Shown in pieces: positions 1-64,000 of a DNA stretch of 64,000 nt. The position numbers were made by a program, and so were the translations under genes. Where the stretch lies: contig JACQPY010000009.1 of NCBI GenBank assembly GCA_016207275.1, positions 27,637 through 91,636 on the forward strand, read 5' to 3'. The notes beneath the pieces were generated by a model. It had not been told where the DNA came from, did no database searches, and worked only from the letters and a program-made list of their open reading frames with translations. The stretch is from Candidatus Kerfeldbacteria bacterium (lineage in GTDB: Bacteria; Patescibacteriota; Patescibacteriia; SBBC01). How positions within the stretch are numbered: the first letter of the stretch is position 1; each line of letters opens with the position of its first letter.

Positions 1-111
1 AGATAAATCCCTCGCAAAGGTCAGTATACTACAATCACAGATATTGAGCGCGAAACTCTTTGATTTATTGATTTTTCGATCAATATATTTCAAGTCCGGC
101 TTTCTTCCAAA

Positions 112-1110
112 CTATTGCTGCCAAATCCAATACTCATTCAGCGCGTCTTCTTGTATTTTGTGTGTGTTGCCGTGACTGAGTAAACCGAGGTATGACTGCA
201 ATGTTTCGGCGGTGGAATGTTCTTTGATTCGCCGAATCATCCGATGCTTGGTTGTAGTTCGTAAGGTTCGATGATACGGATAGTGTTGCCAGCCGAGAAA
301 GTCAACGCCGGAAGCTAGTGTTTTGATGTGAATCTTATCCGGATGTAGTAGCAAAGCAAGCTTGTCGTTCAAGAATTGTTCAATCAGGGGGATTTGATCT
401 TTTAGCCATGCGCGGTCGTTAGAAAGGAAAACAAAATCATCAGCGTATCGGATATAGTATTTTGCTTTCAATCGGTGCTTCACAAATTGGTCAAACTCGT
501 TCATATAGATATTTACAAGTAGCTGTGACGTGAGGTTACCAAGTGGCAAGCCTTTCCCTAGCTGAGTATGAAAACTGGCAATGATGTTTTCCAATAACGC
601 TAGAATGTCTTTATCAGGAATGTACTGACGCAGTATCCCATTCAAGATGTTCTGGTCGATGTTAGCAAAAAACTTTCGGATGTCGCATTGCAATACCCAA
701 CATGTACGAGTGTTATTTTTGCCAACGCTTCCTGCCATACTCTTGAAGCGCTGTAGTGCTTTATGTCCTCCTTTGTTTACACGACACGAATAGGAGTCAG
801 CGATAAATGTTCGATCAAAGAATGGGTAAAGTTTCCGGTACACTGCGTGGTGGAGCAATCGGTCTTGAACGCTGGCTTTGTGAATATGCCGTGGCTTGGG
901 ATCGGTTATGTAAAAACTTTCGTATCCACTGTGTCGATAGGTCCGATTGGCAAGATCATCGTGAAGCTGTAAAATACTATCCATCAGATGGAGGCTGAAG
1001 GCTTGGACATCTGTGGCTTGTCGTTTACCTCGAAGAAACTCTTTCCACGCCGTCAGTAGATTCTCAGCCGAGATAATATCGTCGTATTTGAGTGGTAATT
1101 CGGCTTTCAT
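112..1110 (-). CDS. Diversity-generating retroelement (DGR) reverse transcriptase
   Basis: 332-aa ORF with RT motifs: N-terminal LxxAWxxFLRGKR, motif 4 variant LGNLTSQ (DGR-specific I/LGxxxSQ instead of group-II QGxxxSP) and YADDFVF catalytic motif. GC is about 40% against about 60% for the window. Lies next to TR/VR/avd. Confidence 0.9.
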   Translation of the reverse strand: MKAELPLKYDDIISAENLLTAWKEFLRGKRQATDVQAFSLHLMDSILQLHDDLANRTYRHSGYESFYITDPKPRHIHKASVQDRLLHHAVYRKLYPFFDRTFIADSYSCRVNKGGHKALQRFKSMAGSVGKNNTRTCWVLQCDIRKFFANIDQNILNGILRQYIPDKDILALLENIIASFHTQLGKGLPLGNLTSQLLVNIYMNEFDQFVKHRLKAKYYIRYADDFVFLSNDRAWLKDQIPLIEQFLNDKLALLLHPDKIHIKTLASGVDFLGWQHYPYHRTLRTTTKHRMIRRIKEHSTAETLQSYLGLLSHGNTHKIQEDALNEYWIWQQ

Positions 1111-1494
1111 ATGGCTTATAAACCGCCCCCCCAGCTTTGGAGCAACTTACCAATTCTACAGAAAGCATCCGACGCCTACAAAATCTGGCACGGCATGCTC
1201 CAAGAGTTTCCCCGTCTTGATCGGTTTACGGTCGGCGCTAAGGTCGATAGTTTGTTCGGGGAAGTATTAGAGTATATTCTGCTGGCTGGGTATTCGCAGA
1301 AGCCGCATAAATTACCACTCGTACAGCGTGCTACAACCAAACTGGATGCTGTGAAGTTCTTTTTGAATATCGCTTGGGAAATCAAGTCACTTGATAACAA
1401 AAAATATATTCGTTTATCCACGCCTCTGACCGAAATTGGAAAAATGCTGGGTGGCTGGCGCAAACAGCTTCAAAACGAAACTCCCTCGGAATAA
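1111..1494 (+). CDS. avd: Avd (accessory variability determinant), DGR four-helix-bundle accessory protein
   Basis: 127 aa. Segments ILLAGYS, VKFFLNIAWEI and LTEIGKMLGGW parallel Bordetella phage Avd (FIVAGKS, LRFWLRFLAGI, IAEVGRILGSW). Start codon abuts the RT start codon on the opposite strand. Confidence 0.75.
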   Translation: MAYKPPPQLWSNLPILQKASDAYKIWHGMLQEFPRLDRFTVGAKVDSLFGEVLEYILLAGYSQKPHKLPLVQRATTKLDAVKFFLNIAWEIKSLDNKKYIRLSTPLTEIGKMLGGWRKQLQNETPSE

Positions 1495-1535
1495 ACCGAG
1501 GGAGCCTGCCTGCCGCTAGGCAGGCGTGAGAAGAA

Positions 1536-1662
1536 TTGCAGACGGCCACGAAGCGGCAGTTCCGATTCCACTGATTGTCAGTCCAGTTCCAGTTCAGCTT
1601 CACGCCGTTCTCATTGCCGTTGACGTACGCGCGGTTCAGGTTACCTTTGCGCTGCACGGCGG
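1536..1662 (-). repeat. DGR template repeat (TR), 127 nt
   Basis: Matches 2035-2161 over 127 nt with 21 mismatches. Twenty are at positions where this copy has T on the + strand, i.e. A on the minus (sense) strand. Translated it is Asn/AAC-rich (VQRKGNLNRAYVNGNENGVKLNWNWTDNQWNRNCRFVAVC), not a real gene. Confidence 0.85.
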
Positions 1663-1928
1663 CCGCCAGATTGTACAGCTTATCGTCCGTATCACTGCCC
1701 ATTGAATACTCTCCGGGCTGTATTTTATTCGGGAGCCTTTACTCCGCTGATAGACTGCACCAAGTATCCTCTTCTTTCGAGGGCGCGAGGGACGCGCTGT
1801 CTACAGCCGTAGCCATAAACATTCCGGTCATCTCAGCGTACTAGATTTCAACCGCCCACAGCCTTGACCGTGAGCCGTATCGTTTACTATCCGAATGTAG
1901 TATAGAAAAGTTTTGGAAAATAATGAAG

Positions 1929-1975
1929 GCCCTGCTCATCCCCTTCGCCGAAGCGTTAGAGATGAGACAGGGCCC
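1929..1975 (-). other. Inverted-repeat hairpin downstream of VR/target stop
   Basis: GGCCCTGCTCATC...GATGAGACAGGGCC (13-bp arms) lies about 60 nt 3' of the VR end, the position where DGRs carry a hairpin/cruciform that enhances homing. Confidence 0.5.
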
Positions 1976-2030
1976 GTGGCTGCAAGGATCAAAGGGAATA
2001 CAGAGTTCCCAGTGCCCGAGAGCCGAAGCG

Positions 2031-2666
2031 CTACTTGCAGACGGCCACGAAGCGGCAGTACCGACCCCACTGAAAGTCAGTCCAGTCCCAGTACAGCTTC
2101 ACGCCGACCTCATCGCCGAAGACGTACGCGCGGTCCAGGCCCCCTCCGCGCTGCACGGCGGGTCCGATGAGACCGATGACCGGATGCTCCCGAATCTGCT
2201 CGGAGGTATGCCGACGAATGACGGTCTCGGACTCGGCCCGATCCGGCTGGCGGCAGTTGAGCTGCGCCATCCTGTCGAGCACTTCCTGATCGAGCGGATC
2301 GTGGTCGAACTCCAACAGGCGGAACCTGACCGGCTTCGTCCCCTTCTCCGTGATCGGATAGTCCTTGACCTTCACGTCGCCGACGTAGGCGTAGCGGTCG
2401 CGGTCGATGGTGCTCCATTGAGGATCGTCGTAGTTGACGGTCATCTCGAAGGCATCGCCGACCAGTCCCGGAACACCGAACACGCCTTCGATGATCTGCT
2501 GAAGCGCGCGGGCAGTGGTATCCGGATCGAGCGGGCTACCCGATTCCTGTTCGAGCTGACGCTTGATTTCCGCCATTCGCCGGTCGATCACATCCTTCTG
2601 CTCGCTGGTGACAACGAACTTCGTCGCCATTCCAAGCCTCCTGTCATAGAATACGTTTACCGCCAC
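2031..2666 (-). CDS. DGR target protein with variable C-terminal CLec-like segment
   Basis: 211-aa ORF. Its last roughly 42 aa (AVQRGGGLDRAYVFGDEVGVKLYWDWTDFQWGRYCRFVAVCK) are encoded by the VR and parallel the TR translation. No signal peptide. The start may be the internal Met at MATKFVV. Confidence 0.75.
   Translation of the reverse strand: MAVNVFYDRRLGMATKFVVTSEQKDVIDRRMAEIKRQLEQESGSPLDPDTTARALQQIIEGVFGVPGLVGDAFEMTVNYDDPQWSTIDRDRYAYVGDVKVKDYPITEKGTKPVRFRLLEFDHDPLDQEVLDRMAQLNCRQPDRAESETVIRRHTSEQIREHPVIGLIGPAVQRGGGLDRAYVFGDEVGVKLYWDWTDFQWGRYCRFVAVCK
2035..2161 (-). repeat. DGR variable repeat (VR) at the 3' end of the target gene
   Basis: Cognate of the TR. Differs from it at 20 adenine-derived positions plus one non-A position (TR 1643 a versus VR c on the + strand). 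The 3' 22 nt of the sense strand (CTGCCGCTTCGTGGCCGTCTGC) is A-free and GC-rich, like an IMH element. It ends at the target gene stop codon. Confidence 0.85.
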
Positions 2667-3151
2667 GACGTAAGTGTCGCAACAGCACGCATCCGCACGG
2701 CCGTATCTAGCCGTAGCGCTTAGACCAGGTTATTTCACTGATCTAGGCGCTACGGCCATATGTCTGCAAGGTTATCAACGAACGAAAGAGAATATCATGC
2801 CTACCTCAAAAAGTCAAGGCTTGACCGACTAACCTCGCAGTTACTTCATAATAAACGCAACCTATCACAATCAGACTACGGGTTGCAACTTTACCCTACG
2901 GTGCGTATCACTTAGCTTTTGAGAGGGGCAGCATCGAAGTCAAAAAGAAGATTTTTTCCGACTTAGGTTCGAACTTTATCCTACAGGACGGAAAGCTCAA
3001 TGTTTCCGTGGACATTCTGCTTTTTGCCATCAAGAACCTCTATAAAGGTGTTCAACAGAATCCGACAATGTTAGAACCAACAAAAACTCCCGTGAACAGC
3101 ACACGATCCGCCTCTTTTGAAGACGGATCACGTACTCTGCTCCGGGGGCGA

Positions 3152-3282
3152 CCCCGCACTATGACTCCTCGCTTTGCTCGGAGTCAAATGCGGGGCAAGG
3201 ATTCCCCGCACAACAGCCTTTGTTGCACTACGGCTCAATGCGGGGCGGCGAACCCTCGCCCCGAACCCAACGTGGTTCGGGG
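3152..3282. repeat. Cluster of three GC-rich hairpin repeats (CCCCGCA...TGCGGGG family plus CCCCGAACC/GGTTCGGGG)
   Basis: 3152-3195 and 3204-3245 each have CCCCGCA and TGCGGGG arms around a 30-nt loop related to GACTCCGAGC...GAAG. 3259-3282 is a perfect 9-bp stem. Confidence 0.6.
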
Positions 3283-3345
3283 GACAACCATCGTCTTAAT
3301 CCCGCACCGGAGAGACGATCGAGTGACTGTGCTGAAAAAAGTTGG

Positions 3346-3420
3346 TGGCTCCGCGGGTCGGATTCGAACCGACAACCAACCGGTTAACAGCCGGTTGCTC
3401 TACCATTGAGCTACCGCGGA
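3346..3420 (-). tRNA. tRNA-Asn (GTT)
   Basis: Minus-strand cloverleaf: acceptor TCCGCGG/CCGCGGA, D-arm GCTCAATGGTAGAGC, anticodon loop CTGTTAA, T-arm GTCGGTTCGAATCCGAC, discriminator G and encoded CCA. Confidence 0.85.
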
Positions 3421-3513
3421 ATCACCAACTTTTTTCAATTCATTCTCGGTGCGGGGCTGTTCTACCGCCCACCGCCGGAGGCGGGGTCCCGCCACAGACG
3501 GTGATGAGCCCTG

Positions 3514-3563
3514 CCCCGCATCACGCGACCCTGAGCCTGTCGAAGGGGGGCGTTGGTGCGGGG
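3514..3563. repeat. CCCCGCA...TGCGGGG hairpin repeat with GACCCTGAGCCTGTCGAAGG core
   Basis: Same family as 34632-34675. Encodes TLSLSKG in a spurious ORF. Lies between tRNA-Asn and rpoD. Confidence 0.55.
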
Positions 3564-3595
3564 TACCCCGGAGCTGCCCGCTCGGTGGCTGAACA

Positions 3596-4807
3596 TTAGT
3601 AATCCCGCAGCTTCTTCATGGCCCGGTGGGCCTGGATTTTCTCGAGCGCCTTGGCCTCAATCTGCCTGATCCGCTCCCGTGTGACGCCGAACTCCTGTCC
3701 GACTTCCTCGAGGGTGTGGGCAATACCGTCGTGGAGACCGAAGCGCATTTCCAGAATCTTCTGTTCGCGCGGACTGAGCTCACGAATAATCTCCTGGACC
3801 TGCTCGCGCAGCAGCTGCATGGCCGCCGCCCGATCCGGCGTAGTCGTCTTGACGTCTTCAATAAAGTCGCCCAGAACCGAGTCCTCTTCATCGGAATCGC
3901 CAACGCTGGTTTCCAGCGAGACCGTATCCTGGCTGATCTTGATAATCTGTCGAATCTTCTCCACATCCTCGCCCATTTCCGCGGCGATCTCCTCGGGCAG
4001 CGGTTCGCGGCCGAGGTCCTGGATCAACTGGCGCTCGACCTGCTGAAATTTGTTGATGGTTTCCACCATGTGGACGGGAATGCGGATGGTTCGGCTCTGG
4101 TCAGCGAGGGCGCGCGTAATGGCCTGCCGAATCCACCAGGTGGCGTAGGTCGAAAACTTATAGCCCTTCCGGTAGTCGAACTTCTCGACCGCCCGGAACA
4201 GTCCAATGTTGCCCTCCTGGATCAAATCGAGCAGCGACAGCGATCGGCCGGTAAACTTCTTGGCGATCGAGACGACCAATCGGAGGTTGGCTTCAACCAG
4301 CTTCTTCTGGGCTTCCACCTCGCCCCGGTCCTTGCGCTTGGCCAGCGAGACTTCTTCCTCAGTTTTGAGCAGCGGCACCTTGCCGATCTCCCGCAGGTAC
4401 ATCTGGATCGAATCGTTCGAAATGTCGCCGAGGTCGAAGTGGTGTTCCTCTCGCTTCTTTTTGCCCTTCTCGTCCTTCGGCGCCTCGCTCAATTGCTGCA
4501 GATGGAGATCAAGGACGCTGCCGCCGGTTTCCACAATCTTGACGCCGTCCTGCTCAAACCGATCGAGCAATTGCTCGTAGGTCTCGAGGTACTCCTCGAG
4601 ATCGGGTAGAGCGTAGAGCAGCTCGGTTTCGGTCACGAAACCGCGCGACCGACCCTTACTAATCAGTTCGTTAACCGCTTCTTGCGGCACCGCCGACTTC
4701 GATTTTTGGACGCGCGGCAAATGTGACCGCGCCTTAGCCTTTGACGCGGACTTCGGCTTAGCGGCCGGGACTCTCTTGATCGTCTTTTTGATTGGCTTGC
4801 GAACCAT
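3596..4807 (-). CDS. rpoD: RNA polymerase sigma-70 factor RpoD
   Basis: 403 aa with regions 1.2-4, including [40 protein letters not shown]. Downstream of dnaG as in the macromolecular-synthesis operon. Confidence 0.95.
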
Positions 4808-4818
4808 CGGTGGGGTAC

Positions 4819-6660
4819 TTATGCCTCGAGGGCGTGGAGTTCATCGGTCAACTGGTTGAGCTGTTTCAGCAGGGCGTCGGCGTGAGCGGTGGCGTGCGCC
4901 GCTTCAGCCTGACGGAGCTCATGTTCAAGGCGTCGGAGTTCATTGACGACGCGCTCGCGCCGGAGCAATCGACTGCCATGGCCAATCTCTTGCCGAAGCC
5001 ATGCGAGGCGAGCGGCATCATCGCCAGCCGACGCTTCACTACTCGAAAAATCCTGCTCGGCCAAGAGCATAACCTTTGCCACGCGGTTCGTGAGCAGTGG
5101 CAGCTCTTTCGCAAGGTACTTGCGGAACCCTTCGTGGTCTAGTTGCTGGACCTCACTATAATACAAAAGGGCCTGTCTGTAAAGGGCCTGCAGCTCTGGA
5201 TCGGGCAGCATGGCCGTATCGATCAGCTCAGTCAGGTAGGAAAACAGCTCCGGCCGTGTGAACAAACCGAGGGCCAGGATCCGTTCGGCTACGACCGTGG
5301 CGCGGTCAGCAAGCGTCAGCGGCGACTCGCCAGTCGACGGTGGCGGTGTCGGTCGCTGCCCTGGCCGCCTTCGCCGGAGGGCATCACGGAGCGCCTGCTC
5401 GTCGACACCGAGGCGAGCGCTCAATTCCTTGAGGTAGTGACTCTGTTCCACCGGGTCGGTCAGACGAGCGACCACCGGTAGGAGCTGCTGCGCAATCCGC
5501 TTCTTCCCGTCGACGTCAGTCGGATCAGCCGCGGCAAAGGCGCGGTTAAACGAGTAATCGACGATTCGTTCGGCGGTGGCGATCGCGTTACGCCACCGGT
5601 TCGGGTCACGACGAATCAGCTCGTCCGGATCTTTGGCGTCCGGCAGCGTAATAATGGTCACGCGCAGGTCAGCGGCCAGGGCCTGGTCAATACCGCGACG
5701 GGCCGCTTCACCGCCGGCCAGGTCAGCATCGAAGGCCAGCGCCAGGTTGTTCGTGTAGCGCTTGAGCATCTTAACCTGAGAGTTGGTCAAAGCTGTTCCC
5801 GAGACCGCCACCACATTGGCAACGCCAGCCTGATGCGAGGTCAAACAATCGAGGTAGCCCTCAACCAAAATGGCCAGGTCGGCTTGCTTGATCGCGCGCT
5901 TGGCGCGGTCGAGACCAAAGAGGACTCGGCTCTTACTGTAGACTAGTGTCTCCGGCGTGTTGATGTACTTGGCCGTTGACCCGACGTCGCCCTCGACCGC
6001 TTCCACAATCCGGCCGCCGAAACCGACCACCGTCCCGTTGACGTCCCGAATCGGGAACATTAATCGGCCGCGGAAACGATCATAGGAACCAATTCCTCGC
6101 TCTCGCTTAACCGTCAGTCCGGCCTCGAATGCTTCTTGTTCGGTAAACCCTTTCTTCAGGACGAACGACAGTAACCCATCCCACGTCGTCGGGCTATACC
6201 CCAAGATAAAATTTTCCGCTGTTTCGTCACTGACCCCGCGCTGACGAAGGTAGGTGCGGGCCGTCTCGGCGGACGCAGCATCGGTTAAGACTTTCCGGTA
6301 GAAGGCGGCGGCTAAACGGACAAGGTCGAGCAGTCGCGTCTTGGCGTCGTGCAGCTGCGGATCGATCGGCCGCAGCTCAATGTTGGCTTTCTTAGCTAAG
6401 AGGCGAAGCGCTTCGGGAAAATCAACGTTCTCGATTTCCTGCACGAACGAGAACATATCGCCGCCTTTGCCGCAGCCGAAGCAATGCCAGGCCTGCCGGT
6501 CTTTCGAAACCATCAAGCTTGGTGTCTTCTCGTTATGGAACGGGCAGAGGACCTTGTAGCGATTGGTGCCGGCCGGCTTCAGCTGGACGTACTCACCAAG
6601 CACCTCGGCAATGTCGAGTCGTTCTTTGATTTCATCAACCGGTGAGAAAGAAATTACCAT
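4819..6660 (-). CDS. dnaG: DNA primase DnaG
   Basis: 613 aa. N-terminal CHC2 zinc finger [30 protein letters not shown], then TOPRIM region. Confidence 0.95.
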
Positions 6661-6717
6661 ACAACCCTATGAACAATAATAAACATCACGCACTGGCGAG
6701 ACCTTAAGCTTGCCGAA

Positions 6718-6766
6718 GGGTCGAGTCGCTCTTTGATTTCGTCGACGGGGGATGAGCTGATGGTAG
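6718..6766 (-). pseudogene. Diverged duplicate fragment of the dnaG 5' end
   Basis: About 48 nt resemble dnaG codons 2-16 ([15 protein letters not shown] versus [15 protein letters not shown]) with synonymous changes. No start codon. Confidence 0.4.
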
Positions 6767-6877
6767 GCACACCTAGACGTTAGTGGTTTCTCAAAAATTA
6801 AGCAACGCTGCCGCCGGACAACCAGAGCCGAAAAGTGCCCAGCACGGGCCGGGCACTTTTAACTATCCAAGGCGTTT

Positions 6878-9800
6878 TTACTCGACCGTCGCCGCCGTCA
6901 CTTCCAGCCCGCTGCCAAATCCCCGTCCGCTGACCGTGAACTGCTTGGACAGCGACAGCTTATCCTGCTTGAAAGTCAGGATCGAGACTTTCGTTCCGGT
7001 TGACGGCACCGCGACGATCTCGCGCCGGCCGTCGCCGTTAAGGTCCGAAGCCAGCAGCGTGGCATTCGTGCCCGATGCCTTTTTCAGCGAATACGAACTC
7101 TTGGCGCGCAACTTGCCGTTCTCATAGCGGTAGACTTTGACCCTCGAGCCATTCTTCTGCGCGACCGTTAACTCAGGCTGACCGTCAGCGTCAAGGTCGC
7201 CAATTGACACGGATCCGGCCGTATCGATCGACTGGTTGTTCGTCGCACCGGTACTCAAGACCCGGACCCGCTTCTTGGCTTGCTCGTACGAGGCCAGGGT
7301 CAGCTTCCCGGTCGTGGGATTGACCACGACGAAGTCGGCTTTACTGTCGCCGGTCACGTCACCCAGCCGGAGGGTCACGCCAGCCGAAACTTTGACGTTG
7401 GTCAGACGCTTGAATGACTTGCCGCTAATGGCCGTCAGGGTGGCAGTTTCGCTCCCGCGCAGCAAGACCTCGTTTGTTCGGCTGCCGGTAACATCGGCGA
7501 TGTGAATTTCTTTAACTCCCTTCGGCAAGATCGACGACGAAGCAGTAGCCACGCGAGCGGCCCGCTTCTGCGTCAGATTAGCGGCATAGGCCACCACCTT
7601 ACCGCTAGCGGGGTTGGCGAAGATCAGCTCTTTCGACTCGCCGCCGGTGACGTTACCGACGCCGACCAGCAGCCCGCCGCTTGAACCGGCTGGCCGCGAA
7701 ATAGTCAGCAGCCGCTGAACCTTACCGCGGCTGTACCCGTAGATCAGCGCACTAGCATTAGTCTTGGCGGTGACGATCAGCTCGGCTTTCTTGTCGCCGT
7801 CAATATCGGCCGCGGTAATTGCGATGGGCTGGCCGCCAAAGGGCGTAAATGAACCGAGCGTTTTTCCGTCGAGGTTCATGACTTTAACCGGCAAGGACTG
7901 TCCGCTGACCGGATAAACGGCCAAGGCCTCAGTCCCGCTGCCAGTGACGTCGGCCGCCACCAGCCGGAACGCACCCGTGACCTGACGGGAAACGTACGGC
8001 TTAAACGATTTTGCCCGCGTCCCGTCGCGGTTGTAGATCGAGACAACCAGAACGCCTTTCTGGAGCGCCAGCGCGGCCAGCTGCTTAGTCGTCAATTCGG
8101 TCAGTTCCGGGGTGACGACCGGTGCCTCGTCAGTCCCGCCACCGCCGCCGTCCTGACCGGGCGCGGCCGGAGTTCCCGGCGTCGTCGTTTTTTTCACCAG
8201 CGGCGTACTGGTAAGCACGAACTTGCTGGAGTGGTTCGTCGTTCCGCAAACCTTGTTCTCGGTGGCGTTGACGGTGCTGGTCTTAACGTCGCGGTACGTG
8301 CCGGCGGTTTCATCGAAGTACTGCATCGTCAGATCCGACTCAGCCAAGCCGTCGGCGGTGATCTCCGTCTCGCTGTAGGGGATGCACACGGTCGCGTCAG
8401 CGACGAACGTTTTAATGGTTTGGCCGGCGTTCTGTCCGCTGGTCTGCCGGACATCGAGGTCATAGCCGTACAAGGTGGCGGGAACCGAGGTGGCGGTGTC
8501 CGGCAGTTCAACCGTTGGCTCGATGGTCACGGAGACGGTGACGTTGTCAGCCGTCAGCGTATTAGCCGGGATGGTCAGGCTCGCCCCGGCTTGGTCGGTC
8601 ATTGACAGCTGCGCGTTGGTGGCCGTGGTCACGCTGATTGCTTCAGGTAACGACGCGGCATCCTCTGTCTTTCCATCGCCCAAGACGATTGTCGGCGCGG
8701 CCGTAGTGCTGCCTTTGGCCACCTCCACCGACATCCCTTCGCGATACCCCTTATTAGACGTATCTGTTTCATCGGCCGCCACCACCGTCCAGGTTTCCCC
8801 GCCGGTGACCTTCAACGCGTACGTGCCCTCGGTGGTCTGCGTTTCGACGTAGCCGCCGTCGCTGGTCGAGGCGGCGACGAACGTGCCGGTGGCCTTCGCT
8901 CCCTCGACCGTCACCGTGCCGGATATCGTGGCGTCAGGTTTGACGAACTTGAGCGTCAGCGCCGCGGGCGAATCAGCCGCCACCGTGGCCACTTCCTTTT
9001 CCGGATTGATGTACCCGAGTCCAGGATCGATTGAGGCGGTGACGAAGTACGTTCCGGCCGGAACCTTCAGCGACACCATCCCGTTTTGGTCAGTCGCCTT
9101 GTTGCGGTTGAACCAGGCACCGTACTGGCTGTAGGAGATGGTTTTGGCCGCGCCGAAGGAGGTATCAATGTTAATCAGGGCGTTGGCCAGGGGCTTGCCG
9201 TCCGGGTCAACCGTCTTGACCGTGATCGTCGAGTCGGCCACCTTCAAAAAGATATCTTGCCGCTTGGTCTCGTTCTCCGCCACGGTCACGTCCTTGTCGC
9301 AGGTCCCCTCAAGGTAGTACTGCGAAGCCGTACTGGGATCAACCCAGCATCCAAGCTTCCAAGTTCCGGCGGCCACCTTGAAGCTGTACCCACCGCTGTC
9401 AATTGATGACCACCGGTAGGCGACGTTCTTCTGGGCAAAGACCGAACCGAAGACGTCGGTAATAATGTCGCCGCTGGCATTCCGAAAGTAGCCGGTAATG
9501 GTGGCGTTGCTGGGAACCAGCGTCAGCTTGACGTCGTTCTTGACGTCGCCGGAACTGACGGTGACGGAAACGCAATCCGCGGTGGTGTAGTCGCCGCTGT
9601 AGCCGAGCGAGGCGCAGAGTTCCCAGGTTCCGGCGGGCACACGAATGGTGAACGAACCGCTGTTGATCGAGCCGCCGACTCCGCCGAAGTAGAAGTTCGA
9701 GGTCGTCGAGCTGGTGGTCGTCTTACTGGCCTGGACCCAGCCGTAAACCGACGAGAGTGTCGTATTGTTCTTATCGACTACTACGCCAGAGACAGTCGCG

Positions 9801-11605
9801 TCGGCGATTTCAAAGGTGAAATTTGCTTCGGTACTGCCATTGGCGCTGACCGTCACGCACTTCGGTTCATCGGTCGAAACGTAGCTTGTACTGGTGCTGA
9901 GGATCGAGACTGCGTTCGAGGCGGCCGCGCTCTGGCTGGGGTACGAGTTGACGCACCACTTGCCGGCGGTCACCGCCAGGCTAAACTTACCGTTACTGTC
10001 GGTGTTGCCCCAGCCCCAACCAAATCCTCCTTCCTGCCAGGCATTGACCGACTGGCCGGAAATCCCCTGGCCCTTGGTATTGCGGACGTAGCCGGCGATC
10101 GTTGAGTTGCGCTCGAGCAAGGTGATCGTCATTTCGTACGACTCGTTGTCCTTCAACGTCAGTGGCGACAGCGACGGCGTTCCGTATTGGGTCGAGCTGC
10201 CGTTGACCGATAGGTTGAAGGTGCCGGGCGGCAATTTCATCGAGCAGCTGCCGCTCCCTACCTGACACCAATTTCCCCCGCCACCCTCGGACCAGGCGTT
10301 GACCGAGTAGTAGTCGGACGACGGCACGGCGGTTCCGTTCGGATACTGGACGCGGACGCTCAAGGTGGCCGACAGCTTGGCCACCGAAAAGTCGGCCGTC
10401 GCTGACTCGGCTTCGGCATTTGATTTCGTAAAGCTGACTTTCTTCGGGCTCTTGGCGTAGGTCCAATCTGGCGAACTACCTTGGCTCCAGGTCGGGTAGA
10501 CGCTGAGGAACCACTCGCCGGCCCCGACGGTCAACGTGTATTGTCCGGCTGAGTTAGTGGTGGCCGAAGCAGATCCCCCGCCCATGTACTGCCAGGCGCT
10601 GACGTTCCCGTCGGTCACCGTCGTACCGTCAGACTTGGTCAGCTTGCCGGAAATGGTTTTGAGGGCGGCGCTCAAAGTAATCGGCGTCGTCAGATAGGTC
10701 TGGTGGGTCGTCCCTTTGGTTAGGCTGACTGTAATCGGGTCAGGGCCGACTAGTCCCGCTGGCGTGTACGGCGGCGAGATCTTCAATTTGTACGTCCCGG
10801 TGGCCACCGCGTCCACCTTGAAAACGCCGGTGCTGTCCGTGCTGGCCCACTGGACCGTGATATTGTTGCTGTCGTTGAGATTAACCGATGCATACGGCGC
10901 GGGCGTGCCGTCAGGCAGAACCACCTTGCCCTTCATCGCTGGCTTCTGCAGCTTGACGACGGATGATCCGTTCGTCCCATCAAGGTAGACGTTCGCGCCC
11001 GAGTAGGTAATCGTCTGATTATCTGGTCTCGATTCCTCTGAATCGCTGGAGTAAATCTCCACGGTATAGGTCCCGTTCGAGGACAATGCCTGCTTGAAAA
11101 CGCCGGCGGAATCGGTGTTCGAGTACTTACTGATTGACCAGTCAGACGTCCGGATGGTTACCGAGGTGTTGCTGACTGGCGTTGTGCCGTCGGACTTGGT
11201 CAGCTTACCAAAGACGTTTGGATTGAGTAACGTGACGCTACCGAGACTGGTCGTTTGGTTATCACTCACCACCACGTCGCGGACGTCGGGGTTAAAGTAC
11301 GAAGCGTGGTTGGCCCAGACGTCCAGTTTCAGCGTGCCAGCCGGCACCGAGGTAAACGTAAATGATCCGCTGCAACCAGTCGACGCGTACGAGGAGTACG
11401 ACCAGTTGCTCGTCCGCAGCGTGACCGAAGCGTTACAGACGCCGGTCGTACCGTTTGGCTCAGTGATGGTTCCGGTGACCGTACCAGAATTGTCGGCCCG
11501 GACCAATGAGACCGGTCCAATTGTCCAGACCAATAAAGAAAGGGCGACCAGCGTAGCAAAAAACCTCCGTTGGAGGTCGGAGCTGGACTTTTGTTCGTGC
11601 CACAT
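6878..11605 (-). CDS. Giant secreted/surface protein with repeated Ig-like (Cna-B/carboxypeptidase-regulatory-like) domains and C-terminal FG-GAP/VCBS-like repeats
   Basis: 1575 aa. N-terminal TM/signal segment (FFATLVALSLLVWTIGPVSLVRA). Many repeats of the type GTVTGTITEPNG...VSNASVTLRTS. C-terminal motifs DVTGDSKADFVVVNPTTGKL, GDLDADGQPELTV and DLNGDGRREIVAV. Confidence 0.85.
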   Translation of the reverse strand: MWHEQKSSSDLQRRFFATLVALSLLVWTIGPVSLVRADNSGTVTGTITEPNGTTGVCNASVTLRTSNWSYSSYASTGCSGSFTFTSVPAGTLKLDVWANHASYFNPDVRDVVVSDNQTTSLGSVTLLNPNVFGKLTKSDGTTPVSNTSVTIRTSDWSISKYSNTDSAGVFKQALSSNGTYTVEIYSSDSEESRPDNQTITYSGANVYLDGTNGSSVVKLQKPAMKGKVVLPDGTPAPYASVNLNDSNNITVQWASTDSTGVFKVDAVATGTYKLKISPPYTPAGLVGPDPITVSLTKGTTHQTYLTTPITLSAALKTISGKLTKSDGTTVTDGNVSAWQYMGGGSASATTNSAGQYTLTVGAGEWFLSVYPTWSQGSSPDWTYAKSPKKVSFTKSNAEAESATADFSVAKLSATLSVRVQYPNGTAVPSSDYYSVNAWSEGGGGNWCQVGSGSCSMKLPPGTFNLSVNGSSTQYGTPSLSPLTLKDNESYEMTITLLERNSTIAGYVRNTKGQGISGQSVNAWQEGGFGWGWGNTDSNGKFSLAVTAGKWCVNSYPSQSAAASNAVSILSTSTSYVSTDEPKCVTVSANGSTEANFTFEIADATVSGVVVDKNNTTLSSVYGWVQASKTTTSSTTSNFYFGGVGGSINSGSFTIRVPAGTWELCASLGYSGDYTTADCVSVTVSSGDVKNDVKLTLVPSNATITGYFRNASGDIITDVFGSVFAQKNVAYRWSSIDSGGYSFKVAAGTWKLGCWVDPSTASQYYLEGTCDKDVTVAENETKRQDIFLKVADSTITVKTVDPDGKPLANALINIDTSFGAAKTISYSQYGAWFNRNKATDQNGMVSLKVPAGTYFVTASIDPGLGYINPEKEVATVAADSPAALTLKFVKPDATISGTVTVEGAKATGTFVAASTSDGGYVETQTTEGTYALKVTGGETWTVVAADETDTSNKGYREGMSVEVAKGSTTAAPTIVLGDGKTEDAASLPEAISVTTATNAQLSMTDQAGASLTIPANTLTADNVTVSVTIEPTVELPDTATSVPATLYGYDLDVRQTSGQNAGQTIKTFVADATVCIPYSETEITADGLAESDLTMQYFDETAGTYRDVKTSTVNATENKVCGTTNHSSKFVLTSTPLVKKTTTPGTPAAPGQDGGGGGTDEAPVVTPELTELTTKQLAALALQKGVLVVSIYNRDGTRAKSFKPYVSRQVTGAFRLVAADVTGSGTEALAVYPVSGQSLPVKVMNLDGKTLGSFTPFGGQPIAITAADIDGDKKAELIVTAKTNASALIYGYSRGKVQRLLTISRPAGSSGGLLVGVGNVTGGESKELIFANPASGKVVAYAANLTQKRAARVATASSSILPKGVKEIHIADVTGSRTNEVLLRGSETATLTAISGKSFKRLTNVKVSAGVTLRLGDVTGDSKADFVVVNPTTGKLTLASYEQAKKRVRVLSTGATNNQSIDTAGSVSIGDLDADGQPELTVAQKNGSRVKVYRYENGKLRAKSSYSLKKASGTNATLLASDLNGDGRREIVAVPSTGTKVSILTFKQDKLSLSKQFTVSGRGFGSGLEVTAATVE

Positions 11606-11798
11606 AGGGATGTTGTAGCTAGTTGTTGAGCCTTCCGCTCTGTGTCTTATGACAGAGCACCTAGTATACCAAAAAATGAATTGCTTGTCCAGGGCGCGCC
11701 AACGTCTAATCGGCGAAACTACGCTGCCAACCCCAGCTTCTGCTTGACGATCTTGGTCACGTCGGGGAAATCTTCCGGTCGGTCTTAGGTTTCACTCC

Positions 11799-11964
11799 TT
11801 TTTGCCCAGAGCGGAAGGAGTGGGATTCGCCAGGTCATGCGACCTGGCGTCCGGTCGAACCCGTCCCGTCGGATCATACGATCCGATCGAATGATCGGAT
11901 GATGGGATGACCGGACGAACTCGCGAGACCCTTGCAGTATACTTTTTCTTTTGCCCAGAGCGGA
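11799..11964. repeat. 16-bp direct repeat TTTTGCCCAGAGCGGA (11799-11814 and 11949-11964) bracketing a palindrome-rich segment at the tRNA-Ser 3' end
   Basis: The second copy overlaps the 3' acceptor end of tRNA-Ser. Between the copies are nested hairpins CCAGGTC-ATGC-GACCTGG and GTCCGGTC...GACCGGAC with inner GGATC-ATAC-GATCC. Confidence 0.5.
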
Positions 11965-12047
11965 GGCGAGAGGATTCGAACCTCTGATACCTTTTCAGGT
12001 ATACGTCCTTTCCAGGGACGCCTATTCAACCACTCTAGCACGCCTCC
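11961..12047 (-). tRNA. tRNA-Ser (GGA)
   Basis: Type II tRNA: acceptor GGAGGCG/CGCCTCC, anticodon loop CTGGAAA, long variable arm TACCTGAAAAGGTA, T-arm AGAGGTTCGAATCCTCT. No encoded CCA. Confidence 0.85.
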
Positions 12048-12145
12048 GCTCTGGGCAGATGCATGATCAACCACCCCGCCATCGCATCCCAAAGCGCCCA
12101 GATTTTACATCCTCATGGTGACTCAGGCAAGCGACGAAACACATT

Positions 12146-12610
12146 TCAGCGTGGTCCCTGTTCTGCTCCCAGCCTGGCCAATTCCAGCGCGGCGGCGACC
12201 GCCTCTCCGCCGACGTGGATCCGAGCTTGGGCTTGTTCCAAGGTATTGACCGTCAGAACTCCGAAACCGATGGGAATGTGGTGATCGAGCATGACTCGCA
12301 AGACTCCCTCTTGCACCATCTTGCAGACGTAGTCGAAGTGCGCCGTGGCACCACGAATGACGCACCCCAGCGCCACTAAGCAGTCGTATCGCTTCAGCCG
12401 CGCGAGGTGCTGGAGGGCGTACGGAATCTCGACTGAGCCGGCCACGGAAACGACCGTGACGTTTTTCTCTTTGACGCGGTATCGTCTCAGTGCTTGGCTG
12501 GCATCGGCGAGGAGCCGGCTGGTGATCTCGTGGTTGAACCGGGAAACCACCACCCCCACGCTCGCGCGAGGGGCAACGATGTCAATGGCTGACCGGCGCC
12601 GTCGTTGCAT
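12146..12610 (-). CDS. ribH: 6,7-dimethyl-8-ribityllumazine synthase
   Basis: 154 aa with VVSRFNHEITSRLL...VAGSVEIPYA...GCVIRGATAHFDYV. Confidence 0.9.
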   Translation of the reverse strand: MQRRRRSAIDIVAPRASVGVVVSRFNHEITSRLLADASQALRRYRVKEKNVTVVSVAGSVEIPYALQHLARLKRYDCLVALGCVIRGATAHFDYVCKMVQEGVLRVMLDHHIPIGFGVLTVNTLEQAQARIHVGGEAVAAALELARLGAEQGPR

Positions 12611-12613
12611 GGT

Positions 12614-13306
12614 TTAGGTTGAACGGTGCTCAAAGAAACGCTGGAGGTACTTTGCCACCAGGTCAAATTCAAGATTCACGCCGTCGCCGATGCGTTTTTC
12701 ATTTAGGTTGGTGTGCTGCCAGGTATACGGAATGACGTGGGTGGTGAAGCTCCACGGCCTCACGGCCGTGGTTTCTCTCGATACGTGGTTCTGTGGAGCG
12801 GAACCCCGCATCCGTCCCGCCGCAGGCGGGACTGGTGCGTGGGTAAAAAAGTTTTTGTTCACGTCCACCACGGTCAAGCTGATCCCCTCAACCGTAACCG
12901 GCGTTTTGGCGGCCACTAGGTTCAACAACTTTTTGGCTTTGACGGTAATAGTAAGGACGTGAGAATTTCCTGCCCGAGCGACAGAAGCAATCGTGCCCAC
13001 GGTGTCCACTAATCCATGCACAAAATTACCGCTGATTTGATCGCCCAGCGCCAACGGCTGTTCAAGATTGACAACACTGCCGGCGATCAGCGTTGACAGA
13101 TTCGTGCGCTTCAATGTTTCCGGCATGTACTGAAACTGCAAATCCGGTCGGGTTCCGATGACCGTCGAACACACCCCGTTGACCGCAATGCTCTGACCAA
13201 CCTTCACCCTCCAGCCCTTCGGCGTGGCGACGATCAAACGCAGGCCTTGCCGGTCTCGGCGGATCCGCTTGACCCTGCCGGTAGCAGAAATAATTCCACT
13301 AAACAT
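12614..13306 (-). CDS. ribE: Riboflavin synthase alpha subunit, with an in-frame hairpin-repeat insertion
   Basis: 230 aa. MFSGIISATGRV...AVNGVCSTV and a second lumazine-binding repeat. An insert of roughly 30 aa (THAPVPPAAGRMRGSAPQNHVSRETTAVRPWS) is encoded around the hairpin GTCCCGCC-GCAG-GCGGGAC (12813-12831). Confidence 0.85.
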   Translation of the reverse strand: MFSGIISATGRVKRIRRDRQGLRLIVATPKGWRVKVGQSIAVNGVCSTVIGTRPDLQFQYMPETLKRTNLSTLIAGSVVNLEQPLALGDQISGNFVHGLVDTVGTIASVARAGNSHVLTITVKAKKLLNLVAAKTPVTVEGISLTVVDVNKNFFTHAPVPPAAGRMRGSAPQNHVSRETTAVRPWSFTTHVIPYTWQHTNLNEKRIGDGVNLEFDLVAKYLQRFFEHRST

Positions 13307-13458
13307 GCGGTTTACCGGCGCTTACGCTCCGCTTCGAGAATCACCAGGGTCGTTCTCAACATCCCGACTATGAACAGAATAATTACCTTTTTCTGGCGAA
13401 GGATTTTCCGAACACTCCTTCGGCTCTGCTTCTAAAATCTTTCCGAAAAACGAGTGGA

Positions 13459-13734
13459 CTAACTTCGCTTCCTTCGAAACACGCCTTCCGCCAAGTACTC
13501 TTTCATCAACGACTGATACGGAATATGCAACTCATTCGCCCGTTCCTTAATCCGAATCAATAGATACGAAGGAACGCGCAGCGAGATAGCGTGCGACGTC
13601 GGTTTGAGATCCGGAAAATGTACTGATTCGGCCTTTGACCAATCAACGTAGCGCGTCGAATCGTGGCGTTGCCAAAATCGCCGTTCGTCTGCTTCGCTCT
13701 TAAACTTAGGCAACTTTTTTAAACTTCTTTTCAT
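13459..13734 (-). CDS. brnA: BrnA-like antitoxin (type II toxin-antitoxin)
   Basis: 91 aa. ERRFWQRHDSTRYVDWSKAESV, then a C-terminal ribbon-helix-helix-like region. Overlaps the toxin gene by 29 nt. Confidence 0.75.
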   Translation of the reverse strand: MKRSLKKLPKFKSEADERRFWQRHDSTRYVDWSKAESVHFPDLKPTSHAISLRVPSYLLIRIKERANELHIPYQSLMKEYLAEGVFRRKRS

Positions 13735-14014
13735 AGATGCCCCTTTCCCGCTTATTCGCTGGTCTTGATGAAATTACTCTGATCATGTTGTTCCTGATAG
13801 TAAATACCGTGAATAATACCTTGCCTCTTTTCGACTGCCCTAACATGCGCCACCGCGACTCACGACGGCTGTGTTTCTTGTCGTAGCTGACAAGATTATC
13901 ATTGAAAAACGCTTCTTCCGTTTCGGCTGGACTGACACCGTGTTTTCGTGCACTTTTTCCCTTATTCCATTCATCCCAGATGAATCCCTTCACACCTTCT
14001 AAAATGGCCGCCAT
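13706..14014 (-). CDS. brnT: BrnT-like toxin (RelE/ParE-fold ribonuclease, DUF497)
   Basis: 102 aa. FIWDEWNKGKSARKHGVSPAETEEAF...VFTIRNNMIRVISSRPANKRERGIY. Toxin gene upstream of antitoxin, as in BrnTA. Local GC is low. Confidence 0.75.
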   Translation of the reverse strand: MAAILEGVKGFIWDEWNKGKSARKHGVSPAETEEAFFNDNLVSYDKKHSRRESRWRMLGQSKRGKVLFTVFTIRNNMIRVISSRPANKRERGIYEKKFKKVA

Positions 14015-14020
14015 GTTTCT

Positions 14021-14045
14021 ATTGTATATACTATTCTATACAATG
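14021..14045 (-). promoter_or_regulatory. Palindromic operator/-10 region upstream of brnT
   Basis: TTGTATA-N7-TATACAA inverted repeat 7-30 nt upstream of the brnT start. Contains TATA-rich -10-like hexamers. Confidence 0.45.
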
Positions 14046-14070
14046 TCAATAGGCACCGCAGAGAATGCCT

Positions 14071-14101
14071 CTAAAAGCTATAAGCTAACAGCTACAAGCT
14101 A
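14071..14101. repeat. Copy of the AAAAGCTA(T)AAGCTAACAGCTACAAGCT repeat family
   Basis: Same motif as 44836-44861 and 46325-46354. Confidence 0.55.
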
Positions 14102-14139
14102 TTTCTCTTTTTCCGCCTCCAAAATCGCCAGTGTCGTCT

Positions 14140-15510
14140 TCAAGCGCGCGAGCGCGCAATTGAATGAGTTAACCGTTGAAGCGCCGGGCTCACCCTCATC
14201 CCGTACCGAGCTTTTGTGGAGATGTTGAAAAGTTGCGGCGAGAACTTATTAGCTTCCCGGCGATACCGTCCACCGATTTCCTGCAATGACGGAAACTTAT
14301 ACACCAGCTTTCCGTTTCTGATAATCGGAACGAGAAGTTTCTTTCCGGCGTGTGGCTCATCCTCAAGACCTAAAGCATCATGGTAGTACTTTTTTCCGCG
14401 CAAAATACGATAGATTTGTTTTCGTCCAGGATACGACGCCTTGCCTGTCGAGGTCTTCATCACCGGCATCATCTTTCCCTGACGCTCGATTTCCGACATC
14501 TTGTAAACCATTTCCAAGGTCGGTGCATCAGTCGGCACGAGCAACTCGGTCACGCCGGCATAAAAATCAATTGGCGCTTTGCGCCGCTCAAGGTCCTGAA
14601 CCTTCCACTCGTCTAAGTTTCCCATCGCGAATATTTTGGCGTACGGAAGGTTAGCTTCATCCAGCATCTTCCTGGCTTGGACGCTTAATGAGTGTAAATC
14701 GCCACTGTCTAACTGTACTCCAACTGCACGCTTTCCTTCCAGCTCAAGCTCTTTGGCGGCGGTAATGAACTTCTTGATGCCCTGGACCGTGTCATAGGTA
14801 TCTACGAGTACATACCCTTTGCCGCCCAGACCTCGTAAGTACGCGCGGATGGCATCCAACTCTTCGTCGAACGCCATGATCAAGTAGTGGAACGTGCCCG
14901 TATAAAAAGGGCTGCTCTCGTGCTTGTAGTGGTAGGTGGCGAGTGTGTTAGTGATGCCGAAAATCTCATTGATTCTGGCTGACCGCATTGCTGCATCAAG
15001 GCCGTAGGTCCGGTTGAACCCGATCCCGACCTGTTTTCCGTTCGCGGCGCGAACAAATCGCGAAATTTTTGAAGCCAAAATCGTCTGTACGTAAATTTCA
15101 TTCGTCACCAGCATCTCGATGAGCTGCGCCTCAACCAACGGTGCCGTAATCCTCACGATCGGCTCCTGGGCAAAGAAAATAGTTCCTTCCCGCATCGCCC
15201 ACAGATCGCCGGTAAATCGATAACTCTTAAAGTACTTAAGAATATTCGGTGGGAAGTGGAGTGTTTTTCGTAACCAGCGCAATCTCGCTGAATCAATCCG
15301 CAGATTCAGCAGGTGTTCGGCCACATGTTCAAGTCCGGCAAACACTAAAAAATTCCTGGTCTTCGGCAGTTCGCGCACAAACAAATCAAAGGTGGTTTTT
15401 TTATCGGCTAGACCTTCATCAAAAAACACCGAAGCCAGCGCAAATCGCGAACTGCTGGTGAACAACGACAGGTCTTCGGATCGGAGGAAATCATTAATCA
15501 TTCGTAACAA
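14140..15510 (-). CDS. pncB: Nicotinate phosphoribosyltransferase
   Basis: 456 aa, NAPRTase family. LVDTYDT motif and overall length fit. Confidence 0.85.
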   Translation of the reverse strand: MLRMINDFLRSEDLSLFTSSSRFALASVFFDEGLADKKTTFDLFVRELPKTRNFLVFAGLEHVAEHLLNLRIDSARLRWLRKTLHFPPNILKYFKSYRFTGDLWAMREGTIFFAQEPIVRITAPLVEAQLIEMLVTNEIYVQTILASKISRFVRAANGKQVGIGFNRTYGLDAAMRSARINEIFGITNTLATYHYKHESSPFYTGTFHYLIMAFDEELDAIRAYLRGLGGKGYVLVDTYDTVQGIKKFITAAKELELEGKRAVGVQLDSGDLHSLSVQARKMLDEANLPYAKIFAMGNLDEWKVQDLERRKAPIDFYAGVTELLVPTDAPTLEMVYKMSEIERQGKMMPVMKTSTGKASYPGRKQIYRILRGKKYYHDALGLEDEPHAGKKLLVPIIRNGKLVYKFPSLQEIGGRYRREANKFSPQLFNISTKARYGMRVSPALQRLTHSIARSRA

Positions 15511-15518
15511 CCGAAAGT

Positions 15519-17930
15519 TTATCTCTCTTTTTCAGCTTCAAGAATCACGAGCGTCGTCTTCAGCACCGTGTCCGGATTGAGCGAAATCGAGTCAATCCCC
15601 TGCTTGACCAAAAACTTGGCCAGCTCAGGAAAATCCGATGGACCTTGGCCGCAGATGCCGATCTTACGCTTGGCTTTCTTGGCTTTGGCAATGGCCGTCT
15701 GCAACATCCACTTGACTGCCTCGTTGTTCTCGTTCCCCACGCTGCTAACGAGCTGCGAATCGCGGTCAAGCGCCAAGGTGAATTGCGTCAAATCGTTCGA
15801 GCCGATGGAAAAACCGTCGAAAACTTTGGCAAACTCCTCGGCCAGCACCACGTTGGCTGGCAATTCGCACATCACGTAGACTTCAAGCCCGTCTTTGTGC
15901 TGCCGCAATCCATGCCTGGCCATGAGCGAAATAACTTTTTTTCCCTCTTCCACTGTCCGGCACATCGGCACCATCACCTTAATGTTCGTCAGGCCGAACT
16001 TCTCTCGCACCCGTTTCAGCGCCTTGACTTCAAGCGCAAAGGCCGGCTCGAACTCCGGGTCGTAATATCGCGCTGCCCCGCGCCAGCCGAGCATCGGGTT
16101 CTCTTCGTGCGGCTCGAATTCCTTGCCGCCGATGAGGTTGGCGTATTCGTTGGTTTTGAAATCCGACAAACGCACGATCACGTCCTTCGGATGAAAAGCC
16201 GCGGCAATCATGCCGATTCCCTGCGACAATTTGTCCACAAAAAATTCTTTCTTATCTCGGTAACCAACGGTCAACTCGTCAATCTGCTTGACCGCCCGCC
16301 GGTCCTTGAGCTTCGGGTATTTGATCAGCGCCAGCGGATGAATTTTTATCCAGGCCGCGGCAATGAATTCCTCGCGCAACAGTCCGATTCCGTCATTGGG
16401 AATGAACGAGTCAGTGAAAGCGCGGTCGGGCGCGGCCACAATCATCATTACCTTGGTGGTCGGCCGCTTGAGTTTCTTTAAATCAACGGCTTTGACCGTG
16501 AACGGCAGAATTCCGGCATAGACCTTTCCTTTTTCACCCTCAGCCGCCGAAACGGTCACACCTTGGCCGGTCCTTATAACCCTGGTGGCGTTATTCGTGC
16601 CGACTACCGCCGGAATTCCCAGCTCGCGCGAGACAATGGCCGCGTGCGACGTCCGGCCGCCGCGGTTGGTCACAATGGCCGATGCAATTTTCATGATCGG
16701 CTCCCAGTCCGGATCAGTGATGTCGGTCACCAGTACCTCACCCGGCTTGAACTTGCCGATCTGCTTCACGTTAAAAATCACCCGCGCTTTGCCAGAACCG
16801 ATTTTGGCACCGATGGCCATGCCGGTCGTCAATTCCCTGCCGCGTTTCCTGAGTTCGTACGTTTCCAGTTTGGACACGTCCTTGCGCGACACCACGGTCT
16901 CTGGCCTGGCCTGCACGATGTAAAGCTGTTTCGTCAACCCGTCCTTGGCCCATTCCATGTCCATCGGTTTACCGTAATGCTTTTCAATCAGCACGCCCCA
17001 GCTAGCCAGCTCCAGCGCTTCCTTGTCCGTCAGGCAGAACCGCGTTCGCTCCGATTCAGTCGTCGGCACGTTCTTGGTCGGCTGGCGATTTGCATTCGCC
17101 GCATTCGCATGAATTCGTAGATTCGCATATACCATCTTGATGTTCTTGTCGCCGAGCTGCCTTTTGATGATCGGCTTGAATCCTTTTTGGAGCGTCGGTT
17201 TGAACACAATGAACTCGTCCGGCGTAACCTTGCCCTGCACAATGTTCTCGCCTAACCCCCACGAGCCATTGATCAAGATCACGTTCCGGAAACCAGAGTC
17301 AGTATCGAGCGTGAACATCACGCCGGAGCTGGCTTTATCCGAGCGCACCATTTTCTGCACGCCGACCGACAATGAAATCTTGAAATGATCGAAGCCCTTG
17401 TCCTGCCGGTAGCTGATAGCGCGGTTCGTGAAGAGCGAAGCAAAACCCTTCTTGGTTGCCTCAATCACGGCCTCGGCGCCGCGGATGTTGAGGTAGGTTT
17501 CTTGCTGACCGGCGAACGAGGCGTCGGGCAAATCCTCGGCTGTGGCGGATGAACGAACGGCCACGTCGCAGTGCTTACCGTATTCGCGTTCGAGTTTTGC
17601 ATAAGCCGTCCTGATGGCCCGTTTGAGATCGGTCGGCAGCTCAACGCGAAGAATCGCCTCGCGCACGCGGCGGCCGCGGTCCGAGAGATTCTCCATGTCA
17701 TGCGTATTGAGGCCTTTGAGAATCTTTCGAATCTCTTTCTTCAGCCCAGTCTTGATAATGAAGAACTGGTAGGCGGCGGAAGTGATAGCAAAGCCGTTCG
17801 GAATACGAATGCCCTTTTTCGTCAGGTGTCGGTACATTTCGCCCAGGGATGCGTTTTTCCCTCCGACCAGACCAACGTCGCTTTTCCCGAGGTCCTTAAA
17901 CCACAACACCAACTGTTTCTTTCTACTCAT
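15519..17930 (-). CDS. ppsA: Phosphoenolpyruvate synthase (pyruvate, water dikinase)
   Basis: 803 aa. PEP-utilizing mobile domain GGRTSHAAIVSRELGIPAVVG and a C-terminal PEP-binding TIM barrel. Confidence 0.85.
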   Translation of the reverse strand: MSRKKQLVLWFKDLGKSDVGLVGGKNASLGEMYRHLTKKGIRIPNGFAITSAAYQFFIIKTGLKKEIRKILKGLNTHDMENLSDRGRRVREAILRVELPTDLKRAIRTAYAKLEREYGKHCDVAVRSSATAEDLPDASFAGQQETYLNIRGAEAVIEATKKGFASLFTNRAISYRQDKGFDHFKISLSVGVQKMVRSDKASSGVMFTLDTDSGFRNVILINGSWGLGENIVQGKVTPDEFIVFKPTLQKGFKPIIKRQLGDKNIKMVYANLRIHANAANANRQPTKNVPTTESERTRFCLTDKEALELASWGVLIEKHYGKPMDMEWAKDGLTKQLYIVQARPETVVSRKDVSKLETYELRKRGRELTTGMAIGAKIGSGKARVIFNVKQIGKFKPGEVLVTDITDPDWEPIMKIASAIVTNRGGRTSHAAIVSRELGIPAVVGTNNATRVIRTGQGVTVSAAEGEKGKVYAGILPFTVKAVDLKKLKRPTTKVMMIVAAPDRAFTDSFIPNDGIGLLREEFIAAAWIKIHPLALIKYPKLKDRRAVKQIDELTVGYRDKKEFFVDKLSQGIGMIAAAFHPKDVIVRLSDFKTNEYANLIGGKEFEPHEENPMLGWRGAARYYDPEFEPAFALEVKALKRVREKFGLTNIKVMVPMCRTVEEGKKVISLMARHGLRQHKDGLEVYVMCELPANVVLAEEFAKVFDGFSIGSNDLTQFTLALDRDSQLVSSVGNENNEAVKWMLQTAIAKAKKAKRKIGICGQGPSDFPELAKFLVKQGIDSISLNPDTVLKTTLVILEAEKER

Positions 17931-17985
17931 TGTCTGTCTCCTTTACGTACAGTCAAACGTCACAAATCAAATGTCAAAAGTTTCT

Positions 17986-18519
17986 TCACTTCCCCTTCCC
18001 TTTCTCACTCGGCCGATGTTCCTTGGCCAGCACTAAAAAGGCGCTGGTGCTCATCAGCACGCCGACCAGCACGGACAAGAACGAGGTGGCAACGATTTGA
18101 AAAAAGGCGGCGAGGTTGTGAAACCACAAAAATTGAAACAGCGAGGTGGCCGCCCCGACAATCAGGCCGGCGGTCAGGCCCAGGCCGGCCGCATTCCCGA
18201 CCGTGCCGCCGTAGACCCGCGCCGTCGCCACCCCCAGAAAAATCGTCAGCACAATCAAGAAAAACCAGGTCAGCGCCAGGTCCCAACGAGCGGTAGTAAC
18301 AATGATGTTGAGCACAATTGTCACCACCGCCGGCCACTTGACCACTTGGGCGTAGCGGACAATCGACCAGCCGCCGACATAGACCTCGGGCTGCGTGGGT
18401 ACTGATTCGGGTTGCTGCATGGGACGTTGGTAGTATACCGTCGTCGCACGACGTTGACAACGCACCGAGCAACATGGTAGCGTCTGCCCGACCGCAAACA
18501 CCAACATTGTCCGACCCAC
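17986..18519 (-). CDS. Hypothetical integral membrane protein
   Basis: 177 aa with 4-5 predicted TM helices. The alternative overlapping frame is Arg-rich and looks spurious. Confidence 0.55.
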   Translation of the reverse strand: MGRTMLVFAVGQTLPCCSVRCQRRATTVYYQRPMQQPESVPTQPEVYVGGWSIVRYAQVVKWPAVVTIVLNIIVTTARWDLALTWFFLIVLTIFLGVATARVYGGTVGNAAGLGLTAGLIVGAATSLFQFLWFHNLAAFFQIVATSFLSVLVGVLMSTSAFLVLAKEHRPSEKGKGK

Positions 18520-18525
18520 GGAGGG

Positions 18526-18912
18526 ATGCTCGTGAACATCTTAGTTGTTATCAATGATGAAGCAGTCGCTGAACTGTACCGACAGAAGCTCGGCGTCGCG
18601 CGCGAACACCAGCTAACGCTCTGCTCGTCGCGCCAAGAAGCACTGGCTCACGCCCGCCGTCAAGCCTTCGATGCCGTCATCGTCCACGGCGACGCCGCTG
18701 ACGCCAAGGGACCGATGGTCATCGTCGCCCTCAAGCAACAGGACGACGCACAGCTGACCATCGGTTTCTGTCCCAATAGCCTGGCGAGGCGTCGCGACTG
18801 GGAGCTGGCTGGCGCCAACGTTGTCCTCGGACCGGAGTTCGACCTGCTCGACCTCCTCAAGGCGCTCGGTGTCCAGTTCCTAGCTCGGCCGCTGTCCCAC
18901 GAGCGGAGATAA
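18526..18912 (+). CDS. Receiver-like (CheY-fold) domain protein, degenerate
   Basis: 128 aa with beta-alpha pattern (ILVVINDE...DAVIVHGD...). The canonical Asp pocket is not obvious. Confidence 0.45.
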   Translation: MLVNILVVINDEAVAELYRQKLGVAREHQLTLCSSRQEALAHARRQAFDAVIVHGDAADAKGPMVIVALKQQDDAQLTIGFCPNSLARRRDWELAGANVVLGPEFDLLDLLKALGVQFLARPLSHERR

Positions 18913-18923
18913 GGAGGCATGCT

Positions 18924-19217
18924 GTGTCGAATTTTCCCAAGCGGATCTTACTGGTAACAGCCGACCTTCCGTTCGTCGCGGAGTTCGCGCGAACCCTGCA
19001 CGATTACTCCTCAGGCGGCAGTCGCTCAGACTTTAACGTGAGTTGGCTCGAGAACGGCGAGCAGGCCCAGACGCAACTCGGTCTGATCAAGCCGCACGTC
19101 GTCGTGGTGACCGCTGAGCTGAAAGGTTCAGTGCCGGGTCAACGTTTCGTCGGCAACATCGAACCAGAACATCGCCAGGCTGATGGCCGTGGTCGGGGTC
19201 TATGGCCTGGTGCCTGA
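18924..19217 (+). CDS. Receiver-like domain protein, possibly frameshifted C-terminus (continues in another frame to 19340)
   Basis: RILLVTADLPFV...KPHVVVVTAEL. A second ORF in another frame (19183-19340) would supply the C-terminal part. Confidence 0.4.
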   Translation: MSNFPKRILLVTADLPFVAEFARTLHDYSSGGSRSDFNVSWLENGEQAQTQLGLIKPHVVVVTAELKGSVPGQRFVGNIEPEHRQADGRGRGLWPGA

Positions 19218-19415
19218 CGACCAGAACATCTGGGACGGCGCCGCGCTGGACGGGCGGCTGCCGGGAGGAAGTTCTTCCGATTTTCCGGCGCTCGTCAACA
19301 CCATCCTGTCCCTCGGCATTTCGATGAGTGCCCGCGAGTAACCTGTTCGTCGGGACCAAACCTACCCCAGGTCCAGTTCATCGGACCTGGGGTGCATCAT
19401 ATTTATTAAAGCCCT

Positions 19416-19445
19416 CTCCTCCCCGCGAAAGCGGGGACCGAGGAG
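19416..19445 (-). terminator. CCCCGC-GAAA-GCGGGG hairpin repeat downstream of groEL (terminator-like)
   Basis: CTCCTCCCCGCGAAAGCGGGGACCGAGGAG lies 30 nt after the groEL stop on the minus strand, followed by CTTTAATAAAT. The same 30-mer occurs inside uvrC. Confidence 0.5.
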
Positions 19446-19475
19446 GGGGCGCTTACGGAGTGAGCGGGGGGGAGA

Positions 19476-21451
<1,976 letters not shown>

Positions 21452-21469
21452 TAGGTTTAAAGGTGATTT

Positions 21470-21496
21470 TTAGCACTCGATAAGGACGAGTGCTAA
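21470..21496 (-). promoter_or_regulatory. CIRCE operator (HrcA binding site)
   Basis: Perfect TTAGCACTC-N9-GAGTGCTAA upstream of groES. Confidence 0.85.
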
Positions 21497-21504
21497 CTAT
21501 CCAC

Positions 21505-21532
21505 ATTCTAGCAACCGGCCAAAACCTGTCAA
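21505..21532 (-). promoter_or_regulatory. Sigma-70 promoter of the groESL operon
   Basis: On the minus strand, TTGACA (-35) and TAGAAT (-10) separated by 16 nt, just upstream of CIRCE. Confidence 0.6.
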
Positions 21533-21544
21533 GAGCGCCGGCGC

Positions 21545-22294
21545 TCAGGGCGCGGCCTTGCCGTTGACTTCGAGGTAGGTCAGCTCCAGGAGGTACGACG
21601 GCGCATTCCTCTCGCCGCTCGCCGGTGCTGTAGCAGCTACCCGCTGGTCGTCGAACGCCCCGGCGACCAGGTAGCCTTCCAGGCGCAGGTGGTTGCCTGG
21701 TCGTAACCGCTGCAGACGCTGCTGCACCGCGTCGTTGGTGGCCAAGACGCGCACGGCCCCGGCCGCAGTCGCGAAGACCGACGGATCAATTAAAGCATCG
21801 GCTGACGTCACGCGCGTCCCGCCGCTGACTGACGCGACGGTTAACGACTTCAAGCGGACGCTGGCGGCTGGTCCCCAAGCCACCACGACTGTCCGCGGGG
21901 CAAACGGTCCGAGGGGACCGGTCGTGGCGTGGCGACCAAGGGCCAGGGCATCAACGCTCCACAGTGCTTCCCGCGAAAAAAGCGCGGAAACGCCGCCGAC
22001 GTTCATTGACACTGACCCGGCGCCGAGAACCGCTGCCTGCTCGGGGTGATCGCTGACCACAAACTGCTGCTGCCATGGCAACATTCCAAACCAGTCACGG
22101 TACCAGGCGTAACCGACGCCGCCGAGGACAACGATGATCGTCAGTAGGCGAAGTGCGTTTCGCCGCCGGGCAATGCTTCGGATATCGTGGCCGGGTAAGG
22201 CCACTTCGCCGTGCAACAGAAAGCCGCACTGAAAACAACGATAACCAGTGGCTTCCGGCGTGTGATTTTCCGTGCCGCAGCGAGGGCACCTCAT
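21545..22294 (-). CDS. Hypothetical membrane protein with N-terminal zinc ribbon
   Basis: 249 aa. CPRCGTEN...CFQCG, then one TM helix and an extracytoplasmic domain. Confidence 0.55.
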   Translation of the reverse strand: MRCPRCGTENHTPEATGYRCFQCGFLLHGEVALPGHDIRSIARRRNALRLLTIIVVLGGVGYAWYRDWFGMLPWQQQFVVSDHPEQAAVLGAGSVSMNVGGVSALFSREALWSVDALALGRHATTGPLGPFAPRTVVVAWGPAASVRLKSLTVASVSGGTRVTSADALIDPSVFATAAGAVRVLATNDAVQQRLQRLRPGNHLRLEGYLVAGAFDDQRVAATAPASGERNAPSYLLELTYLEVNGKAAP

Positions 22295-22370
22295 CCCGTT
22301 AGAGAGCTAGCTGGTAAAGTATTCATCGGGTATTTCATTGGCAATGAATGAATAGCGGTCTCTCTAACGG
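22294..22370. mobile_element. MITE-like element A1 with terminal inverted repeats CCCGTTAGAGAG / CTCTCTAACGGG
   Basis: 77 bp: 12-14 bp perfect terminal inverted repeats around an AT-rich 51-nt core. Confidence 0.55.
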
Positions 22371-22375
22371 GATCA

Positions 22376-22451
22376 TCCCGTTAGAAAGTTAGCTTGATGA
22401 CTTTCACGCATACGAAAACCTATTCATGTTCAGCAGAAGACTTTCTAACGG
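22376..22451. mobile_element. MITE-like element A2 (tandem to A1), inverted repeats CCCGTTAGAAAG / CTTTCTAACGGG
   Basis: Same inverted repeats (one mismatch) but an unrelated AT-rich core. Separated from A1 by ATCAT. Together the two exactly fill the intergenic gap. Confidence 0.55.
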
Positions 22452-22453
22452 GA

Positions 22454-23431
22454 TCATGGTCGAATTTCAGCCAACCGCTGGTAGAAAGCCTGACGATAAG
22501 CCGCCCGTCGGTCGCGTTCATGAAACTTCAGCACCTCGTCGGTTACCACCACCTCGGTCGTACCGGCTGACCGGCGGCTCTCTTGTTTACCGCTCATCAC
22601 CAAAAGCTGCAAACGCTTAGCCAACCACTCGGTCAGTGCGCCGAGCGGCGTTGACAGTAGCGATTCCGGCACGGCGCGGACAAGCGGCGTGATCAGTCCA
22701 TTACCGAAGCGTGGGCTCGGCGTACCGATCAGGCCGTGCGGCAGACGATCGACCACCCAACGGTTGGCTCGTTTGAACGCTTCCCAGCGGCCGCCGCGAT
22801 CGAACAGTGGCACCACTTGAGCAGTCCAGTAGGTCAGGTACACGTCGTCGTCATCGCCGGCCAGCCGCAGCGAGTCAAGGTCGAGCGCGGCCTCACTGAC
22901 GTAGAAGCTCAAGCAGATGCGATCGGTTACGCGCAAACCGTGCCGACGGATTCCCAACAAACTGACGACCAGCGTCACCAGTAACCTCGTCAACCATAAC
23001 CGATTGCGGCCAGCGACAATGAACAAATCAATGTCGCTCTCCGGGCGGGCGTTGTCTAAGGCCAAGGTGTTTACCACCCCAATGAATTGGACGAACGGGA
23101 CCAATCGCAAGAACCGGGCCGCCAGCTCGGCGCGTCGCCACTTGCGTTCGTTAGCCGCATGTCGTTCCAGGCGCGTCGCCACAATCCTTGAGCGTCCGCG
23201 CCGGGTAATGAACTCGCCAGCTCGATCAACCACCGCCGCGCGCTCGAGCGCCTGGACTGCCCGCTCCACGTCAGCTGGCGTCGCCCTCGTGATTGACTCC
23301 CAGTCCCTCGAATCAGCCAGGTATAACCAGCGCCACAACTCTTCCACCCGGAGCGGGTAGTCAAAGACGTCGTGGTAGGCGAGGGCCGCAATAACCGCTT
23401 GTTCCAGTGGACTCAGTAAACGACTGGGCAT
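22454..23431 (-). CDS. Hypothetical protein with nucleotidyltransferase-fold core
   Basis: 325 aa. GVVNTLALDNARPESDIDLFIV resembles the minimal NTase G[SG]x9-13DxD motif. Confidence 0.5.
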   Translation of the reverse strand: MPSRLLSPLEQAVIAALAYHDVFDYPLRVEELWRWLYLADSRDWESITRATPADVERAVQALERAAVVDRAGEFITRRGRSRIVATRLERHAANERKWRRAELAARFLRLVPFVQFIGVVNTLALDNARPESDIDLFIVAGRNRLWLTRLLVTLVVSLLGIRRHGLRVTDRICLSFYVSEAALDLDSLRLAGDDDDVYLTYWTAQVVPLFDRGGRWEAFKRANRWVVDRLPHGLIGTPSPRFGNGLITPLVRAVPESLLSTPLGALTEWLAKRLQLLVMSGKQESRRSAGTTEVVVTDEVLKFHERDRRAAYRQAFYQRLAEIRP

Positions 23432-23474
23432 ACCTAATGGGCAGTGTACTCCAGGCGCGGCTGATCCTCCAGGC

Positions 23475-26400
23475 CTAGCGCACGGCTACCCGTTTCTTGG
23501 CGTTGCTCTTTTTGGTCAGGACTCTGACTGACGGCGGCACAACCGATTTGAGGTACTGACCAGTATACGAGCTGCCGACTCGAGCCACCGCCGTTGGCGT
23601 TCCGGTGGCCACGATATCCCCTCCTTTATCCCCGCCTTCCGGTCCGAGATCAATAATCCAGTCGGCGCACTTAATCACCTCGAGGTTGTGCTCAATGACC
23701 AGCACCGTATTTCCTTTGTCGACCAGCTGGTTGACGACGCCCAGCAGCCGCTTGACATCGTCAAAGTGCAGGCCGGTCGTCGGTTCATCGAGGATGTACA
23801 ACGTCCGACCAGTCGCCCGGCGCGACAACTCGGCGGCCAGCTTGACCCGTTGCGCTTCGCCGCCCGACAGGGTGGTCGCCGGTTGTCCGAGGTGGATGTA
23901 GCCCAGGCCAACGTCGAACAGGGTTTTCAGCTTCTGGTGAATGGCCGGAATGTGTTCGAAAAACTTCATCGCTTCTTCAACGGTCATGTCGAGGGCGTCG
24001 GCAATGCTCTTGCCTTTGTAGAGAATCTCCAGCGCCTGTGAATTATACCGCTGACCTTTGCACTCTTCGCACTCAACGTAGACGTCGGGGAGGAAGTGCA
24101 TTTCAATTCGGACTACGCCGTCGCCTTCGCAGGCTTCACAGCGGCCGCCTTTGACGTTAAACGAGAAGCGACCCGGTCCGTAGCCGCGGATGCGCGCTTC
24201 CGGTACCTGGGTGAACAGGTCACGAATGTAGGTGAAGACGCCAGTGTAGGTGGCTGGATTCGACCGCGGCGTTCGGCCGATCGGCGACTGATCAATGTCA
24301 ATGACCTTGTCGAGGTGCTGCAGCCCGACAATTTCCTTATGCTTAGCGGGCAGGTCCTTCGCCCCGTAGAAATGGGCGTTGAGCGCCTTAGCCAGGATTT
24401 CGGTCATCAAGGTTGACTTGCCAGAACCAGAGACGCCGGTAATGCAGACAAACTTGCCCAAGGGGAAAGCAACGTCGATGTTTTTGAGGTTGAAGGCGGA
24501 CGCGCCTTTGATGGTTAGGACCTTGCCGTTCCCCGGCCGGTACGATTTCGGCGGGTCAATCCGCAACTTGCCGGTCAGGTATCTGCCGGTCAGCGAATCC
24601 GCGTTCGCCATGATTGCTTTAGGGCCACCTTGGGCGACGACCTCGCCGCCGTGTTCGCCGGCACCGGGACCGATGTCAACAACTTCGTCGGCTTCGAGGA
24701 TGGTGTTTTCGTCATGCTCAACGACGATCACCGTGTTGCCCAGGTCGCGGAGCCGCTTGAGCGTGGCGATCAGCTTGTCGTTGTCCCGCTGGTGCAGGCC
24801 GATCGACGGTTCATCCAAGATATACAGGACGCCAACCAAGGACGAACCGATCTGTGTCGCCAGCCGAATGCGCTGGGCTTCGCCGCCGGCCAGCGTCGAA
24901 GCACTGCGGTCGAGGGTCAGATAGTCGAGTCCGACGTTGTGCAGGAACTGCAGGCGGCTGCGGATCTCCTTCAAAATTTGATGGCTGATTTTCTGATCAC
25001 GTTCCGACAACCGGACGCTCGGGTCTTTTGCCTTGGGGTTGCCGAGGTGGTCAAAGAACTCCATCGCCTGCTCGATGGTCAAAGCCGCGACCTCGGCAAT
25101 GTTCTGACCGCCGACGGTGACCGACAACGCTTCGGGCTTCAAGCGCTTACCGACACAGCGCTGGCAAGGGAAAACGCGCATGTACCGTTCGATTTCGGCC
25201 CGCATGTATTCCGACTCGGTCTCGCGGTAGCGCCGCATCAGGTTGGGAATCACCCCTTCGTAGGTCGTGTAGAACTCGCGGACTTTGCCCAGGCCGGACG
25301 AGTTGTTGACGTCGTACATGGCCTCACCCGTACCGTAGAACACCGTTTCGAGCGCCTTCTTCGGCAGCTTCTCGACCGGTTCGTCCAACGAGAATTTATG
25401 CTGGCGGGCGACAGCTTCGAGCACCCGGTAGTACCAGGTCTGACTCGAACTGGTCCGCGACCACGGGCGGATCGCGCCTTCGGCAATGGTCAGTCGCTTG
25501 TTCGGAATGACCAGATCTGAATCAACTTCCAGCCGCGTACCCAGGCCGGTACACTCAGGGCAAGCGCCGTGCGGTGAGTTGAAAGAAAAGGTCCGCGGTT
25601 CCAGGTCAGGTAGGTTCGTGCCGTCGTACGAGCAGGCAAAGTGCTCGCTGAACATCAACTGGTCGCCCGCCGGTACCAGTTCCGTGCCTTGCGACTTGAG
25701 CTTTTGAATGAAGACCAAGCCCTCGCCAAGCTTGAGGGCCGATTCAACTGAATCATAAAGTCTCGTTTTTTCCGAGTCCTGTTCTTTCTCCTCGGCGTCT
25801 TCGCCAATGGTCAAGCGGTCGACCACAACTTCAATTCTATGCTTCTTCTGTTTGTCGACTTTCAGGTCCTCGGCTTCGTCCACCGAGTAGATTACGTTGT
25901 CAAAACGAACGCGGACGTAGCCGGCCTTTCTCACTTCGGCGATTAAATTTTTGTGCTCGCCCTTCTGGTCGCGAACGACCGGCGCTAAAATCACGATCTT
26001 GGTGCCCGTCGGCAGCCGTCGAATGTTTTCGACAATCTGCTCGACCGTCTGCTTCGACACCACCCGGCCGCACTTCGGACAGTGGGGAATGCCGATTCGG
26101 GCGAACAGCAAGCGCAGATAATCGTAAATCTCCGTGACCGTGCCGACGGTTGAGCGCGGGTTGTGGGTGGTTGACTTCTGGTCAATTGAGATGGCTGGGC
26201 TGAGTCCCTCTATTTGGTCGACGTCCGGCTTGTCCATCAACCCCAAGAACTGCCGGGCGTAGGCGGACAGCGATTCGACGTAGCGACGTTGACCCTCGGC
26301 GTAGATGGTATCGAACGCCAAAGACGACTTGCCCGAACCGGACAAGCCCGTAAAAACGATGAGTTTATTTCGCGGCAGCTCCAGGCTGATGTTCTTCAGG

Positions 26401-26501
26401 TTGTGCACGCGGGCGCCGCGGATGACGATTTTGTCCGGCGAGTTTTGCTTTGTCAAAGCCATAAAAAGCGTGAAGCTGAAGCAGTATACACCCCTTGTCA
26501 A
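23475..26501 (-). CDS. uvrA: Excinuclease ABC subunit A
   Basis: 1008 aa. Two ABC ATPase modules ([24 protein letters not shown]) and zinc fingers. Confidence 0.95.
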
Positions 26502-26642
26502 GAAGGGTCAAGATACGCCTCCCATCTTCGAGGGGAGGGGAGGAAGTCCCGACGCGCTTCGCGGTCGGGACGACGGAGAGGGGTTATACTATCCCCCTGG
26601 ATCCAGCGCCTTTCACAAAAGGTGCTGGAGACGGGAGGGGGT

Positions 26643-26722
26643 CAACCCCGTTAGAGAGCCGCTTGAAAACACAATACTAAGGATTAAACACACGCTCAAT
26701 ACAAAGGACTCTCTAACGGGGT
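26643..26722. mobile_element. MITE-like element B with inverted repeats (TTGA)CCCCGTTAGAGAG / CTCTCTAACGGGG(TCAA)
   Basis: Same terminal inverted repeats as A1/A2, different AT-rich 54-nt core. Sits in a palindrome-rich region upstream of uvrA. Confidence 0.55.
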
Positions 26723-26848
26723 CAAGCCCTATAGCATGAACCCCCGAACGCATAACGCCCGGGGGTCTGAAAAGGATTCAATTGATAACGATCGCTGACC
26801 ACCACCTTACGTTTAATCACCTCCTGATGAACCTGATGTTCACCTCCT

Positions 26849-26971
26849 TCACGGATCACTCGGTTCATGATCGTCCGGCCCGAACACCAGCTCGAGCAGA
26901 AAAACCCCGACTATCGCCAGGATTTCCCAGGATGTGCGCCACAGACCAAAACGACGCCTGGCAAAGCTCAT
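26849..26971 (-). CDS. Tiny hypothetical membrane protein (40 aa)
   Basis: MSFARRRFGLWRTSWEILAIVGVFLLELVFGPDDHEPSDP with GAGGTGG about 9 nt upstream. Below the ORF-track size cutoff. Confidence 0.4.
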   Translation of the reverse strand: MSFARRRFGLWRTSWEILAIVGVFLLELVFGPDDHEPSDP

Positions 26972-27021
26972 TACCACGGCCCACCTCTCTTTCTCTTTCT
27001 CTTGATCCTCCCCTACCAGTA

Positions 27022-27168
27022 CTATTCAAGGTCGATCGTTTTCACGAATTCCTTGGTTCGGTGCGGATGCAGCAGGAACGAAACCGCCAGCAACATCGCC
27101 AGAAAGATAACGTAGGCGTACCCCCGGAGAATATCTCCAACCTTCGTCTGGTCGTGATGGGTCGTCAT
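27022..27168 (-). CDS. Tiny hypothetical membrane protein (48 aa)
   Basis: MTTHHDQTKVGDILRGYAYVIFLAMLLAVSFLLHPHRTKEFVKTIDLE with strong RBS GAAGGAGATGAGCG upstream. Not in the ORF track because it is under 60 aa. Confidence 0.5.
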   Translation of the reverse strand: MTTHHDQTKVGDILRGYAYVIFLAMLLAVSFLLHPHRTKEFVKTIDLE

Positions 27169-27186
27169 CGCTCATCTCCTTCAGAC

Positions 27187-27420
27187 CTACAACGCCGGCT
27201 GTTCGTCGGAGATAGAAACGGACACCTCTTCTGTACAGCGGTCGCAGCCGTAAACCGCCGCCTCCTGTCCCCTAACTATCCGGTTGCCCCGGTACTTCAA
27301 CCTTCCGCGGCACGTTTCATCCGGGCACGGATCGAGCAGCGACCGAAAGAATCGTCGAATCCCCCAGCCAACGAGGATAACGGCAACGACCAGAATGGTT
27401 AAACCAATTTTCCACCACAC
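27187..27420 (-). CDS. Small membrane protein with CPDETC...CDRC cysteine pairs (77 aa)
   Basis: N-terminal TM helix then a 4-Cys zinc-ribbon-like tail. GTG start with GAGG upstream. Confidence 0.5.
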   Translation of the reverse strand: MWWKIGLTILVVAVILVGWGIRRFFRSLLDPCPDETCRGRLKYRGNRIVRGQEAAVYGCDRCTEEVSVSISDEQPAL

Positions 27421-27444
27421 GACTAACCTCTTTGTTGTTGGTGT

Positions 27445-27627
27445 TCAGGATGGCTGTCCCGAACACTGATCCACATCGCGATCGCCGATGCGCCACCAGG
27501 TGAACAGTAGTGCCCCGAAGGGTAGGCCGATGAATAGAACAGAAGCGATCCGCTGGACAACGGCGAGCGCGCCGATGACCGCAAGAACGACGACGATGGC
27601 TACTGTGCCAATCACGTATCCAATCAT
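27445..27627 (-). CDS. Tiny hypothetical membrane protein (60 aa from internal ATG)
   Basis: MIGYVIGTVAIVVVLAVIGALAVV... with two TM helices. GGGAGGTG RBS 11 nt before the ATG at 27627. The longer ORF start at 27678 is less likely. Confidence 0.5.
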   Translation of the reverse strand: MIGYVIGTVAIVVVLAVIGALAVVQRIASVLFIGLPFGALLFTWWRIGDRDVDQCSGQPS

Positions 27628-27846
27628 TTTCAAAGGGCACCTCCCTGTCGAGCACTTCATCCACGACGCCTGCTTCACCGTTTCGACGCTTGCGGTATAC
27701 TCTTGTTATTACTGTTCGTCAAGCACTGACGCGGGCTGCAACATATTCCCCTCCTAGCGTAGGCGGGGACGTCACGAAGTGACGGGGCAGGCACGAAAAC
27801 CAACACCAACAAAATCTACCGTTTTCCTCCGTGCTATACTTTTGCC

Positions 27847-29688
27847 GTGCCAACGACAGCAAAATTCCGTTCCGCCCTGACCAAGCTACCCCGCCAACCC
27901 GGCGTCTACTTATTTAAAGATGACACTGACGCCGTCCTCTACGTTGGCAAGGCGAAATCTCTCAAACCACGCGTCCGCAGTTACTTTCAGCGCTCGGCCT
28001 CACTCGATCCAGCCAAACGGGTCATGGTCAATCGCGTGGCCGACCTTGAATACATCATCGTTGACTCCGAAATCGAAGCGCTGCTGCTTGAGTCCACGCT
28101 GATCAAGAAGTACCGTCCGCCGTACAACGTCATCTTTACCGACGACAAATACTACCAGTACATCCGCCTGACGCTCAAAGACGACTTCCCGCGGGTCGAT
28201 ACTGTTCGTCGGATCACTAAAGACGGCAGTCGCTACTTCGGCCCGTTTACCTCCAATTACGCCCTCAAGCAAACGCTCAAGTTGCTCAAACGAATTTTCC
28301 CGTTTCGCAGCTGCACTGAACCAGCCGACCGTCTTTGTTTTGACGCTCGACTGGGCCGCTGCCTGGGCCATGACTTCGGGCCGAACAGCCGCCAGCGGTA
28401 TGCCGACGTCATCCGCGGACTGATTCGGTTTCTGGAAGGCGACGTAACCAGCACGCTCCGCGACCTCAAGCAGGAAATGCAGGAGGCGGCGGCCAAGCGC
28501 GAATTCGAGCTGGCCGCCCGGTTGCGCGACCGAGTCTACGCCATTCAAAAAGTTGTCGCCGAGCAGAAGGTCGTTTCCACCAAGCTGGAAAACGAAGACT
28601 ACCTCGGCCTGGCCCGGGTGGCTGATCTAACCACGGTGGTCGTTTTTCAAGTTCGGCTGGGCAAGCTGCTCAACCGGTCGACCGTCATGCTCCAGCACAC
28701 CGAAGGAACGTCCGACACCGACGTGCTGGCCTCGTTCATCAGTCAGTACTACGCCCAGTCGACCGACCACCCGCGCACCGTCGTCACCCGTTTACTGCCA
28801 ACTGACAGCACCACGCTTGGCCGCGCCCTGCAGCTCCGGATTGAAGCGCCCAACCGCGGTCGGCGGCGCAAGTTAGTGCGGCTGGCCGAGTCAAACGCCA
28901 AAGACTACCTCGAACGCAAACAGCGCGAGTGGTTGTCCAAAGAAGCCCGCGCCAAGCTCGGCTTGGCAGAGCTGCAACACGCTCTCCTGCTAACCGAGCC
29001 GCCTGATCGCATCGAATGCTACGACATCTCCAATGTCCAGGGTACGAACGCCGTCGGCTCGCTGGTGGTGTTCGAACGCGGGTTGCCGAAGAAATCGGAC
29101 TACAAGAAGTTTCGCATCAAGACCGTGGCCGGCGCTAACGACTACGCCATGCTGCAGGAGGTCCTAAAACGACGGTTTGAAGGCCATTCCCCTCCTCCCC
29201 GCGAAAGCGGGGACCGAGGAAGGGACACGGCGAAGCCGAGGGGAGGAGTCGCAAAGCGACAGGAGGGGTGGGAGAATCCCGACCTCATCATCATCGACGG
29301 CGGCAAGGGCCAGCTCAACGCATCATTGGTCATCCTGAGGAATCTCAGGATCTCAATTCCCACCATCGGCTTAGCCAAACGCGAAGAAGAAATCTTCCGG
29401 CCGGGACAAAAAGACTCAATCAAGTTATCGAAGGATTCCGAAGGCTTGTTCCTGGTTCAGCGCATCCGCGACGAAGCGCACCGTTTTGCCATCGGCTACT
29501 ACCGGAAGCGGCACGGCACCGCCACCACCACATCGCTGCTTGACGAAGTGCCGGGCATCGGACCGACGACGAAGCGTCTCCTCCTCCAGCGCTTCGGAAG
29601 CATTGAGCACATCCGAGCTGCGGAGGACGCAGTGCTCGAAGAGCTCATCGGAAAGAAAAGGACGGAACTCCTTCGTCAGTACCTCTAG
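27847..29688 (+). CDS. uvrC: Excinuclease ABC subunit C, with an in-frame repeat insertion
   Basis: 613 aa. GIY-YIG region (GVYLFKDDTDAVLYVGKAKSLKPRVRSYF), UvrBC domain, RNase H-like and HhH. An insert HSPPPRESGDRGRDTAKPRGGVAKRQEGWEN separates RRFEG from PDLIIIDGGKGQ. Confidence 0.95.
   Translation: MPTTAKFRSALTKLPRQPGVYLFKDDTDAVLYVGKAKSLKPRVRSYFQRSASLDPAKRVMVNRVADLEYIIVDSEIEALLLESTLIKKYRPPYNVIFTDDKYYQYIRLTLKDDFPRVDTVRRITKDGSRYFGPFTSNYALKQTLKLLKRIFPFRSCTEPADRLCFDARLGRCLGHDFGPNSRQRYADVIRGLIRFLEGDVTSTLRDLKQEMQEAAAKREFELAARLRDRVYAIQKVVAEQKVVSTKLENEDYLGLARVADLTTVVVFQVRLGKLLNRSTVMLQHTEGTSDTDVLASFISQYYAQSTDHPRTVVTRLLPTDSTTLGRALQLRIEAPNRGRRRKLVRLAESNAKDYLERKQREWLSKEARAKLGLAELQHALLLTEPPDRIECYDISNVQGTNAVGSLVVFERGLPKKSDYKKFRIKTVAGANDYAMLQEVLKRRFEGHSPPPRESGDRGRDTAKPRGGVAKRQEGWENPDLIIIDGGKGQLNASLVILRNLRISIPTIGLAKREEEIFRPGQKDSIKLSKDSEGLFLVQRIRDEAHRFAIGYYRKRHGTATTTSLLDEVPGIGPTTKRLLLQRFGSIEHIRAAEDAVLEELIGKKRTELLRQYL
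29185..29280 (+). repeat. In-frame GC-rich hairpin-repeat insertion inside uvrC
   Basis: Contains the 30-mer CCTCCTCCCCGCGAAAGCGGGGACCGAGGA, identical to the groEL-downstream copy at 19416-19445, plus a second hairpin GTCGC-AAA-GCGAC. Confidence 0.7.
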
Positions 29689-29744
29689 AACAAACGCGCG
29701 GTCTCCCGCGCGTTGTGCTTGAACTCACGATGAGATTGTCGTAC

Positions 29745-30380
29745 TCACTTCAGGAGTTTGAAGCTCTTGACGAATGCCGTAAAGTTCTTCGCGAAGGGAT
29801 TCTTCGACATCGTACTACCCGTGTACACCCAAAGTTCCTGGACCATGTAGGCGGTGGTTTTATTTTTGGTCATAATCACGACGTTGACCACGATCTTCGC
29901 CCCCTGTTGCTCGGCGGTGGCGGAAACCTTGGTGGCCGTGAATCCCGACTTCTTGTACGATTTCGAACTCAACGAGGAGGGACTGAGCGTGCCCCTCAAT
30001 TCCTCAAGCACGGCGTTGATGAACCCGGTCCAGTCCTTATCCTCAAGCGCATTCTCTTCATCGCCGGTCAGGGGATCAGCTTTCGTCCCCAGTCTAGCCA
30101 CCCGCAGCTGGTACGCCGCTCCCTTCTTAAGATATTCACCGGCCTTCTTCTTAGTCGGCGAGAGCTCAATGTAGCAACCGCTCGACCCGCAGCTCGCCTT
30201 ACTTTTTACTAAGGTGTTCGGGTAGGAAAAGGAAAACTGCTTGTTGGAAAACGTTTTGGTTGTGGTGGCTGCTAAAACCGGCGCGCTCCAGTAGGCGATA
30301 AAGAGCGCCATCACCGCGATAACGGCAACGGTTCGTTTAAGATAGTGCATATATAGTTTGATTATAATGATAATACCCAC
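29745..30380 (-). CDS. Hypothetical secreted protein
   Basis: 211 aa. N-terminal signal/TM (RTVAVIAVMALFIAYWSAPVLAATT). No recognizable domain. Confidence 0.55.
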   Translation of the reverse strand: MGIIIIIKLYMHYLKRTVAVIAVMALFIAYWSAPVLAATTTKTFSNKQFSFSYPNTLVKSKASCGSSGCYIELSPTKKKAGEYLKKGAAYQLRVARLGTKADPLTGDEENALEDKDWTGFINAVLEELRGTLSPSSLSSKSYKKSGFTATKVSATAEQQGAKIVVNVVIMTKNKTTAYMVQELWVYTGSTMSKNPFAKNFTAFVKSFKLLK

Positions 30381-30546
30381 TTTCAGTATACAGGAACACG
30401 GACAAAGCGCACATCAAGAGAATCGTCAAAAAAGATACGTCTAAAAGCAAATAGCCCTGGGTCACTCGCCGAGACGTGTAGTCTCAGAGAATGCCCAGGG
30501 CCGATGTCAGGCGAGGTGCAGAGGCGGGATTACCGCCGGTCGGGCA

Positions 30547-31017
30547 TCACCCGCTAATGATTTTGGCGTCGGAGTCGGCGCCGGTACTGATGTTGCCAGG
30601 GGACATGCCCCCGGCGTTCATCCTCCACGTCGCGTTCTGGTCCGTCGTCCGGCTCCAGATGAGGTCCGCGAGCTCGTTCGTGCTGATGCTCGGGGCGCCG
30701 CCGCAGATAGCGATCATCGCGTTCAGGTACGTCGTCGGGACGTCGAACGAGAAGATGATCTCGCAGACCTTGCTGTCGGGAGCCACGACCTCCGACGTGG
30801 GCACGGCATTCGGCAGGTTGGCCAGGTAAGCGACGTTGGTCGCGGTGGACGAGGGATGATTGGCCTGCGTCAACGTCGGCATGGTGGCGATGGTAACGAT
30901 CGCCATCACGAAGACGCTGAGCAGAATGAACGGAGCACCTCTGATTCGGTTCACGATGAACCTCCTCGAGAAGGTGATGCGTGTGTGCCACGACTGGCTT
31001 CCGTGTTCACCCCACAC
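30547..31017 (-). CDS. Hypothetical secreted protein
   Basis: 156 aa. Hydrophobic N-terminal segment APFILLSVFVMAIVTIATMPTL. Start uncertain. Confidence 0.45.
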   Translation of the reverse strand: MWGEHGSQSWHTRITFSRRFIVNRIRGAPFILLSVFVMAIVTIATMPTLTQANHPSSTATNVAYLANLPNAVPTSEVVAPDSKVCEIIFSFDVPTTYLNAMIAICGGAPSISTNELADLIWSRTTDQNATWRMNAGGMSPGNISTGADSDAKIISG

Positions 31018-31449
31018 ACGCTGAAGGTGAACTAGTTAAAAAAGCACTCCTGACGAGAGTTGTCAAGGGTAGTACCATGGATCCATGACCAAGCCTCGTC
31101 CATCAACTAAGACCGAGCGCCGGGAAGTTCGAAAACGTCCAAAAATGAAAGTGACCGGTGCGAGCGTTAAGCTACTCCAACGTATTATCATCTCAAGGAG
31201 TCGTGGGAGCGTGCGCCGGTCATCCTGACCCCGGTCCCCGACTTGATCGAGGAGACCCGGGGGAAGGATCTACAAGCACACCGATTGTATAATCTTTGAG
31301 GCACGTCTCCTTCTCGAGTCGTTTCCGGCGCCTCGGTCAAGCGGCTGCGTCAGATTATCGGCGCCAAAGGCAAGCATCCGTATTGACGGGTAGCCGCTTT
31401 CGTGGTAGGGTCCAATGGGCCTAGCTAGGCCTTTTATCTTCAACAGTCG

Positions 31450-31674
31450 ATGAAACAAATCTTCGATATCATTCAAATTGTGCTGGCCGTCATCCTTGTC
31501 GGTGCCATCTTATTGCAGAACAAAAGCGCTGGCCTGGGCGGCATCTTCGGCGGTGGCGAGGGCAACGTCTACAGCACCCGGCGCGGCGCCGAAAAAGTCC
31601 TGTTCATCGCCACCATCGTCCTGGCCGTATTGTTCTTCGCCAGCGCCCTAGCCTCGGTCATCGTGCGAGGGTAA
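31450..31674 (+). CDS. secG: Preprotein translocase subunit SecG
   Basis: 74 aa, two TM helices flanking LLQNKSAGLGGIFGGGEG (SecG Gly-rich loop). Confidence 0.8.
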   Translation: MKQIFDIIQIVLAVILVGAILLQNKSAGLGGIFGGGEGNVYSTRRGAEKVLFIATIVLAVLFFASALASVIVRG

Positions 31675-31688
31675 CGCCACGTCGCTCG

Positions 31689-33491
31689 GTGACCAACCCT
31701 CTGACCGCATTAATCCGCTGGGTTCGCTCCCGCCGCGCCGCTGGTGCGGCGAGTGTTGGTGACGATCCGCTGGCGCACCGTGAACGAGCCCTGGTCCATA
31801 CCTTGGCCAAGTCGCGCCTGCCCAGCCTGCGGCAGCTGCGCTACCTGTCCAAAGTACTGGCCCCAACTGAGCTATTTCTGGTCCGGGCGCTCAGCGGCTT
31901 CGTCGTCGTCGCCCTCATTTTTCTCGGCGCCCGCGCCTACGCCCGGAACGTCGTCCACCTACCACGGTCAGGCGGCGAAGTCGTCGAGGGGCTGGTCGGC
32001 ACGCCGCAGTACCTCAACCCGATCCTGCTCGGCACAAACGACGTCGATCGCGACCTGACTCGCCTGCTCTTCGCCGGCCTACTGAAACGCAACGAGCGAC
32101 AGGAGATTGTGCCCGACTTGGCGTCGTCAATCGACATCAGCGAAGACAAAAAAGTCTACACGGTTACGCTCCGCAACAACCTGCGCTGGTCAGACGGCGA
32201 GCCGCTCAACGTCGAGGACGCGCTGCTGACCTTCAGCCTGATCCAGGACCAGCTCTATAAAAGTCCGCTCCGCAGCCAATTCCGCAACGTCAAAATTGAA
32301 CGCCTTGACGACCAGACCATTCGTTTCACGCTCAACCAGGCCTCGGCCGCCTTCCTAGCCAGCCTGACCGTCGGCCTTATCCCGACCCACATTTGGGGGG
32401 ATGTGCCGCCAACCAGCTTCGCCCTGGTCGAGTATAACGTCAAGCCGGTCGGCGCCGGTCCCTTCACCTTTGAATCACTCAAGCGCGACGCCAGCACCGG
32501 CGCGATCAAAGAGTACCACTTGGCCCGTAACGACGGGTACCACGGCCAGCGACCCTACCTTGATCGTCTGTCGCTAAAAATTTTCCCCGAGTTGCTGTCC
32601 GCGGTTGATGCCCTCCAATCAAAACGAGTCGAGAGCCTCAGTGTGGTGCCGGCCGACGCCCGGATCACACTCAAGCAGGCCCAAGCCCGCGACCTCCAAC
32701 TTCCGCGCTACACCGCCGTCTTCTTCAATGGCCGCCGAAACCTCCTCAAACCGATTGAGGTTCGCCGAGCGCTGGCCCAAAGCATCCCGCGTGCCCAGAT
32801 CGTGATTGACATCCTCCACGGTGCCGCCACGGTCGTCGATGGGCCATTTGCCAGCGATCTACCTGGCCACGCCGGTAAACTCCAGCCAGACTACGATCCG
32901 GCCGCCGCCAACGCCGCGCTTGAGGCCGCCGGCTGGATCAAACCCGAGGGTTCCGCCGTCCGCAAAAAAGGGAACGACGAGCTGGCACTGACGCTGACCA
33001 TTGTCGACCAACCCGAGGACCGCGCCATCGCTGAACTCATCAAGCAGCAGTGGGAAGGGATCGGCGTCAAAGTCGAACTCCGACCGGTTGATGCCACGCT
33101 CATTGCTAAAGAGGTCATTAAACCGCGCAACTACGACGCCTTCCTCTACGGCGAAATCATGCCCGGCGACGGCGACCTCTACCCGTTCTGGCACTCGTCA
33201 CAGGATCGCGATCCCGGCCTTAACCTGACGACCTTTTTCAACAAAGATGCGGACAAGCTGTTGGAAGAGTTACGAACCACCACTGACCCGGCGGTGGTGT
33301 CTGAAAAGCGGATTGCTTTCCAGCGCCTCCTGGCTGAGCAGCTCCATGCTATTTTCCTCTACTCGCCGTACTACACCTACGGTTTGGCCAAGCGCGTCCA
33401 GGGCTTCGACGTCCGTTACGTGACTACGCCGGCCGACCGCTTCGCCAACATTGAACGCTGGTACGTTAAAACCAAAATAGCGCTCAAGTAG
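31689..33491 (+). CDS. ABC transporter substrate-binding protein (family 5, peptide/nickel type), membrane-anchored
   Basis: 600 aa with N-terminal TM anchor and SBP_bac_5-like body. Confidence 0.8.
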   Translation: MTNPLTALIRWVRSRRAAGAASVGDDPLAHRERALVHTLAKSRLPSLRQLRYLSKVLAPTELFLVRALSGFVVVALIFLGARAYARNVVHLPRSGGEVVEGLVGTPQYLNPILLGTNDVDRDLTRLLFAGLLKRNERQEIVPDLASSIDISEDKKVYTVTLRNNLRWSDGEPLNVEDALLTFSLIQDQLYKSPLRSQFRNVKIERLDDQTIRFTLNQASAAFLASLTVGLIPTHIWGDVPPTSFALVEYNVKPVGAGPFTFESLKRDASTGAIKEYHLARNDGYHGQRPYLDRLSLKIFPELLSAVDALQSKRVESLSVVPADARITLKQAQARDLQLPRYTAVFFNGRRNLLKPIEVRRALAQSIPRAQIVIDILHGAATVVDGPFASDLPGHAGKLQPDYDPAAANAALEAAGWIKPEGSAVRKKGNDELALTLTIVDQPEDRAIAELIKQQWEGIGVKVELRPVDATLIAKEVIKPRNYDAFLYGEIMPGDGDLYPFWHSSQDRDPGLNLTTFFNKDADKLLEELRTTTDPAVVSEKRIAFQRLLAEQLHAIFLYSPYYTYGLAKRVQGFDVRYVTTPADRFANIERWYVKTKIALK

Positions 33492-33569
33492 CAACGACTG
33501 ACATTTGACTTTTGACGTGTGACTAATGAATGTTAAGTTTGAGTAGTCAGAAGTCAAATTTTTTCACAA

Positions 33570-33775
33570 GGGCGAGTGGTGAAATCCCGTACTATCCGCC
33601 TGCGGCGGAAGTACGGGACGGGCTGGCAGATTTACCCCGTACCAGAGGTGGGCGAGTGGCGGAACGGTAGACCCCGCACAACTCCTCACTTCGCTCGGAG
33701 TCTGCGGGGCAGGCGCACTTGGGAGAAAATGGTGGGCATGTGGCGGAACTGGCATACGCGTCCCGCCTAAGTGGT
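33570..33775 (+). repeat. Array of degenerate tRNA-Leu 5'-half-like segments and a CCCCGCA hairpin upstream of tRNA-Leu
   Basis: AGTGGCGGAACGGTAGAC (33655-) and ATGTGGCGGAACTGGCATACGCG (33738-) resemble the D-arm of the downstream tRNA (TGGTGGAACTGGCAGACACG). A CCCCGCA...TGCGGGG hairpin is at 33672-33709. Confidence 0.4.
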
Positions 33776-33862
33776 GCCGCGGTGGTGGAACTGGCAGACA
33801 CGCATGGTTCAGGGCCATGTTCCCGAAAGGGAGTGGGAGTTCAACTCTCCCCCGCGGCACCA
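33776..33862 (+). tRNA. tRNA-Leu (CAG)
   Basis: Type II: acceptor GCCGCGG/CCGCGGC, anticodon loop TTCAGGG, long variable arm, T-arm GGGAGTTCAACTCTCCC, discriminator A and encoded CCA. Confidence 0.85.
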
Positions 33863-34016
33863 CTTGTGCGGGATGACTGCAAGACCGTGAGGGTTTCCCG
33901 CCACCTTGATTCAAAAACTCAAATGATGGCGGGATCCCGTCCCCGCGTACGCGGGGAATGGCGGGACAACTCCCTCCTCGCCCACCAACCCCTCAAATAA
34001 TGCGACGGATTAAGAC

Positions 34017-34522
34017 ATGGACAACGTAATTTGGGTGGATGAAAACGATAAGGAGCTTGGGACCATCCTAGCCAGCAAGCCCATCGCGACGGTCTGCTTC
34101 ATAGAATTGCCGTCGTCTACCTGACTAAGGACAACGGTCAGATTTTAATCCAACAGCGAATGAGCGGACGGCTTGACCACTCATCAGCCGGACACGTCGA
34201 TCCAGGAGAAACCTACCGGCAGGCAGCTATCAGGGAATTACAAGAAGAGCTGGGCATCACCGGCGAATTAACTGAACTCGGCAAGACTATTTCAGATGAA
34301 ATCGAACCAGAAGCGAAACGCCAGCAAATTCGACATCTGTTCACCGTTTTCGAGTGTCGCGGCAATCCGGGTACGCTGGCAAAGGGCGAAGTGAAAAATG
34401 TTTGGTGGGCCGATCCGAAAAAAACGTATGAGGAAATGAAACGCGATCCTCATAACCAGAAATATTGTGGAGGATTTAAGGCCACATTGCGAATGTATTT
34501 GGAAAAGAAAAATCTGAAATAA
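34017..34522 (+). pseudogene. NUDIX hydrolase with apparent frameshift near 34080
   Basis: N-terminus MDNVIWVDENDKELGTILAS is in one frame. The Nudix body (AHRDGLLHRIAVVYLTKDNG...GHVDPGETYRQAAIRELQEELGI, Nudix box) is in another frame, which has no start codon before 34160. Confidence 0.55.
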
Positions 34523-34631
34523 TCTCGTGTTAGCCTTGACAAATCCACAAAACTGATATATCCTACTACCTCGTACCAAATACCAACTACTAAATACCAT
34601 ATACCATCTCCCCATCGCGCCCAGAGGCTCG

Positions 34632-34675
34632 CCCCGCACTCGATCCTGAGCCTGTCGAAGGAGAGTAGTGCGGGG
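34632..34675. repeat. CCCCGCACT...AGTGCGGGG hairpin repeat with GATCCTGAGCCTGTCGAAGG core
   Basis: Same family as 3514-3563. Confidence 0.55.
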
Positions 34676-34883
34676 ATAACACCGACATCTGCCTTTGCGC
34701 ACGACTTGTCCCGAGCTTAGCGAGGGATCTAGTGCCCAACGACTGCTGGTCCGGCCGAAATGGCCCATCCATCAGAACACAGCTCAATAATTCCATTCAG
34801 AACACCGTTTCTGTGTTGCGGTTAATCAAGAATCCTCTGACGTTTCTCTCTAACCTGAATTACGTCGCTGCGGAAGCGGCGAC

Positions 34884-34968
34884 GATCACCCTTCGAGAGC
34901 CTCAGGGTGACCCTGAGCAAGTCGAACGGGTCAGGGTGTCCGAAGGACGGGTCCCTAGCGGAGCCGCG
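34884..34968. repeat. 85-bp GC-rich palindromic repeat (CACCCTTCGAGAGCCTCAGGGTGACCCTGAGCAAGTCGAACGGGTCAGGGTG...)
   Basis: About 85% identical to 47497-47585. Contains the perfect palindrome CTCAGGGTGACCCTGAG. Intergenic between nudix and rnj. Confidence 0.6.
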
Positions 34969-35034
34969 ACCAGCGACACCGTGCAGGGAAAGGGGGAGCA
35001 TCGGAGGGGGAAACCGTAGGTTTCCCACCCGAAT

Positions 35035-36798
35035 ATGTCAAAAAGACCAAAACCGCGCATGCGCCGGCCCGACGGCCCGCGCTACACGCGAAAACCAAAA
35101 CCGCTGCCGAAAGAAGGCGAGCGGACGCCCAGCGGCACGCATAATGTCCTCCGCCTAATCCCCCTGGGGGGGAATGAAGAAACCGGCGGACGCAACTGCT
35201 ACCTGATCCAGTACGGCCAGGACATCCTCGTCATTGACTTGGGCCTGCAATTTCCGGAAGACGACATGCCCGGCGTCGACTACATCATTCCGGACACGCG
35301 GTACTTGCGCGGCAAAGAAAAATCGATCCGCGGCGTGATTGTCACCCACGGCCACTACGACCACATCGGCGGCGTCCCCCACCTCGTTCCGCAGCTCGGC
35401 AACCCGATGATCTACGCCAGCAACCTGACCGGCGCCATGCTGCAGAAGAAAATGGAGGACGTCCACCCGGGCAAGAAGCTGCGCTTGCAGGCCGTCAAAA
35501 GCCGCGACCGGATCAAGCTCGGCCTGTTCTGGGTCGAGTTCTTTGCCCTGTCACACAACATTCCCGGCAGTCTCGGCGTGGTCATCCAAACCCCGGCCGG
35601 CATGGTCGTCCATACCGGCGACTTCAAGCTCGACACCCGCGCTCACGTTTCCAACCGCACCGACCTCGAATACATCAAGCGTCTTGGACAACGCAACGTC
35701 TTATGTCTGATGTGCGACTCGACCAACTCACCCGTGCCTGGTCACCAAATGTCCGAGTCAGACATTGAGGGCAACATCCAGGGGATGTTTACGCAGACCA
35801 AAGGCCGCATTCTGTTCGCCACCTTCTCGTCGCTGCTATCCCGCATCCAGCAGATTCTGACCCTGGCTGAAAAGTTCAACCGCAAGGTATTGGTCGAGGG
35901 CTTTTCGATGCGAACCAACATTGAAATCGGCCAGCAACTCGGCTACATCCGCGTCAAGTCGAACACCATCGTCAGCTGGGAACAAGCCAAGCATCTGCCG
36001 CCGAACCGCTATATCATCATGTGCACCGGCGCCCAGGGCGAGGACAACGCCGTGCTGATGCGGATCGCCAACCGCGAGCACAAGTACCTTCGCGTCGAAA
36101 AAGGCGACTTGATTGTCTTCTCGTCTTCGATCGTGCCGGGCAACGAGCGTTCGGTCGAACGGCTGAAGGACGGCTTGTACCGCGAAGGCGCCGACATCAT
36201 CGACTACAAAATGCTGGACATCCACGCCGGCGGTCACGCCAACGCTGGCGACATTATTGATTTCATCCGCATGGTTCGACCGAAGTACGTCATGCCGATC
36301 GAAGGCAGCTACTCGCACCTCATCGAGAACAAGAAAAACGCGATCAAAGCCGGCGTGCCGGAGCAACGCGTGCTGCTGGCCGACAACGGGCAGGTTGTCG
36401 AGTTCCACCATGGTCAGGGCTACGTTACAAGCCACCGCATCCCGATTGAGTACGTCTTCGTCGACGGCCTCGGCGTCGGCGACATCAACCACATCGTGCT
36501 GCGCGACCGCAAGCAGCTGGCTGAAGAAGGCATGGTCATCGTCGTCGCCCAGGTCACCCGCAGCGGCAAGGTCCAGCGCGTGGACGTAATTTCCCGCGGC
36601 TTCACCTTTATCCAAAACCAAGGGCGGCTCTTAAGCGAAGTGGTCCGCGAAGCCAAGCGCGCACTCCAAGACCGCGAACCGCGAACCGCCCCTGACCCGA
36701 AAGACCTGCGCGAAAAAATCCACCGCCACCTCGAAAAATTCCTGTTCCAGCGCACCCACCGGCTGCCGATGGTTTTACCCGTCATCGTTGAAGTATAA
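35035..36798 (+). CDS. rnj: Ribonuclease J
   Basis: 587 aa. Metallo-beta-lactamase motif HGHYDHIGG, beta-CASP and C-terminal domain. Basic N-terminal extension. Confidence 0.9.
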   Translation: MSKRPKPRMRRPDGPRYTRKPKPLPKEGERTPSGTHNVLRLIPLGGNEETGGRNCYLIQYGQDILVIDLGLQFPEDDMPGVDYIIPDTRYLRGKEKSIRGVIVTHGHYDHIGGVPHLVPQLGNPMIYASNLTGAMLQKKMEDVHPGKKLRLQAVKSRDRIKLGLFWVEFFALSHNIPGSLGVVIQTPAGMVVHTGDFKLDTRAHVSNRTDLEYIKRLGQRNVLCLMCDSTNSPVPGHQMSESDIEGNIQGMFTQTKGRILFATFSSLLSRIQQILTLAEKFNRKVLVEGFSMRTNIEIGQQLGYIRVKSNTIVSWEQAKHLPPNRYIIMCTGAQGEDNAVLMRIANREHKYLRVEKGDLIVFSSSIVPGNERSVERLKDGLYREGADIIDYKMLDIHAGGHANAGDIIDFIRMVRPKYVMPIEGSYSHLIENKKNAIKAGVPEQRVLLADNGQVVEFHHGQGYVTSHRIPIEYVFVDGLGVGDINHIVLRDRKQLAEEGMVIVVAQVTRSGKVQRVDVISRGFTFIQNQGRLLSEVVREAKRALQDREPRTAPDPKDLREKIHRHLEKFLFQRTHRLPMVLPVIVEV

Positions 36799-36849
36799 AA
36801 TCGTCCCGAGCAAAGTCGAGGGATCTCCTTGTTTCCTATCCTCACCCGA

Positions 36850-36878
36850 CCTCTCCTTGCAAAGGAGAGGGGTTTGTT
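36850..36878 (+). terminator. Intrinsic terminator-like hairpin after rnj
   Basis: CCTCTCCT-TGCAA-AGGAGAGG followed by GGTTTGTT. Confidence 0.5.
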
Positions 36879-36948
36879 AGCACCATTCCTCTCCTCGCCC
36901 CGTCGTGAGGAAAGGGTGGGTGAGGAGTGTTTGTGCTAAGATATCAGC

Positions 36949-37914
36949 ATGGAAGAACGTATCCTGTCCGGCATCCGCCCGTCCTCGCGCCTGCATATCG
37001 GCAACTACCTCGGCGCGATCAAGCAGTGGATTGAGCTCCAGCACCGCGCCCGCTGCTTTTTCATGATCGCCGACCTGCACGCTATTACCACGCCGTACGA
37101 GCCAGCGGAACTGCAACAGGCTATCCGCGACGTCGCCCTCGACTACCTGGCGGCCGGGCTTGACCATCATAAAGTAACACTCTTCGTCCAATCACACGTG
37201 CCTGAGCACGTTGAATTGGCCTGGCTGTTTTCTACGCTCGTGCCGGTTGGCGAACTCCACCGGATGACCCAGTTCAAAGAGAAAAGCACGAAGGCTTCGC
37301 TCGCGAACCTCGGCCTACTCGCCTACCCCGTACTCATGGCCGCAGACATTTTGATTTACCAAGCTCACGAAGTACCGGTTGGTGAAGACCAAACGCAGCA
37401 CGTTGAATTAGCACGCGTGATCGCCCGCAAGTTCAATGCTAAATACGGCCAGGTTTTTCCTGAGCCGAAAACAATCTTATCTGGCGGCAAACGCATCATG
37501 TCATTGTCCGACCCAAGTAAGAAAATGTCGAAGACCGATGGCGGCGGCATCCAGCTCGATGATTCCCCTGAGGTCATCAAGAAAAAAGTCATGAAAGCCG
37601 TCACCGCCACCAAAGGTGGGGAAGGCAACGCTGGCGTCATGAACCTATTCACCTTACTCAAAGAATTCAGCGATCCAACGACCTACCGGCAGTTCCTGAA
37701 CGCCGAAGAAACCGGCACCATCAAGTACGCCGAGCTCAAAGCGCAGCTGGCCGACGACATTGCTCGACACTTTGCCGCCTTCCGAGAAAAACGCAAAGCG
37801 TTGGCCGGCAACCACCGCTACCTCGAGGAAATTTTGAGTGCCGGCGCTGAGGAAGCCCGGGCCACGGCCAAAAAAACGCTCGACCAGGCAAAGCAGCTGA
37901 TGGGATTGGCATGA
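36949..37914 (+). CDS. trpS: Tryptophanyl-tRNA synthetase
   Basis: 321 aa with HIGN (HIGH) and KMSKT (KMSKS) class I motifs. Confidence 0.95.
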   Translation: MEERILSGIRPSSRLHIGNYLGAIKQWIELQHRARCFFMIADLHAITTPYEPAELQQAIRDVALDYLAAGLDHHKVTLFVQSHVPEHVELAWLFSTLVPVGELHRMTQFKEKSTKASLANLGLLAYPVLMAADILIYQAHEVPVGEDQTQHVELARVIARKFNAKYGQVFPEPKTILSGGKRIMSLSDPSKKMSKTDGGGIQLDDSPEVIKKKVMKAVTATKGGEGNAGVMNLFTLLKEFSDPTTYRQFLNAEETGTIKYAELKAQLADDIARHFAAFREKRKALAGNHRYLEEILSAGAEEARATAKKTLDQAKQLMGLA

Positions 37915-38588
37915 GAAAATCTATCCCGCTCATCCTCGCGCTCGTCATCCTCATGACTGTCACCCTGAGGCTCTCGAAGGGTGACGTTGCTTTCGCCGCC
38001 GCAAAATCGTTTGACATCGTCGCCACTTCATCCTCTTTTTCGCCATCATCCATTACCGTCGATCCAGGGGATGTCGTTACCCTCAACTTTTCCGTCCCGT
38101 CCACTGACAGTTACTGCTGCGGCCTCGACGTCCGCTCGTCAGCTTTCAGCACCGTCACCATTGCCAAGGGTGGCAGCGGCAACGCCACCTTCACTGCGTC
38201 GTCATCGTTCACTTTTTCCTCGTACTGGCCGGCCAGCTCAATCCACAAAGCTGATGGCACCGTCACGGTTCAAACTGCCGCCGTCCAACCACCAACCAAT
38301 ACGAATACGACTATCGTCAAGCCGACCATCAGCAAGGTCCAACCAGGAAAGTTCAAACAAAAAACCGAAGGCTCGTTTTCCATCATCATTACCGGCACCG
38401 AGTTCAAAACTGGAGCCGCAGTCAAAGTCGGTAAAGTCAAAGCCTCGAAAGTATCGCGCCTGTCCAGCACGAAACTCAAGGCCATCATTCCGCGAAAAAA
38501 CCTGGCCGCGGGCAAGTACGACGTTACCGTCACGAACAAAGACGGCGGGAAAACCACCAAGAAACGCGCCGTAACTATTGTGAAGTAG
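37911..38588 (+). CDS. Hypothetical secreted protein with C-terminal IPT/TIG-like Ig domain. A repeat element sits in-frame after the signal peptide
   Basis: Signal peptide MRKSIPLILALVILM. Next comes TVTLRLSKGDVA, encoded by the palindromic repeat GTCACCCTGAGGCTCTCGAAGGGTGAC (37959-37985). Confidence 0.6.
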   Translation: MRKSIPLILALVILMTVTLRLSKGDVAFAAAKSFDIVATSSSFSPSSITVDPGDVVTLNFSVPSTDSYCCGLDVRSSAFSTVTIAKGGSGNATFTASSSFTFSSYWPASSIHKADGTVTVQTAAVQPPTNTNTTIVKPTISKVQPGKFKQKTEGSFSIIITGTEFKTGAAVKVGKVKASKVSRLSSTKLKAIIPRKNLAAGKYDVTVTNKDGGKTTKKRAVTIVK

Positions 38589-38622
38589 CTGCGCCCCGCA
38601 CGGCCGCCTCGCCTTTTCCATT

Positions 38623-38690
38623 GTCACCCTGAGGACACTCAGGGTCTCTGTTGATCAGGCGCAGGGATCCTGAAACGAGTTCAGGATGAC
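38623..38690 (+). terminator. Two tandem hairpins after the secreted-protein gene (CACCCTGAG family, then ATCCTGAA/TTCAGGAT)
   Basis: ACCCTGAG-GACA-CTCAGGGT and ATCCTGAA-ACGAG-TTCAGGAT lie 35-100 nt past the stop. Confidence 0.4.
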
Positions 38691-38751
38691 ATGGCGGGAA
38701 CGAATAGCGACCGTGCGGGGCGCTTGACACAGCCGTTAGACTCAATTAAAG

Positions 38752-39129
38752 TTGCGCCAGTTCTGGAGGAACCAGAACGTTCGTTCACAACCCGCCTCGG
38801 ACGGAAAATCCGGTCGAATGACCGGAAAACGGCCGGCCTTGGCACTTCCGCCAGTAGGACATGTGGGCCTACTGGAAAGGAGGAACAAAACATGGTTCTT
38901 TCTTGCCATCGTGGCCGTCTGGTGGATCTTCTTGCTTACCAAAGTGCTACCGATGGTGAGCGGAGTAAACACCGCGGCTGGGGCGCTGGGCTGGGTGCTA
39001 GCCGTAATGGTTTGTGGCCTGATCGCCGTAGTTTCAACCGTTGTCACTCTCCACGTCCTCTGGCTGCCGGGCTACATCCGCTGCTACCTAATCGGCTGGC
39101 CAATGACCATGGAGGTCGTTGACGGTTGA
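38752..39129 (+). CDS. Hypothetical membrane protein
   Basis: C-terminal 70 aa form 2-3 TM helices (FFLAIVAVWWIFLL..., LGWVLAVMVCGLIAVV). Start uncertain. Confidence 0.4.
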   Translation: MRQFWRNQNVRSQPASDGKSGRMTGKRPALALPPVGHVGLLERRNKTWFFLAIVAVWWIFLLTKVLPMVSGVNTAAGALGWVLAVMVCGLIAVVSTVVTLHVLWLPGYIRCYLIGWPMTMEVVDG

Positions 39130-39171
39130 CTCCACCGTCACCTCGGTCACGAATCCAAGACCGGACGAGCC

Positions 39172-39675
39172 TTGTTTACCAGACACTACGGCCCGTGGCG
39201 AAAGATCGTAGCCTACGGCTACGCTGACTGGCCCCTGGTTCGTGAATCCCGCGGTTACATTACCCTTGGGCGGGAAAAGCGGTGGTTGCTGACCGTTGAT
39301 CGGGACACGGCCGCCGTACTCGTCTGTGAACTCCACTCGCTCGATTATCTGCCCGCTCTGGCGCTCCGCGGCGAGCGAGTCCAAGAGCTCCTGCAACGGC
39401 TCGGGACGAGACTGGCTGAGCAGCACCTGGCCGTGGCCGAAGACAAAGCTGGACTCGGCTTCACGCCGCGCGGCCAAGCGATGCGCCAGTGGCTGCGCGA
39501 ACTGACCGGTTGGGCTCATCAGGAGGCAGAGAACCTCAGTACGCCGTTCAGCAACGCGACCGGCAATCCACTTTCGCCCGCGGTCAACTTCATCAACGAA
39601 CAGGAGGAAAAGATCGAGGCCCGCCGTCGGAAGAAGCACCAGCCAGACGCACGCCCCGAGGCGGTTACGTCATAA
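39172..39675 (+). CDS. Hypothetical protein
   Basis: 167-aa ORF with normal composition. No domain recognized. Confidence 0.4.
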   Translation: MFTRHYGPWRKIVAYGYADWPLVRESRGYITLGREKRWLLTVDRDTAAVLVCELHSLDYLPALALRGERVQELLQRLGTRLAEQHLAVAEDKAGLGFTPRGQAMRQWLRELTGWAHQEAENLSTPFSNATGNPLSPAVNFINEQEEKIEARRRKKHQPDARPEAVTS

Positions 39676-39755
39676 CTCCCGGAGCAATCCGGAACAGCTC
39701 GTCAACACCCCGAGGCAGGTTCGCAGCATCACCGCGGACCTGCCTCAGTCTTTTA

Positions 39756-40529
39756 TTACGCCTTACGTGCTGACACCGTCTCGCCGAGCAACCTCGTTGC
39801 CACTCGACTGAAAGCGACTGGATCGCCTGAGCACAAATAGGTAACGCTGCCTGCCTGCCCTTGAACGGGCAGTTTTTGGTTAGCCGTCAACACCCGCACC
39901 ACCTGTCGTGCCACGGCCGGTCCCGAATCGAGAACCACTACCATCGGCATCGCTTGTTCGATTTCCGGTCGCAAGAAGGGAAAATGCGTGCAGCCGAGCG
40001 CCACGACGTCAGCGCCAAAGGCCTCGACCTGTTCAGCCACCTGCATTACCGAGCTGCGAATCGTTGAACCGTCGAGTTCACCGCGTTCGACCAACAGCAC
40101 CCACTCAGGCAAGGCTAGCTCCAAAACCTGCAGGTCACGGGCGAACTGCTCTTTAAGGTCAGCATACGTTCGGCTGGTCAGCGTGGCGACGGTGGCCAAG
40201 ACCGCTATTTTGTTCGTCTTCGTCTGCTCGGCCGCGGTTTTCAGCACCGGCACGACCCCGACAATCGGCAGTTTCGGGTAATCCAACCGAAGCTGATTGA
40301 TCGCCACCGAGGTCGCGGCATTACAAGCCACCACCACCAGATCAGAATGATAGCGGAGCAGCGTTTGCACTGCCGCTTCACTCAGCTGCCGGATGTGCTC
40401 GTCTTTGCGCCCACCGTATGGCACATTGGCCGTATCGCCGAGGTACACAAAATCTTCATGTGGCAATAATTTGCGAACTTCTCGCAGGACCGATAGTCCG
40501 CCAACGCCAGAGTCAAAAACACCGATCAT
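39756..40529 (-). CDS. murI: Glutamate racemase
   Basis: 257 aa: MIGVFDSGVGGLSVLREV, VVACNAATS, GCTHFP. Confidence 0.9.
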   Translation of the reverse strand: MIGVFDSGVGGLSVLREVRKLLPHEDFVYLGDTANVPYGGRKDEHIRQLSEAAVQTLLRYHSDLVVVACNAATSVAINQLRLDYPKLPIVGVVPVLKTAAEQTKTNKIAVLATVATLTSRTYADLKEQFARDLQVLELALPEWVLLVERGELDGSTIRSSVMQVAEQVEAFGADVVALGCTHFPFLRPEIEQAMPMVVVLDSGPAVARQVVRVLTANQKLPVQGQAGSVTYLCSGDPVAFSRVATRLLGETVSARKA

Positions 40530-40722
40530 ACAAATCGACTATACCAAATAAAGCAAAAACGACAAAAGAAGGTTCTCGACTCCCCCGAATCAAGTTCTCG
40601 ACGCGGCCGCCGGTGGCGACCTTGCTCGAACGGGAACTATTTTTGTGTTGCTCTTCGAGCGACTCCCGCGGAAGCGGGAGGAGTCGAGAAGCCTCAGTTG
40701 CTAAAGTTTTCAACCCAGGACG

Positions 40723-41946
40723 CTACTGTTCTCTTTCCCTCACATATCCCCACTTTACGAGTAGCAGCGCCCCGAACGACCAGAGCACCAGCAACAGGCG
40801 GAAGATGCCGAGCAAGAACGCCAGCAGCGGCACGCGAACGCCGAGGTATGGCAAGCCGAAATCGAGCAGCAGCGACACGACGATGACGCCAAGCAAAGTC
40901 GGCCAGACCGGCGCTAGCTTCGAACCGACAGTTGGACGCATTCGGTCGAGCACCCAGCGACCGACGGTGTACCCCAGAAAGACTTGCGCTGCGTACAGAC
41001 TCAAAACGTACAACGCCATCAAGATCAATGCTAACGGTACGCCGATGACCGTGAAGAGTAGGAGCATGAGGGCAAAAGGAACGGCCAGGAAAACTAGCAC
41101 TCCCCAGCCGACTGCTCGACCGCTCCGCTGCAGCATGACATCGGCCACGTTCCGAACGGTTCGAGGTAGGAGCAAAGCCACCAGCGTCGCCACCACCAGT
41201 AAGGAGAACAAGTTCCAGAGGCCGACTAAGGTAAAGAACTGTCGCGCCAACTTGTTGACTTGTTCGGATTCCGGCACCCCGGGGTAGCGGGTGGTTGTAC
41301 CGCTAACCTTGGCGGCCGGATCAATTTTGGCCTCGACCGCCGCCCAGTACGTTAGATTTCCACCAATCGCGGCGTTGGGGCCGAGCGTTACACAAGGCTC
41401 AGTCCGACAGTCATCGCCGGTTCGAATTCGCGTCTCGCCATCAATTCGTCCGTTCAGCAACACCGATCCGCCCCAGCTATCGAGCGACTGGCCGATGTGG
41501 CCGGCCGCCACCAACGTCCCGCCAGCGGTCATGGTTTCGCCGGCAATGTCGGCGGCCGGCCCGATGGTCAACGTGCCGCCGAGCAGCATTACGTTTCGAC
41601 CCACTTTTGCGTCGAGGTCGACCGTGCCGCCGGCGACGCGGATGCTACCCTTGACCTCACCGGTCACCTTGACGGTCCCACCGCCGATCAGCAGATCGCC
41701 GCCCACCGGCCCGCTGACGGTTACCGTACCGCCGCCGACCAGGATGTCGTCGCTAAACGATCCGGCTAGGTCGATCGTGCCGCCGCCAGCCGCGTAGACT
41801 TCCTTGACGACCTCGTCGTGGCCAACAAACACGGTTCGACCAGACGTCACCGTCATCGCCTGAACTGAAGCGGGTAACCACCAAACAATCACCATGACCA
41901 GGGCGATACTGAGGATCATTCGCCGTCTGGACTGATCTTCTCTCAT
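40723..41946 (-). CDS. Membrane protein with bactofilin-like (beta-helical GG/T repeat) domain and C-terminal multi-TM region
   Basis: 407 aa. Repeats of the type LVGGGTVTVSGPVGGDLLIGGGTVKVTGEVKGSIRVAGGTVDLDAKV, then 5-6 TM helices. Confidence 0.6.
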   Translation of the reverse strand: MREDQSRRRMILSIALVMVIVWWLPASVQAMTVTSGRTVFVGHDEVVKEVYAAGGGTIDLAGSFSDDILVGGGTVTVSGPVGGDLLIGGGTVKVTGEVKGSIRVAGGTVDLDAKVGRNVMLLGGTLTIGPAADIAGETMTAGGTLVAAGHIGQSLDSWGGSVLLNGRIDGETRIRTGDDCRTEPCVTLGPNAAIGGNLTYWAAVEAKIDPAAKVSGTTTRYPGVPESEQVNKLARQFFTLVGLWNLFSLLVVATLVALLLPRTVRNVADVMLQRSGRAVGWGVLVFLAVPFALMLLLFTVIGVPLALILMALYVLSLYAAQVFLGYTVGRWVLDRMRPTVGSKLAPVWPTLLGVIVVSLLLDFGLPYLGVRVPLLAFLLGIFRLLLVLWSFGALLLVKWGYVREREQ

Positions 41947-42099
41947 AGCTGTTCTAACTATACCACGGCTCGGCTCGATGGAAAAACCCTTACCCGGTTA
42001 GAAGTCGTCCCGATGGAACAGGCTTTTATCGACACGCCGATATATCGTTAACCCACCAATACGCTTTTTTCTTCCAATGACTTGTAACGGGGTTTACAG

Positions 42100-42960
42100 A
42101 TGCGGTCACATTCAGTAGGCTGCAAGTACAGAAAAGCCATGGCCGGAATTTTTCTACATACATTTCAGCCGCCGCCAGTGTTGGCTCGGGTCGGTCCGTT
42201 CACCATCCACTGGTACGGTTTGTTCCTGTCGCTCGGCGCCCTGGCCGGCTACGTCGTCTGGCTGCGGCTCGGCCGCGCCTACCGACTCAAGAGCGTTCAG
42301 CTCGAGACGTTGTTCTTTCTGACCGTGCTGGCCGGCTTTGTCGGCGCCCGTCTGTACCACGTCCTCAATGAGTGGCCCTACTACGCCGCGCGGCCGACGG
42401 AAATCCTCGCCATCTGGAATGGCGGCCTGGCCATCCACGGCGCGCTGCTGGCCGGTCTGGCGGTCTTTATGGTCTACGCCCGACGAGCGAAGCTGTCCTT
42501 TCCACTACTGGCTGATATCGTCGTTCCTGCCGTCGCCCTGGGGCAAGCGATTGGCCGGTGGGGTAACTACTTCAACCAGGAGCTGTTCGGCCGACCAACC
42601 GCGCTGCCGTGGGGCATTCCGATTGAGATCGTTAAGCGACCGCCGGAACTCGTGACCAGTGAATTTTTTCATCCCACCTTTCTCTACGAATCGATTGGCT
42701 CGCTGCTGGTTTTCGTCATTCTTATTTTCCTGCACCGACGACGGCTGGCTGGACCGGAACCACGAGGCCGCGTCAGCTATGGCATAATCGCGCTGATTTA
42801 CTTCATTGCTGAATCGTTGGTTCGGACGGTCACAGAACTGCTGCGCGTTGATCAGGTGCCGCTCGTCGCCGGCGTCCGGCTGCCATTGCTGGTCAGTATC
42901 CTGATCGCCCTACTTGCCGCCGTCATCCTGGTCCGTCGAATGAAGGGGGTACGAGCATGA
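42100..42960 (+). CDS. lgt: Prolipoprotein diacylglyceryl transferase
   Basis: 286 aa: YGLFLSLG, GARLYHVL, GRWGNYFNQELFGRPT, HPTFLYES. Confidence 0.9.
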   Translation: MRSHSVGCKYRKAMAGIFLHTFQPPPVLARVGPFTIHWYGLFLSLGALAGYVVWLRLGRAYRLKSVQLETLFFLTVLAGFVGARLYHVLNEWPYYAARPTEILAIWNGGLAIHGALLAGLAVFMVYARRAKLSFPLLADIVVPAVALGQAIGRWGNYFNQELFGRPTALPWGIPIEIVKRPPELVTSEFFHPTFLYESIGSLLVFVILIFLHRRRLAGPEPRGRVSYGIIALIYFIAESLVRTVTELLRVDQVPLVAGVRLPLLVSILIALLAAVILVRRMKGVRA

Positions 42961-43208
42961 AACTTATTACCGCGCTCTTGATTGCCTTGTCCCTGACCGT
43001 GACCGCCCCTCGATCAATCGTTGCCCACGAAACTGCCTCGCCGCACGAGGAAATTACCGCCGTTAACGCGCCGCCCGCCAACACCAACTCAACGACGGCT
43101 GAACGAATTGCGAAGCTTCGCGCGCCCGCCGCTCTTAAGCCACTCCTCTTAGTGCCGCTGGCGCTGATCTTGTACTTCGTTTACGAACGCTTAGCCCAAC
43201 GATCGTAA
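42957..43208 (+). CDS. Small hypothetical secreted/membrane protein
   Basis: 83 aa. N-terminal signal-like helix, C-terminal TM. Overlaps the lgt stop by 4 nt. Confidence 0.4.
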
Positions 43209-43209
43209 C

Positions 43210-44460
43210 ATGCCAACCCTCAATCAGTCCGATCCCGAACTGGCCGCCGGGCTGCAGCGCGAACTCGAACGGCAGCGGTCCGGCTTGGAAATGATCGCTT
43301 CGGAAAACTTTGTCTCGCCAGCCGTGCTCGCCGCCCTCGGCAGCGTGGCCACCAACAAGTACTCCGAAGGGTACCCCGGCAACCGCTACTACGGCGGCAA
43401 CCAATTTATTGATCAAGTGGAAAGCCTCGCCGTCAGCCGCGCCCAGCAACTATTCGGGGCGGAACACGTCAACGTCCAGCCGCTGTCCGGCGCGCCGGCC
43501 AACATTGCGGTCTACTCGGCCCTGCTGCAACCCGGCGACACGGTTTTAGGCATGGACTTGGGCCACGGCGGGCACTTGACGCACGGTCATCCGGTCACCT
43601 GGATGGCCAAGCTGTTCAACTTCGTCCGCTACAAGACCGATCCGGCCACCGGACTCATTGACTACGATCAGGTTCGAGAACTAGCCAAGGCCCATCAACC
43701 AAAACTGATTCTCGTTGGCTACTCCGCCTACTCTCGCGAGATCGACTACGATAAGTTCAAAACGATTGCCGACGAAGTTGGCGCGCTGACCATGGCTGAT
43801 GTTGCCCATATCGCCGGATTGATTGCCGCCAAATTGATGAACAACCCCGTCCCGCTGTTTGACGTGGTCACGACCACCACCCATAAAACGCTCCGCGGGC
43901 CGCGGGGCGGGATGATTCTCTGCCGCGAGCAGCACGCCAAAGCCATTGACAAGGCCGTCTTCCCGGGATTCCAGGGCGGTCCGCACGAAAACAACATCGC
44001 TGCAAAAGCGGTGGCCTTCAAGGAAGCCTTAGAACCGTCCTTCAAGGAGTACGCCCAGCAAATCATGAAAAACGCCAAAGCGCTCGAACACGCTTTTCGA
44101 GCGGGCGGCCTGACCATCTGCTTCCAGCAAACGGACAACCATCTGCTCCTGCTCGATGTGACCTCAGTTGGCTTGTCCGGCAAACAGGCGCAAGACCTTC
44201 TCGACTCGGTCGGCATCACCGTCAATAAAAACATGATTCCCGACGATCAACGAAAACCAATGGACCCATCGGGTATCCGGATCGGCACGCCCGCACTAAC
44301 CACCAGAGGATTTACCGAAGCTGACATGACCCGGATCGGCGAAATGATTGTCAAGGTGCTGCGCTCGCCGAACGACGAGTCAGTCCAACAGCAAGCCCGC
44401 CAGCTGGTTCGAGAACTGACTGCTGCCCATCCGCTGTATCCAGGCTTAGCTTATCGCTGA
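43210..44460 (+). CDS. glyA: Serine hydroxymethyltransferase
   Basis: 416 aa: [24 protein letters not shown] (PLP lysine region). Confidence 0.95.
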
Positions 44461-44478
44461 TAGCTTGTAGCTTTTAGA
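44455..44478. repeat. Left inverted repeat flanking the four-helix-bundle gene
   Basis: CGCTGATAGCTTGTAGCTTTTAGA is the reverse complement of the right arm at 44836-44861. It starts at the glyA stop codon. Confidence 0.6.
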
Positions 44479-44484
44479 GGAAAG

Positions 44485-44847
44485 ATGTACGTAGAATCGT
44501 TCAAACAGCTCACTGTTTGGCAACGAGCCATTGAGGTTATTAAAGAAATTTATCAAGTCACCGCTCGTCTACCCGTAGCCGAACAATACGGATTGATTGG
44601 ACAGATGCGACGTGCGGCGGTTTCTATTCCAGCCAACATCGCCGAAGGTAAAAAGCGTAAAACCAAACGAGACTTCCGCTCGTTCTTGCGAACGGCTGAT
44701 GGTTCGGCTGCTGAGCTCGAAACGCTGATCATTGTTGCTGGTCAAGTTTACCCGACCATCGACTTTTCTCGATGTTCTTCGCCCCTGACTGAGGTTCAAA
44801 AAATGCTAACAGCTATGATACAAAAACTTGAAGCTTCTAAAAGCTAA
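44485..44847 (+). CDS. Four-helix-bundle protein (23S rRNA intervening-sequence / Avd-like family)
   Basis: 120 aa: LTVWQRAIEV...IPANIAEGKKRKTKRDFRSFLRTADGSAAELETL, hallmark of the PF05635-type family. Confidence 0.8.
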   Translation: MYVESFKQLTVWQRAIEVIKEIYQVTARLPVAEQYGLIGQMRRAAVSIPANIAEGKKRKTKRDFRSFLRTADGSAAELETLIIVAGQVYPTIDFSRCSSPLTEVQKMLTAMIQKLEASKS

Positions 44848-44861
44848 CAGCTACAAGCTAT
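44836..44861. repeat. Right inverted repeat flanking the four-helix-bundle gene (TCTAAAAGCTAACAGCTACAAGCTAT)
   Basis: Inverted copy of 44455-44478 and member of the family also at 14071 and 46325. It ends 8 nt before the folD start. Confidence 0.6.
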
Positions 44862-44869
44862 AAACTCTC

Positions 44870-45709
44870 ATGGCACAGCTTATTGACGGACGCTCACTGG
44901 CCGCCGCTATTCGGCGCGCGTTGCCGCTACGGATTGCCAAGCTCCCCCGCCGACCGGGTCTCAGTGTAATGCTCGTCGGCCACGATCCAGCTTCCGAGCT
45001 GTACGTCAAGCTCAAAGGCAAAGCGGCCCAGACCGCTGGCATTCGCTTTACCCTCGAACGGTTCAGTCAAAGCGTTAACCAACACGAGCTCCTCGGTCGC
45101 CTTCAAGCGTGGAACACAGATCCGGAGGTTGACGCCATGCTGATCCAGCTGCCGCTGCCACGGCACCTACGCGAACAGCCGATCATCGAACAGCTGGTGC
45201 CGGAAAAAGACGTTGACGGCTTTCATCCAATCAACACGGCCCGTTTTCTGTCCGGCCAGCGTAGCGATCCGCCGGGTCTGGTTGAGGGTATTCTGCGACT
45301 GATCGCCGCCACTGGCGTTCCGCTCGGCGCACTGACCGCCACCATTGTCGCCCGCTCCAGTGTCTTTACCGACTGCCTTGAGCACGCTCTCCGATTGCAC
45401 GGCGCTTTTCCCCGAACGGTTCCGCCCAACGACACGCATCGAACAGCGACGCTCGAAGCTGATGTGGTGGTGATTGCGGCCGGTCGGCCAAAGTTACTTG
45501 TTGGCGACGATCTTAAGCCAGGGGCAATCGTCATTGATGTCGGTATCAACGCGTTGCCTGATGGTTCGATTGTTGGCGATGTCGACCGCCAATCAGTCGA
45601 GCGGGTCGCCAGTTGGTTAACGCCGGTCCCGGGTGGCGTTGGGCCGATGACCATTGCCATGCTCTTGGAAAACGTCGTCCGCATTGCCGAACGAAACGAA
45701 GTACTATGA
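44870..45709 (+). CDS. folD: Bifunctional methylenetetrahydrofolate dehydrogenase/cyclohydrolase
   Basis: 279 aa: MAQLIDGRSLAA...VMLVGHDPASELYVKLKGKA... Confidence 0.9.
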   Translation: MAQLIDGRSLAAAIRRALPLRIAKLPRRPGLSVMLVGHDPASELYVKLKGKAAQTAGIRFTLERFSQSVNQHELLGRLQAWNTDPEVDAMLIQLPLPRHLREQPIIEQLVPEKDVDGFHPINTARFLSGQRSDPPGLVEGILRLIAATGVPLGALTATIVARSSVFTDCLEHALRLHGAFPRTVPPNDTHRTATLEADVVVIAAGRPKLLVGDDLKPGAIVIDVGINALPDGSIVGDVDRQSVERVASWLTPVPGGVGPMTIAMLLENVVRIAERNEVL

Positions 45710-46248
45710 GCCGAGTCGAGCGCTCGCCACTTCGTTACTTTAAGTTCTGCCCACGATGCGGCAGACAGCTTCGGATTTCGAAAGTTGACGGACATCCGCA
45801 TTTGAAATGCGATCAAGGAGACTTCGTATTTTTCCAGAACCCCCACAGCGCCGTCAGCGGGCTAATCTTTGATCGTCGCGGTCGTGTCATGCTGGTCAAA
45901 CGTAAATACAATCCCAAAAAAGGATTCTGGGATACCCCGGGCGGCTTTGTGGGATGGGGCGAAAATCCCAAACAAGCCGTTATTCGCGAACTGCGTGAAG
46001 AGTTGAAGGTCCATTTTCAACCGCAGGATTTGTCCGGTATTTTTCACGACTGGTATGACATGTTCAACCTGCGATACTCCGTTTACAACATTTACTACAC
46101 CGGAACGATCAGCGGTCGACCGAGACCGGCCTCTGACGTGGCTGCCATCCGATGGTTCCCCCTCAACCGGCTACCCCAAAAAATTAGCTTCTCACATATA
46201 CGTCGAGCGCTCCGACACTACCGAACTACGCACCAGAAAAAATCATGA
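45706..46248 (+). CDS. NUDIX hydrolase with N-terminal zinc ribbon (NudC-like)
   Basis: CPRCG...KCDQGDF then the Nudix box GGFVGWGENPKQAVIRELREELKV. Start taken at the internal ATG (MSRVERS) overlapping the folD stop (ATGA). The upstream ORF extension overlaps folD. Confidence 0.7.
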   Translation: MSRVERSPLRYFKFCPRCGRQLRISKVDGHPHLKCDQGDFVFFQNPHSAVSGLIFDRRGRVMLVKRKYNPKKGFWDTPGGFVGWGENPKQAVIRELREELKVHFQPQDLSGIFHDWYDMFNLRYSVYNIYYTGTISGRPRPASDVAAIRWFPLNRLPQKISFSHIRRALRHYRTTHQKKS

Positions 46249-46277
46249 GCCTCCACATCGGAATCGTCGGCCTTTAT

Positions 46278-46354
46278 GAGCTTTGAGCTTTTGGCTTATA
46301 GCTGTTAGACGCCTCGTCACGATCCTAAAAGCTAACAGCTATAAGCTACAAGCT
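46278..46354. repeat. Stand-alone hairpin built from two inverted copies of the AAAAGCTAACAGCTATAAGC repeat
   Basis: Perfect 15-bp stem GCTTATAGCTGTTAG / CTAACAGCTATAAGC with a 22-nt loop, intergenic between nudix and ychF. Confidence 0.6.
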
Positions 46355-46362
46355 GAACCTCT

Positions 46363-47445
46363 ATGTCATTACAGATAGGAATTGTCGGTCTTCCCAACGT
46401 CGGCAAGTCAACGCTCTTTCAGGCGCTCACCAAAAAGAAAGTTGACACCTCGAACTATCCCTTCGCGACCATTGACCCCAACGTCGGCGTGGTGGCTGTT
46501 CCTGACGAACGGCTTGCCCAGCTGGCTCGGGTGGCCAAGTCCAAAGAAATTATTCCGACCACCATCGAGTTCGTCGACATTGCCGGATTGGTCAAAAACG
46601 CGCACCAGGGCGAGGGCCTCGGCAACCAGTTTCTTCAAAACATTCGTGAGACCGACGCCATTGTCGAGGTCGTCCGCGCCTTTACCGATCCCAACGTCAT
46701 CCACGTGGCCGGCAAAGTTGAGCCAAAAGAAGACGTTGAAACAATCAACCTCGAACTGATCTTTGCTGACCTGGCAATTGTCAGCAAGCGGCACGAAAAC
46801 GTCTTGCGCCAGCTCAAATCAGGCACCAACCGTCAGGTTGAACAACAGCTCGGCGCGCTGACCAAATTCAAAGAAGCGCTTGAAGCGGGCCGGCCAGCGC
46901 GTTCGGTCGAACTGACCGATGATGAACGCGGGCACATCAAGGATATGAACCTGCTGACCGCCAAGCCGATCCTTTACGTCCTGAACGTCGGAGAAGGCTC
47001 CCCTCCGCCCTTGGGGGGAGGGGTCGGGGGAGGTGGGCTGGACGGCCCCGTCGTTCCCCTCTCAGTCAAAATTGAGTCTGAACTGGCTGAGCTTTCCGCC
47101 GAAGACGCCGCCACGTTCATGCGCGACCTCGGCCTGAGAGAATCGGGGCTGGATCAGTTGATTAAAGCTGCCTACCAAACGCTCAACTTGATCACGTTCT
47201 TTACCGCCGGCCCCAAAGAAACCCGTGCTTGGACGGTCAAGCGCGGCACCAAAGCGCCGCAGGCTGCCGGCGTCATCCACACCGACTTTGAAGAGGGTTT
47301 CATCCGCGCCGAAATTATAAACTGGAAAGAGTTTGTTGATGCTGGCGGCGACGTCAGGGCTAAAGAGCTCGGAAAGGTGAGAATTGAGGGAAAAGAGTAT
47401 ATTATTCAAGACGGAGATGTTGTTCACTTTCACTTCCAAACCTAA
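46363..47445 (+). CDS. ychF: Ribosome-binding ATPase YchF, with an in-frame hairpin insertion
   Basis: 360 aa. [12 protein letters not shown]1 motif and TGS C-terminal domain. Insert [22 protein letters not shown] is encoded around the palindrome CTCCCCTCC-GCCCTTGG-GGGGAGGGG (46998-47025). Confidence 0.9.
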
Positions 47446-47496
47446 CATCGAACCCTATAGGGTTCGATTTAAACAGACTGTCGTGGCGCAGCGGCG

Positions 47497-47585
47497 AGGA
47501 TCACCCTTCGACAGGCTCAGGGTGACCCTGAACGAAGTCGAATGGGTCAGGGTGTCCAAAGGACGGGCCCCTAGCTGAGCCGCAA
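47497..47585. repeat. 85-bp GC-rich palindromic repeat, second copy
   Basis: About 85% identical to 34884-34968. Lies downstream of ychF. Confidence 0.6.
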
Positions 47586-47699
47586 GCCATGACACCGTAT
47601 ACGGAAAGAGAGGCGTCGGAAGAGGAAAATCCCCGACTAGATCGGGGATAGGGTTTCCTCTCCGAGAAATGTCATTTTCACTTTCAATAGTTTGCAATC

Positions 47700-48070
47700 C
47701 TCGTCAAATTATGATATCATGAAACTGGAGGCAAGCACTTTTAAGCCTCGGAACCGCACTAAAGCAGTTACCCCTGAGGTTAAGGAGGCCCACCATGTCT
47801 CCGCGACTCACCTTTCCCATAACTGGCGAACGCTCCATCGTCTCCACTCGCCCGTAGGGGGTGATCCGTAGACTTCGGCACAGGATTGCCGTTTCGGGCG
47901 GCCATCCCCAGGCCTGTTCACTGCCGCGCTGCGGCTCGATGCTCACCGAAGCGGGCCTGGTCATCCAGACTCCCGCTTCAATCACGGGCAAGTCTGACCA
48001 CTTGCGCGTTTTTAGCACTCGTGCTAGGATACGGCCGCAGCTCGAATGGGCTGCTTTCAAAAGCTTTTTC
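47700..48070 (+). other. Long GC-rich structured leader upstream of rpsF with an SD-preceded 20-codon ORF. Possible ncRNA or regulatory leader
   Basis: TAAGGAGG 7 nt before the ATG at 47795 (MSPRLTFPITGERSIVSTRP). Multiple hairpins. No RNase P, tmRNA or SRP signature motifs recognized. Confidence 0.3.
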
Positions 48071-48688
48071 ATGGAACAACCAGCGCCCAATGGCCTGCGC
48101 CCCGAACCCGGGGCCGGGTCCGCGCCGATCCCCTCCCCGATCAAGTCGGGGAAAATCGGGGAAGCGGCGCCAGACACGACCGACCGGCCAGGCACGTACG
48201 AGCTAATGGCTATCTTCCCCGCGACTTTGTCGGAGGAAGAAGTTGCGGCTGCCCAAACTAAAGTTAAAGCCGCCCTGACCGAGCGCGGGGCGGTGATTGA
48301 AACTGACCAGGATTTTGGCAAGCGCAAGCTGGCCTACGCGATCAAGCACGTCCGCCAGGGCGTCTACCACCTCTACACCTTCCGCGCTCCCAAGCTCAGT
48401 CTTCAGACACTTGAAAGCGAGCTGCAGCTGATGCCGGAAGTGCTGCGGCACTTAATCATGGTTCGAACCGTCCGAACCCAGGCCCAGCTTGAGGCTAAGG
48501 CCGCCCTGCGCGAACGCATCCAAGCCAAGCGCATGGCCGCCGAAGAGCGGGCCGTAGCCGAACGCACTAAAGAAGCCATCGCCGCGCCGACTGACCGCCC
48601 GGCGCCAGCACCAACACGAGAAGTTTCGAAAGAAGAGCTCGAACAAAAACTTGAGGAGATCCTCAAAGACGAAACTCTCGGCGAGTAG
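48071..48688 (+). CDS. rpsF: 30S ribosomal protein S6 (start uncertain; Pro/Gly-rich N-terminal extension if ATG 48071 is used)
   Basis: Core TYELMAIFPATLSEEEV...GKRKLAYAIKHVRQGVYHL aligns with S6 from its first beta-strand, so the start must be upstream of 48194. The only in-frame ATG is 48071. Acidic/Ala-rich C-terminal tail. Confidence 0.65.
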   Translation: MEQPAPNGLRPEPGAGSAPIPSPIKSGKIGEAAPDTTDRPGTYELMAIFPATLSEEEVAAAQTKVKAALTERGAVIETDQDFGKRKLAYAIKHVRQGVYHLYTFRAPKLSLQTLESELQLMPEVLRHLIMVRTVRTQAQLEAKAALRERIQAKRMAAEERAVAERTKEAIAAPTDRPAPAPTREVSKEELEQKLEEILKDETLGE

Positions 48689-48773
48689 CCAGGCGATCAC
48701 CGCGCGGATTTTAGTCCGCCCCCAGTCCGCACACCAACCCCTAACCACTGACCCCTAACCACTTCCCCTTCCC

Positions 48774-49211
48774 ATGGCCATGAACCTCAACAAAGCGCTG
48801 ATCATCGGCAACCTAACTCGCGACCCGGAAGGCCGGACCACCACCGGCGGTCAGAACGTCGTCTCGTTCGGCGTCGCCACGACCCGACGCTGGAAAGATC
48901 GCCAGAGCGGTGAGCCGAAAGAGCAAACCGAATTCCACAACGTCGTCGCCTGGGGCCGGCTAGCCGAGATCGTGCAGCAATACCTGAAAAAGGGCAGCAA
49001 AGTCTACATCGAAGGTCGGATCCAAACTCGTTCCTGGGAGGACCAAACTGGGGCCAAGCGAAATCGGACGGAGATTATCGCTGAGAACTTAATCATGCTC
49101 GACCGCGCCGGCACTGGCCCACGGGCCACAGAACAAGCGCCAGCCGAGTCGCCAGCCACCGCTAAACCGGCTGCCGAAGAGGAAATCAATGTTGAAGACA
49201 TCCCGTTCTAA
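48774..49211 (+). CDS. ssb: Single-stranded DNA-binding protein
   Basis: 145 aa with OB fold and acidic tail ending EEEINVEDIPF. Confidence 0.9.
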   Translation: MAMNLNKALIIGNLTRDPEGRTTTGGQNVVSFGVATTRRWKDRQSGEPKEQTEFHNVVAWGRLAEIVQQYLKKGSKVYIEGRIQTRSWEDQTGAKRNRTEIIAENLIMLDRAGTGPRATEQAPAESPATAKPAAEEEINVEDIPF

Positions 49212-49425
49212 CGTCGTTCATGTTCCCAGGGTTTGCCACTTCTGCGTCAACGCCATCGACGACATCGACTACAAGGACATTCGGACGATCCAGCGCTTTA
49301 TGACTTCCTACGCGAAGATTGCTTCGCGACGCCGCACGGGCACGTGCACCAAGCACCAGCGTAAGTTGGCTGAGGCGATCAAGCGGGCGCGCTTCTTGGC
49401 GCTCGTCCCCTTCACCCTCCGGTAG
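49189..49425 (+). CDS. rpsR: 30S ribosomal protein S18
   Basis: 78 aa: CHFCVNAIDDIDYKDIRTIQRFMTSYAKIASRRRTG. rpsF-ssb-rpsR gene order. Confidence 0.9.
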   Translation: MLKTSRSNVVHVPRVCHFCVNAIDDIDYKDIRTIQRFMTSYAKIASRRRTGTCTKHQRKLAEAIKRARFLALVPFTLR

Positions 49426-49452
49426 ATCTCTCGACCGCACCGCCAAACCTCT

Positions 49453-50013
49453 ATGCTCGGAATGAACGACCTCCGCGCTGGCGTCGTTTTCAAGATGAAC
49501 GACGAGCCCTATCTCATCGTGTGGTCGAATTTTTTGCGCATGGCCCAACGCAAACCGGTACGCCAAGCAAAAATTAAGAACTTAATTACCGGTAAGATCC
49601 TCGAGCTTAGTTTTAAGCTTGACGATAAGTTTGAAGAGGCCGACGTCCAGCGGGTTAAGGCCAGCTACCTCTACGCTGACGATGCGGCCGCCACGTTCAT
49701 GGATTCATCGACCTTCGATCAGGTGTCAATTGAACGCGAGAACGTCAAGAATGTTCTGCCGTTCTTGGTCGAAGGCGCCGAGGTCACGCTGCTGCTCTTC
49801 GAGGGAAAACCAATCGGCGTCGAACTGCCGAAGAAAGTCGAGCTGAAAGTGACTGAAACCATGGACGCCACCCGCGGCGACACGGCCCAGGGCTCAGTCA
49901 TGAAAGACGCCACGCTTGAAACCGGCGGCACCATCAAAGTCCCGATGTTCATCAAGACCGGCGACTCGATCCGAGTCAACACCGAGTCGGGCGAGTACGT
50001 CGAACGAGTTTAG
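49453..50013 (+). CDS. efp: Elongation factor P
   Basis: 186 aa with three EF-P OB domains and a KPVRQAKIKN loop. Confidence 0.9.
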   Translation: MLGMNDLRAGVVFKMNDEPYLIVWSNFLRMAQRKPVRQAKIKNLITGKILELSFKLDDKFEEADVQRVKASYLYADDAAATFMDSSTFDQVSIERENVKNVLPFLVEGAEVTLLLFEGKPIGVELPKKVELKVTETMDATRGDTAQGSVMKDATLETGGTIKVPMFIKTGDSIRVNTESGEYVERV

Positions 50014-50022
50014 AACGAGTGA

Positions 50023-50092
50023 GACCCTGAGCGCTGTCGAAGGATGGAACGCGCCTAAGGCGCGTTCCATCCCGAGTCCGGCGAGGGATCTC
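50023..50092 (+). terminator. Repeat-derived hairpin after efp (GACCCTGAGCGCTGTCGAAGG plus perfect 13-bp stem GGATGGAACGCGCC-TAA-GGCGCGTTCCATCC plus CCCGAG...GCGAGGGATCT)
   Basis: Strong stem-loop 10-80 nt after the efp stop, made from the same repeat families as elsewhere. Confidence 0.5.
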
Positions 50093-50103
50093 TAACAAAG
50101 TCC

Positions 50104-50946
50104 ATGGCCACTTACATCCTTCCCGTCATCTTCCTGGCGGCTGGGCTGCTGGCTGTTCTGTACTACCGCTCGGTTCCGCCAACGAGTCAGCTGCGCCATC
50201 GGTTGCCGAACCGCGTCAGCGCAGCGGCGTTAGTTTTAACCGCGGCCATTGGTTTTGGCATGTGGCTGATTATTCGTTTCGCCGCCACGCCGTTCCTAAA
50301 AGCAGCTGGCGTGACCACGCTGCTGTTCTACCTCCTGACCTTTGAATCAGTGCTGCTGCTCGCCTTTCGCTGGTTCCGCTCCAACCTTCTCAGCGTCATC
50401 GTTTCCCTCATCATCGTCGTTGTCCCGTTCACCATTCAGTACCGCTCACCCAGCTTCGAGCTTTCCAACGCCCTGATCGTCGCCGCCACCCTCGGGGCCA
50501 CCACGCTGCTGATCCGGCTCAACCTCCTGCGGACGCGGATCATCGTACTGGCTTTTGTGCTGCTGACGCTCAATGATATTCTCAACGTCACCTACATCCT
50601 GCCGCGACTGCCGCTGGCGCCGTACCCGCAAACGCCGCTGCCGCTGCTGATCTTCCCGACAGTCAACGTCGCCGGTCGCGTGGTCGGCAGCGGCGACTTC
50701 ATGTTCTTGGCCTTAGCCACGTTGGTCATCCTGCGCGACCTGGGCACCGGCGCGGCAGTCATCCACGCCGTCCTTCAGTCAGTGGCTCTGCTCGTGACGC
50801 TGGCCGCGACCGCTGGCAGCAACCAGCTTATCCCCTACCTGACGGTCATGACGCCGATTTTTCTGCTGGTCTACTTGGTCGCCCGGATCAACCAGTCAAC
50901 AACAATGCAAAGTCCACCCAAAATCGCGTCTGGCCAGACTCGCTAA
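50104..50946 (+). CDS. Hypothetical polytopic membrane protein
   Basis: 280 aa with 8 or more predicted TM helices. Confidence 0.55.
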   Translation: MATYILPVIFLAAGLLAVLYYRSVPPTSQLRHRLPNRVSAAALVLTAAIGFGMWLIIRFAATPFLKAAGVTTLLFYLLTFESVLLLAFRWFRSNLLSVIVSLIIVVVPFTIQYRSPSFELSNALIVAATLGATTLLIRLNLLRTRIIVLAFVLLTLNDILNVTYILPRLPLAPYPQTPLPLLIFPTVNVAGRVVGSGDFMFLALATLVILRDLGTGAAVIHAVLQSVALLVTLAATAGSNQLIPYLTVMTPIFLLVYLVARINQSTTMQSPPKIASGQTR

Positions 50947-50955
50947 TGCCGGGCT

Positions 50956-51990
50956 TTACGCCCCGCTCTCCTCAGCCCGCTTCGTTTTGACGGCCTCGAT
51001 AATCTTGGTCCGAATTTCTTCGAACGTCTTGGGATTTTGCTTGAGGTACTGTCGCACGTTCTCGCGGCCGACCCCAAACTTCGTTTCTCCAAACGAAACT
51101 GTATTCCCTGACTTAGTCAACACGCCCCACTGCAAACCGGCGTCGATCGCGTCGCCTTCTTTTGAGATTCCCTCGTTGTAGAGGATGTCAAACTCGGTCG
51201 TCCGGAACGGCGCGGCCACCTTGTTTTTGACTACCTTGGCGATGACGCGATTACCAATGACCCTTTCTCCCTGTTTGAGTTGACCGATCCGTCGGACCTC
51301 GATCCGGACCGACGAGTAGAACTTCAAAGCTGTCCCGCCGGTGGTCGTCTCCGGATTGCCGAAGAAGACGCCGATCTTCATCCGCGTTTGGTTGATGAAA
51401 ATCACGATCGTCTTCGTCTTCGAGACCACCGCCGTCAGCTTGCGCAACGCCTGACTCATCAGTCGCGCCTGCAGGCCCATCTGCGGCGCGCCCATTTCGC
51501 CTTCGATTTCCGCTTTTGGCGTCAGCGCGGCCACCGAGTCGACCACCACCACATCGACCGCGTTCGAGCGAACGAGCGTTTCCAGAATTTCCAACGCCTG
51601 CTCGCCGGTGTCTGGTTGGCTAATCAACAGCTCGTCGACGTTAATGCCGATCTTCTTGGCGTATTCCGGATCAAGGGCGTGCTCGGCGTCAATGAAGGCA
51701 GCCACGCCGCCCGCTTTTTGCACTTCGGCCACAATATGCTGGGCCAAGGTCGTCTTGCCGGACGCTTCCGGTCCGAAAATTTCGACCACTCGTCCGCGCG
51801 GCACCCCGAACACGCCCAGGGCAATATCCAACGACGTGCAGCCCGTGGTAATCGCTTCAACCTGCATCGCTTTGGCTTCACCGAACTTCATGATCGAACC
51901 GGCGCCGAAGCGTTCCTGGATTTGCTCGATAGCTAATCGCGCGGCGTTCTGCCGTGCGTTCGCCGGAGGGGTTGATCGTTCTTTGGCCAT
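50956..51990 (-). CDS. recA: Recombinase RecA
   Basis: 344 aa. Walker [13 protein letters not shown]1/L2 loops. Confidence 0.95.
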
Positions 51991-52015
51991 ACGTTCTCCT
52001 GTTACGCCACCATAG

Positions 52016-52693
52016 TTAGTCAGCTGATTGAACGAGAATTTGTCGGACCACCGTCGTCGCGCGGCCGCGCTTTCGTTGCGCTCGAATAATCACGGTATTG
52101 AGACCAGCCTGCAAGTCGAGTACGTCATGGAACCGGCCGTCACGGTCAACGACAATCGGGCTGCCGTTAGCGGTCACGATGGTCTCCGGTTCAGTCGTGC
52201 CAACGAGCTCAACGGTTCGCTCGGTTGTGGTCAGTTGGTCGGGCGGCGAGTGGATGTTCAGCGACGGCGGGGCGTTGAGGTTACGAATTTCTAAACCCAA
52301 GTATACCAGAACACCAACCGCCAGCAAGACCACGCCCGCCCGGCGTAGCCGCTGCGGGGTGAGCAGTTCGCGTGGCCGTCCGCCGGCCCCCAGTACCGCC
52401 GCGGCGGTCGGCCGCAACTTAGCCGCGACGGCGTACTCGCGTTCGAGTAGCCGGAGCGCACTATCCTCGCGAATTTCTAAAGCCTGGGCGTAGGCCCGAA
52501 CAAAACTGCGGGCGTAGACGGCCCCGGGTAGATCACCGTAACGACCTTCCTCGATCGCGCGCAGGTGTTTGACGTTGATGCCGGTCTGCTGGGCCACGGC
52601 CTCGAGCGTCAGCTGGGCATCCTGACGGACCTGCCGCAACCGTTCACCCAGCAGGTGCGCCGTGCCGACCGCTCGCGTTCGAAACGGCGTCAT
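52016..52693 (-). CDS. RodZ-like protein (HTH, TM, DUF4115)
   Basis: N-terminal XRE-type HTH ([34 protein letters not shown]), one TM helix ([15 protein letters not shown]) and a C-terminal beta domain. Confidence 0.65.
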
Positions 52694-55044
52694 CGCCCCA
52701 ACCGTTCATCGTCCGATGATTCGTCTGACCCGAGATCCGGTTCAACCGCTTGTCCATTGACACCGTCACCATCATCTGGTTCATCGATCCCGACGTAACC
52801 GGCGCGGCTAATCAGAATTTCGCGCGGCTTGGCGCCCTCTCCCGGCCCGATGATGCCGCGCTCTTCGAGCAAGTCAAGCAACCGGGCCGCCCGAGCGTAG
52901 CCGACGCGCAACCGACGTTGCAAAAACGAAGCCGAGGCCTTGCCCGAGCGCAAGATTAAGTCCTTGGCCTCGCCGAGCAACTCGTCCTCCCCCAGCTCTT
53001 CCAGGCCGACGCGGCTGGCTTCGACCATCGGTTTTTCAGTCACCGATGGGACGTAATCAGGCGTAGCCTGATCTTTCAAAAATTGGGTGACGCGCTGGAT
53101 TTCGTTGTCTGACACGTAGGCCGCCTGCAGACGTTTCGGCTTTGACAGTTCGCTCGAAACGAATAGCATGTCACCTTTGCCGAGCAGCTTCTCCGCCCCC
53201 GACATGTCGAGGATGGTCCGCGAGTCAACCGCCGAGGCCACGTTGAAAGCAATTCGGGACGTGATGTTGGCTTTAATCAACCCGGTAATGACGTTGACGC
53301 TCGGCCGCTGGGTGGCCACGACTAAGTGGATGCCGACGGCCCTGGCCATTTGCGCTAGACGGATGATCGCGCCCTCGACTTCCTGGGCCGCCACGCTCAT
53401 CAAATCTGCCAGTTCGTCGATAATGACCACAATGTACGGCATGCCGTCGTCAACTTCGCGGTGGTAGCCCTGAATGTTGCGCTGGCCGCTGCTCGACAAA
53501 ACTTGAAACCGGCGGTCCATTTCGCCGACAATCCAACGCAGGGCGTTAACGGTTTTCGTCGTTTCGGTAATGACCGGGGTGAGCAGGTGCGGGACGTCAT
53601 TGTACACCGTGAACTCGACCCGCTTCGGGTCGACCATAATCAGTTTCAAATCGTCTGGCGAGTTGACGTAGAGTAGGGAAATGATCAAGGAGTTAAGCAT
53701 CACCGATTTGCCCGAGCCGGTGGCGCCGGCGATCAGCAGGTGCGGCATCGGGTCGAGGTTAGCCACCCACGGCAGGCCGGCCACGTCCTTACCCAGGGTA
53801 AAAGTCAGATTGGACTTGCGCTTCTTGAACGGCTCGGACTCGATGATGTCGCGCAAGTTAACGATCGCCACCGACTCATTTGGCACTTCGATGCCGACCA
53901 ACGACATCCCCGGGATTGGCGCCTCAATCCGGATCGGGTGGGCGGCTAACGCCAACGCCAGATCGTTGTGCAGGGCCGTAATCTGGCTGAGCTTCACGCC
54001 GTCGGCCGGCTTGAGGGTGAACTGGGTTACGGTCGGACCGACGTTGACCGCGCCCATCTCGACTGAAATGCCGAAGTTTTCGAGTGTTTTACGGATATGC
54101 TCTTTCTTGTCTTCGATTTGGCTCAAGCTAGCCTTCGATGGCGTGCGGTCGAGTAGATCAGGGGGGATCTCAATCTTCCGGTGCTTCCGTGGCGGTGGCT
54201 CGAACAACTTGGTTTGCGTTCCCTCAGCCACTGCCGGTGAGGCGGCTGCCACCGGTCGTTGATCAAACGTTGTCGGAGTATCAAGCGATTCGGCTTTAGT
54301 CGACTCCGCTTCCTCCTCTTCAGCGTCGAGTGACTGCTGGCGCTCAGTCAAGCGGTACCGGAGTCGGTACCACCACGAACGCAATGTGCCGTACCACGAA
54401 CCAACCACATTCCCGCGCGCGGCCAGCGCCGTCAACGTCGTATTGAACGTTACGAGCAATGCAATAATAAGGACCGCGATCAACACCACGGTGGCGGCCA
54501 GTGAACCGACCACCGCGCGTAATGGATAGCTCAAGAGCAGTCCGACATAGCCGCCACCCTCACCCGCGGCAATCGCATCGACCGCCTCGGCCAGCGGCAC
54601 CGTCAGGTGCAGGAGCGCCGTACCGCTGAGAACTAACAGGCTCAGGCCGACGTAGAAAGACGAGCGGAGCGGGTAGCGGTCAGGAAAAAGCAGGAGGTAG
54701 CCAACGGCAATGAATCCGACCGGCACTAAGAACCGGAACCCGCCGAGCAGCAACGTCAGGCCCTGGTTGATTTGCGCGCCGAGCGGGCCAGCCAGGTTAA
54801 ACAAGCTCAGCGCGCAGATCGCGGCCACGGTAAATAGAACTACCACGGTGATGCCGTGGCGCGTCTCGGGGTTGAGCGGTTCGGGTCGCTTTGCGCTTTC
54901 GCCGTCAGATCGCTTCCGGCTCGCCGAGGTCGCCCGTCGTTCGTTTCTCGATTCCTGCATACCGGACTTCGACATTGTACCACGTTTTCGTTCCGGCGTA
55001 CAGGCGATCGTTGAGCGATTTACGTAAACGCAGTACACTAACAA
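52690..55044 (-). CDS. ftsK: DNA translocase FtsK/SpoIIIE
   Basis: 784 aa. N-terminal 4 TM helices, linker, motor domain with Walker A (GATGSGKS), C-terminal gamma domain. Confidence 0.9.
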   Translation of the reverse strand: MLVYCVYVNRSTIACTPERKRGTMSKSGMQESRNERRATSASRKRSDGESAKRPEPLNPETRHGITVVVLFTVAAICALSLFNLAGPLGAQINQGLTLLLGGFRFLVPVGFIAVGYLLLFPDRYPLRSSFYVGLSLLVLSGTALLHLTVPLAEAVDAIAAGEGGGYVGLLLSYPLRAVVGSLAATVVLIAVLIIALLVTFNTTLTALAARGNVVGSWYGTLRSWWYRLRYRLTERQQSLDAEEEEAESTKAESLDTPTTFDQRPVAAASPAVAEGTQTKLFEPPPRKHRKIEIPPDLLDRTPSKASLSQIEDKKEHIRKTLENFGISVEMGAVNVGPTVTQFTLKPADGVKLSQITALHNDLALALAAHPIRIEAPIPGMSLVGIEVPNESVAIVNLRDIIESEPFKKRKSNLTFTLGKDVAGLPWVANLDPMPHLLIAGATGSGKSVMLNSLIISLLYVNSPDDLKLIMVDPKRVEFTVYNDVPHLLTPVITETTKTVNALRWIVGEMDRRFQVLSSSGQRNIQGYHREVDDGMPYIVVIIDELADLMSVAAQEVEGAIIRLAQMARAVGIHLVVATQRPSVNVITGLIKANITSRIAFNVASAVDSRTILDMSGAEKLLGKGDMLFVSSELSKPKRLQAAYVSDNEIQRVTQFLKDQATPDYVPSVTEKPMVEASRVGLEELGEDELLGEAKDLILRSGKASASFLQRRLRVGYARAARLLDLLEERGIIGPGEGAKPREILISRAGYVGIDEPDDGDGVNGQAVEPDLGSDESSDDERLGR

Positions 55045-55050
55045 CGAACC

Positions 55051-57768
55051 GTGAGCAAGATGAGATACTTTATTTCCAAGTGGCCGCGGCGAATAACGCT
55101 TGGCCTCGTCGTCGCCTGCGGGGTTGCCGTTCTAGCGGCTACCAACCATCGCGCATCAATCGCCCAGGATGCGGTTACGCTCGACTACGGCGCGATCGCC
55201 CGTCAAACTTTTACCCAGCTTCTGCAGCAAGCGGAGTCGTTAGTCGACTCAAGTGCTGGTCCGGCCGAACCAACCAACCACTTGAACATTTCGGCCGCCA
55301 GCACCAACAGTTCCTCCTCGCCGCTCCAGCCATTTCCCCACCCGGCGATGTATGGTGGCGCCAGCAGTTCGGGCTGGCCGTTCGTCGGCACCGTGGACAA
55401 TCCTTTGTCACCGAGCAACGCGCCGCTCAATACCGCCGTCATCAATGCCTACGCCAAATTCCCCCAGGTCATTCTGCCGCCAACGCCACTATCCGATGGA
55501 CGTTTAGACATCATTCCAGCGTTCCGGGCAAGTAACCCGGCAATCAAAGTCTTTGGCTACACCGTTGGCCATGTCACCTGGTGCCCGCAGTACAACGGCC
55601 TCAATAACTACCCGGTCGGTTACTACTACCGCGACTACTGGCTCGCCGTTTCTAATGGGGATCCGAGCTGCACCCCCTCGGGAAACCGTTTTCTGTGGAA
55701 CCAGGCCAGTGCCCTGTGGGGACCGGCGAACGTGAATTTGGCATTCCGTGAACAGCAGCCGGACGGCACGTACCGCTACACCTTGGCTGAGGCGCTGGCG
55801 GAAACAATGTACGAACACGCTAAGCCGTCCCGAGGATTTGATGGTATTTTCGTTGACATTTTCTGTCCGGGTGTGCTGTGGGCGGAAACACCGACTGAAC
55901 TGATTGATTACGCCCGGGCTGGCTACGGCACCGACAACAGCGATTCCGCCAACCGGACCGCCTTCGATGCCGGTTGGAAAGCTGGCCACCGGCGCCTAGC
56001 TGAGCGCTTACGCGAACTAGCGGTGGCTGACGGTCATTCTGATTTACCGATCGCCGCCAACTGCGGCCAAGGACCAGCTGAGCTGCAACCAATCCTCAAC
56101 GGCTGGATGCGCGAGAACTATCCCTACCAGAACGGCGGCAGTTTTTACACCAACATGCTGACCTACCCCTGGGGCTACCTCCACCAAGAACGCGGCTTCC
56201 GATCACCGCAGTACAACTACATTTTCACTGGTTCCGAGCCGACGAGTGAACCATACTCCGCCTACAACCAACAGAAAATGCGCTTCGGACTCGGCAGCGC
56301 CAGTCTGGGCAATGGCTACCACGCTTTTGAAGATGTTTCGGCCGCCCCGGTAAATGGCCATTACTACGACTGGTGGTACGACGAATACGGCGTTGACCTG
56401 GCCACCGGGCAGGCCGGCAACGGGTTGCGGTACGCCGGCTGGCTCGGTCAGCCCCAGGGCGAAGCTTATCAAATGGTCTATCCCGACTTTACGGCCAAAC
56501 CTGACCGGCTGACGACTAACCAAAACTTTGAAATGAGCGGCGCATCCCCCACCGATATTCCGGGTTGGGTCGGCGCAGTCTACAGTCCGGCCGTCGGGAG
56601 CGTCACCCGAGACACGACCACCGCGGCTGAAGGCAACGCTTCGGTGCATCTTCGCGTCGATGTGCCGCACAACGTCTACGACTACATGGTCAAGATCGCC
56701 TCAAGCCAGACGTTTGCCGTAACCGCCTACCAGCAGTACAGCGTCACCTTCTGGGCAAAGGCTTCAGCCTCACGCTACGTGGAAATACAGTTTGCCAGCG
56801 CAAACGCTGCGCAAAGCCTGCCAGTCACCACTGAATGGCGGCGATATCAAGCCGTCCTGAAACCAACCAGCTCCGGCTCAACCTCAGTTCAGTTCAACGT
56901 CGGCACGATTGCCGGCGACGTCTGGGTAGACAACGTGCACGTCCAATCCGGCGTGTCGAGCGTTTGGCGTCGTGACTTTGACAATGGTATTGTCCTCCTT
57001 AACCCCAGTGATTCAGTCCAGACCGTGCCGCTGGAAAAAGCCTTCCAAAAAATCAAAGGCACGGTCAATCCCACGCTTAACGACGGCTCAGTTGTCAGTT
57101 CAGTCACCCTAACACCGAACGTCTCGCAGGGCATTGGCGACGGCATTTTCTTGCTCAAGGTCGACCGCGCCCCGCCAGCGGCAATTACCGACCTGCGAGT
57201 CAGTGGCGGCTCGATCTCGTTTACCTCCGGTCGACACCGGACTACGATTCTCCCCTTCGGCCCCCGCTACCGCGGGGGTTTGTTCGCTAAGCGAATCTCG
57301 TTTCGCTCGCCGAAGCGAACCGTCTACTTAGTTGCACCGACCGCGGGTAGTAACCGCGACGAAGTCAAGCTGTACGATAACCGTGGCCGCCCGCTGGCAA
57401 CGGTCACACCTTTCGGTCAATCGTCCCGCCGCGGTCTGACGGCCGACGTCATCGCTCAGCCAAAAAACCAACGAGTCTACCTGGCAGTCGCCGGCCGCCA
57501 GCGTCAGCCGACCATTCAGCTGTACGAGGTGACGCCACAGAAGCTGATCCACTTCAGCTCACTGGGAATTGCCTCATTAGTCCCGCGCAACATCACACTA
57601 CGGTTCATGCGGCTATTCCGAAACGAGGACATGTTAGTCGCGGCTATTCCCCAGCAGCCGCCGGCAATCAGCGTCTACCGCTTGAATGCTCGTCAACGTC
57701 CAGCCCGCGATCGATCGTACAATACGGCCAAGCTCAGGTACGACGGGCGCCGAATTACGTGGCGATAG
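55051..57768 (+). CDS. Large secreted protein with glycoside-hydrolase-like TIM-barrel region and CBM4/9-type carbohydrate-binding module
   Basis: 905 aa. Signal anchor RITLGLVVACGVAVLAA. Central region resembles GH-like 'glycosyl hydrolase-like' families. CBM region ...TTEWRRYQAVLKPTSSGSTSVQFNVGTIAGDVWVDNVHVQ. Confidence 0.65.
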   Translation: MSKMRYFISKWPRRITLGLVVACGVAVLAATNHRASIAQDAVTLDYGAIARQTFTQLLQQAESLVDSSAGPAEPTNHLNISAASTNSSSSPLQPFPHPAMYGGASSSGWPFVGTVDNPLSPSNAPLNTAVINAYAKFPQVILPPTPLSDGRLDIIPAFRASNPAIKVFGYTVGHVTWCPQYNGLNNYPVGYYYRDYWLAVSNGDPSCTPSGNRFLWNQASALWGPANVNLAFREQQPDGTYRYTLAEALAETMYEHAKPSRGFDGIFVDIFCPGVLWAETPTELIDYARAGYGTDNSDSANRTAFDAGWKAGHRRLAERLRELAVADGHSDLPIAANCGQGPAELQPILNGWMRENYPYQNGGSFYTNMLTYPWGYLHQERGFRSPQYNYIFTGSEPTSEPYSAYNQQKMRFGLGSASLGNGYHAFEDVSAAPVNGHYYDWWYDEYGVDLATGQAGNGLRYAGWLGQPQGEAYQMVYPDFTAKPDRLTTNQNFEMSGASPTDIPGWVGAVYSPAVGSVTRDTTTAAEGNASVHLRVDVPHNVYDYMVKIASSQTFAVTAYQQYSVTFWAKASASRYVEIQFASANAAQSLPVTTEWRRYQAVLKPTSSGSTSVQFNVGTIAGDVWVDNVHVQSGVSSVWRRDFDNGIVLLNPSDSVQTVPLEKAFQKIKGTVNPTLNDGSVVSSVTLTPNVSQGIGDGIFLLKVDRAPPAAITDLRVSGGSISFTSGRHRTTILPFGPRYRGGLFAKRISFRSPKRTVYLVAPTAGSNRDEVKLYDNRGRPLATVTPFGQSSRRGLTADVIAQPKNQRVYLAVAGRQRQPTIQLYEVTPQKLIHFSSLGIASLVPRNITLRFMRLFRNEDMLVAAIPQQPPAISVYRLNARQRPARDRSYNTAKLRYDGRRITWR

Positions 57769-57846
57769 GGTCGATACACCGTCGTCGCTTGTGGTATACT
57801 GTACCTAGATCGGTGTTGATAAGTGCAAACGCAACCGTGAAAGGGG

Positions 57847-58236
57847 GTGAGCAGCGTGACTAAGCAATTTGCAATGATCGTCGGGTGGGTTCTGATCATC
57901 GTCGGTATTCTCAACTTTTTCCTCTCACCCATTAAGCTTTTGCCGGCCCACGGCGTCTTCCACATTGTGGCGGGCTTGCTTGGGGTGGTCCTAACCAAGA
58001 GTCACAAGGGCTACACCATGTGGGTTGGAGTAATTGGCGTTCTATTGGCCGTTATCGGCTTTGCCGGTGTTCAGAACATTCTCGGACTTATTGACCTGCC
58101 GGTCCTGTTCAACTACGTCCACGCCATTCTCGGCGTGGCCGGTCTGCTGGTGTACTTTGGTGCTCGCGGCGAAAAGATGATGCCTGCCGGCGGCGGTACC
58201 ATGCCCCCAGGTGGTGGTATGGGTACGTCCGCGTAA
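57847..58236 (+). CDS. Small membrane protein (DUF4383-like), Gly/Pro/Met-rich tail
   Basis: 129 aa, 4 TM helices. Confidence 0.55.
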   Translation: MSSVTKQFAMIVGWVLIIVGILNFFLSPIKLLPAHGVFHIVAGLLGVVLTKSHKGYTMWVGVIGVLLAVIGFAGVQNILGLIDLPVLFNYVHAILGVAGLLVYFGARGEKMMPAGGGTMPPGGGMGTSA

Positions 58237-58284
58237 CCCCGACCATTTTGAATTGGGGAGACAAAAATCCTCCAGACGGAGGAT

Positions 58285-58313
58285 TTTTGTGTATCATAAT
58301 TTTTTATCGCTTC
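58285..58313. terminator. Bidirectional intrinsic terminator
   Basis: AAAAATCCTCC-AGAC-GGAGGATTTTT between convergent genes. A/T runs on both sides. Confidence 0.65.
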
Positions 58314-58507
58314 GGGGTCTTGATGCGTAGCCGGAGAATGACGAACAGGAGCAGGCCGCCAATGACGAGAATGAGCGGGTAATAGTGAAGGAAAAACAAA
58401 CCCAGTGGACCGGCGCGATCGTCAAAGCGGGTGGGGTGGAAGAACAAGTGGTGTGCCGGTACGGTTTCTACTCCGTGGTGGGCTAAACTGAGTAGTCCCA
58501 TGGCCAT
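58304..58507 (-). CDS. Small hypothetical membrane protein
   Basis: 67 aa, one C-terminal TM helix. Convergent with the upstream gene and shares the terminator. Confidence 0.4.
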   Translation of the reverse strand: MAMGLLSLAHHGVETVPAHHLFFHPTRFDDRAGPLGLFFLHYYPLILVIGGLLLFVILRLRIKTPKR

Positions 58508-58982
58508 ACTAGCAGGGTATCGGACTTGACCTAAAAAATCAATCGCTCCGAATGGCCAAATCGCAGTAAGAAAAAAGCCGGGTGCGCGCTGTTACCATGC
58601 ACCCGGATGCAACTGTCCCTCTCGACCGGTTTGGTTGGGAGAAACACTTCGTTCATCTTCTGTTGTGCTAGAAATGAATTACCAGCTTCGGCGGCGGAGG
58701 CCACATGGCCAAACCAACTATCACGATAGGCCAAGGGGATGACCCGGTAGTCCTCATTAACGATCAACCCTTGCCGACGGTTCGAATAAAAAATCCGGGC
58801 GTGCATCCAGCTCTACATCAGCTGTATGCGCGCCCGGGGCACTGCTTGCTCACAGAGCTTCTGTCGGTCGCGTTACGCGCGCACCGACGGGTACATGGCT
58901 CCCTCAGGAGTCAGGAGGTTGGGGACCTCAATATCGAGGCCTGACCCTCGAGGCGATTGACGGGAACTGCCCGTTCAGGTCG

Positions 58983-59280
58983 TCAGTAGTCACACCAGGC
59001 AATCATGTACGTGCAGACCGCCTCTTCGAGGGTGTACCAGAACGGGATGAGCCACTGCACCTGCCCGTTGATCACCCACTCGGCCTGCGCGTCGGCCGTA
59101 GTGATGGGCGACTGCAGCGCGACGTTCGTCGGCATCGTCGTCGAGACGTCGTTCGAACGCTGCTGCGTGACCTGGGTCGTCGTGTCGGTTTGGTGCATCA
59201 CCGGCGACTGCATCTTGATGGGGATCGCCGCCAGCACCAACGCCGCCAACCCAACCAACAGGAGCTTCTTCATTGCCATC
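58983..59280 (-). CDS. Small hypothetical secreted protein
   Basis: Start taken at MAMKKLLLVGLAALVLAAIP (signal peptide) with AAGGGAGGTG RBS. The longer ORF upstream is Arg-rich and unlikely. Confidence 0.5.
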
Positions 59281-59314
59281 ACCTCCCTTCGTCCTGGAAT
59301 CAGCCGGCCCGCGT

Positions 59315-60075
59315 TTACGAGCCCGCTCGCACCATCGGTGACGTTCTCGGGTTGAGAACGACGTCTTTCCCGAAAATCCTCAGGGTGATGCCGGCGATCT
59401 CCTTCAGCTTGAAGTCGTAGCCGCCGTTCCGAATGAGGATGAGAAAGAGGTTTTCCGCCTGATTCACGTATTCGGGACTGTTCCACTTCGACCGGATCTC
59501 GTCGCCGGTGAAGAGAGAGCGCGCGCTGAGCATCGCCCGCATCTGATTGCAAAACTCCGCCTTCGATCCGGTCGGGTCGCCGAGCGACAGTCGAAGCGAA
59601 CGGATGACAACCGTGGAGACGGACGAGAACCGCCGACCGTCAGTCAGTGTCACCGTCACGCCGTCGTCCGGCTGCATCCGCCAGGCCCGCCGATTGCCCG
59701 AGGTGACGGGTCCGCTGACCGAGATGCTGACAATCATGAACGAGAATTCGGGCAGCGGATGATACTGCTGGTCGCGCGTCGACTTGTTCGTGACCTTCCA
59801 GAAAAACTCCATGCCGGCGCCCGGGTGCAGCCCGTCCCAGGCCTTCGGGTCGCAGTTCATGCAGCTGAACCGGAGTCCGGCTTGGGTCTCTGCCCAGGTC
59901 GCCATCTTGCCGTTCTGGACCGGCCCTTCATCAATCCAGATCCGATACGTCACGACGCCGGACGACGTCGAGTCGACGTAGGTCCCGCTCCACGGTGCTT
60001 CGGCCGCGCCCGCATGCGCCGGCCCCGCGAACGCGAGAAGCGCCAGGACTGCGAACAACGCGCGGATTTTCATCA
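59315..60075 (-). CDS. Hypothetical secreted protein
   Basis: Start at MKIRALFAVLALLAFAGPAHA (signal peptide), overlapping the upstream gene's stop (ATGA). The 371-aa ORF extension is spurious. Confidence 0.55.
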
Positions 60076-60546
60076 GACGACTCCTCCTCGTGCAGGGGCT
60101 TCTCGCCGTTGCGGGTTGAACTGGTGGGTGATCACTGCCGCCCAGATGAAGAACCAGATGAGCTGGATCAGCTGGGCGACCGCCTCGAACGTCGGCGGTG
60201 ACGGGCGGAAACTGAACGGCCGCACGAACTCGCCGGTTGTCACGAGCAGGGTGAGGTCGAGCAGCGAAGCGACGACCATCAGGAAGCACGTCTTGAGGTA
60301 GAGATCGATGTACGCGCTCCACTGCGGCGCATGCCGATTGGTCGGTCCGGCGCAGAGGCGCGCGATACCGGTCCAGACCAGCATGCTGACCGTGAAGAAC
60401 GTGCACATGTGGACGAGCGAATCGAACCACCCGTCCTCAATGATCCCGATGCTCTTGAAGTAGACGCGCTTTACCATCTGGTAAACGCCGAGAACGATGA
60501 GCATCCAGGCGATCCTGCGCCAGTTGCCGGATGGTCTTGAGAACAT
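60073..60546 (-). CDS. Hypothetical membrane protein (4 TM)
   Basis: 157 aa, 4 hydrophobic helices. Translationally coupled to the downstream secreted protein. Confidence 0.55.
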   Translation of the reverse strand: MFSRPSGNWRRIAWMLIVLGVYQMVKRVYFKSIGIIEDGWFDSLVHMCTFFTVSMLVWTGIARLCAGPTNRHAPQWSAYIDLYLKTCFLMVVASLLDLTLLVTTGEFVRPFSFRPSPPTFEAVAQLIQLIWFFIWAAVITHQFNPQRREAPARGGVV

Positions 60547-61059
60547 CTGATGCCTCGCTTTCTTGTTGGCCGTCGTAACGGCAGCGCGCTATTTCACGGA
60601 AAACGCGTTGTCAAAGGGCCGGGGTGCGGTTTCCCGCTTCTCGCAGCCCATATTTTGGTCTATATAGACCCTCCGATAGTGAATGCCCGGTAAGAAATAG
60701 GACCGCTGCCGCAACCTTAATCCCGACGTAAGCGGGTGTCAAGCACAACGAAAGGCAACAGGGATGGCAATGGTGCCATCCCCGGAAAGGACATGCAGTG
60801 CTGGTGTCGGCCGCCTCCGATGGAGGTGCAACTGGAAGTCGAAGCAGTCGAAACTTGTCTCGGGGGACACCCTATCCTTGGTGTTGAGCGTGAGGCTCAG
60901 GGGACCTCCGAACGGAGCGCGGCAGCAGCCTCGCATCTGCCACCAGCGGGTCAGCCAGACCCTCGACGCTCCAACCAGCACTGCAACAATCAACTATGAG
61001 TATACAAACTTATACCAAAACTGACCAGCTTTGATGGTTATGGTCGTTGTCGTTGCGCG

Positions 61060-63984
<2,925 letters not shown>

Positions 63985-64000
63985 GTCCGGCGGAATGACC

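Follow-up and report, generated by a model that had tools for sequence, protein, structure and literature searches.

Anatomy of a probable diversity-generating retroelement of the Candidate Phyla Radiation type in a Candidatus Kerfeldbacteria chromosome

Does a reverse transcriptase (RT) gene beside two near-identical repeats belong to a diversity-generating retroelement (DGR), and if so, of what kind, from where, and still at work? The window analysed here, a 64-kb stretch of DNA taken as a whole, carries only one RT, one variable repeat (VR) and one target gene. With a template repeat (TR) and the accessory gene avd, these almost certainly make up a complete chromosomal DGR of the type specific to the Candidate Phyla Radiation (CPR), target-TR-(avd)-RT, in a Candidatus Kerfeldbacteria genome, and all four canonical parts are intact (Table 1). 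The original prediction, a complete DGR that rewrites the C-terminus of a small binding protein by adenine-specific mutagenic retrohoming, is borne out: RT placement, a recount of the repeats, the target fold and comparison between lineages agree. Three proteins are found exactly in a Candidatus Kerfeldbacteria MAG, and it is by the depositor's taxonomy only that the host belongs to the CPR (Patescibacteria); the relatives of the locus are Patescibacteria MAGs.

Table 1. Positions of the DGR parts and neighbouring elements within the window
Feature	Position	Strand	Details
DGR reverse transcriptase, 332 aa, MBI4426174.1	112-1110	minus	Pfam RVT_1, E=1e-20
avd accessory gene, 127 aa, four-helix bundle	1111-1494	plus	Pfam bAvd PF22296
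Degenerate homopolymer tract	1123-1132		CCGCCCCCCC on the plus strand; G7 at 1126-1132 on the RT strand
Tract right after the terminator-like hairpin	1471-1480	minus (TR strand)	UUUCGUUUUG
Terminator-like hairpin	1481-1504	minus (TR strand)	CUCCCUCGG-UUUAUU-CCGAGGGAG; RNA folding
Extra hairpin between TR and terminator-like hairpin	1504-1525	minus	GCCUGCC...GGCAGGC; folding
Template repeat (TR)	1536-1662	minus	33 adenines, 10 AAY codons; repeat alignment
Structured RNA element, directly 5' of TR	1663-1754	minus	52-locus alignment, covariation
Hairpin B of the 5' element	1695-1720	minus	conserved loop GAGAGUAUUCAA
Hairpin A of the 5' element	1732-1745	minus	
Strong hairpin, then U-rich run	1927-1975	minus	55-105 nt downstream of target stop; folding
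Target gene, 199 aa, MBI4426177.1	2031-2630	minus	'hypothetical protein'
Variable repeat (VR)	2035-2161	minus	codes target residues 158-199
AGGAGG before target	2637-2642	minus	
5'-UTR hairpin upstream of target	arms 2705-2728, 2738-2761	minus	
Promoter-like TTGACT-17-TATTCT upstream of target	2817-2789	minus	

Repeats, reverse transcriptase and target

The TR and VR align without gaps over 127 nt at an offset of 499, and the coordinates first proposed for them proved exact. Where 21 mismatches had been reported, 20 at TR adenines, the recount gives 18 and 17, so the adenine bias stands and the counts do not; the 17 positions listed at the time are the same 17 adenine mismatches. Read on the sense (minus) strand, where TR adenines appear as T on the plus strand, 17 of the 33 adenines of the TR are mismatched in the VR, compared with 1 of its 94 other bases, a bias that programmatic realignment upholds (Fisher p=3.4e-11). 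The sole non-adenine mismatch, at 1643, is a synonymous sense T>G (GGT>GGG). The TR is as rich in AAC and Asn as had been claimed (7 AAC and 3 AAT codons), and its adenines occupy codon positions 1 and 2, with 18 variable codons and about 6e17 possible proteins; the variable positions of 20 target homologues coincide with the TR's AAY codons. The VR codes for about the last 42 residues of the target, again as predicted, and stops 1 nt inside the final sense codon; the stop codon is at 2031-2033. At the 3' end of the repeats lie 25 GC-rich, mismatch-free, IMH-like nucleotides (TR 1536-1560, VR 2035-2059). Because TR and VR do not differ anywhere in this final stretch, IMH and IMH* are indistinguishable here, and such cases are on record (Wu et al. 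2018, PMC5758913). The TR is conserved at the DNA level in the five family loci, and the only open reading frame overlapping it is spurious.

The RT begins 425 nt from the TR (1110 to 1536), close to the 400 nt first estimated, and both motifs attributed to it, LGNLTSQ and YADD, are present in the translation, the signature of DGR RTs being [I/V/L]GxxxSQ (PMC7826257). Comparison with solved structures favours the BPP-1 bRT and places the enzyme in the DGR group, as proposed, and not with group II or retron RTs. Its top match among solved structures is 8ub7_A, the brt of Bordetella phage BPP-1 (E=8.5e-38); it scores 134 bits with BPP-1 bRT versus 66 bits (about 1e-17) with group II RTs, and the alignment to bRT sets LGNLTSQ over IGSLTSQ and conserves R74. 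Identity is 61-75% with the RTs of L003, L004, L009 and L013, and 59-75% with those of relatives that have the B3 layout discussed below, versus 31-37% for phage DGR RTs in IMG/VR. Judged by sequence, it groups with CPR RTs and not with phage or other cellular DGR RTs.

A reader of public annotation could suppose instead that no DGR exists here and that a group II intron or retron RT lies beside a chance duplicated gene fragment: the NCBI product name is 'group II intron RT domain-containing protein', and there are sub-threshold NCBIfam matches to group II RT/maturases and to retron/DRT RTs. However, these matches are far under their cut-offs, and both candidate classes were rejected, the group II intron RT/maturase at 139.7 bits against 300 (TIGR04416) and the retron/defence RTs at 57 against 235 (Retron St85), 67 against 200 (Drt3a) and 58 against 390 (Drt2). 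The motif is LGNLTSQ, not QGxxxSP, an Rfam search of the locus found neither group II intron RNA nor retron RNA, Avd is encoded next door, and the mismatches are adenine-specific (p=3e-11). We give this reading practically no chance and regard it as already refuted. Group II intron RT/maturases are the nearest non-DGR class and have the RVT_1 palm and fingers in common with the window RT, which differs in lacking a maturase or endonuclease extension and an intron RNA.

The target had been taken to be 211 residues long, but 199 is more likely, with an ATG at 2630, AGGAGG 6 nt upstream, homologues that begin there and the same length in the NCBI record. Its reading frame is conserved in 20 homologues and has no Pfam or NCBIfam match. 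The structural model has an N-terminal helical hairpin followed by a C-type-lectin-fold domain (about residues 60-199), the fold anticipated for this C-terminus. It resembles the C-type-lectin folds of the C-terminal domains of Bdellovibrio Bd2740 (8oks) and Legionella Lcl (8q4e), and intimin and FGE-type folds (1y4j, PvdO), at only 5-13% identity and with no Pfam match; unlike those solved proteins, the target is a minimal stand-alone domain behind two helices only. The reported lack of a signal peptide agrees with the hydropathy profile, in which no transmembrane or signal-like segment was seen (19-residue maximum 1.07), and which makes a cytoplasmic location probable. The target was also called unusual, and in this the original prediction was mistaken, as CPR DGR targets are typically small and have no transmembrane segment, signal peptide or recognisable domain (Roux et al. 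2021, PMC8144416). It belongs to a family of stand-alone C-type-lectin proteins of about 200 aa with 366 cluster representatives. The family is uncommon among these RTs, since even 20-25% similarity to the target is seen in only 4 of 80 metagenomic loci.

Avd, the G tract and the flanking RNA elements

Avd scores 48.2 bits against PF22296 (cut-off 40) and 71.2 bits against NCBIfam DivGenRetAVD, just under the cut-off of 80. Its gene fills the gap between RT and TR on the strand opposite to RT, TR and target, and the start codons of avd and RT abut and diverge (CAT followed directly by ATG). The reverse orientation of avd recurs in every related locus with enough upstream DNA.

Near this junction the related loci carry a homopolymer: 70 of 75 have a G tract of at least 7 nt, mostly 9-12, between avd and RT, with no other G/C run longer than 6 there. 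The 76 outgroup phage DGR loci examined lack such a tract. Sequences that otherwise match exactly differ by 1 nt in the length of the tract, and about a third of cases preserve the frame. The window tract is the shortest of the clade and is interrupted; it lies within avd codons 5-8 (PPP), 15 nt from the RT start codon, and leaves the avd ATG in frame. Poly-G contingency loci are known from Campylobacter, Neisseria and Haemophilus, and the clade's 9-12 nt G/C homopolymer at the 5' end of a reading frame is like them, with the differences that the avd start codon is putative and that the window has only an interrupted G7. Because the tract sits at the 5' end of the avd frame, slippage would switch Avd on and off stochastically. 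We raise as a speculative and rather unlikely proposal that the clade's G9-12 tract is a slipped-strand, phase-variable switch of Avd and of hypermutation, forming with the two-hairpin leader described next a CPR-specific layer of DGR control. Were this true, the target would be under mutation in just a fraction of the cells at a given moment, and the short, interrupted, in-frame tract of the window would be an allele 'locked ON'.

Directly 5' of the TR lies a structured RNA element with two hairpins. In the 52-locus alignment, 90.1% of cells pair versus 71.5% in shuffles (0 of 500 reach this value), two-sided changes occur in 110 cells versus 35.5, and the covariation score is 0.488 versus 0.06-0.13 for slid partners. 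The covariance model gives 80.7 bits at the window and also matches loci outside the training set (L175, L016, L040, L053, L083 and L095-097). It has no match among about 50 outgroup phage DGR loci, and no Rfam family corresponds to the element. On the 3' side of the TR, a terminator-like hairpin holds the avd stop codon (1492-1494) in its loop. At least 30 of 54 related loci have a contiguous stem of at least 6 bp directly before the T tract, versus 6% of shuffles, and these stems have 30 different arm sequences. Covariation supports the RNA elements flanking the TR. The hairpin 3' of the TR may be no more than the terminator of avd, or may terminate transcription from both sides. In the literature searched, we found no description of the two-hairpin RNA, of the hairpin 3' of the TR, of the G9-12 tract or of a CPR-specific DGR control layer built on tract and leader.

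Other structures are less widespread or concern the target. The extra hairpin 3' of the TR occurs in the window and L009 only. The hairpin at 1927-1975 folds at -53.1 kcal/mol (z=-3.8; 0 of 200 shuffles fold as well), is not adjacent to the target stop, and is likely the terminator of the target mRNA, a post-VR inverted repeat, or both. Upstream of the target, the stretch 2705-2817 that contains the promoter-like sequence and the 5'-UTR hairpin shares 83% identity with L009 across 87 nt, and in the only two sequences available the stem shows a compensatory GT/AC swap.

Origin, mobility and activity of the cassette

The GC figures behind the earlier claim of foreign origin are sound: 43.7% for the RT, 46.1% for avd, 62.2% for the target and 57.2% for the whole window. 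Across 52 related loci, however, the RT is about 13 GC points under its own target and about 4 under the flanks whatever the host, and in three low-GC hosts of this family the compositional outlier is the target and not the RT. The contrast is therefore largely a property of the cassette, and low GC in RT and avd, being clade-wide, is a weak argument for foreign origin. What survives of the claim is that horizontal movement is plausible, for the whole cassette including the target.

Two versions of such a history can be weighed. The RT-avd-TR module alone may have come recently from a lower-GC organism and captured a native target. RT and avd, at 44-46% GC against flanks of 58%, do show the largest RT-to-flank deficit of the 52 loci (-14 points), named Kerfeldbacteria genomes (assigned by name) are mostly of 38-48% GC, and two Logan contigs both end at 1694, just outside the module. 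But the target has 58-64% GC throughout the family, even where the host has 40-49%, so that its composition is no guide to whether it is native; the RT lies about 13 points under the target clade-wide; nucleotide homology between window 135-2441 and L003 is continuous, taking in the target core, spacer, TR, avd and RT; and no integrase, transposase or att repeat was found. We hold this version to be quite improbable. The other version, to which we give even chances, is that the whole cassette of about 2.7 kb, from target promoter through RT, is horizontally mobile or often relocated and has its own two-part composition, which is conserved whatever the host. The flanks differ from locus to locus (tRNA-Asn/rpoD/dnaG in the window, TGT/ClpB in L003 and L004, ATP synthase in L009, EF-P in L013). 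L175, though 90% identical, is no exception, its homology extending over window 1310-2719 only. A tRNA gene has its 3' end 680 nt from the cassette. Against this, no mobility gene or terminal repeat is seen, with the left end lying beyond the window, very few close relatives are sampled, and CPR genomes rearrange freely, so that loss of synteny alone is weak evidence of mobility.

Whether the element still works can be judged from the close relative L175. The two TRs differ at 2 of 127 nt, and at both sites each VR has its own TR's base. Between the VRs there are 19 differences in 127 nt, of which 17 fall at TR adenines and 2 follow the private TR changes; the rest of the target gene diverges by 6%. 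That each VR carries its own TR's private bases argues for TR-to-VR copying after a recent split, and on this comparison adenine-mutagenic copying has evidently taken place since the window and L175 parted. A DGR by descent that is now inactive, with a fixed VR and TR/VR differences that are fossils, would account for a VR consensus that is 100% identical in two other assemblies and sequencing runs (L001 and L002), for the one non-adenine mismatch and for the degenerate homopolymer tract, and L175, which has lost the RT and half of avd, shows that such cassettes decay. Yet in the window the RT, Avd, TR and flanking RNA elements are intact, the catalytic and signature residues are present, the single non-adenine change is synonymous, and the private substitutions speak for recent copying. 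Inactivity is thus a possibility that we think unlikely.

For an active element, we propose the following course. Transcription of the TR would yield a separate non-coding RNA of about 280 nt, its ends inferred, with the conserved two-hairpin leader (1754-1663) at its start and the hairpin and U-tract (1504-1471), which overlap the stop codon of the convergent avd gene, at its end. RT and Avd, whose start codons abut and whose genes are expressed divergently, would associate with this RNA and synthesise cDNA, copying C, G and U faithfully and inserting random bases opposite A. The cDNA would then replace the VR, with the GC-rich 25 nt common to both repeats as the 3' boundary. The output would be a hypervariable ligand-binding face on a small, probably cytoplasmic protein.

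Meaning and known systems

These results correct the public annotation, in which 'group II intron RT domain protein', 'four helix bundle protein' and 'hypothetical protein' are parts of one DGR, the last being, by its predicted fold, the hypervariable C-type-lectin target. General knowledge of DGRs is unchanged, CPR genomes being already known to be rich in this exact layout and in small non-membrane targets. The window and L175 provide a well-resolved natural example of directional TR-to-VR copying. The structured leader, the terminator-like hairpin and the poly-G tract at the start of avd could guide the first biochemical reconstitution of a CPR DGR, and they bear on the question whether CPR targets truly act inside the cell.

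The best-known relative is the BPP-1 DGR (mtd-avd-TR-brt). Its RT is homologous to that of the window, with the signature motif and R74, as is its Avd, and the two systems have in common adenine-specific TR-to-VR transfer, an AAY-rich TR, a GC-rich 3' boundary and a VR at the C-terminus of a C-type-lectin fold. In the window, unlike BPP-1, avd stands inverted between TR and RT, the element belongs to a chromosome and not to a phage, the target is a 199-aa soluble protein instead of a tail-fibre tip, IMH and IMH* are identical, and a two-hairpin leader 5' of the TR with a short 3' hairpin stands against the 140-nt Sp region of BPP-1.

Closer still are the CPR DGRs of architecture B3, TR-(avd)-RT with reverse avd, which make up 90% of CPR DGRs (Wu et al. 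2018, PMC5758913) and which are equivalent to DGR clade 2, restricted to Patescibacteria (Roux et al. 2021, PMC8144416). The RTs of at least 515 metagenomic relatives are 59-75% identical to that of the window, and the layout is common to all loci that were inspected; a TR/VR pair was found in 59, of which 55 are adenine-biased, and L003, L004, L009 and L013 have the same layout and mismatches that are adenine-only or nearly so. The window element is like B3 DGRs in gene order, in its reverse avd, in its single adjacent target, small, non-membrane and without recognisable domain, and in its cellular, non-phage CPR host from groundwater-type samples. Nothing essential sets it apart, the host's GC of 58% being unusually high, and it is an ordinary member of a large DGR family already known from CPR bacteria.

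A retroelement of the CPR type

The direct repeat on which the original prediction rested is present, 127 nt long, without gaps and at an offset of 499 nt. Of the 21 mismatches claimed, 18 stand on recount, and 17 rather than 20 fall at TR adenines, at precisely the 17 positions that had been listed. The bias itself holds: 17 of the 33 adenines differ between the copies, whereas among the 94 other bases a single one does (Fisher p = 3.4e-11). At 17 of the 18 mismatches the lower copy has T on the plus strand and hence A on the coding (minus) strand, and the sole non-adenine mismatch, at position 1643, is synonymous (GGT>GGG). The TR has seven AAC and three AAT codons, 30 of the 31 in-frame adenines occupy codon position 1 or 2, and its 18 variable codons could specify about 6e17 proteins. 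Among 20 target homologues, the variable columns are the AAY codons of the TR and the scaffold residues are invariant. Repeat, target and RT each occur nowhere else in the 64-kb window.

The best match of the RT among solved structures is 8ub7_A, confirmed as the brt product of Bordetella phage BPP-1; at E = 8.5e-38 the protein is nearer to this enzyme (bRT) than to group II intron RTs, which reach only ~1e-17. Every match to the NCBIfam models for group II, retron and DRT RTs lies far under its cut-off. The predicted avd is also present, and we can add its strand: it is encoded opposite to the RT, TR and target, with its ATG abutting that of the RT (CAT/ATG). The Avd protein has no match among PDB sequences. 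RT, Avd and target are exact matches to Candidatus Kerfeldbacteria MAG proteins, and the names in the public annotation are "group II intron RT domain-containing protein", "four helix bundle protein" and "hypothetical protein".

The target has homologues of 45-68% identity in two Patescibacteria MAGs (L003 and L004), in a second Kerfeldbacteria MAG (L009) and in L013, a Logan contig, and all four loci share the order target, TR, reverse-strand avd, RT, with TR/VR mismatches solely or nearly solely at adenines. The core order TR-(avd)-RT was named architecture B3 by Wu et al. 2018 (PMC5758913), and a Patescibacteria-restricted DGR clade was described by Roux et al. 2021 (PMC8144416). A scan of JGI metagenomes with an RT alignment gave at least 515 RT relatives. 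Among the best 80 of these (59-67% identity), a reverse-strand avd is present in every one with enough upstream DNA, and a TR/VR pair was found in 59, of which 55 have at least 75% of their mismatches at adenines. Phage DGR RTs in IMG/VR are merely 31-37% identical to the window RT. The call of a DGR stands, and the element, which is complete, is probably functional. A small target that lacks a signal peptide is, like an inverted avd, the rule in this CPR clade, so the target, whose length and missing signal peptide had been thought unusual, is ordinary within it. The window DGR is a routine member of the clade and therefore of low novelty as an element.

Features of the DGR locus and of related loci (coordinates are those of the sequence named)
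Feature	Sequence	Position	Strand	Remarks
RT	window	112-1110	minus	332 aa; LGNLTSQ and YADD motifs
avd	window	1111-1494	plus	127 aa; over the Pfam bAvd cut-off, slightly under NCBIfam's
Homopolymer tract	window	1123-1132		
Homopolymer tract	L003; L004; L009; L013	7488-7497; 7598-7609; 6686-6695; 1792-1801		also in most of L016-L094
Terminator-like hairpin	window	1481-1504, then UUUUGUUUU at 1471-1480	minus	3' of TR, after a conserved AACUCUCUUC-like stretch
Extra GC hairpin	window	1504-1525	minus	between TR and terminator-like hairpin; also in L009
TR	window	1536-1662	minus	
Structured leader	window	1663-1754	minus	two hairpins directly 5' of TR; the second with conserved loop GAGAGUAUUCAA
Target	window	2031-2630	minus	
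VR	window	2035-2161	minus	
Promoter-like TTGACT-17-TATTCT and 5'-UTR hairpin	window	2705-2817	minus	24-nt hairpin arms; upstream of target
tRNA-Asn	window	3346-3420	minus	680 nt from target, 3' end toward cassette
Related cassette	L175 (Logan SRR22387800)	1-4238		matches window 1310-2719; DNA 89.8% identical, target 89%
Lectin-domain homologues	L011; L012; L014	6001-6849; 5082-5717; 6001-6585		without N-terminal helices, with C-terminal extensions

Composition, possible movement and decay of the cassette

The element had been proposed to be of foreign origin on the strength of its low-GC RT and avd. Measured GC agrees (RT 43.7%, avd 46.1%, target 62.2%, window 57.2%), but the inference drawn from it needs revision, as the contrast is a clade-wide trait of the cassette. 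In L003, L004 and L009, from hosts of 40-49% GC, the composition of the RT and avd is that of the host and the target is the outlier (58-64% GC, GC3 0.71-0.84). Across 52 loci of the wider clade, targets even outside the VR average 9 GC points more than their flanks whatever the GC of the host, and RT genes lie 4.4 points below theirs. Without its VR, the target is richer than the RT by 13 points on average, and by more than 5 in 47 of the 52. The window and L003 align over a single unbroken stretch of 2,345 nt running through target core, spacer, TR, avd and RT. The two-part composition therefore belongs to the whole cassette, and an assembly chimera behind the GC step is rejected by the homology with other loci, which is continuous across it.

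The flanking genes differ at every locus, even at the 90%-identical L175, and the RT-versus-flank deficit of the window (-14 points) is the largest in the set, both of which suggest that the cassette moves as a unit. Integration at the nearby tRNA-Asn is unsupported, since neither an integrase nor an att-like repeat was found in the window. The tRNA gene sits in a 24-nt inverted repeat (3333-3356 and 3414-3437, 92% complementary) that lengthens the acceptor stem into both flanks, and GC-rich repeats of the "GCGGGGC" type occur on both sides of it (about 3140-3300 and 3430-3590).

L175 also gives a view of the copying process. The TRs of the window and L175 differ at 2 of 127 nt, and each VR has its own TR's base at both. 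The VRs differ at 19 of 127 nt, 17 at TR adenines and the other two being the private TR changes, and the target gene outside the VR is 6% different. Within L175, all 18 TR/VR mismatches are at adenines. Judged from these sequences, the pattern is the one that directional copying from TR to VR with adenine mutagenesis would leave once the lineages had split. Such cassettes also decay, as neither the RT nor the 5' half of avd is present in L175: its homology ends inside avd, at window 1310, followed by unrelated genes, and its flanks differ at either end. Decayed or relocated as the L175 cassette is, its VR nonetheless tracks its own TR. The window VR is 100% identical in two Logan contigs of the same sequence from other runs (L001 and L002) and thus shows no consensus-level variation there. 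These two independent assemblies both end at window 1694, one nucleotide beyond hairpin B of the leader and 31 nt short of the TR, which suggests a population-level branch point.

The target and its family

The target is more likely 199 aa long than the 211 that had been stated, and with a maximum hydropathy of 1.07 it has no evident membrane or signal-like segment. Searched with a profile, 1.84 billion cluster representatives yielded 366 hits at E<=1e-3, of which 82 reach E<=1e-10; almost all are 145-230 aa long, and the family is present in just 4 of 185,579 species-representative genomes. There are no homologues in IMG/VR, no matches to PDB sequences, and nothing significant in a fold search of BFVD. 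Of the best 80 among the at least 515 RT relatives, only four loci encode a target that reaches as much as 20-25% similarity, which means that many target families are combined with the RT/avd module.

Homologues of the lectin domain occur at three loci with phage-like early or recombination modules (L011, L012 and L014), with neighbouring genes for Rad52, RecT, RusA, NinG, ParB-methylase, CHAP and collagen-like proteins; one of the three is fused to an HNH_3 domain. None has a TR or RT within 6 kb, or a leader RNA. These settings are compatible, speculatively, with an intracellular role in conflict with phages. A further locus, L005, has two tandem paralogous target genes (3150-4502) whose VR regions agree at 106 of 153 positions. 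TR, avd, RT and leader RNA are all absent from this 11.7-kb locus, and the genes are orphan or remotely served targets.

The poly-G tract and the RNA elements

Of 75 loci, 70 have a run of at least seven G on the RT strand between the starts of avd and RT, with 10 G in 30 loci, 9 in 23, 11 in seven, 12 in five, 8 in three and 7 in two. None of these loci has any other G or C run longer than six, and no run longer than five is found upstream of the RT in 76 outgroup phage DGR loci. At the 5' terminus of the avd reading frame, the tract codes for PPP. The window tract, CCGCCCCCCC, is the shortest seen and is interrupted, with an ATG in frame. Of the 70 loci, 26 have an in-frame canonical start codon upstream of the tract (two cases were corrected by hand), and at least 11 have none on either side. 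A start at a conserved ATT/GTG after the tract is unsupported, the codons there reflecting ordinary Ile/Val/Leu usage. Nor does the tract serve as the Shine-Dalgarno sequence of the RT, whose start is usually 13-19 nt off; many loci have an AAGGAG or GAGG of their own between tract and RT start.

Six groups of near-identical loci were available, and in two pairs the single difference over 686-800 nt is one nucleotide within the tract (G9 in L033 and G10 in L035; G10 in L061 and G11 in L063). The one-G change between L033 and L035 flips the frame of the upstream ATG. From these sequence comparisons, the tract may be a slipped-strand phase-variable switch on avd. Homopolymer assembly error is a possible source of the length differences themselves. 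It is also possible that the tract acts at the transcript level; for reiterative transcription, a 63-locus profile gave no clear -10 hexamer before the C tract on the avd strand. In the literature searched, we found no paper that ties DGRs to homopolymer tracts or phase variation in CPR.

The leader is supported by pairing in 90.1% of cells across 52 loci versus 71.5% in shuffled alignments (0 of 500 shuffles reach the observed value), by 110 cells changed on both sides versus 35.5 in shuffles, and by a covariation score of 0.488 versus 0.06-0.13 with slid partners. Its covariance model has a single match in the window, matches L175, four other related loci (L016, L040, L053 and L083) and three close IMG/VR relatives from outside the training set, and has none in ~50 outgroup phage DGR loci. 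Rfam has no family for it, and a relaxed threshold also returned nothing across the DGR region. An extended -10 (TGnTAnnAT) directly upstream of the TR is rejected, being present in merely 4 of 54 loci.

On the 3' side, the avd stop codon of the window lies within the loop of the terminator-like hairpin, avd being convergent. In an anchored per-sequence stem test, a contiguous stem of at least 6 bp at the T tract was found in at least 30 of 54 loci versus 6% of shuffles, and the stem covaries between loci, with 30 different arm sequences. RNAalifold on a MAFFT alignment of the 3' flank predicted no pairs because the stems, of unequal length, are out of register. The target gene has elements of its own: a strong hairpin and U-run 55-105 nt past its stop codon, and an upstream stretch with the promoter-like site and the 5'-UTR hairpin that is shared with L009 (83% identical, with a compensatory GT/AC swap in the stem).

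Because conserved non-coding elements bound the TR, we propose that it would be made as a discrete ~280-nt RNA, delimited by the leader and the 3' hairpin and distinct from the mRNAs of the target, the RT and avd. These flanking RNA elements are, like the poly-G tract, features at the level of the clade, and we found no description of either in the literature searched. In the core DGR RNA of Bordetella, the avd-proximal and Sp flanks are essential (PMC7826257), and by analogy the leader and 3' hairpin would act as these flanks. Adenine mutagenesis by bRT is promoted by R74 and by the first residue of [I/V/L]GxxxSQ (PMC7826257); bRT R74 aligns with R74 of the window RT, and the first residue of the motif with the L of LGNLTSQ.

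Follow-up and report, generated by a model that had tools for sequence, protein, structure and literature searches.

The DGR cassette in the window, the 64-kb stretch of DNA analyzed here, is very probably an ordinary CPR/Patescibacteria DGR of Architecture B3, and from its sequence we infer that its parts are expressed from transcription units of their own. It comes from a Candidatus Kerfeldbacteria MAG within the Patescibacteria group, in which proteins identical to the RT and the Avd of the cassette are annotated. The cassette comprises the following genes and repeats:

112..1110, minus strand: RT gene, ORF of 332 aa
1111..1494, plus strand: avd gene, ORF of 127 aa, divergent from RT
1536-1662, minus strand: TR, a 127-nt direct repeat with the VR
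2035-2161, minus strand: VR, at the 3' end of the target ORF
2031..2666, minus strand: target gene, ORF of 211 aa

The earlier note had reported the target, VR, TR and RT as minus-sense, with a plus-sense Avd ORF (1111-1494) between TR and RT, and all of these coordinates hold. It had also placed the avd ATG next to the RT ATG; indeed, bases 1108-1113 read CATATG, such that the two start codons abut (CAT for RT, then ATG for avd) with 0 nt between them. The TR is convergent with avd, and the VR lies about 500 nt further on, in the small target gene. RT-homologous sequence was found directly upstream of avd on the opposite strand in 79/80 genome loci and 53/53 scorable metagenome loci, indicating that the divergent RT-avd layout is not due to chance. 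Among 129 relatives, the two starts overlap or are at most 3 nt apart in 106, with a 21-nt overlap as the modal case, and the earlier note was right that either promoter would have to lie inside the other gene. In 67 of 80 related loci, the TR is minus-sense, usually starting within ~40 nt of the avd stop, and the VR follows 440-510 nt beyond. The layout was stereotyped across 160 related loci, and about 150 shared the order, orientation and spacing of the cassette parts.

What did not stand was the description of this layout as non-canonical. [quoted passage not shown] The window matches it in TR-avd-RT order and orientation, with avd opposite to TR and RT, and also in having a single adjacent target upstream of the TR, a CPR host and no extra accessory gene; we found no substantive difference. 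Judged by sequence, the opposite-strand avd is the normal, catalogued CPR DGR arrangement and not a new architecture. Compared with B3-type relatives, the window differs in its start gap (0 nt, not the modal 21-nt overlap), in a shorter, interrupted C run and in one extra hairpin between the TR and the conserved stem-loop.

The RT and the repeats both identify the cassette as a DGR. The RT matched Pfam RVT_1 (E=1.3e-20), and its best solved relative was the Bordetella phage DGR RT (BPP-1 bRT, 8ub7_A; E=8.5e-38, residues 10-312), whereas group II intron RTs gave weaker matches (E 3e-17). The translation carries LGNLTSQ, which fits the [ILV]GxxxSQ pattern, together with the YADD catalytic motif, and at least 8000 relatives were found at E<=1e-40. 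On these matches, the RT is a DGR-clade reverse transcriptase of the BPP-1 type. Public annotation calls it a 'group II intron reverse transcriptase' rather than a DGR protein. Over 127 nt, TR and VR show 18 mismatches, of which 17 are at adenines of the TR as read on the minus strand, where the TR has 33 adenines. The adenine changes are A to G (10 times) and A to T (7 times), and all 17 affect the first or second codon position in the target ORF; the single non-adenine mismatch, T to G, is at codon position 3. The VR ends 1 nt before the target stop codon (2033-2031). The last 25 nt (ACTGCCGCTTCGTGGCCGTCTGCAA) are the same in TR and VR, with the sequences diverging beyond, and form an IMH/IMH*-like GC-rich segment. 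No further TR copy, second VR or second target was found in the 64-kb window. The 211-aa target has no recognizable Pfam, NCBIfam or PADLOC domain, as is typical of targets in the CPR DGR clade (Roux et al., 2021, Nat Commun 12:3076). DGR clade 2 of that study is restricted to Patescibacteria, and the window DGR resembles it in being cell-encoded, in its CPR host and in its domain-less target; the assignment is by resemblance and not from an RT tree.

Just inside the avd start lies a tract that varies among the relatives:

1123..1132, plus strand: CCGCCCCCCC, with a C7 run at 1126-1132, encoding Avd Pro5-Pro7

In the window this run is C7 preceded by CCG, that is short (<8 nt), interrupted and in frame, and it is the only C run of at least 6 nt in the 64 kb. 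In the relatives, the avd ATG is separated from the Avd body by a poly-C run, which is C8-C12 in most of the 122 loci with a tract. Reading across it was in frame in about one third (~34%) of these loci. Near-identical loci differed by 1 nt in tract length: L095 has 9 C and is in frame, whereas L096-98 have 10 C and are out of frame, and L046 and L145 have 9 C, compared with 10 C in L057. The out-of-frame loci are unlike a programmed frameshift of the prfB type, as their zero-frame stops come 4 to more than 20 codons past the tract, and this mechanism was rejected.

The poly-C run could also be devoid of regulatory meaning: it would then encode nothing other than three prolines in a row, the breaks in frame would come from misassembled homopolymers, and translation of Avd would begin at a codon further downstream. 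An in-frame GTG or TTG does lie downstream of the tract in 38/122 loci, a few of the assemblies are nanopore-based, and the window's own tract is in frame. However, the Avd body frame contains no ATG, GTG or TTG at all in 30/122 tract loci, and it stays open between the tract and Tyr23 in 122/122 loci, compared with 48/122 and 75/122 in two control frames. Tract length was invariant within three groups of loci with identical RTs, of 3-6 contigs each among the matches listed; these contigs were assembled from different samples or sources, and the constancy extends to some with avd out of frame, which speaks against assembly error. Where there is no tract, an in-frame ATG is retained (13/15 such loci in the metagenome set, most of ~11 in the genome set). 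Finally, CCC is used for Pro5-Pro7 in 96% of loci, whereas the conserved Pro34 shows no preference at its third codon position. Given these data, we regard the reading without regulation as doubtful.

Around the TR, several elements may mark out an RNA unit separate from those of its neighbors:

1978..2024, minus strand: interrupted hairpin directly 3' of the target stop codon
1915..1975, minus strand: candidate target-gene terminator, a long GC hairpin (1975-1927) with a U-rich tail
1899..1904, minus strand: -10-like hexamer TATACT, 6 nt upstream of the leader start GGAUAGUA
1663..1892, minus strand: structured RNA leader of ~220 nt, immediately 5' of the TR
1508..1525, minus strand: extra 7-bp GC hairpin, GCCUGCC-UAGC-GGCAGGC, between the TR and the conserved stem-loop
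1471..1504, minus strand (TR-sense): stem-loop CUCCCUCGG-UUUAUU-CCGAGGGAG (1504-1481), then UUUCGUUUUG (1480-1471)

The leader is conserved and folds into two hairpins, whose loops are of the GGUUACGGCU type, and a long-range helix of 12 bp in which 1760-1749 pairs with 1684-1673, ending 10 nt before the TR. Compensatory changes were seen at 42/48 pairs, with a covariation score of 0.728 compared to 0.283 for shuffled and 0.11-0.17 for slid alignments, and 94.4% of alignment cells were paired (72.5% shuffled, 37-45% slid). An nhmmer search with the leader matched at least 40 loci; the leader search gave a single match in the window (E 2.5e-48) and matches in 77/80 and 70/80 related loci. At the Rfam gathering threshold nothing was found except a tRNA, and nothing within 1400-2100 at E<=1. 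The -10 box is conserved in the relatives 5-7 nt before GGATAGTAGA, with the extended -10 TGnTAnAnT as family consensus; the window's TATACT lacks the TG and has no good -35 element. Upstream of it, the 122-nt region of the candidate target terminator has a dG of -52.3 (z -4.8), and at this position the relatives have a consensus GCGGGG and then a run of T. The hairpin that follows the target stop is built, in the relatives, of CTTGG units with an 8-nt period.

On the other side of the TR, the 106-nt region of the stem-loop has a dG of -42.6 (z -4.5), and the avd stop codon (1492-1494) lies within the loop. A stem-loop with a U-tract 3' of the TR was present in 37/69 loci, compared with 1/69 on the opposite strand and 14/207 random windows; only 54% of loci thus passed the terminator criteria. 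In BPP-1, an Avd-binding stem-loop sits just 3' of the TR, with putative counterparts in many DGRs including those of CPR; Handa et al. found putative Avd-binding stem-loops just 3' of the TR in 207/278 DGRs. By this analogy, the stem-loop at 1471-1504 is a candidate Avd-binding site and a candidate intrinsic terminator of the TR RNA. It is offset from the TR by 30 nt in the window and by 3-25 nt in other loci. The extra hairpin at 1508-1525 lies in between; it is absent from most relatives and is the only such palindrome in the window. The U-tract is antisense to the conserved C-terminal K-E-T-P codons of Avd, so protein and RNA constraint are confounded there. RNAalifold returned no consensus structure for the post-VR region or for the TR 3' flank, which we attribute to variable-length hairpins falling out of register in the MAFFT alignments; the hairpins of both regions were assessed instead by per-sequence folding with controls.

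Together, these elements suggest the following course of events. The target gene transcript would stop at its own terminator. A TR RNA of ~420 nt would start ~6 nt downstream of the -10 box TATACT (1904-1899), run through the covarying ~220-nt leader and then the TR, and end at the stem-loop and U-tract that overlap the last codons and stop of avd. The avd and RT genes would be transcribed divergently, each from a promoter buried inside the coding sequence of the other. RT and Avd may then assemble on the TR RNA, with Avd binding the stem-loop just 3' of the TR by analogy with BPP-1, and would make an adenine-mutagenized cDNA that replaces the VR. With the TR in an RNA unit of its own, the TR RNA need not run antisense through avd. 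The TR-to-RT transcript antisense to avd that the earlier note had put forward is therefore probably not the main RNA, given the -10 box, the leader and the stem-loop with U-tract on the TR strand.

A BPP-1-like arrangement, in which TR and RT are co-transcribed and the DGR RNA runs antisense through the whole of avd, would imply antisense interference or coupling between avd and TR/RT expression. TR and RT do point the same way and are separated by avd alone, a clear terminator is missing in 46% of loci, and no independent RT promoter was found: within avd, where it would have to lie, synonymous variation was suppressed only at Pro5-7 and at the last codons. Moreover, BPP-1 requires ~140 nt of RNA 3' of the TR, and if this were true here, the functional RNA would extend antisense into avd. 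Set against this, the stem-loop and U-tract 3-30 nt past the TR are strand-specific and strongly enriched, the conserved RNA structure is 5' of the TR, and synonymous sites in the avd body do not carry the nucleotide signal expected of a 3' spacer RNA. We consider co-transcription unlikely and favor the separate TR RNA, although read-through could still supply RT mRNA because RT and TR have the same orientation. No avd promoter was identified inside RT. In the relatives, -10-like hexamers peak strongly ~140 nt upstream of avd (in the window, TTGGCA-17-TAAAAT at 947-975), but conserved D-N-I residues of RT with ordinary codon usage account for this peak in full, and it was rejected as a promoter.

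The base composition of the cassette could point to a different origin for its layout, with the RT and avd core having arrived recently by horizontal transfer or having been joined to its flanks by chimeric assembly. In the window, the core has 44-46% GC compared with 58-62% in the host and target, 13 points below the rest, and its GC3 is likewise lower (0.47-0.50, compared with 0.69-0.80 in the target and the flanking ORFs 3596-4807 and 4819-6660). This pattern is family-wide, however: relative to the flanks, the family median GC is 5 points lower in the core, 12.6 points higher in the target and 8 points higher in the TR, and core GC tracks flank GC among the relatives (r=0.84). The window is at the extreme of the family but inside its range, and its TR matches the adjacent VR. 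Because the GC pattern is shared by the family, we reject the GC jump as a sign of transfer or chimerism, which would be a very improbable explanation.

The ORF at 1111-1494 is avd, judging by its membership in a large and strongly conserved protein family, and the refutation named in the earlier note, that 1111-1494 is not translated, was thus not borne out. Of two profiles, it exceeds the gathering cutoff of Pfam bAvd (PF22296; 48.2 bits, cutoff 40) but is below the curated equivalog cutoff of NCBIfam DivGenRetAVD (71.2 bits, cutoff 80). We found 213 homologues, with E down to 1e-58, and the family alignment has 16 invariant columns. A profile search of PDB sequences gave no match for Avd, and its fold was instead predicted by modelling and compared by fold search: the AlphaFold model (pLDDT 90.4) is a four-helix bundle (helices 14-30, 35-61, 64-90 and 96-123), and Foldseek aligned it to the BPP-1 Avd chains of 4dwl and 8ub7 with TM 0.74-0.76/0.85-0.89 and rmsd 1.5-2.0 A, best with 4dwl (TM 0.76/0.89, rmsd 1.5 A). 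From the translation, the protein has 13 Lys, 5 Arg, 5 Asp and 7 Glu, a net charge of about +6. The earlier note had proposed a check of the conserved basic surface residues; in the family alignment, K44, K67 and K82 are invariant and K77, K92, K97, K98 and K111 are at least 90% conserved. A better Avd-like ORF on the minus strand, which the earlier note had named as a refutation, was not found by ORF and Pfam search: Pfam gave nothing significant for the minus-strand ORFs 1382..1702 and 1176..1463 (a TPR_3 hit at E 0.09 was below threshold), and between TR and VR no minus-strand ORF reaches 50 aa. PADLOC gave no match for Avd or the target. Public annotation lists Avd as a 'four helix bundle protein' without a DGR label. 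It is extremely improbable that the ORF arose by chance or is the decaying remnant of an avd gene, in a DGR that dispenses with Avd or relies on another copy. The low NCBIfam score and the lack of a clear Shine-Dalgarno upstream of the ATG would fit such a reading. Against it stand the intact reading frame, which is continuous with its own ATG, the Pfam match, the family conservation and the confident match to BPP-1 Avd, and no other Avd ORF was found at the locus.

The cassette can be compared directly with Bordetella phage BPP-1 (mtd-avd-TR-brt), for which solved structures include the bRT-Avd-RNA particle (PDB 8ub7, 4dwl). The two systems share a homologous RT (E 8.5e-38) and a matching Avd fold (TM 0.76/0.89), although the Avd sequences are too distant for a profile match. 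They are also alike in their adenine-specific TR/VR changes at codon positions 1 and 2, in a GC-rich, adenine-poor 3' segment common to TR and VR, and in a stem-loop just 3' of the TR. Unlike in BPP-1, avd in the window is inverted and lies between TR and RT, a U-tract directly follows the 3' stem-loop, and a -10-like box and a structured 5' leader of ~220 nt precede the TR, whereas the characterized element of BPP-1 is a 140-nt 3' spacer.

Homopolymer-tract contingency genes, which are phase-variable, occur in Neisseria, Haemophilus, Campylobacter and Helicobacter. The relatives resemble them in that a C8-C12 run separates the avd body from its start codon, and in that the frame across the run varies, with 1-nt differences between near-identical loci. 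They differ in that tract length was stable over several independent samples and that the host is an uncultivated CPR lineage; the window differs further, since its own run is only C7 after CCG and is in frame. Taken jointly, the sequence data allow a tentative reading, to which we give less than an even chance, that a poly-C frame switch gates avd and that the TR RNA is autonomous, with its own promoter and terminator. If this is true, Avd synthesis would be gated, and mutagenic retrohoming with it. Phase variation in tract length could turn hypermutation on and off, or else the avd frame would be restored by slippage of the polymerase or the ribosome on the CCC codons. The window has the full leader RNA but only the short, in-frame version of the tract. 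Neither the proposed frame switch nor the proposed autonomous template RNA turned up in the literature searched, though the original survey of CPR DGRs (Paul et al., 2017, Nature Microbiology) might describe the tract or the leader.

As a single locus, the window DGR is one more copy of the commonest DGR layout in CPR bacteria, and its wider value lies in the junction and flank features across about 150 relatives. The covarying 5' leader and the 3' stem-loop/terminator would define a compact template RNA that can be compared with the BPP-1 model of RNA-controlled, self-primed reverse transcription. If the reading above is true, the avd poly-C run would give these elements a built-in hypermutation switch or make them dependent on slippage.

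The diversity-generating retroelement (DGR) lies within the leftmost 4.2 kb of the window and is made up of the following parts:

112..1110, minus strand: reverse transcriptase (RT), 332 aa; Pfam RVT_1, E 1.3e-20
1111..1494, plus strand: avd, 127 aa; Pfam bAvd, 48.2 bits (gathering cutoff 40)
1123-1132, plus strand: poly-C run CCGCCCCCCC (C7), a degenerate form, in frame
1536-1662, minus strand: template repeat (TR), a 127-nt direct repeat with the VR
2035-2161, minus strand: variable repeat (VR), within the target ORF
2031..2666, minus strand: target, 211 aa

The closest solved structure to the RT was that of the Bordetella phage BPP-1 DGR (8ub7_A, E 8.5e-38, residues 10-312), whereas group II intron RTs matched more weakly, at just 3e-17. 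TR and VR differ at 18 of 127 nt, and 17 of the 18 mismatches lie at TR adenines when read on the minus strand, every one of them affecting the first or second position of a codon in the target ORF. The lone exception (TR 1643 / VR 2142) is a T to G change at codon position 3; non-adenine substitutions are frequent in the DGRs of the Candidate Phyla Radiation (CPR) (Wu et al., 2018, PMC5758913). No further copies of the repeat were found within the 64-kb window. The target protein gave 0 matches in Pfam, NCBIfam and PADLOC, like the targets without recognisable domains of a DGR clade confined to Patescibacteria (Roux et al., 2021).

An earlier note had placed avd on the strand opposite the RT with the two starts abutting, and this was confirmed by the coordinates and by the CATATG at 1108-1113, in which the start codons adjoin. 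Neither of the two refuting outcomes named in the note was found. The ORF at 1111-1494 falls in a large conserved family (213 matches), with 16 invariant columns in an alignment of 33 members. NCBIfam DivGenRetAVD scored 71.2 bits, slightly below its curated cutoff of 80. The AlphaFold model (pLDDT 90.4) has four helices and superimposes on BPP-1 Avd (4dwl and 8ub7 chains) with TM scores of 0.74-0.76/0.85-0.89 and an rmsd of 1.5-2.0 Å. Conserved basic residues are present (net charge ~+6; K44, K67 and K82 invariant). The search for a better Avd ORF on the minus strand yielded two ORFs overlapping avd, 1382..1702 and 1176..1463, neither with a significant Pfam match, and the TR-VR spacer contains no minus-strand ORF of at least 50 aa.

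With the Avd alignment as query, we retrieved 160 loci, 80 of them in species-representative genomes and the other 80 on metagenome contigs. Immediately upstream of avd, 79/80 genome loci and every one of the 53 metagenome loci that could be scored had RT-homologous sequence on the opposite strand. We detected a TR/VR pair in 67/80 genome loci; in each of these pairs the TR was antisense to avd, usually starting within ~40 nt of the avd stop (41 nt in the window), and the VR lay 440-510 nt beyond it (499 nt in the window). In 106 of 129 loci the two ATGs were spaced by at most 3 nt, which makes abutting starts a trait of the family. The commonest arrangement is a 21-nt overlap (ATGnnnCAATTGAATTTTCAT, 59 loci); a 2-nt overlap was seen in 8 loci and a gap of exactly 0 in 4, the window among them. 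One related locus (L036) carries two full RT-avd-TR-VR cassettes in tandem (~620-2580 and ~3990-5930), and in three others (L011, L028, L030) a single TR matches two VRs, i.e. two targets.

The label "non-canonical" holds only relative to phage BPP-1. In an existing classification of DGR cassettes the layout is Architecture B3, TR-(avd)-RT, where parentheses denote a gene on the reverse strand, and it makes up 90% of the CPR set of that study (Wu et al., 2018, PMC5758913). The public record has the identical Avd and RT proteins from a Candidatus Kerfeldbacteria MAG (Patescibacteria group), on a contig of 106,399 bp. There the RT goes by the name 'group II intron reverse transcriptase domain-containing protein' and Avd by 'four helix bundle protein'; since neither name refers to a DGR, the locus is unlabelled as such in the public record. 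The locus is a B3-type CPR DGR, hitherto unlabelled, and its layout is not itself new.

RT and avd have 44-46% GC, whereas the rest of the window has 58% and the target 62%. The core is 13 points below its host, and both the target and the TR are GC-rich. We dropped this jump as a sign of transfer because the pattern is family-wide and the core tracks its flanks (r=0.84): in relatives the core lies a median of 5 points under the flanks, the target 12.6 over and the TR 8 over, the difference has the same sign in 64 related loci, and the window's contrast is at the extreme of the family range but within it.

The ~350-nt spacer between the target stop and the TR shows family-wide conservation of its nucleotide sequence; that of the window matches at least 40 loci, mostly near full length, with E down to 1e-42. 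The elements found in this spacer and beyond the TR are:

2024-1978, minus strand: interrupted hairpin just past the target stop, from the spacer alignment
1975-1915, minus strand: GC hairpin with a U-rich tail, likely the target-gene terminator
1904-1899, minus strand: -10-like box TATACT (family consensus extended TGnTAnAnT)
1892-1663, minus strand: ~220-nt structured leader, abutting the TR directly
1504-1481, TR sense (minus): stem-loop CUCCCUCGG-UUUAUU-CCGAGGGAG, whose loop contains the avd stop codon
1480-1471, TR sense (minus): U-tract UUUCGUUUUG, directly after the stem-loop

The long post-stop hairpin occupies the place of the post-IMH hairpin/cruciform of BPP-1. Its family form consists of CTTGG units that recur every 8 nt, forming ~6-bp segments separated by TT/TT internal loops at the same position in 69 loci; by eye only, the 3-nt variable spacers look complementary between the arms. 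The family -10-like box sits 5-7 nt ahead of a conserved GGATAGTAGA, whose window equivalent is GGATAG at 1892.

RNAalifold predicted 48 pairs in the leader, 42 of them with compensatory double changes. Across 43 sequences, 94.4% of cells were paired, compared with 72.5% after shuffling and 37-45% when partners were slid, and the covariation score was 0.728 against 0.283 (shuffled) and 0.11-0.17 (slid); 0/500 shuffles reached the observed value of either measure. A leader profile had a single match in the 64-kb window (1892-1671, minus strand, E 2.5e-48) and matched 77/80 genome and 70/80 metagenome loci, and a search of Rfam returned no family at this region. On this comparative evidence, the leader is a structured RNA. 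In CPR it may correspond to the spacer RNA of BPP-1, which lies downstream of the TR, whereas the leader lies upstream.

Within 100 nt past the TR, a terminator-like stem-loop with U-tract was present in 37/69 loci, against 1/69 on the plus strand and 14/207 random windows, and the stem sequences vary among loci while pairing is retained. BPP-1 has been shown to carry an Avd-binding stem-loop immediately 3' of its TR, with putative counterparts in 207/278 Avd-containing DGRs, CPR included, typically with 9-bp stems and tetraloops (Handa et al., bioRxiv 10.1101/2023.10.23.563531); the window stem-loop fits this description and additionally resembles an intrinsic terminator. On the other strand, the conserved GGGAG-UUUC-UUUU reads as the codons for K-E-T-P at the Avd C-terminus, and the same DNA stretch (1471-1504) seems to double as RNA element and Avd protein tail. 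An extra 7-bp GC palindrome, GCCTGCC-TAGC-GGCAGGC, sits at 1508-1525 between the TR and this stem-loop and is missing from most relatives; it might represent a small palindromic element that is mobile, and the leader of one related locus (L053) has an inserted palindrome of similar type (CCTGCC..GGCAGG).

A TR-to-RT transcript, which the earlier note took to run necessarily antisense to avd, is probably not needed, given the conserved -10-like box, the structured leader and the terminator-like element. The TR RNA would instead be an autonomous ~420-nt unit that begins with the leader, continues through the TR into the stem-loop and terminator, and converges on avd. Read-through from the TR into the RT, antisense through avd, is unlikely but stays a live rival because the U-tract overlaps the K-E-T-P codons, 46% of loci fail the terminator criteria, BPP-1 requires 140 nt of RNA 3' of the TR, and our search did not locate the RT and avd promoters. 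No conserved synonymous-site block was found in avd. The reasoning that each promoter would have to lie inside the other gene held and, with starts this close, extends to the whole family. A promoter-like TTGGCA-17-TAAAAT (10/12 matches) at 947-975 (+), within RT and 136 nt upstream of the avd ATG, is a weak lead for an avd promoter; the position of its -10-like hexamer is conserved in the family, but this peak is accounted for by conserved RT D-N-I codons and is not promoter evidence.

In most loci the avd ATG is set apart from the helical body by a C8-C12 run, which encodes a conserved Pro-Pro-Pro. The third position is C in 96%, 96% and 67% of loci for the three codons, a preference absent at the equally conserved Pro34, and of 143 C/G runs of at least 8 in 1.03 Mb of fetched loci, ~138 are the avd tract. 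This codon bias and the rarity of other such runs point to selection on the nucleotide sequence of the run.

We anchored the frame on the invariant Tyr23 in 122 tract loci (69 genome, 53 metagenome). The body frame was open from tract to Tyr23 in 69/69 and 53/53 loci, compared with 27/69 and 41/69 (genome) and 21/53 and 34/53 (metagenome) for the control frames. An in-frame ATG lay 5' of the tract in only 26/69 and 16/53 loci (42/122, 34%); 40 genome and 32 metagenome loci had no in-frame upstream start, 16 and 14 (30/122) had no ATG, GTG or TTG in the body frame at all, and upstream ATGs were distributed over all three frames. Loci lacking the tract mostly had an in-frame ATG (13/15 metagenome, most of ~11 genome). 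Three groups of identical-RT contigs from different samples or sources shared tract length (three contigs with 8 C, five with 9 C and six with 9 C), so the frame breaks are probably not assembly noise; all three groups were out of frame. In two cases near-identical loci differed by 1 nt, with 9 C in frame in L095 and 10 C out of frame in L096-98, and 9 C in L046 and L145 against 10 C in L057. L001, the nearest relative among the genome loci, is out of frame with its C10. The window run is C7 and in frame, so that at most a weak form of the effect applies there. The sole other G/C homopolymers of at least 7 in the 64-kb window are G7 runs at 19466 and 35166.

Judged from sequence, the frame break would be compatible with DNA-level phase variation of avd, slippage during transcription or a ribosomal frameshift at the CCC codons. 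No description of such a tract in DGR avd genes was found in a full-text search of literature other than Paul et al. (2017). It is possible, if short of probable, that the following functional reading is both true and previously undescribed: a slippery or hypermutable poly-C run controls avd in this family, and the template RNA is an autonomous unit with a 5' structured domain.

Follow-up and report, generated by a model that had tools for sequence, protein, structure and literature searches.

Ogata et al. (2000, Science; 2002, Genome Research) described the Rickettsia palindromic elements (RPEs), which are about 100–150 bp long and, in the parts of the literature drawn on here, are confined to Rickettsia (PMC10969869). 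As summarised there, RPEs lie in frame in unrelated housekeeping genes, where the extra peptide falls at sites that the fold can accommodate; non-coding copies also exist, and one genome can hold several families. MITEs such as Correia, ERIC and Nezha (PMC10969869) are short, non-coding, structured and multi-copy, are occasionally intragenic with in-frame fusions, and have two terminal inverted repeats flanking a core. REP and REPIN sequences are imperfect palindromes of 20–50 nt within one species, mostly extragenic and sometimes arranged as head-to-head doublets, and SPRITE or terminator-like repeats lie right at gene 3' ends. Vsr-like (EDxHD) homing endonucleases, for example I-Bth0305I in a phage group I intron, are grouped with DUF559 (PMC3424549, Table 1).

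We analysed a 64,000-nt stretch of a Candidatus Kerfeldbacteria genome (contig JACQPY010000009.1, positions 27,637 to 91,636), hereafter the window. A preliminary description had reported palindromes inside four coding sequences with the reading frame preserved (uvrC, ychF, ribE and a gene for a secreted protein) and had ascribed them to one MITE/REP-like family. All four palindromes are present, all four genes are in frame on both sides of the insert, and Pro/Gly/Arg-rich loops are gained without breaking the genes, as had been proposed. Orthologue alignments of the four proteins showed that the segments are insertions or indels. Relatives showing no repeats in the 6–21 kb examined do not carry the same segments in non-palindromic form; L001 (ychF), L005 (ribE) and L126 (uvrC) are without them. 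The elements are also dispersed and tolerated in genes as had been suggested, and the window, sister genomes and unrelated contigs all contain non-coding copies of the same sequences. The single family did not stand; the four inserts belong to three unrelated repeat families, F1, F2 and F3. We consider it probable (about 0.7) that three GC-rich hairpin repeat families, normally intergenic, have been copied into coding DNA and are tolerated there in permissive sites.

F1 consists of a hairpin with the arms CCCCTCCT and AGGAGGGG (H1), a second hairpin (H2) and a G-rich tail, and its members are found in uvrC, in ychF and at the groEL 3' end. The intergenic copy at 19413..19478 (plus strand) lies directly 3' of groEL, a minus-strand gene with its stop codon at 19476–19478, and L004 and L127 have groEL-adjacent copies at the same position. 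The 30-mer that had been noted as common to uvrC and groEL is an exact 29-mer, found at 19416–19444 just past the groEL stop and at 29192–29220 in uvrC; the identity is 94% over 36 nt and the two sites are 9.8 kb apart. An F1-like intergenic copy (26518..26600, plus strand) lies upstream of uvrA, which was identified by synteny with L004 and L127, and has H1 arms CCTCCC and GGGAGG, H2 arms GTCCCGAC and GTCGGGAC, and a G-rich tail. Intergenic F1 copies also occur in the sister genomes L002, L003, L004 and L127. The position at the groEL 3' end in three genomes is like that of SPRITE or terminator-like repeats, and the opposite strand of many viral F1 copies runs into T-rich sequence. Unlike such repeats, the in-gene copies have no sense-strand U-tract, and a simple terminator scan did not call the groEL copy (4 T in 8).

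The uvrC gene (27847..29688, plus strand) encodes an intact protein of 613 aa with all UvrC Pfam domains and 100% identity to a Candidatus Kerfeldbacteria UvrC. Its alignments to PDB structures are interrupted at residues 451–477. The gene contains a composite, F1-derived segment (SPPPRESGDRGRDTAKPRGGVAKRQEGWE; 29188..29274, plus strand) with the order H1 (CCCCTCCTC[CCCGCGAAAGCGGGGACC]GAGGAAGGG), H2 (CGGCGAAGCCG), tail (GGGGAGGAG), a further hairpin (GTCGCAAAGCGAC) and AGGAGGGGTGGGAG. Between the conserved HS and GW the loop has 25 residues in the window, against 3–4 in L126 and basal CPR orthologues, so that the insert adds about 21–25 residues. The module of H2 and tail recurs in L002, L003, L016, L030, L127 and L010. 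Many Kerfeldbacteria and other CPR lineages have this loop variably expanded with SPPxRGG-type peptides, and one UvrC carries the F2-like ALSLSKGG. Inserts at the same uvrC site differ in composition between sister genomes, and the uvrC F1 copy of L004 is identical at 46 of 47 nt to a copy on the unrelated contig L111 (46% GC).

The product of ychF (46363..47445, plus strand) is also intact; it has 360 aa, aligns along its entire length with H. influenzae YchF (1jal; E = 7.7e-113) and is 100% identical to a Kerfeldbacteria YchF. The hairpin CCCCTCC-GCCCTTGGGG-GGAGGGG at 47000–47023 belongs to an F1 copy without H2, which encodes 13 residues (46999..47037, plus strand; TCCCCTCC-GCCCTTGG-GGGGAGGGG-TC-GGGGGAGGTGGG). 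In the closest orthologue, from L001 (88% identity), the empty site reads GGLSSPPELTLNG, compared with 17 residues in the window. The net gain is 5 aa and native codons were replaced; therefore this is not a pure insertion. The native loop encodes SSPP (TCC AGT CCG CCC), a sequence similar to the hairpin's left arm, and thus part of the hairpin could be native. The site is filled in the window, in L002 and in P0124. The homologous copy in L002 shares 21 identical nt with that of the window, with arms and G-rich tail kept and loops varying. PLLGKEG-type peptides occupy the same YchF loop in other CPR bacteria.

F2 is the palindrome CCCTGAGCCTGTCGAAGGG. One copy, reading GTCACCCTGAGGCTCTCGAAGGGTGAC (37959..37985, plus strand), encodes VTLRLSKGD in the signal-peptide c-region of a secreted TIG-domain protein of 225 aa (37911..38588, plus strand; Pfam TIG, E = 3.7e-7; orthologues P0375, P0409 and P0459). 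It had been placed after the signal peptide; it actually follows the hydrophobic core and precedes the AxA cleavage motif, and is therefore inside the signal peptide. The N-terminus is about 4–5 aa longer than in the three orthologues. Both the ychF and the signal-peptide case are indels or replacements in which the net gain is small. Two further, intergenic F2 copies are found on the minus strand in copies of a repeat of about 150 nt: one at 34886..34911, upstream of the RNase J gene, is a 100% reverse complement of 37959–37984, and the other at 47501..47526 (92%) is downstream of ychF and upstream of rpsF. Intergenic F2 cores on the plus strand are nested in a CCCCGCA...TGCGGGG hairpin (3530..3546) and in a CCCCGCAC...GTGCGGGG hairpin (34645..34661). 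The F2 19-mer has 10 matches in the window, against 2.1 expected.

The third family, F3, is an element of about 100 nt with three hairpins. It lies at 12744..12847 (minus strand) in ribE (12614..13306, minus strand), whose product is a riboflavin synthase of 230 aa that, but for the insert, is intact and has a mean AlphaFold pLDDT of 91. The hairpin reported at 12813–12831 is real (GTCCCGCC-GCA-GGCGGGAC, 12814–12832), but it is only one hairpin of an inserted block of 99 nt (12749–12847; FTHAPVPPAAGRMRGSAPQNHVSRETTAVRPWS); a second lies at 12752–12771. This is a clean insertion of 33 aa, missing from 33 of 33 aligned orthologues, and the empty site was confirmed at the DNA level in L005. In the AlphaFold model, the insert (residues 151–184; pLDDT 54–64, no secondary structure) is predicted to be a loop of low confidence that connects two strands, while the rest of the fold is modelled confidently. 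An intergenic, full-length F3 homologue exists at 5139–5232 of L060, and L063 has a copy at the 3' end of a gene.

All three families are found again in metagenomic or viral contigs that are unrelated, mostly in intergenic DNA. The F1 pattern matched 39 IMG/VR loci (GC 35–69%), the F2 19-mer at least 120 IMG/VR loci, and the F3 hairpin 34 metagenome loci, L060 included. The sequences of F1 and F2 are conserved across contigs of 35–70% GC, including phage-like ones, unlike RPEs as the cited account confines them to Rickettsia. The H2 of viral F1 copies takes 28 different sequences, nearly all stem-forming (mean MFE −7.5 vs −2.9 kcal/mol for shuffles), and 5 of the 39 copies are without H2. In-frame F1 is also found, in either orientation, in an SPP1-type phage portal gene and in an AAA_22 ATPase gene. 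F1 did not avoid stop codons beyond random sequence of the same GC (4.24 vs 4.53 open frames of 6).

The maintained pairing of H2 may point to a function in mRNA, in which the in-gene hairpins would be retained as regulatory RNA acting through ribosome pausing at a sequestered AGGAGG, tuning of uvrC and ychF, or transcript stability. The AGGAGG of the H1 3' arm strongly resembles a Shine-Dalgarno sequence, the same uvrC loop is occupied by an F1 copy throughout a clade, and arms and tail are conserved between the ychF copies of the window and L002 while loops vary. However, a recently copied element predicts conserved arms equally well. The inserts are also dispensable in close relatives (ychF in L001, uvrC in L126, all ribE orthologues), sister genomes differ in what fills the same site, and F1 also occurs, in either orientation, in genes as unrelated as those for the portal and the ATPase. 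We thus regard this explanation as unlikely.

Classical non-autonomous transposons are a rather improbable source. Under this reading an IS transposase would act in trans on MITEs, or a RAYT (IS200/IS605-type) enzyme would move REP/REPIN elements as single-stranded hairpins. The elements are indeed short, palindromic and multi-copy, an rve-family IS is present in L002, and head-to-head inverted F1 pairs about 20 nt apart in L098, L100 and L105 are like REPIN or BIME doublets. However, the ribE, uvrC and ychF sites showed no clear target-site duplication; the apparent TTTACC..CAC repeat at ribE largely belongs to F3 itself. The GTAG-type REP head is absent, and a non-systematic look at the DNA examined revealed no RAYT gene, no IS with matching ends and no known transposase of a parent IS. 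F1 has a palindrome, a second hairpin and a tail instead of a core flanked by two terminal inverted repeats. A REP or MITE family is usually species- or genus-specific, whereas F1 and F2 span very different genomes, and unlike REP/REPIN they include in-frame intragenic copies. Because the hallmarks of MITEs and REPs were not demonstrated, "REP/MITE-like" describes the behaviour of these elements and not their class.

The inserts might also have arisen locally, if permissive loops drifted to Pro/Gly-rich low complexity and slippage or template switching made hairpins with no incoming copy. The native SSPP codons of ychF, the varying uvrC and ychF loop lengths across many lineages and the lack of target-site duplications would agree with this. 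It is nevertheless very doubtful, as cross-locus identities already largely refute it: the exact 29-mer at an intergenic site, the uvrC H2 and tail module in intergenic DNA of other genomes, the near-identity of the L004 and L111 copies, and the full-length alignment of the ribE insert with the L060 element. Assemblers are known to struggle with short repeats and the ribE insert was found in the window MAG alone, but collapsed or misjoined repeats in assembly or binning are hardly credible when other projects have independently assembled genomes (L002/L127, L003 from Logan, L004, L030) with uvrC and ychF inserts of this kind at the same sites, all four genes are in frame on both sides, and a chimeric join would rarely give exactly 99 nt of stop-free sequence in one codon register.

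Copying of intergenic repeats into genes is therefore the reading that we prefer. F1, F2 and F3 usually lie between genes, often adjoining gene ends, and the copies that persist inside genes are in permissive sites: the UvrC loop, the YchF loop, the RibE beta-hairpin turn and the cleaved part of a signal peptide. The bases they add are a multiple of three and the frame used is stop-free, giving Pro/Gly/Arg-rich loops in proteins that remain intact. The most likely route, in preference to cut-and-paste transposition, may be nuclease- or recombination-initiated copying from another copy in the genome, by a homing or gene-conversion-like process. We infer this because no target-site duplication was seen, because the uvrC loop was repeatedly hit by different variants, and because within the genome one lineage-specific variant is common to the copies at uvrC and groEL.

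For F1, a candidate enzyme would be a DUF559 (Vsr-like PD-(D/E)XK) nuclease, as in other organisms the genes for such nucleases are flanked by F1 copies in inverted orientation. In L010 and L089 a DUF559 ORF has an F1 copy on each side. Among 40 independently fetched DUF559 loci, pyrimidine-armed hairpins had a density of 2.72 per kb beside the gene and 0.31 per kb elsewhere in the loci, compared with 0.08 per kb in other viral loci, and 18 of the 40 had them on both sides as inverted copies. Many of the 40 are high-GC contigs related to one another, which makes the sample effectively smaller; of the 14 loci with low or mid GC, only 6 had flanking hairpins. Searched against the window and about 130 kb of Kerfeldbacteria loci, an HMM built from the 40 sequences detected no DUF559 gene, and we know of no DUF559 activity on F1. 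The association is thus a lead, which may resemble I-Bth0305I in that a small nuclease of the Vsr/DUF559 clade would be the engine of a selfish element, although no intron is involved with F1.

Going by the descriptions of RPEs, the elements in the window are like them in being in-frame palindromic repeats in unrelated housekeeping genes, with peptides added at fold-compatible positions, with non-coding copies and with several families in one genome; they differ in being 27–104 nt long. This is a phenomenon like that of the Rickettsia RPEs, in a CPR bacterium.

We found all four palindromes of the preliminary description, one each in the full-length genes uvrC (27847-29688, + strand), ychF (46363-47445, + strand) and ribE (12614-13306, - strand), and in the gene of a TIG-domain secreted protein (37911-38588, + strand). 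The window has a GC content of ~57% and is part of a 106-kb contig of a Candidatus Kerfeldbacteria MAG (CPR/Patescibacteria), with whose proteins UvrC, YchF and RibE of the window showed 100% identity in our homologue search; the uvrC ORF starts with GTG and that of ychF with ATG. All four ORFs read through their palindromic inserts in frame, and orthologues without the segments exist. All four segments represent dispersed repeats, present as insertions or indels at permissive positions of genes that are still intact. Instead of the single repeat family that had been proposed, the inserts belong to three: F1 (uvrC, ychF and the 3' end of groEL), F2 (the secreted protein) and F3 (ribE). The earlier interpretation is supported once it is corrected for the number of families, for the type of event in ychF and the signal peptide, and for where the palindrome of the secreted protein lies.

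F1 was defined as a two-hairpin element from 39 distinct IMG/VR copies. In its first hairpin (H1) the 5' arm is pyrimidine (CCCCTCCT) and the 3' arm purine (AGGAGGGG); next come a small second hairpin (H2), whose sequence is free, and a tail rich in G (GGGGTGG or GGGGAGG). There are four F1 sites in the window. H1 lies at 29189-29224 in uvrC, with one C-A mismatch and a nested hairpin in the loop, at 19413-19448 at the 3' end of groEL (19476-21110, - strand), and at 47000-47023 in ychF; an F1-like copy is found upstream of uvrA (26518-26600). H2 is CGGCGAAGCCG in uvrC, followed by GGGGAGGAG, and CGCT..AGCG at the 3' end of groEL, followed by GGGGGGAGA. The ychF copy has the tail without H2, like 5 of the 39 viral copies. 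As the preliminary description had noticed, uvrC shares a repeat with the DNA past the groEL stop; it is an exact 29-mer (19416-19444 = 29192-29220), with 94% identity over 36 nt. The segments of ychF and ribE have no second copy within the window. No in-gene copy is followed by a U-tract on the sense strand, and the groEL copy was not called a terminator in a simple terminator scan.

F1 copies are also present in L002, L003, L004, L016, L030 and L127 (L-numbers denote DNA loci from other genomes, metagenomes or viral contigs). Those in intergenic DNA of sister genomes lie at 3303-3345 in L002, 1123-1197 and 3086-3131 in L003, 277-403 and 4149-4195 in L004, and 11966-12020 in L127. L004 and L127 have a copy 3' of groEL, the same as the window, and the nested-hairpin variant common to the uvrC and groEL copies of the window is also found in the uvrC and upstream copies of L003. 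In 6-21 kb of L001, L005 and L126 no F1 was found, and the same loci have empty sites. A scan of the genome collection with module B of F1 (CGGCGRAGCCGAGGGGAGG) gave mostly chance matches in high-GC genomes, with real copies only in L010, L016 and L030.

The uvrC loop from ...RRRFxxH(S) to GWxxPDL has 25 residues in the window versus 3-4 in basal CPR orthologues and in L126. Alignments of UvrC with PDB structures are interrupted exactly at the insert, which falls between two aligned segments. Many UvrCs of Kerfeldbacteria and of more distant CPR have inserts of varying length but the same flavour at this point (SPPLRGGDTAKPRGG, SPPARGGVPEGRGG...), one of them carries ALSLSKGG, and uvrC of L127 contains a textbook F1 copy (TCCCCTCCTCTAAGAGGAGGGG-ACACGGCGAAGCCGA-GGGGAGGAG). 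YchF of this clade normally has 355 aa and a short loop, GGLSSPPELTLNG, as in L001 (88% identical). Both ychF and the secreted-protein gene had been described as carrying insertions; extra residues relative to orthologues are indeed present, but in ychF native codons are replaced, with a net gain of five residues over L001, and in the secreted protein it is the N-terminus that is longer, by 4-5 residues than in three orthologues. A homologous F1 copy with 21 identical bases is found in ychF of L002 (GGAGGGGTCGGGGGAGGTGGG), and the orthologue P0124 has SPPYQGGVPEGRGGGR in the loop. Other CPR YchFs have PLLGKEG-type peptides in the same loop, whose length varies across CPR. The ychF elements of the window and L002 share 7 identical codons; because a 9-codon run exists elsewhere in the gene, extra codon-level conservation of the element is only suggestive. 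That the UvrC and YchF loops have been used repeatedly identifies them as natural permissive sites. The expectation that inserts fall in loops agrees with orthologue alignment and structure, which place those of ribE, uvrC and ychF at fold-compatible positions.

In RibE, a 33-residue block (FTHAPVPPAAGRMRGSAPQNHVSRETTAVRPWS) is missing from 33 of 33 aligned orthologues. It corresponds to 99 extra bases (12749-12847), and the orthologous DNA of L005 reads AAC TTT before and TTT ACC ACC CAC after that point. AlphaFold predicted a confident riboflavin synthase fold (mean pLDDT 91), in which residues 151-184, flanked by the strands 142-150 and 185-191, are without secondary structure and have a pLDDT of 54-64. 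F3 is ~100 nt long with three hairpins; its one copy in the window is that of ribE, and homologues occur in L060 and L063. The L060 copy (5139-5232) is intergenic and can be aligned with that of ribE from end to end, and that of L063 forms the 3' end of an ORF in the same reading frame as in ribE (...HAPVPPWAGRCG...). The F3 pattern CCAGTCCCGCCNNNGGCGGGACGG matched in 34 metagenome loci, for which we estimate a chance expectation of <1 match per terabase. The apparent TTTACC..CAC direct repeat around the ribE insert was considered as a target-site duplication and rejected, because the ends TTTACCC and GGAGCTTCAC are part of F3 according to the alignment with L060, where the repeat is also found at the element ends.

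The hairpin CCAGTCCCGCC-NNN-GGCGGGACGG also starts a conserved non-coding stretch (...CTGAnAATAGCCCGGTACG...AAGTGCCGGGTA...) in the soil metagenome contigs L057, L059, L067, L082, L085 and L086; Rfam scans of three of them (L057, L067 and L082) gave no family at the gathering threshold. Two intergenic hairpins of the window (3505-3555 and 34634-34677) have a common outer stem CCCCGCA...TGCGGGG around the F2 core, and the same stem encloses the first F3-family hairpin in many metagenome matches. This suggests that the repeat families are modular.

The palindrome of the secreted-protein gene (37959-37985) is the perfect reverse complement of 34886-34911 and matches 47501-47526 at 92%. In the window, the F2 core CCTGAGNNNNTCGAAGG is matched 10 times versus 2.1 expected, and 0 of 100 shuffles reached 10. 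Six of the F2 copies in the window are good ones, and only one of these is coding. The palindrome had been placed after the signal peptide; the VTLRLSKGD that it encodes lies instead inside the signal peptide, after the hydrophobic core and before the AxA motif. Because of this position the segment would be cleaved off with the signal peptide. Outside the window, the F2 19-mer CCCTGAGCCTGTCGAAGGG was found in at least 120 IMG/VR loci (L128-L247) with GC contents from 36% to 72% and unrelated flanks, some of them with tandem copies, such as the short arrays at 4639-4699 and 7864-7903 in L155.

Several other repeats were observed in the window. A ~150-nt repeat with 82% identity (34868-35020 and 47484-47640), built from F2-type palindromes, has one copy upstream of the RNase J gene (35035) and one upstream of the rpsF-ssb-rpsR operon, both in long intergenic leaders; its RNA fold z-score is -2.4, and it has no Rfam match. 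The non-coding gap from ychF to the ribosomal protein S6 domain (47446-48100, ~650 nt) is unusually long; in L002, rpsF directly follows ychF. An N-terminal extension of 111 residues in the listed S6 ORF matches no Pfam family. An A/T-rich motif CTAAAAGCTA(A/T)AAGCTAACAGCTACAAGCT with AGCT every 6-7 nt occurs at 14068-14101, 44455-44480, 44836-44866, 46279-46308 and 46325-46360. It is found in either orientation, and all of its sites are in short intergenic gaps, mostly just 5' of start codons (folD, ychF and the ORF at 44485); it could be a promoter or operator-type motif. Two intergenic GTCAAA-rich inverted repeats (AGTCAAACGTCACAAATCAAATGTCAAAAG; 17951-17985 and 33490-33524), 15.5 kb apart, are 80% complementary. 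The first 2 kb, which are low in GC (46%), contain a 127-nt direct repeat with 86% identity (1536-1662 and 2035-2161), perhaps from partial duplication of a gene.

We explored F1 beyond Kerfeldbacteria with the pattern TCCCCTCCTN{3,9}AGGAGGGGTG, which matched 39 IMG/VR loci of 35-69% GC. Among the 39 distinct copies the sequences of H1 and of the tail GGGGTGGT are kept. H2 varies, with 28 different sequences; almost all of them fold into stems of 3-8 bp, and the mean MFE is -7.5 kcal/mol versus -2.9 for shuffles. These hairpins were parsed directly; RNAalifold had under-reported H2 because the MAFFT alignment mis-registered the F1 arms. The uvrC copy of L004 differs from that of L111, a 46% GC contig, at only 1 of 47 bases. 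In-frame copies were found in two genes: an SPP1-type phage portal gene (L117, 1807-3264) has two, ENHPAAEAAPLLRKEGS and IDHPGLTATPPVQEGS, and an AAA_22 ATPase gene (L108, 4408-5376) has one, SPPYEGGVAAAAADGVVL. The composite F1 pattern with module B had no match in viral contigs, and an F1 copy had no blastn match in PLSDB plasmids or INPHARED phages. With Rfam 15, only a tRNA reached the gathering threshold in the window, the F1 copies of L010, L089, L098, L117 and L120 had no match at E<=1, and nothing relevant was returned for loci with the F3 hairpin or the F2 repeat region. In the literature that we searched, no description of F1, F2 or F3, or of repeats flanking DUF559 genes, was found.

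The nearest known parallel is with the Rickettsia palindromic elements (RPE), repeats that lie in frame within housekeeping genes (PMC10969869). The likeness lies in the in-frame palindromic repeats, the preserved host ORF and the fold-compatible insert position. However, the Kerfeldbacteria elements differ in host, size and, as judged by description, sequence family, and F1 and F2 recur in very different genomes. Given their host, they are an analogue of RPE, not a member. A MITE/REP-like nature had been proposed, and the elements are indeed multi-copy and dispersed; but no target-site duplication was found at ribE, or at uvrC and ychF when filled and empty sites were compared, and no GTAG-type head as in REP/REPIN is found next to the palindrome in the aligned F1, F2 and F3 copies. 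As to terminal inverted repeats of a parent IS, F1 copies bracket DUF559 genes in inverted orientation (below), but DUF559 is not a known transposase, and no DUF559 gene was found in the window or the Kerfeldbacteria loci examined. An intein or intron reading was dropped, as the inserts are 27-104 nt long and translated in frame, without any splicing domain.

We infer that these dispersed repeats were inserted by repair- or recombination-mediated copying rather than by cut-and-paste transposition, because no target-site duplication is seen, one uvrC loop has been reused by different variants, and the uvrC and groEL copies of the window have the same nested-hairpin variant. Copies would be written in from other genomic copies, and selection would retain only inserts that have a multiple of three bases, no stop codon and a tolerant loop. 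The elements are tolerated because they are short and GC-rich, and their stop codons are no rarer than GC predicts; a special stop-codon avoidance in F1 was rejected (4.24 open frames of 6, versus 4.53 in random sequence of the same GC).

A lead concerning F1 came from DUF559 (PF04480), a Vsr-like nuclease domain family. In L010 (5028-5645), from a MAG labelled Bacteroidota, two complete F1 copies surround a 131-aa DUF559 ORF (E=1.4e-32), and L089 (1136-1796) has the same arrangement. As an independent test, 40 DUF559 loci were fetched from IMG/VR (L248-L287). Perfect pyrimidine-armed hairpins occur at 2.72 per kb within ~250 nt of the DUF559 gene, whereas the remainder of these loci has 0.31 per kb and other viral loci, over 1.09 Mb, have 0.08 per kb. 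They lie on both sides of the gene in 18 of the 40 loci and on one side in 8, though ~26 of the 40 are related contigs at ~70% GC, and among the low- and mid-GC loci only 6 of 14 have flanking hairpins. The flanking copies that were inspected closely are complete elements of F1 type and inverted, with G-rich tails toward the gene, and the loops of paired copies are reverse complements of each other. Neither the window nor ~130 kb of Kerfeldbacteria loci gave a match to an HMM built from the 40 DUF559 sequences. The family has been grouped with Vsr and a group I intron homing endonuclease (PMC3424549).

It is conceivable, if rather doubtful, that F1 is the terminal repeat of an unrecognised selfish element whose sole gene is the DUF559 nuclease, that solo copies are non-autonomous and copied by the nuclease, and that the SPPxxGG peptides are its footprints. 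Such an element would range over many bacterial lineages and phage-like contigs. Nuclease-initiated repair would copy solo F1 into intergenic DNA and, repeatedly, into permissive loops of essential and phage structural genes, and the Pro/Gly-rich 'SPPxxGG...' peptides in many annotated proteins would be traces of it. DUF559 is a large domain family of unknown function, and the inverted F1 copies that bracket its genes give it a candidate function that can be tested.

Until now, housekeeping genes with in-frame palindromic 'selfish DNA' have been regarded as peculiar to Rickettsia. Here, the same outcome is found in a small-genome CPR bacterium, by way of three repeat families. Such repeats may also cause spurious 'hypothetical protein' calls in metagenomes. 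Because at least two of the families recur in very different genomes and in phage-like contigs, they may be a general, under-noticed source of protein loop insertions.

Follow-up and report, generated by a model that had tools for sequence, protein, structure and literature searches.

A widely dispersed family of very small MITE-like elements with fixed ends and variable cores in Patescibacteria and other uncultured bacteria

Three units with common ends

The stretch of DNA analyzed here (64 kb, in the following "the window") contains three copies of a short, non-coding unit, designated E1, E2, and E3. E1 and E2 stand in tandem between two genes and, as the original prediction had it, occupy the entire gap from the stop codon of a 325-aa ORF (TGA, 22454–22456) to the ATG of a 249-aa ORF (22292–22294), whereas E3 lies beside a promoter-like site of uvrA. 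The features are as follows; those without an indicated strand are unstranded.

21545–22294, minus strand: 249-aa Zn-ribbon/membrane ORF, downstream of E1, its ATG abutting the E1 end
22291–22293: TCA direct repeat, copy 1, left of E1; reads TGA on the gene strand and overlaps the ATG of the 249-aa ORF
22294–22372: E1; left end T-CCCGTTAGAGAG (22294–22306), core (22307–22359), right end CTCTCTAACGGG-A (22360–22372)
22373–22375: TCA direct repeat, copy 2, common to E1 and E2
22376–22453: E2; left end T-CCCGTTAGAAAG (22376–22388), core (22389–22440), right end CTTTCTAACGGG-A (22441–22453)
22454–22456: TCA direct repeat, copy 3, to the right of E2; read on the minus strand, it is the TGA stop of the 325-aa ORF
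22454–23431, minus strand: 325-aa ORF with no assigned function, upstream of both E1 and E2, with its stop codon within the duplicated triplet
26483–26511, minus strand: sigma-70-type promoter-like site of uvrA (TTGACC-17-TATACT), outside E3 and downstream of it on the gene strand
26642–26645: left TCAA of the E3 target-site duplication, TTGA on the uvrA strand
26646–26721: E3; left end C-CCCGTTAGAGAG (26646–26658), core (26659–26708), right end CTCTCTAACGGG-G (26709–26721)
26722–26725: right TCAA of the E3 target-site duplication

The units consist of two perfect 13-bp inverted repeats, Y-CCCGTTAGARAG and its partner end CTYTCTAACGGG-R, which enclose a spacer of ~52 bp; a perfect 12-bp repeat and a complementary Y:R terminal pair are present in all three. 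Half-sites of the form CCCGTTAGAGAG or CCCGTTAGAAAG were found at all six positions (22295, 22360 on the minus strand, 22377, 22441 on the minus strand, 26647, and 26709 on the minus strand), where shuffled sequences gave an expectation of 0.25 and no shuffle reached six; this confirms the observation of three units of about 77 bp with shared termini. The boundaries proposed originally deviate by a single base in the first two units and take in flanking bases in the third. The cores of 53, 52, and 50 nt are AT-rich, as had been predicted, with a GC content of 40%, 38%, and 38% for E1, E2, and E3 against 57% for the window, rather than the ~35% in a 60% background given before. They have no significant similarity to one another in either orientation (local alignment against shuffles, P = 0.07–0.9); the claim of unrelated cores is true within the window, but the wider sampling below shows that it does not describe the family as a whole.

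At 74–79 bp, the units lack coding capacity. Their sole ORFs (MIPLE...), which start from the ATGAT linkers, end in the cores after 13 and 17 codons and show no conservation past the repeat-encoded residues, and a reading as micro-ORFs or leader peptides was dismissed. A sigma-70 scan found no promoter within the units and placed the uvrA and groES promoters outside them, by which a reading as promoter cassettes was rejected; the promoter-like site of uvrA is conserved in the related loci L085, L298, L299, and L301. Folding of the transcripts, which the original prediction had proposed, gave very stable hairpins (dG −30 to −37 kcal/mol, z −5 to −7), with a closing stem of 14 bp in E1 (dG −31 kcal/mol, z −5.7). 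The single arms of the repeat in the window are not self-complementary and do not have the GTAG-plus-hairpin layout, and the junction at which E1 and E2 abut reads CTCTCTAACGGG-ATCAT-CCCGTTAGAAAG. A separate perfect 26-nt inverted repeat in the window (34886/37959) was considered as a possible IS and discarded, because it brackets an RNase J gene and an aminoacyl-tRNA synthetase gene.

Distribution of the end pair and relationships among cores

The end pair extends far beyond the window: with a separation of 40–70 nt, it is present in at least 118 genome stretches of uncultured bacteria, compared with a chance expectation of ~0.3 that we calculated for the 596 Gb concerned. Among the matches listed, the hosts are Patescibacteria (54 loci), Planctomycetota (27), Desulfobacterota/delta (12), Pseudomonadota metagenome-assembled genomes (9), Omnitrophota (5), Nitrospirota (4), Nitrospinota (1), and Elusimicrobia (1). 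The taxonomic labels of some of these hosts may be wrong, because all are metagenome-assembled genomes; several of the matches lie on contigs of 130–880 kb. Identical 13-bp ends occur in bacteria of at least eight Phyla, a conservation that is partly by construction, because the exact end pattern was used to fetch the sample. Individual genomes can hold several copies, with at least seven exact ones in the Kerfeldbacteria assembly JACQKH01, five in MFKK01, and four each in JAZDFP01 and JBFMDM01. A search of the literature on the end sequences and on MITEs in the CPR returned nothing relevant.

In a set of 153 copies, the two ends are complementary in 94–100% of cases at positions 1–12 and in 17% at position 13, a sharp loss that the original prediction had missed; positions 10–12 are variable with complementarity kept, and the ends can also be written in the shorter forms Y-CCCGTTAGA ... 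TCTAACGGG-R. Most copies measure 75–79 bp despite their unrelated cores, and they are found in either orientation. A long open frame spans 26% of the copies compared with 78% of random positions, and 30% of the copy positions are gene boundaries, compared with 7% of random positions. Several gene calls in related contigs run into an element or stop at a TAG within its end.

Although the three window cores are unrelated to each other, each of the core types has relatives elsewhere. Orthologs and paralogs of the E1 core, 68–81% identical, were found in L298, L085, and L057, with 44 of 54 positions identical in the L298 ortholog of E1. The E3 ortholog in L085 (2294–2369) is identical at 46 of 52 core positions and is better conserved over this stretch than the surrounding spacer; further relatives of the E3 core occur in L073, L016, and L004, and in L299 an E3-type core appears to be flipped at the same site, although this case is marginal. 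Single genomes can contain the same core in two to five copies (L002/L010, L005/L013/L063, and L039). A core of ~90 nt with two hairpins is common to several Phyla (alignment A1); both inner hairpins are kept across Phyla in this subfamily, with compensatory changes in six pairs. Neither the window units nor eight loci of the ~90-nt subfamily gave an Rfam 15 covariance-model match at the gathering score; the best match below threshold was to a miRNA model at chance level (E = 0.96).

Insertion events at orthologous sites

All three window units are flanked by direct duplications, which had also gone unnoticed originally: TCA (3 bp) for E1 and E2, and TCAA (4 bp) for E3. Across the family, a 4-bp TNNA duplication is perfect in 79 of 123 copies; flank positions 2–5 match on both sides in 93–101 of the 123, compared with 35–80 in permutations, and the positions further out are near background. 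The outer positions of the duplicated bases are palindromic (T..A or C..G) around a free center, and TTAA accounts for none of the 79 perfect duplications. Nesting was observed in L085, where one unit lies within the right end of another with CTAA duplicated; further nested or tandem insertions occur in L104, L099, L029, and L242/L253, each with its own duplication.

Comparison of orthologous sites among close relatives of the source genome, a Candidatus Kerfeldbacteria MAG, revealed both occupied and empty states. Homologs of the 325-aa ORF are present in L001, L085, L298, L299, and L300, and the junction between the 325-aa and 249-aa ORFs is occupied in most relatives examined. In L300 this junction is empty: it reads ...CCCAATGATCTGCCC, with the target A|TGA|T at the start codon, and contains no sequence resembling the arms. 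The L298 junction carries E1 only, E2 being absent, and L001 and L296 carry one unit each. The junction is occupied for all four homologs of the 249-aa protein, and an empty site was found among the UvrA relatives. At the E3 site, TTGA flanks the units in L085 and L299 too. Decayed copies are present in L295 and L300, where the adjacent genes are intact.

The flanking duplications, the nesting, and the empty and filled orthologous sites show insertion events, and they bear out the MITE-like character that was proposed for the units from the window alone. We therefore regard E1, E2, and E3, with good confidence, as genuine copies of a family of very small non-coding mobile elements. They belong to an old MITE family with a wide dispersal and do not form a system of cassettes or small RNAs.

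Mobilization, alternative explanations, and the search for a transposase

A transposase supplied in trans would bind both ends of a unit and cut with a stagger of 4 nt at T-N-N-A targets, or of 3 nt at T-N-A for units with a T..A terminal pair such as E1 and E2; gap repair after the staggered cuts would then duplicate the target bases. Most probably, this would be a cut-and-paste enzyme of the DDE type. Mobilization would require the ends alone, leaving an AT-rich spacer essentially free in sequence, and surviving copies would be those in non-coding spots, often exactly at start codons, stop codons, or the −35 box of a promoter (the E3 target TTGA is part of the TTGACC −35 box). Over a long history, with repeated transfer among bacteria that occur together in groundwater and sediment, cores would drift or be replaced between ends that do not change; the family would thus show fixed ends around unrelated cores because only the ends are needed. 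As RNA or single-stranded DNA, the units would fold into a long hairpin, which may account for the toleration of insertions between translationally linked genes. The nature of the enzyme, this horizontal spread, and this reason for tolerance are what we infer. It should be noted that some observations count against a MITE model, namely the failure of the searches described below to reveal an autonomous copy or a transposase between these ends, the presence of the same 12–13-bp end in at least eight Phyla, which is unusual for insertion-sequence families, and the uniform length of 75–79 bp despite unrelated cores, for which internal deletion of a parental element offers no obvious explanation.

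The great stability of the hairpins given above and the complementary manner in which inner stem positions change would also fit structured RNAs or DNA hairpins that serve the host as mRNA stabilizers, insulators, processing sites, or small RNAs, with mobility secondary or absent. The two inner hairpins of the ~90-nt subfamily with their six compensated pairs, the occupied 325-aa/249-aa junction in most relatives, and an E3 core better kept than its surroundings (46/52 against L085) point the same way. Stem covariation is, however, equally expected where both ends of a transposon fit one protein, and a host function of this kind is at odds with the insertion events, with unconstrained cores found in both orientations (including the flipped E3-type core in L299), with ends that have decayed beside intact genes in L295 and L300, and with the lack of an Rfam match; we consider it improbable. 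The absence of an Rfam match, of a conserved core, and of a recombinase nearby, together with copies in both orientations and their decay, speaks against the cassette-like or small-RNA-encoding element that the original prediction had suggested.

A lower probability still attaches to the units being the excised or integrated form of a site-specific recombination system, with the tandem junction as the core site of a recombinase. The abutted ends do resemble a two-arm site with inverted arms and a short spacer, the outer positions of the duplicated bases form a palindrome around a free center, and the core in L299 is apparently, if marginally, flipped at the same site. Against this, inversion by a recombinase, as in fim-type or Bacteroides switches, needs more than a core of ~52 bp. 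No integrase or recombinase was found in the window or recurring near the copies at the 118 loci, the targets vary widely where site-specific systems reuse a single site, a 4-bp duplication of variable sequence is what a transposase with staggered cuts leaves behind, and the empty site of L300 has no arm-like sequence. Integron attC sites have the order R'' (RYYYAAC) ... R' (GTTRRRY), whereas the GTT and AAC motifs here come in reverse order (GTTAGAG ... CTCTAAC) and the abutted ends, at ~29 bp, are too short for an attC; integron cassettes also carry ORFs next to an integrase and attI, compared with cores of 50–53 nt without ORFs and a window without an integrase. Least probable of all, to the point of being hardly credible, is a spread as REP/REPIN-type elements by a RAYT (an IS200/IS605-like tyrosine transposase). 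The units share with REP doublets, REPINs, and BIMEs the outline of short, multi-copy, intergenic, hairpin-forming sequences whose arms are conserved and whose spacer varies more, but their arms are not palindromic and lack the GTAG-plus-hairpin organization, the window screens showed no RAYT-like ORF where REPINs are tied to a RAYT gene of their own genome, and the family crosses Phyla where REPINs are lineage-specific. Single-strand HUH/Y1 transposition makes no target-site duplications, which the units carry.

Among known MITE-like elements, the family is most readily set beside Correia (Neisseria), RUP (Streptococcus), and ERIC, which are likewise short, non-coding, multi-copy, and intergenic, often at gene boundaries or within operons, with terminal inverted repeats, a short target duplication, hairpins in the transcript, and mobilization in trans. 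Those are each confined to one genus or family and have shared cores, a length of 100–150 bp, repeats of 20–30 bp, and a TA duplication, compared with ~77 bp, 13-bp repeats, at least eight Phyla, many unrelated core types, and a TNNA/TNA duplication here.

The ends themselves resemble those of piggyBac, given as CCCTAGAAAGATA... and also as CCCTAGAAAG (PMC5861402): both are 13-bp repeats starting with CCC and containing TAGAAAG, (C)CCCGTTAGAAAG in the present family, and both are associated with a 4-bp duplication with T first and A last. They differ in that piggyBac duplicates strictly TTAA, absent from all 79 duplications here, and in the two extra bases (GT) in the repeat, the bacterial hosts, and the lack of a piggyBac-type transposase in our searches. 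The IS1380 family comprises the prokaryotic relatives of piggyBac and has been used as its outgroup (PMC10813416). IS1380-family ends read from records (ISEcp1, CCTAGATTC; IS1678, CCTGAATAATTC; IS1247-like, CCCGCATTCCCCAAGT; and also CCCGCATTCC) start with CC or CCCG, similar to Y-CCCG here, and go with a short target duplication; the remainder of the repeat is unlike, and IS1247-like elements and IS1678 duplicate 5 bp without a T..A rule, compared with 4 bp (or 3 bp) in this family.

The cognate transposase that the original prediction suggested seeking did not emerge from the window, the 118 loci, 80 IS1380 loci, or viral contigs. Pfam screens of the window gave no transposase, integrase/recombinase, or RAYT-type ORF, and ~870 kb around the copies contained no autonomous copy or transposase between these ends (all-against-all ORF clustering, ISEcp1 tblastn, and IS1380 HMM). 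Clustering of the ORFs of at least 200 aa from the 118 loci yielded housekeeping families only, with the type IV pilus genes pilB, pilC, and pilin as recurrent neighbors. An IS1380 HMM matched none of 4704 ORFs (best E = 0.27), so that no copy has an ORF of the PF13701 type in its vicinity; when all loci were searched locally by tblastn and HMM, the one weak match, in L013, proved spurious. With reference elements taken from plasmids (ISEcp1, IS1247, and IS1678), the search with the ISEcp1 protein returned only relatives of at least 83% identity, and a metagenome scan with an IS1380 alignment gave only IS1247-like loci with different ends; the CCCGTTAGA end was present in none of the 80 IS1380 loci from metagenomes. 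Viral contigs contained no paired ends, and a single-end scan of them gave chance matches and one tandem pair. The link of the ends to piggyBac and IS1380, drawn from sequence likeness, is a lead, because no transposase with these ends was found.

One speculative, rather unlikely explanation is that the family is mobilized by a bacterial transposase nearer to the eukaryotic piggyBac than the known IS1380 enzymes are or, in a variant, that the enzyme was lost or became domesticated, with the hairpins now kept through use by the host at gene junctions. Such an enzyme would recognize the 13-bp CCC...TAGAAAG end, make 4-nt staggered cuts at T-N-N-A, possibly with hairpin intermediates, and circulate among Patescibacteria, Planctomycetota, and other subsurface Phyla. 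The family itself points to a widespread transposase. In practical terms, the units cause breaks in assemblies and lead gene callers astray. The Patescibacteria (CPR), with their very small genomes, are regarded as poor in mobile DNA; in the present case, core genes (uvrA and a gene beside groESL) have repeatedly been hit by a tiny transposon, at start codons, at stop codons, and at a −35 box. The recurrence of the same 13-bp ends in at least eight Phyla of shared subsurface habitats makes the family a possible marker for the exchange of DNA among these little-known lineages.

Paired repeats and their gene setting

The end motif CCCGTTAGA(G/A)AG occurs six times in the window, compared with 0.25 in shuffled sequences, none of which reached six. 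The copies form three inverted pairs (22295/22360, 22377/22441, and 26647/26709) enclosing cores of 53, 52, and 50 nt and delimiting units E1 (22294-22372), E2 (22376-22453), and E3 (26646-26721), so that the three paired-repeat units with AT-rich cores of the original prediction are real. Its description was correct apart from one-base shifts in coordinates and slightly low GC figures (the cores are 38-40% GC vs. 57% for the window). Its view of the cores as unrelated stands for these three copies, which share no significant similarity when compared pairwise in both orientations, but not for the family, which has recognizable core subfamilies. Genes near the units (first three lines below) all lie on the minus strand; a tRNA gene and inverted repeats from elsewhere in the window are listed after them:

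23475-26501, minus: uvrA, first in gene order, real ATG at 26462
22454-23431, minus: 325-aa ORF, following uvrA and followed by E2, then E1
21545-22294, minus: 249-aa Zn-ribbon/membrane ORF, following E1; then a CIRCE-like operator, groES, and groEL
3349-3420, minus: tRNA gene
33761-33873, 11952-12057, and 40563-40700: short hairpin-like inverted repeats

E2 and E1 together occupy all of the DNA separating the 325-aa ORF, with its TGA, from the start ATG of the 249-aa ORF. E3 is upstream of a promoter-like site for uvrA, TTGACC-17-TATACT (26511-26483). Matches of its proteins assign the window to a Candidatus Kerfeldbacteria MAG, in which it is part of a 106-kb contig. Upstream of groES, the CIRCE-like inverted repeat TTAGCACTCG-N7-CGAGTGCTAA (21465-21501) adjoins a strong promoter-like site (21532-21505).

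Elsewhere in the window, a reverse-transcriptase ORF (PF00078; 112-1110, minus) beside a bAvd-type ORF (1111-1494) resembles a diversity-generating retroelement module located at the window edge; the Pfam marks were read from an identical protein encoded by Logan contig L297. The arms of a perfect 26-nt inverted repeat, TCACCCTTCGAGAGCCTCAGGGTGAC (34886-34911/37959-37984), are 3 kb apart, one intergenic and the other within the signal-peptide region of ORF 37911-38588; with genes for RNase J and for an aminoacyl-tRNA synthetase between its arms, the repeat was rejected as an IS. AGCT-rich inverted repeats (44448-44866) surround a 120-aa ORF (44485-44847) and appear again beyond the genes that follow it (46270-46357). 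The ORF may encode a small four-helix-bundle protein of the "23S rRNA intervening-sequence protein" type.

Conserved ends and target duplications

Scanning 185,579 species-representative genomes with the pattern CCCGTTAGARAG-N40-70-CTYTCTAACGGG recovered at least 118 stretches, with ~0.3 expected by chance (calculated). The end pair occurs well beyond the window, in hosts of different phyla. From the matches listed, 125 copies were extracted, 123 of which entered the flank statistics. Among these, the repeat reaches one base further out as a complementary pair in 113/123 copies (C:G in 83, T:A in 29), and the four bases beyond agree between left and right in 93-101/123 copies per position, exceeding every permutation, with agreement near background outside those four positions. 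Perfect 4-bp duplications flank 79 copies among the matches listed, nearly all TTTA/TAAA, TGAA/TTCA, or TTGA/TCAA and none TTAA or TATA; in T..A-terminal units, including E1 and E2, the duplication is 3 bp long (TCA/TGA). When the anchor is relaxed to a 7-mer, end positions 1-9 are invariant and positions 10-12 are variable yet 94-97% complementary, and complementarity falls to 17% at position 13. Copy size is 75-79 bp in 95/153, with a second group at ~90 bp and rare copies from ~30 to ~160 bp.

The "MITE-like" label of the original prediction is borne out by these duplications together with nested insertions and empty or filled junctions in related contigs. In L085, an E1-type unit is interrupted in its right end by a second unit, the split reading CTCT[CTAA]...[CTAA]CGGG; nesting also occurs in L104, L099, and L029, each nested insertion having its own duplication. 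At the junction of the 325-aa and 249-aa genes, the window has two units, L001 and L296 one apiece, L085 one plus the nested one, L298 the E1 orthologue alone without E2 (core 44/54 identical; shuffle maximum 37), and L295 a unit of the E1 type whose ends have decayed, while L300 is empty, with a 30-nt spacer, then ATGATCTGCCCACGCTGT and the same Zn-ribbon gene. The target was therefore A|TGA|T, the start-codon region, and E2 came second, using the TGA that E1 had duplicated. Directly upstream of its E1 orthologue, L298 has one more copy of GATCCCGT (GGGGATCCCGTGATCCCGTTAGAGAG; 6620-6635), which could be the remnant of a lost E2-like unit.

The E3 site is likewise variable: L085 carries an orthologue with 46/52 identical core positions, and L300 retains only a relic. 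A unit occupies the same TTGA in L299, its core matching that of E3 marginally (34/55) and in inverted orientation only. The unit in L298 has the variant ends CCCGTTAGAAGT/ACTTCTAACGGG. In both L298 and L299, the uvrA promoter-like site has a TTGACC -35 hexamer whose first four bases are the duplicated TTGA. A hairpin-rich segment of ~115 nt (26515-26635), bordered by TTGACCC direct repeats, separates E3 from this site in the window and in L085; it is missing from L298 and L299, whose E3-type unit directly adjoins the promoter, and is probably an independent small insertion belonging to a different family. In some genomes, a single core is shared by 2-5 copies.

Core subfamilies and location of copies

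Core GC is ~40% regardless of host GC (in hosts above 50% GC, cores average 42% vs. 55% for the host). E1-type cores occur in the window, L298, L085, L057, and L001, and E3-type cores in the window, L085, L073, L016, L004, and L078; there is also a Planctomycetota type. A ~90-nt type, common to Planctomycetota, Omnitrophota, Thermodesulfovibrionia, and Brocadiaceae, has two inner hairpins; in 6/25 predicted pairs both bases have changed with pairing preserved, and 14/25 make up the invariant outer stem. The suggestion of a cassette-like or small-RNA-encoding element is unsupported, as Rfam searches of the window units and of eight loci of the ~90-nt subfamily gave no match and no recombinase was found in the window or near copies.

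A long open frame spans 26% of copies, compared with 78% of positions drawn at random from the loci that contain them, and a start or stop codon (ORFs of at least 80 codons) falls within the flanking hexamer for 30% vs. 7%. In L296 and L298 (6620-6670), the upstream 325-aa-type gene, as called, runs into the element, and in L296 (1896-1907) its stop is the TAG that lies within the repeat CCCGTTAG; insertion therefore alters C-termini or leads gene callers astray. Four unrelated genomes (Jorgensenbacteria, Omnitrophota, Saccharibacteria, and Terrybacteria) have copies within type IV pilus gene clusters, where they directly adjoin pilC (L002, L010, L039, and L074) or lie upstream of pilB (L046); some are in tandem with identical cores.

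Possible kinship and interpretation

The original prediction also raised a cognate transposase elsewhere; neither transposase nor recombinase was found in the window, in ~870 kb around copies, or in viral contigs. The ends resemble that of piggyBac (CCCTAGAAAGATA, with TTAA duplication and transposon-end hairpins; PMC5861402) and, more loosely, those of IS1380, the prokaryotic group serving as piggyBac outgroup (PMC10813416). In actual sequence records, the ends are CCTAGATTCTACGT for ISEcp1, CCTGAATAATTC for IS1678 (5-bp duplication), and CCCGCATTCCCCAAGT for IS1247-like elements (5-bp duplications). These IS1380 ends share with the element only the CC/CCCG start, none contains CCCGTTAGA, and the duplications read for IS1380 members are 5 bp, against 4 bp here; kinship with IS1380/piggyBac is therefore a lead, not a classification.

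The units fit an old, widely dispersed MITE family. Ends would stay conserved because only copies with intact ends could be mobilized, cores would be free to drift or be replaced, and copies would persist at spots of little harm. The stable computed hairpin (dG -30 to -37 kcal/mol) would draw both flanks together in the transcript, plausibly explaining the tolerance of insertions between a stop and the next start codon. That copies have decayed in L295 and L300 while the genes beside them remain intact speaks against the units being essential to the host. We found no published description of this family in the literature; its main interest lies in its phylogenetic breadth and its possibly piggyBac-like ends.
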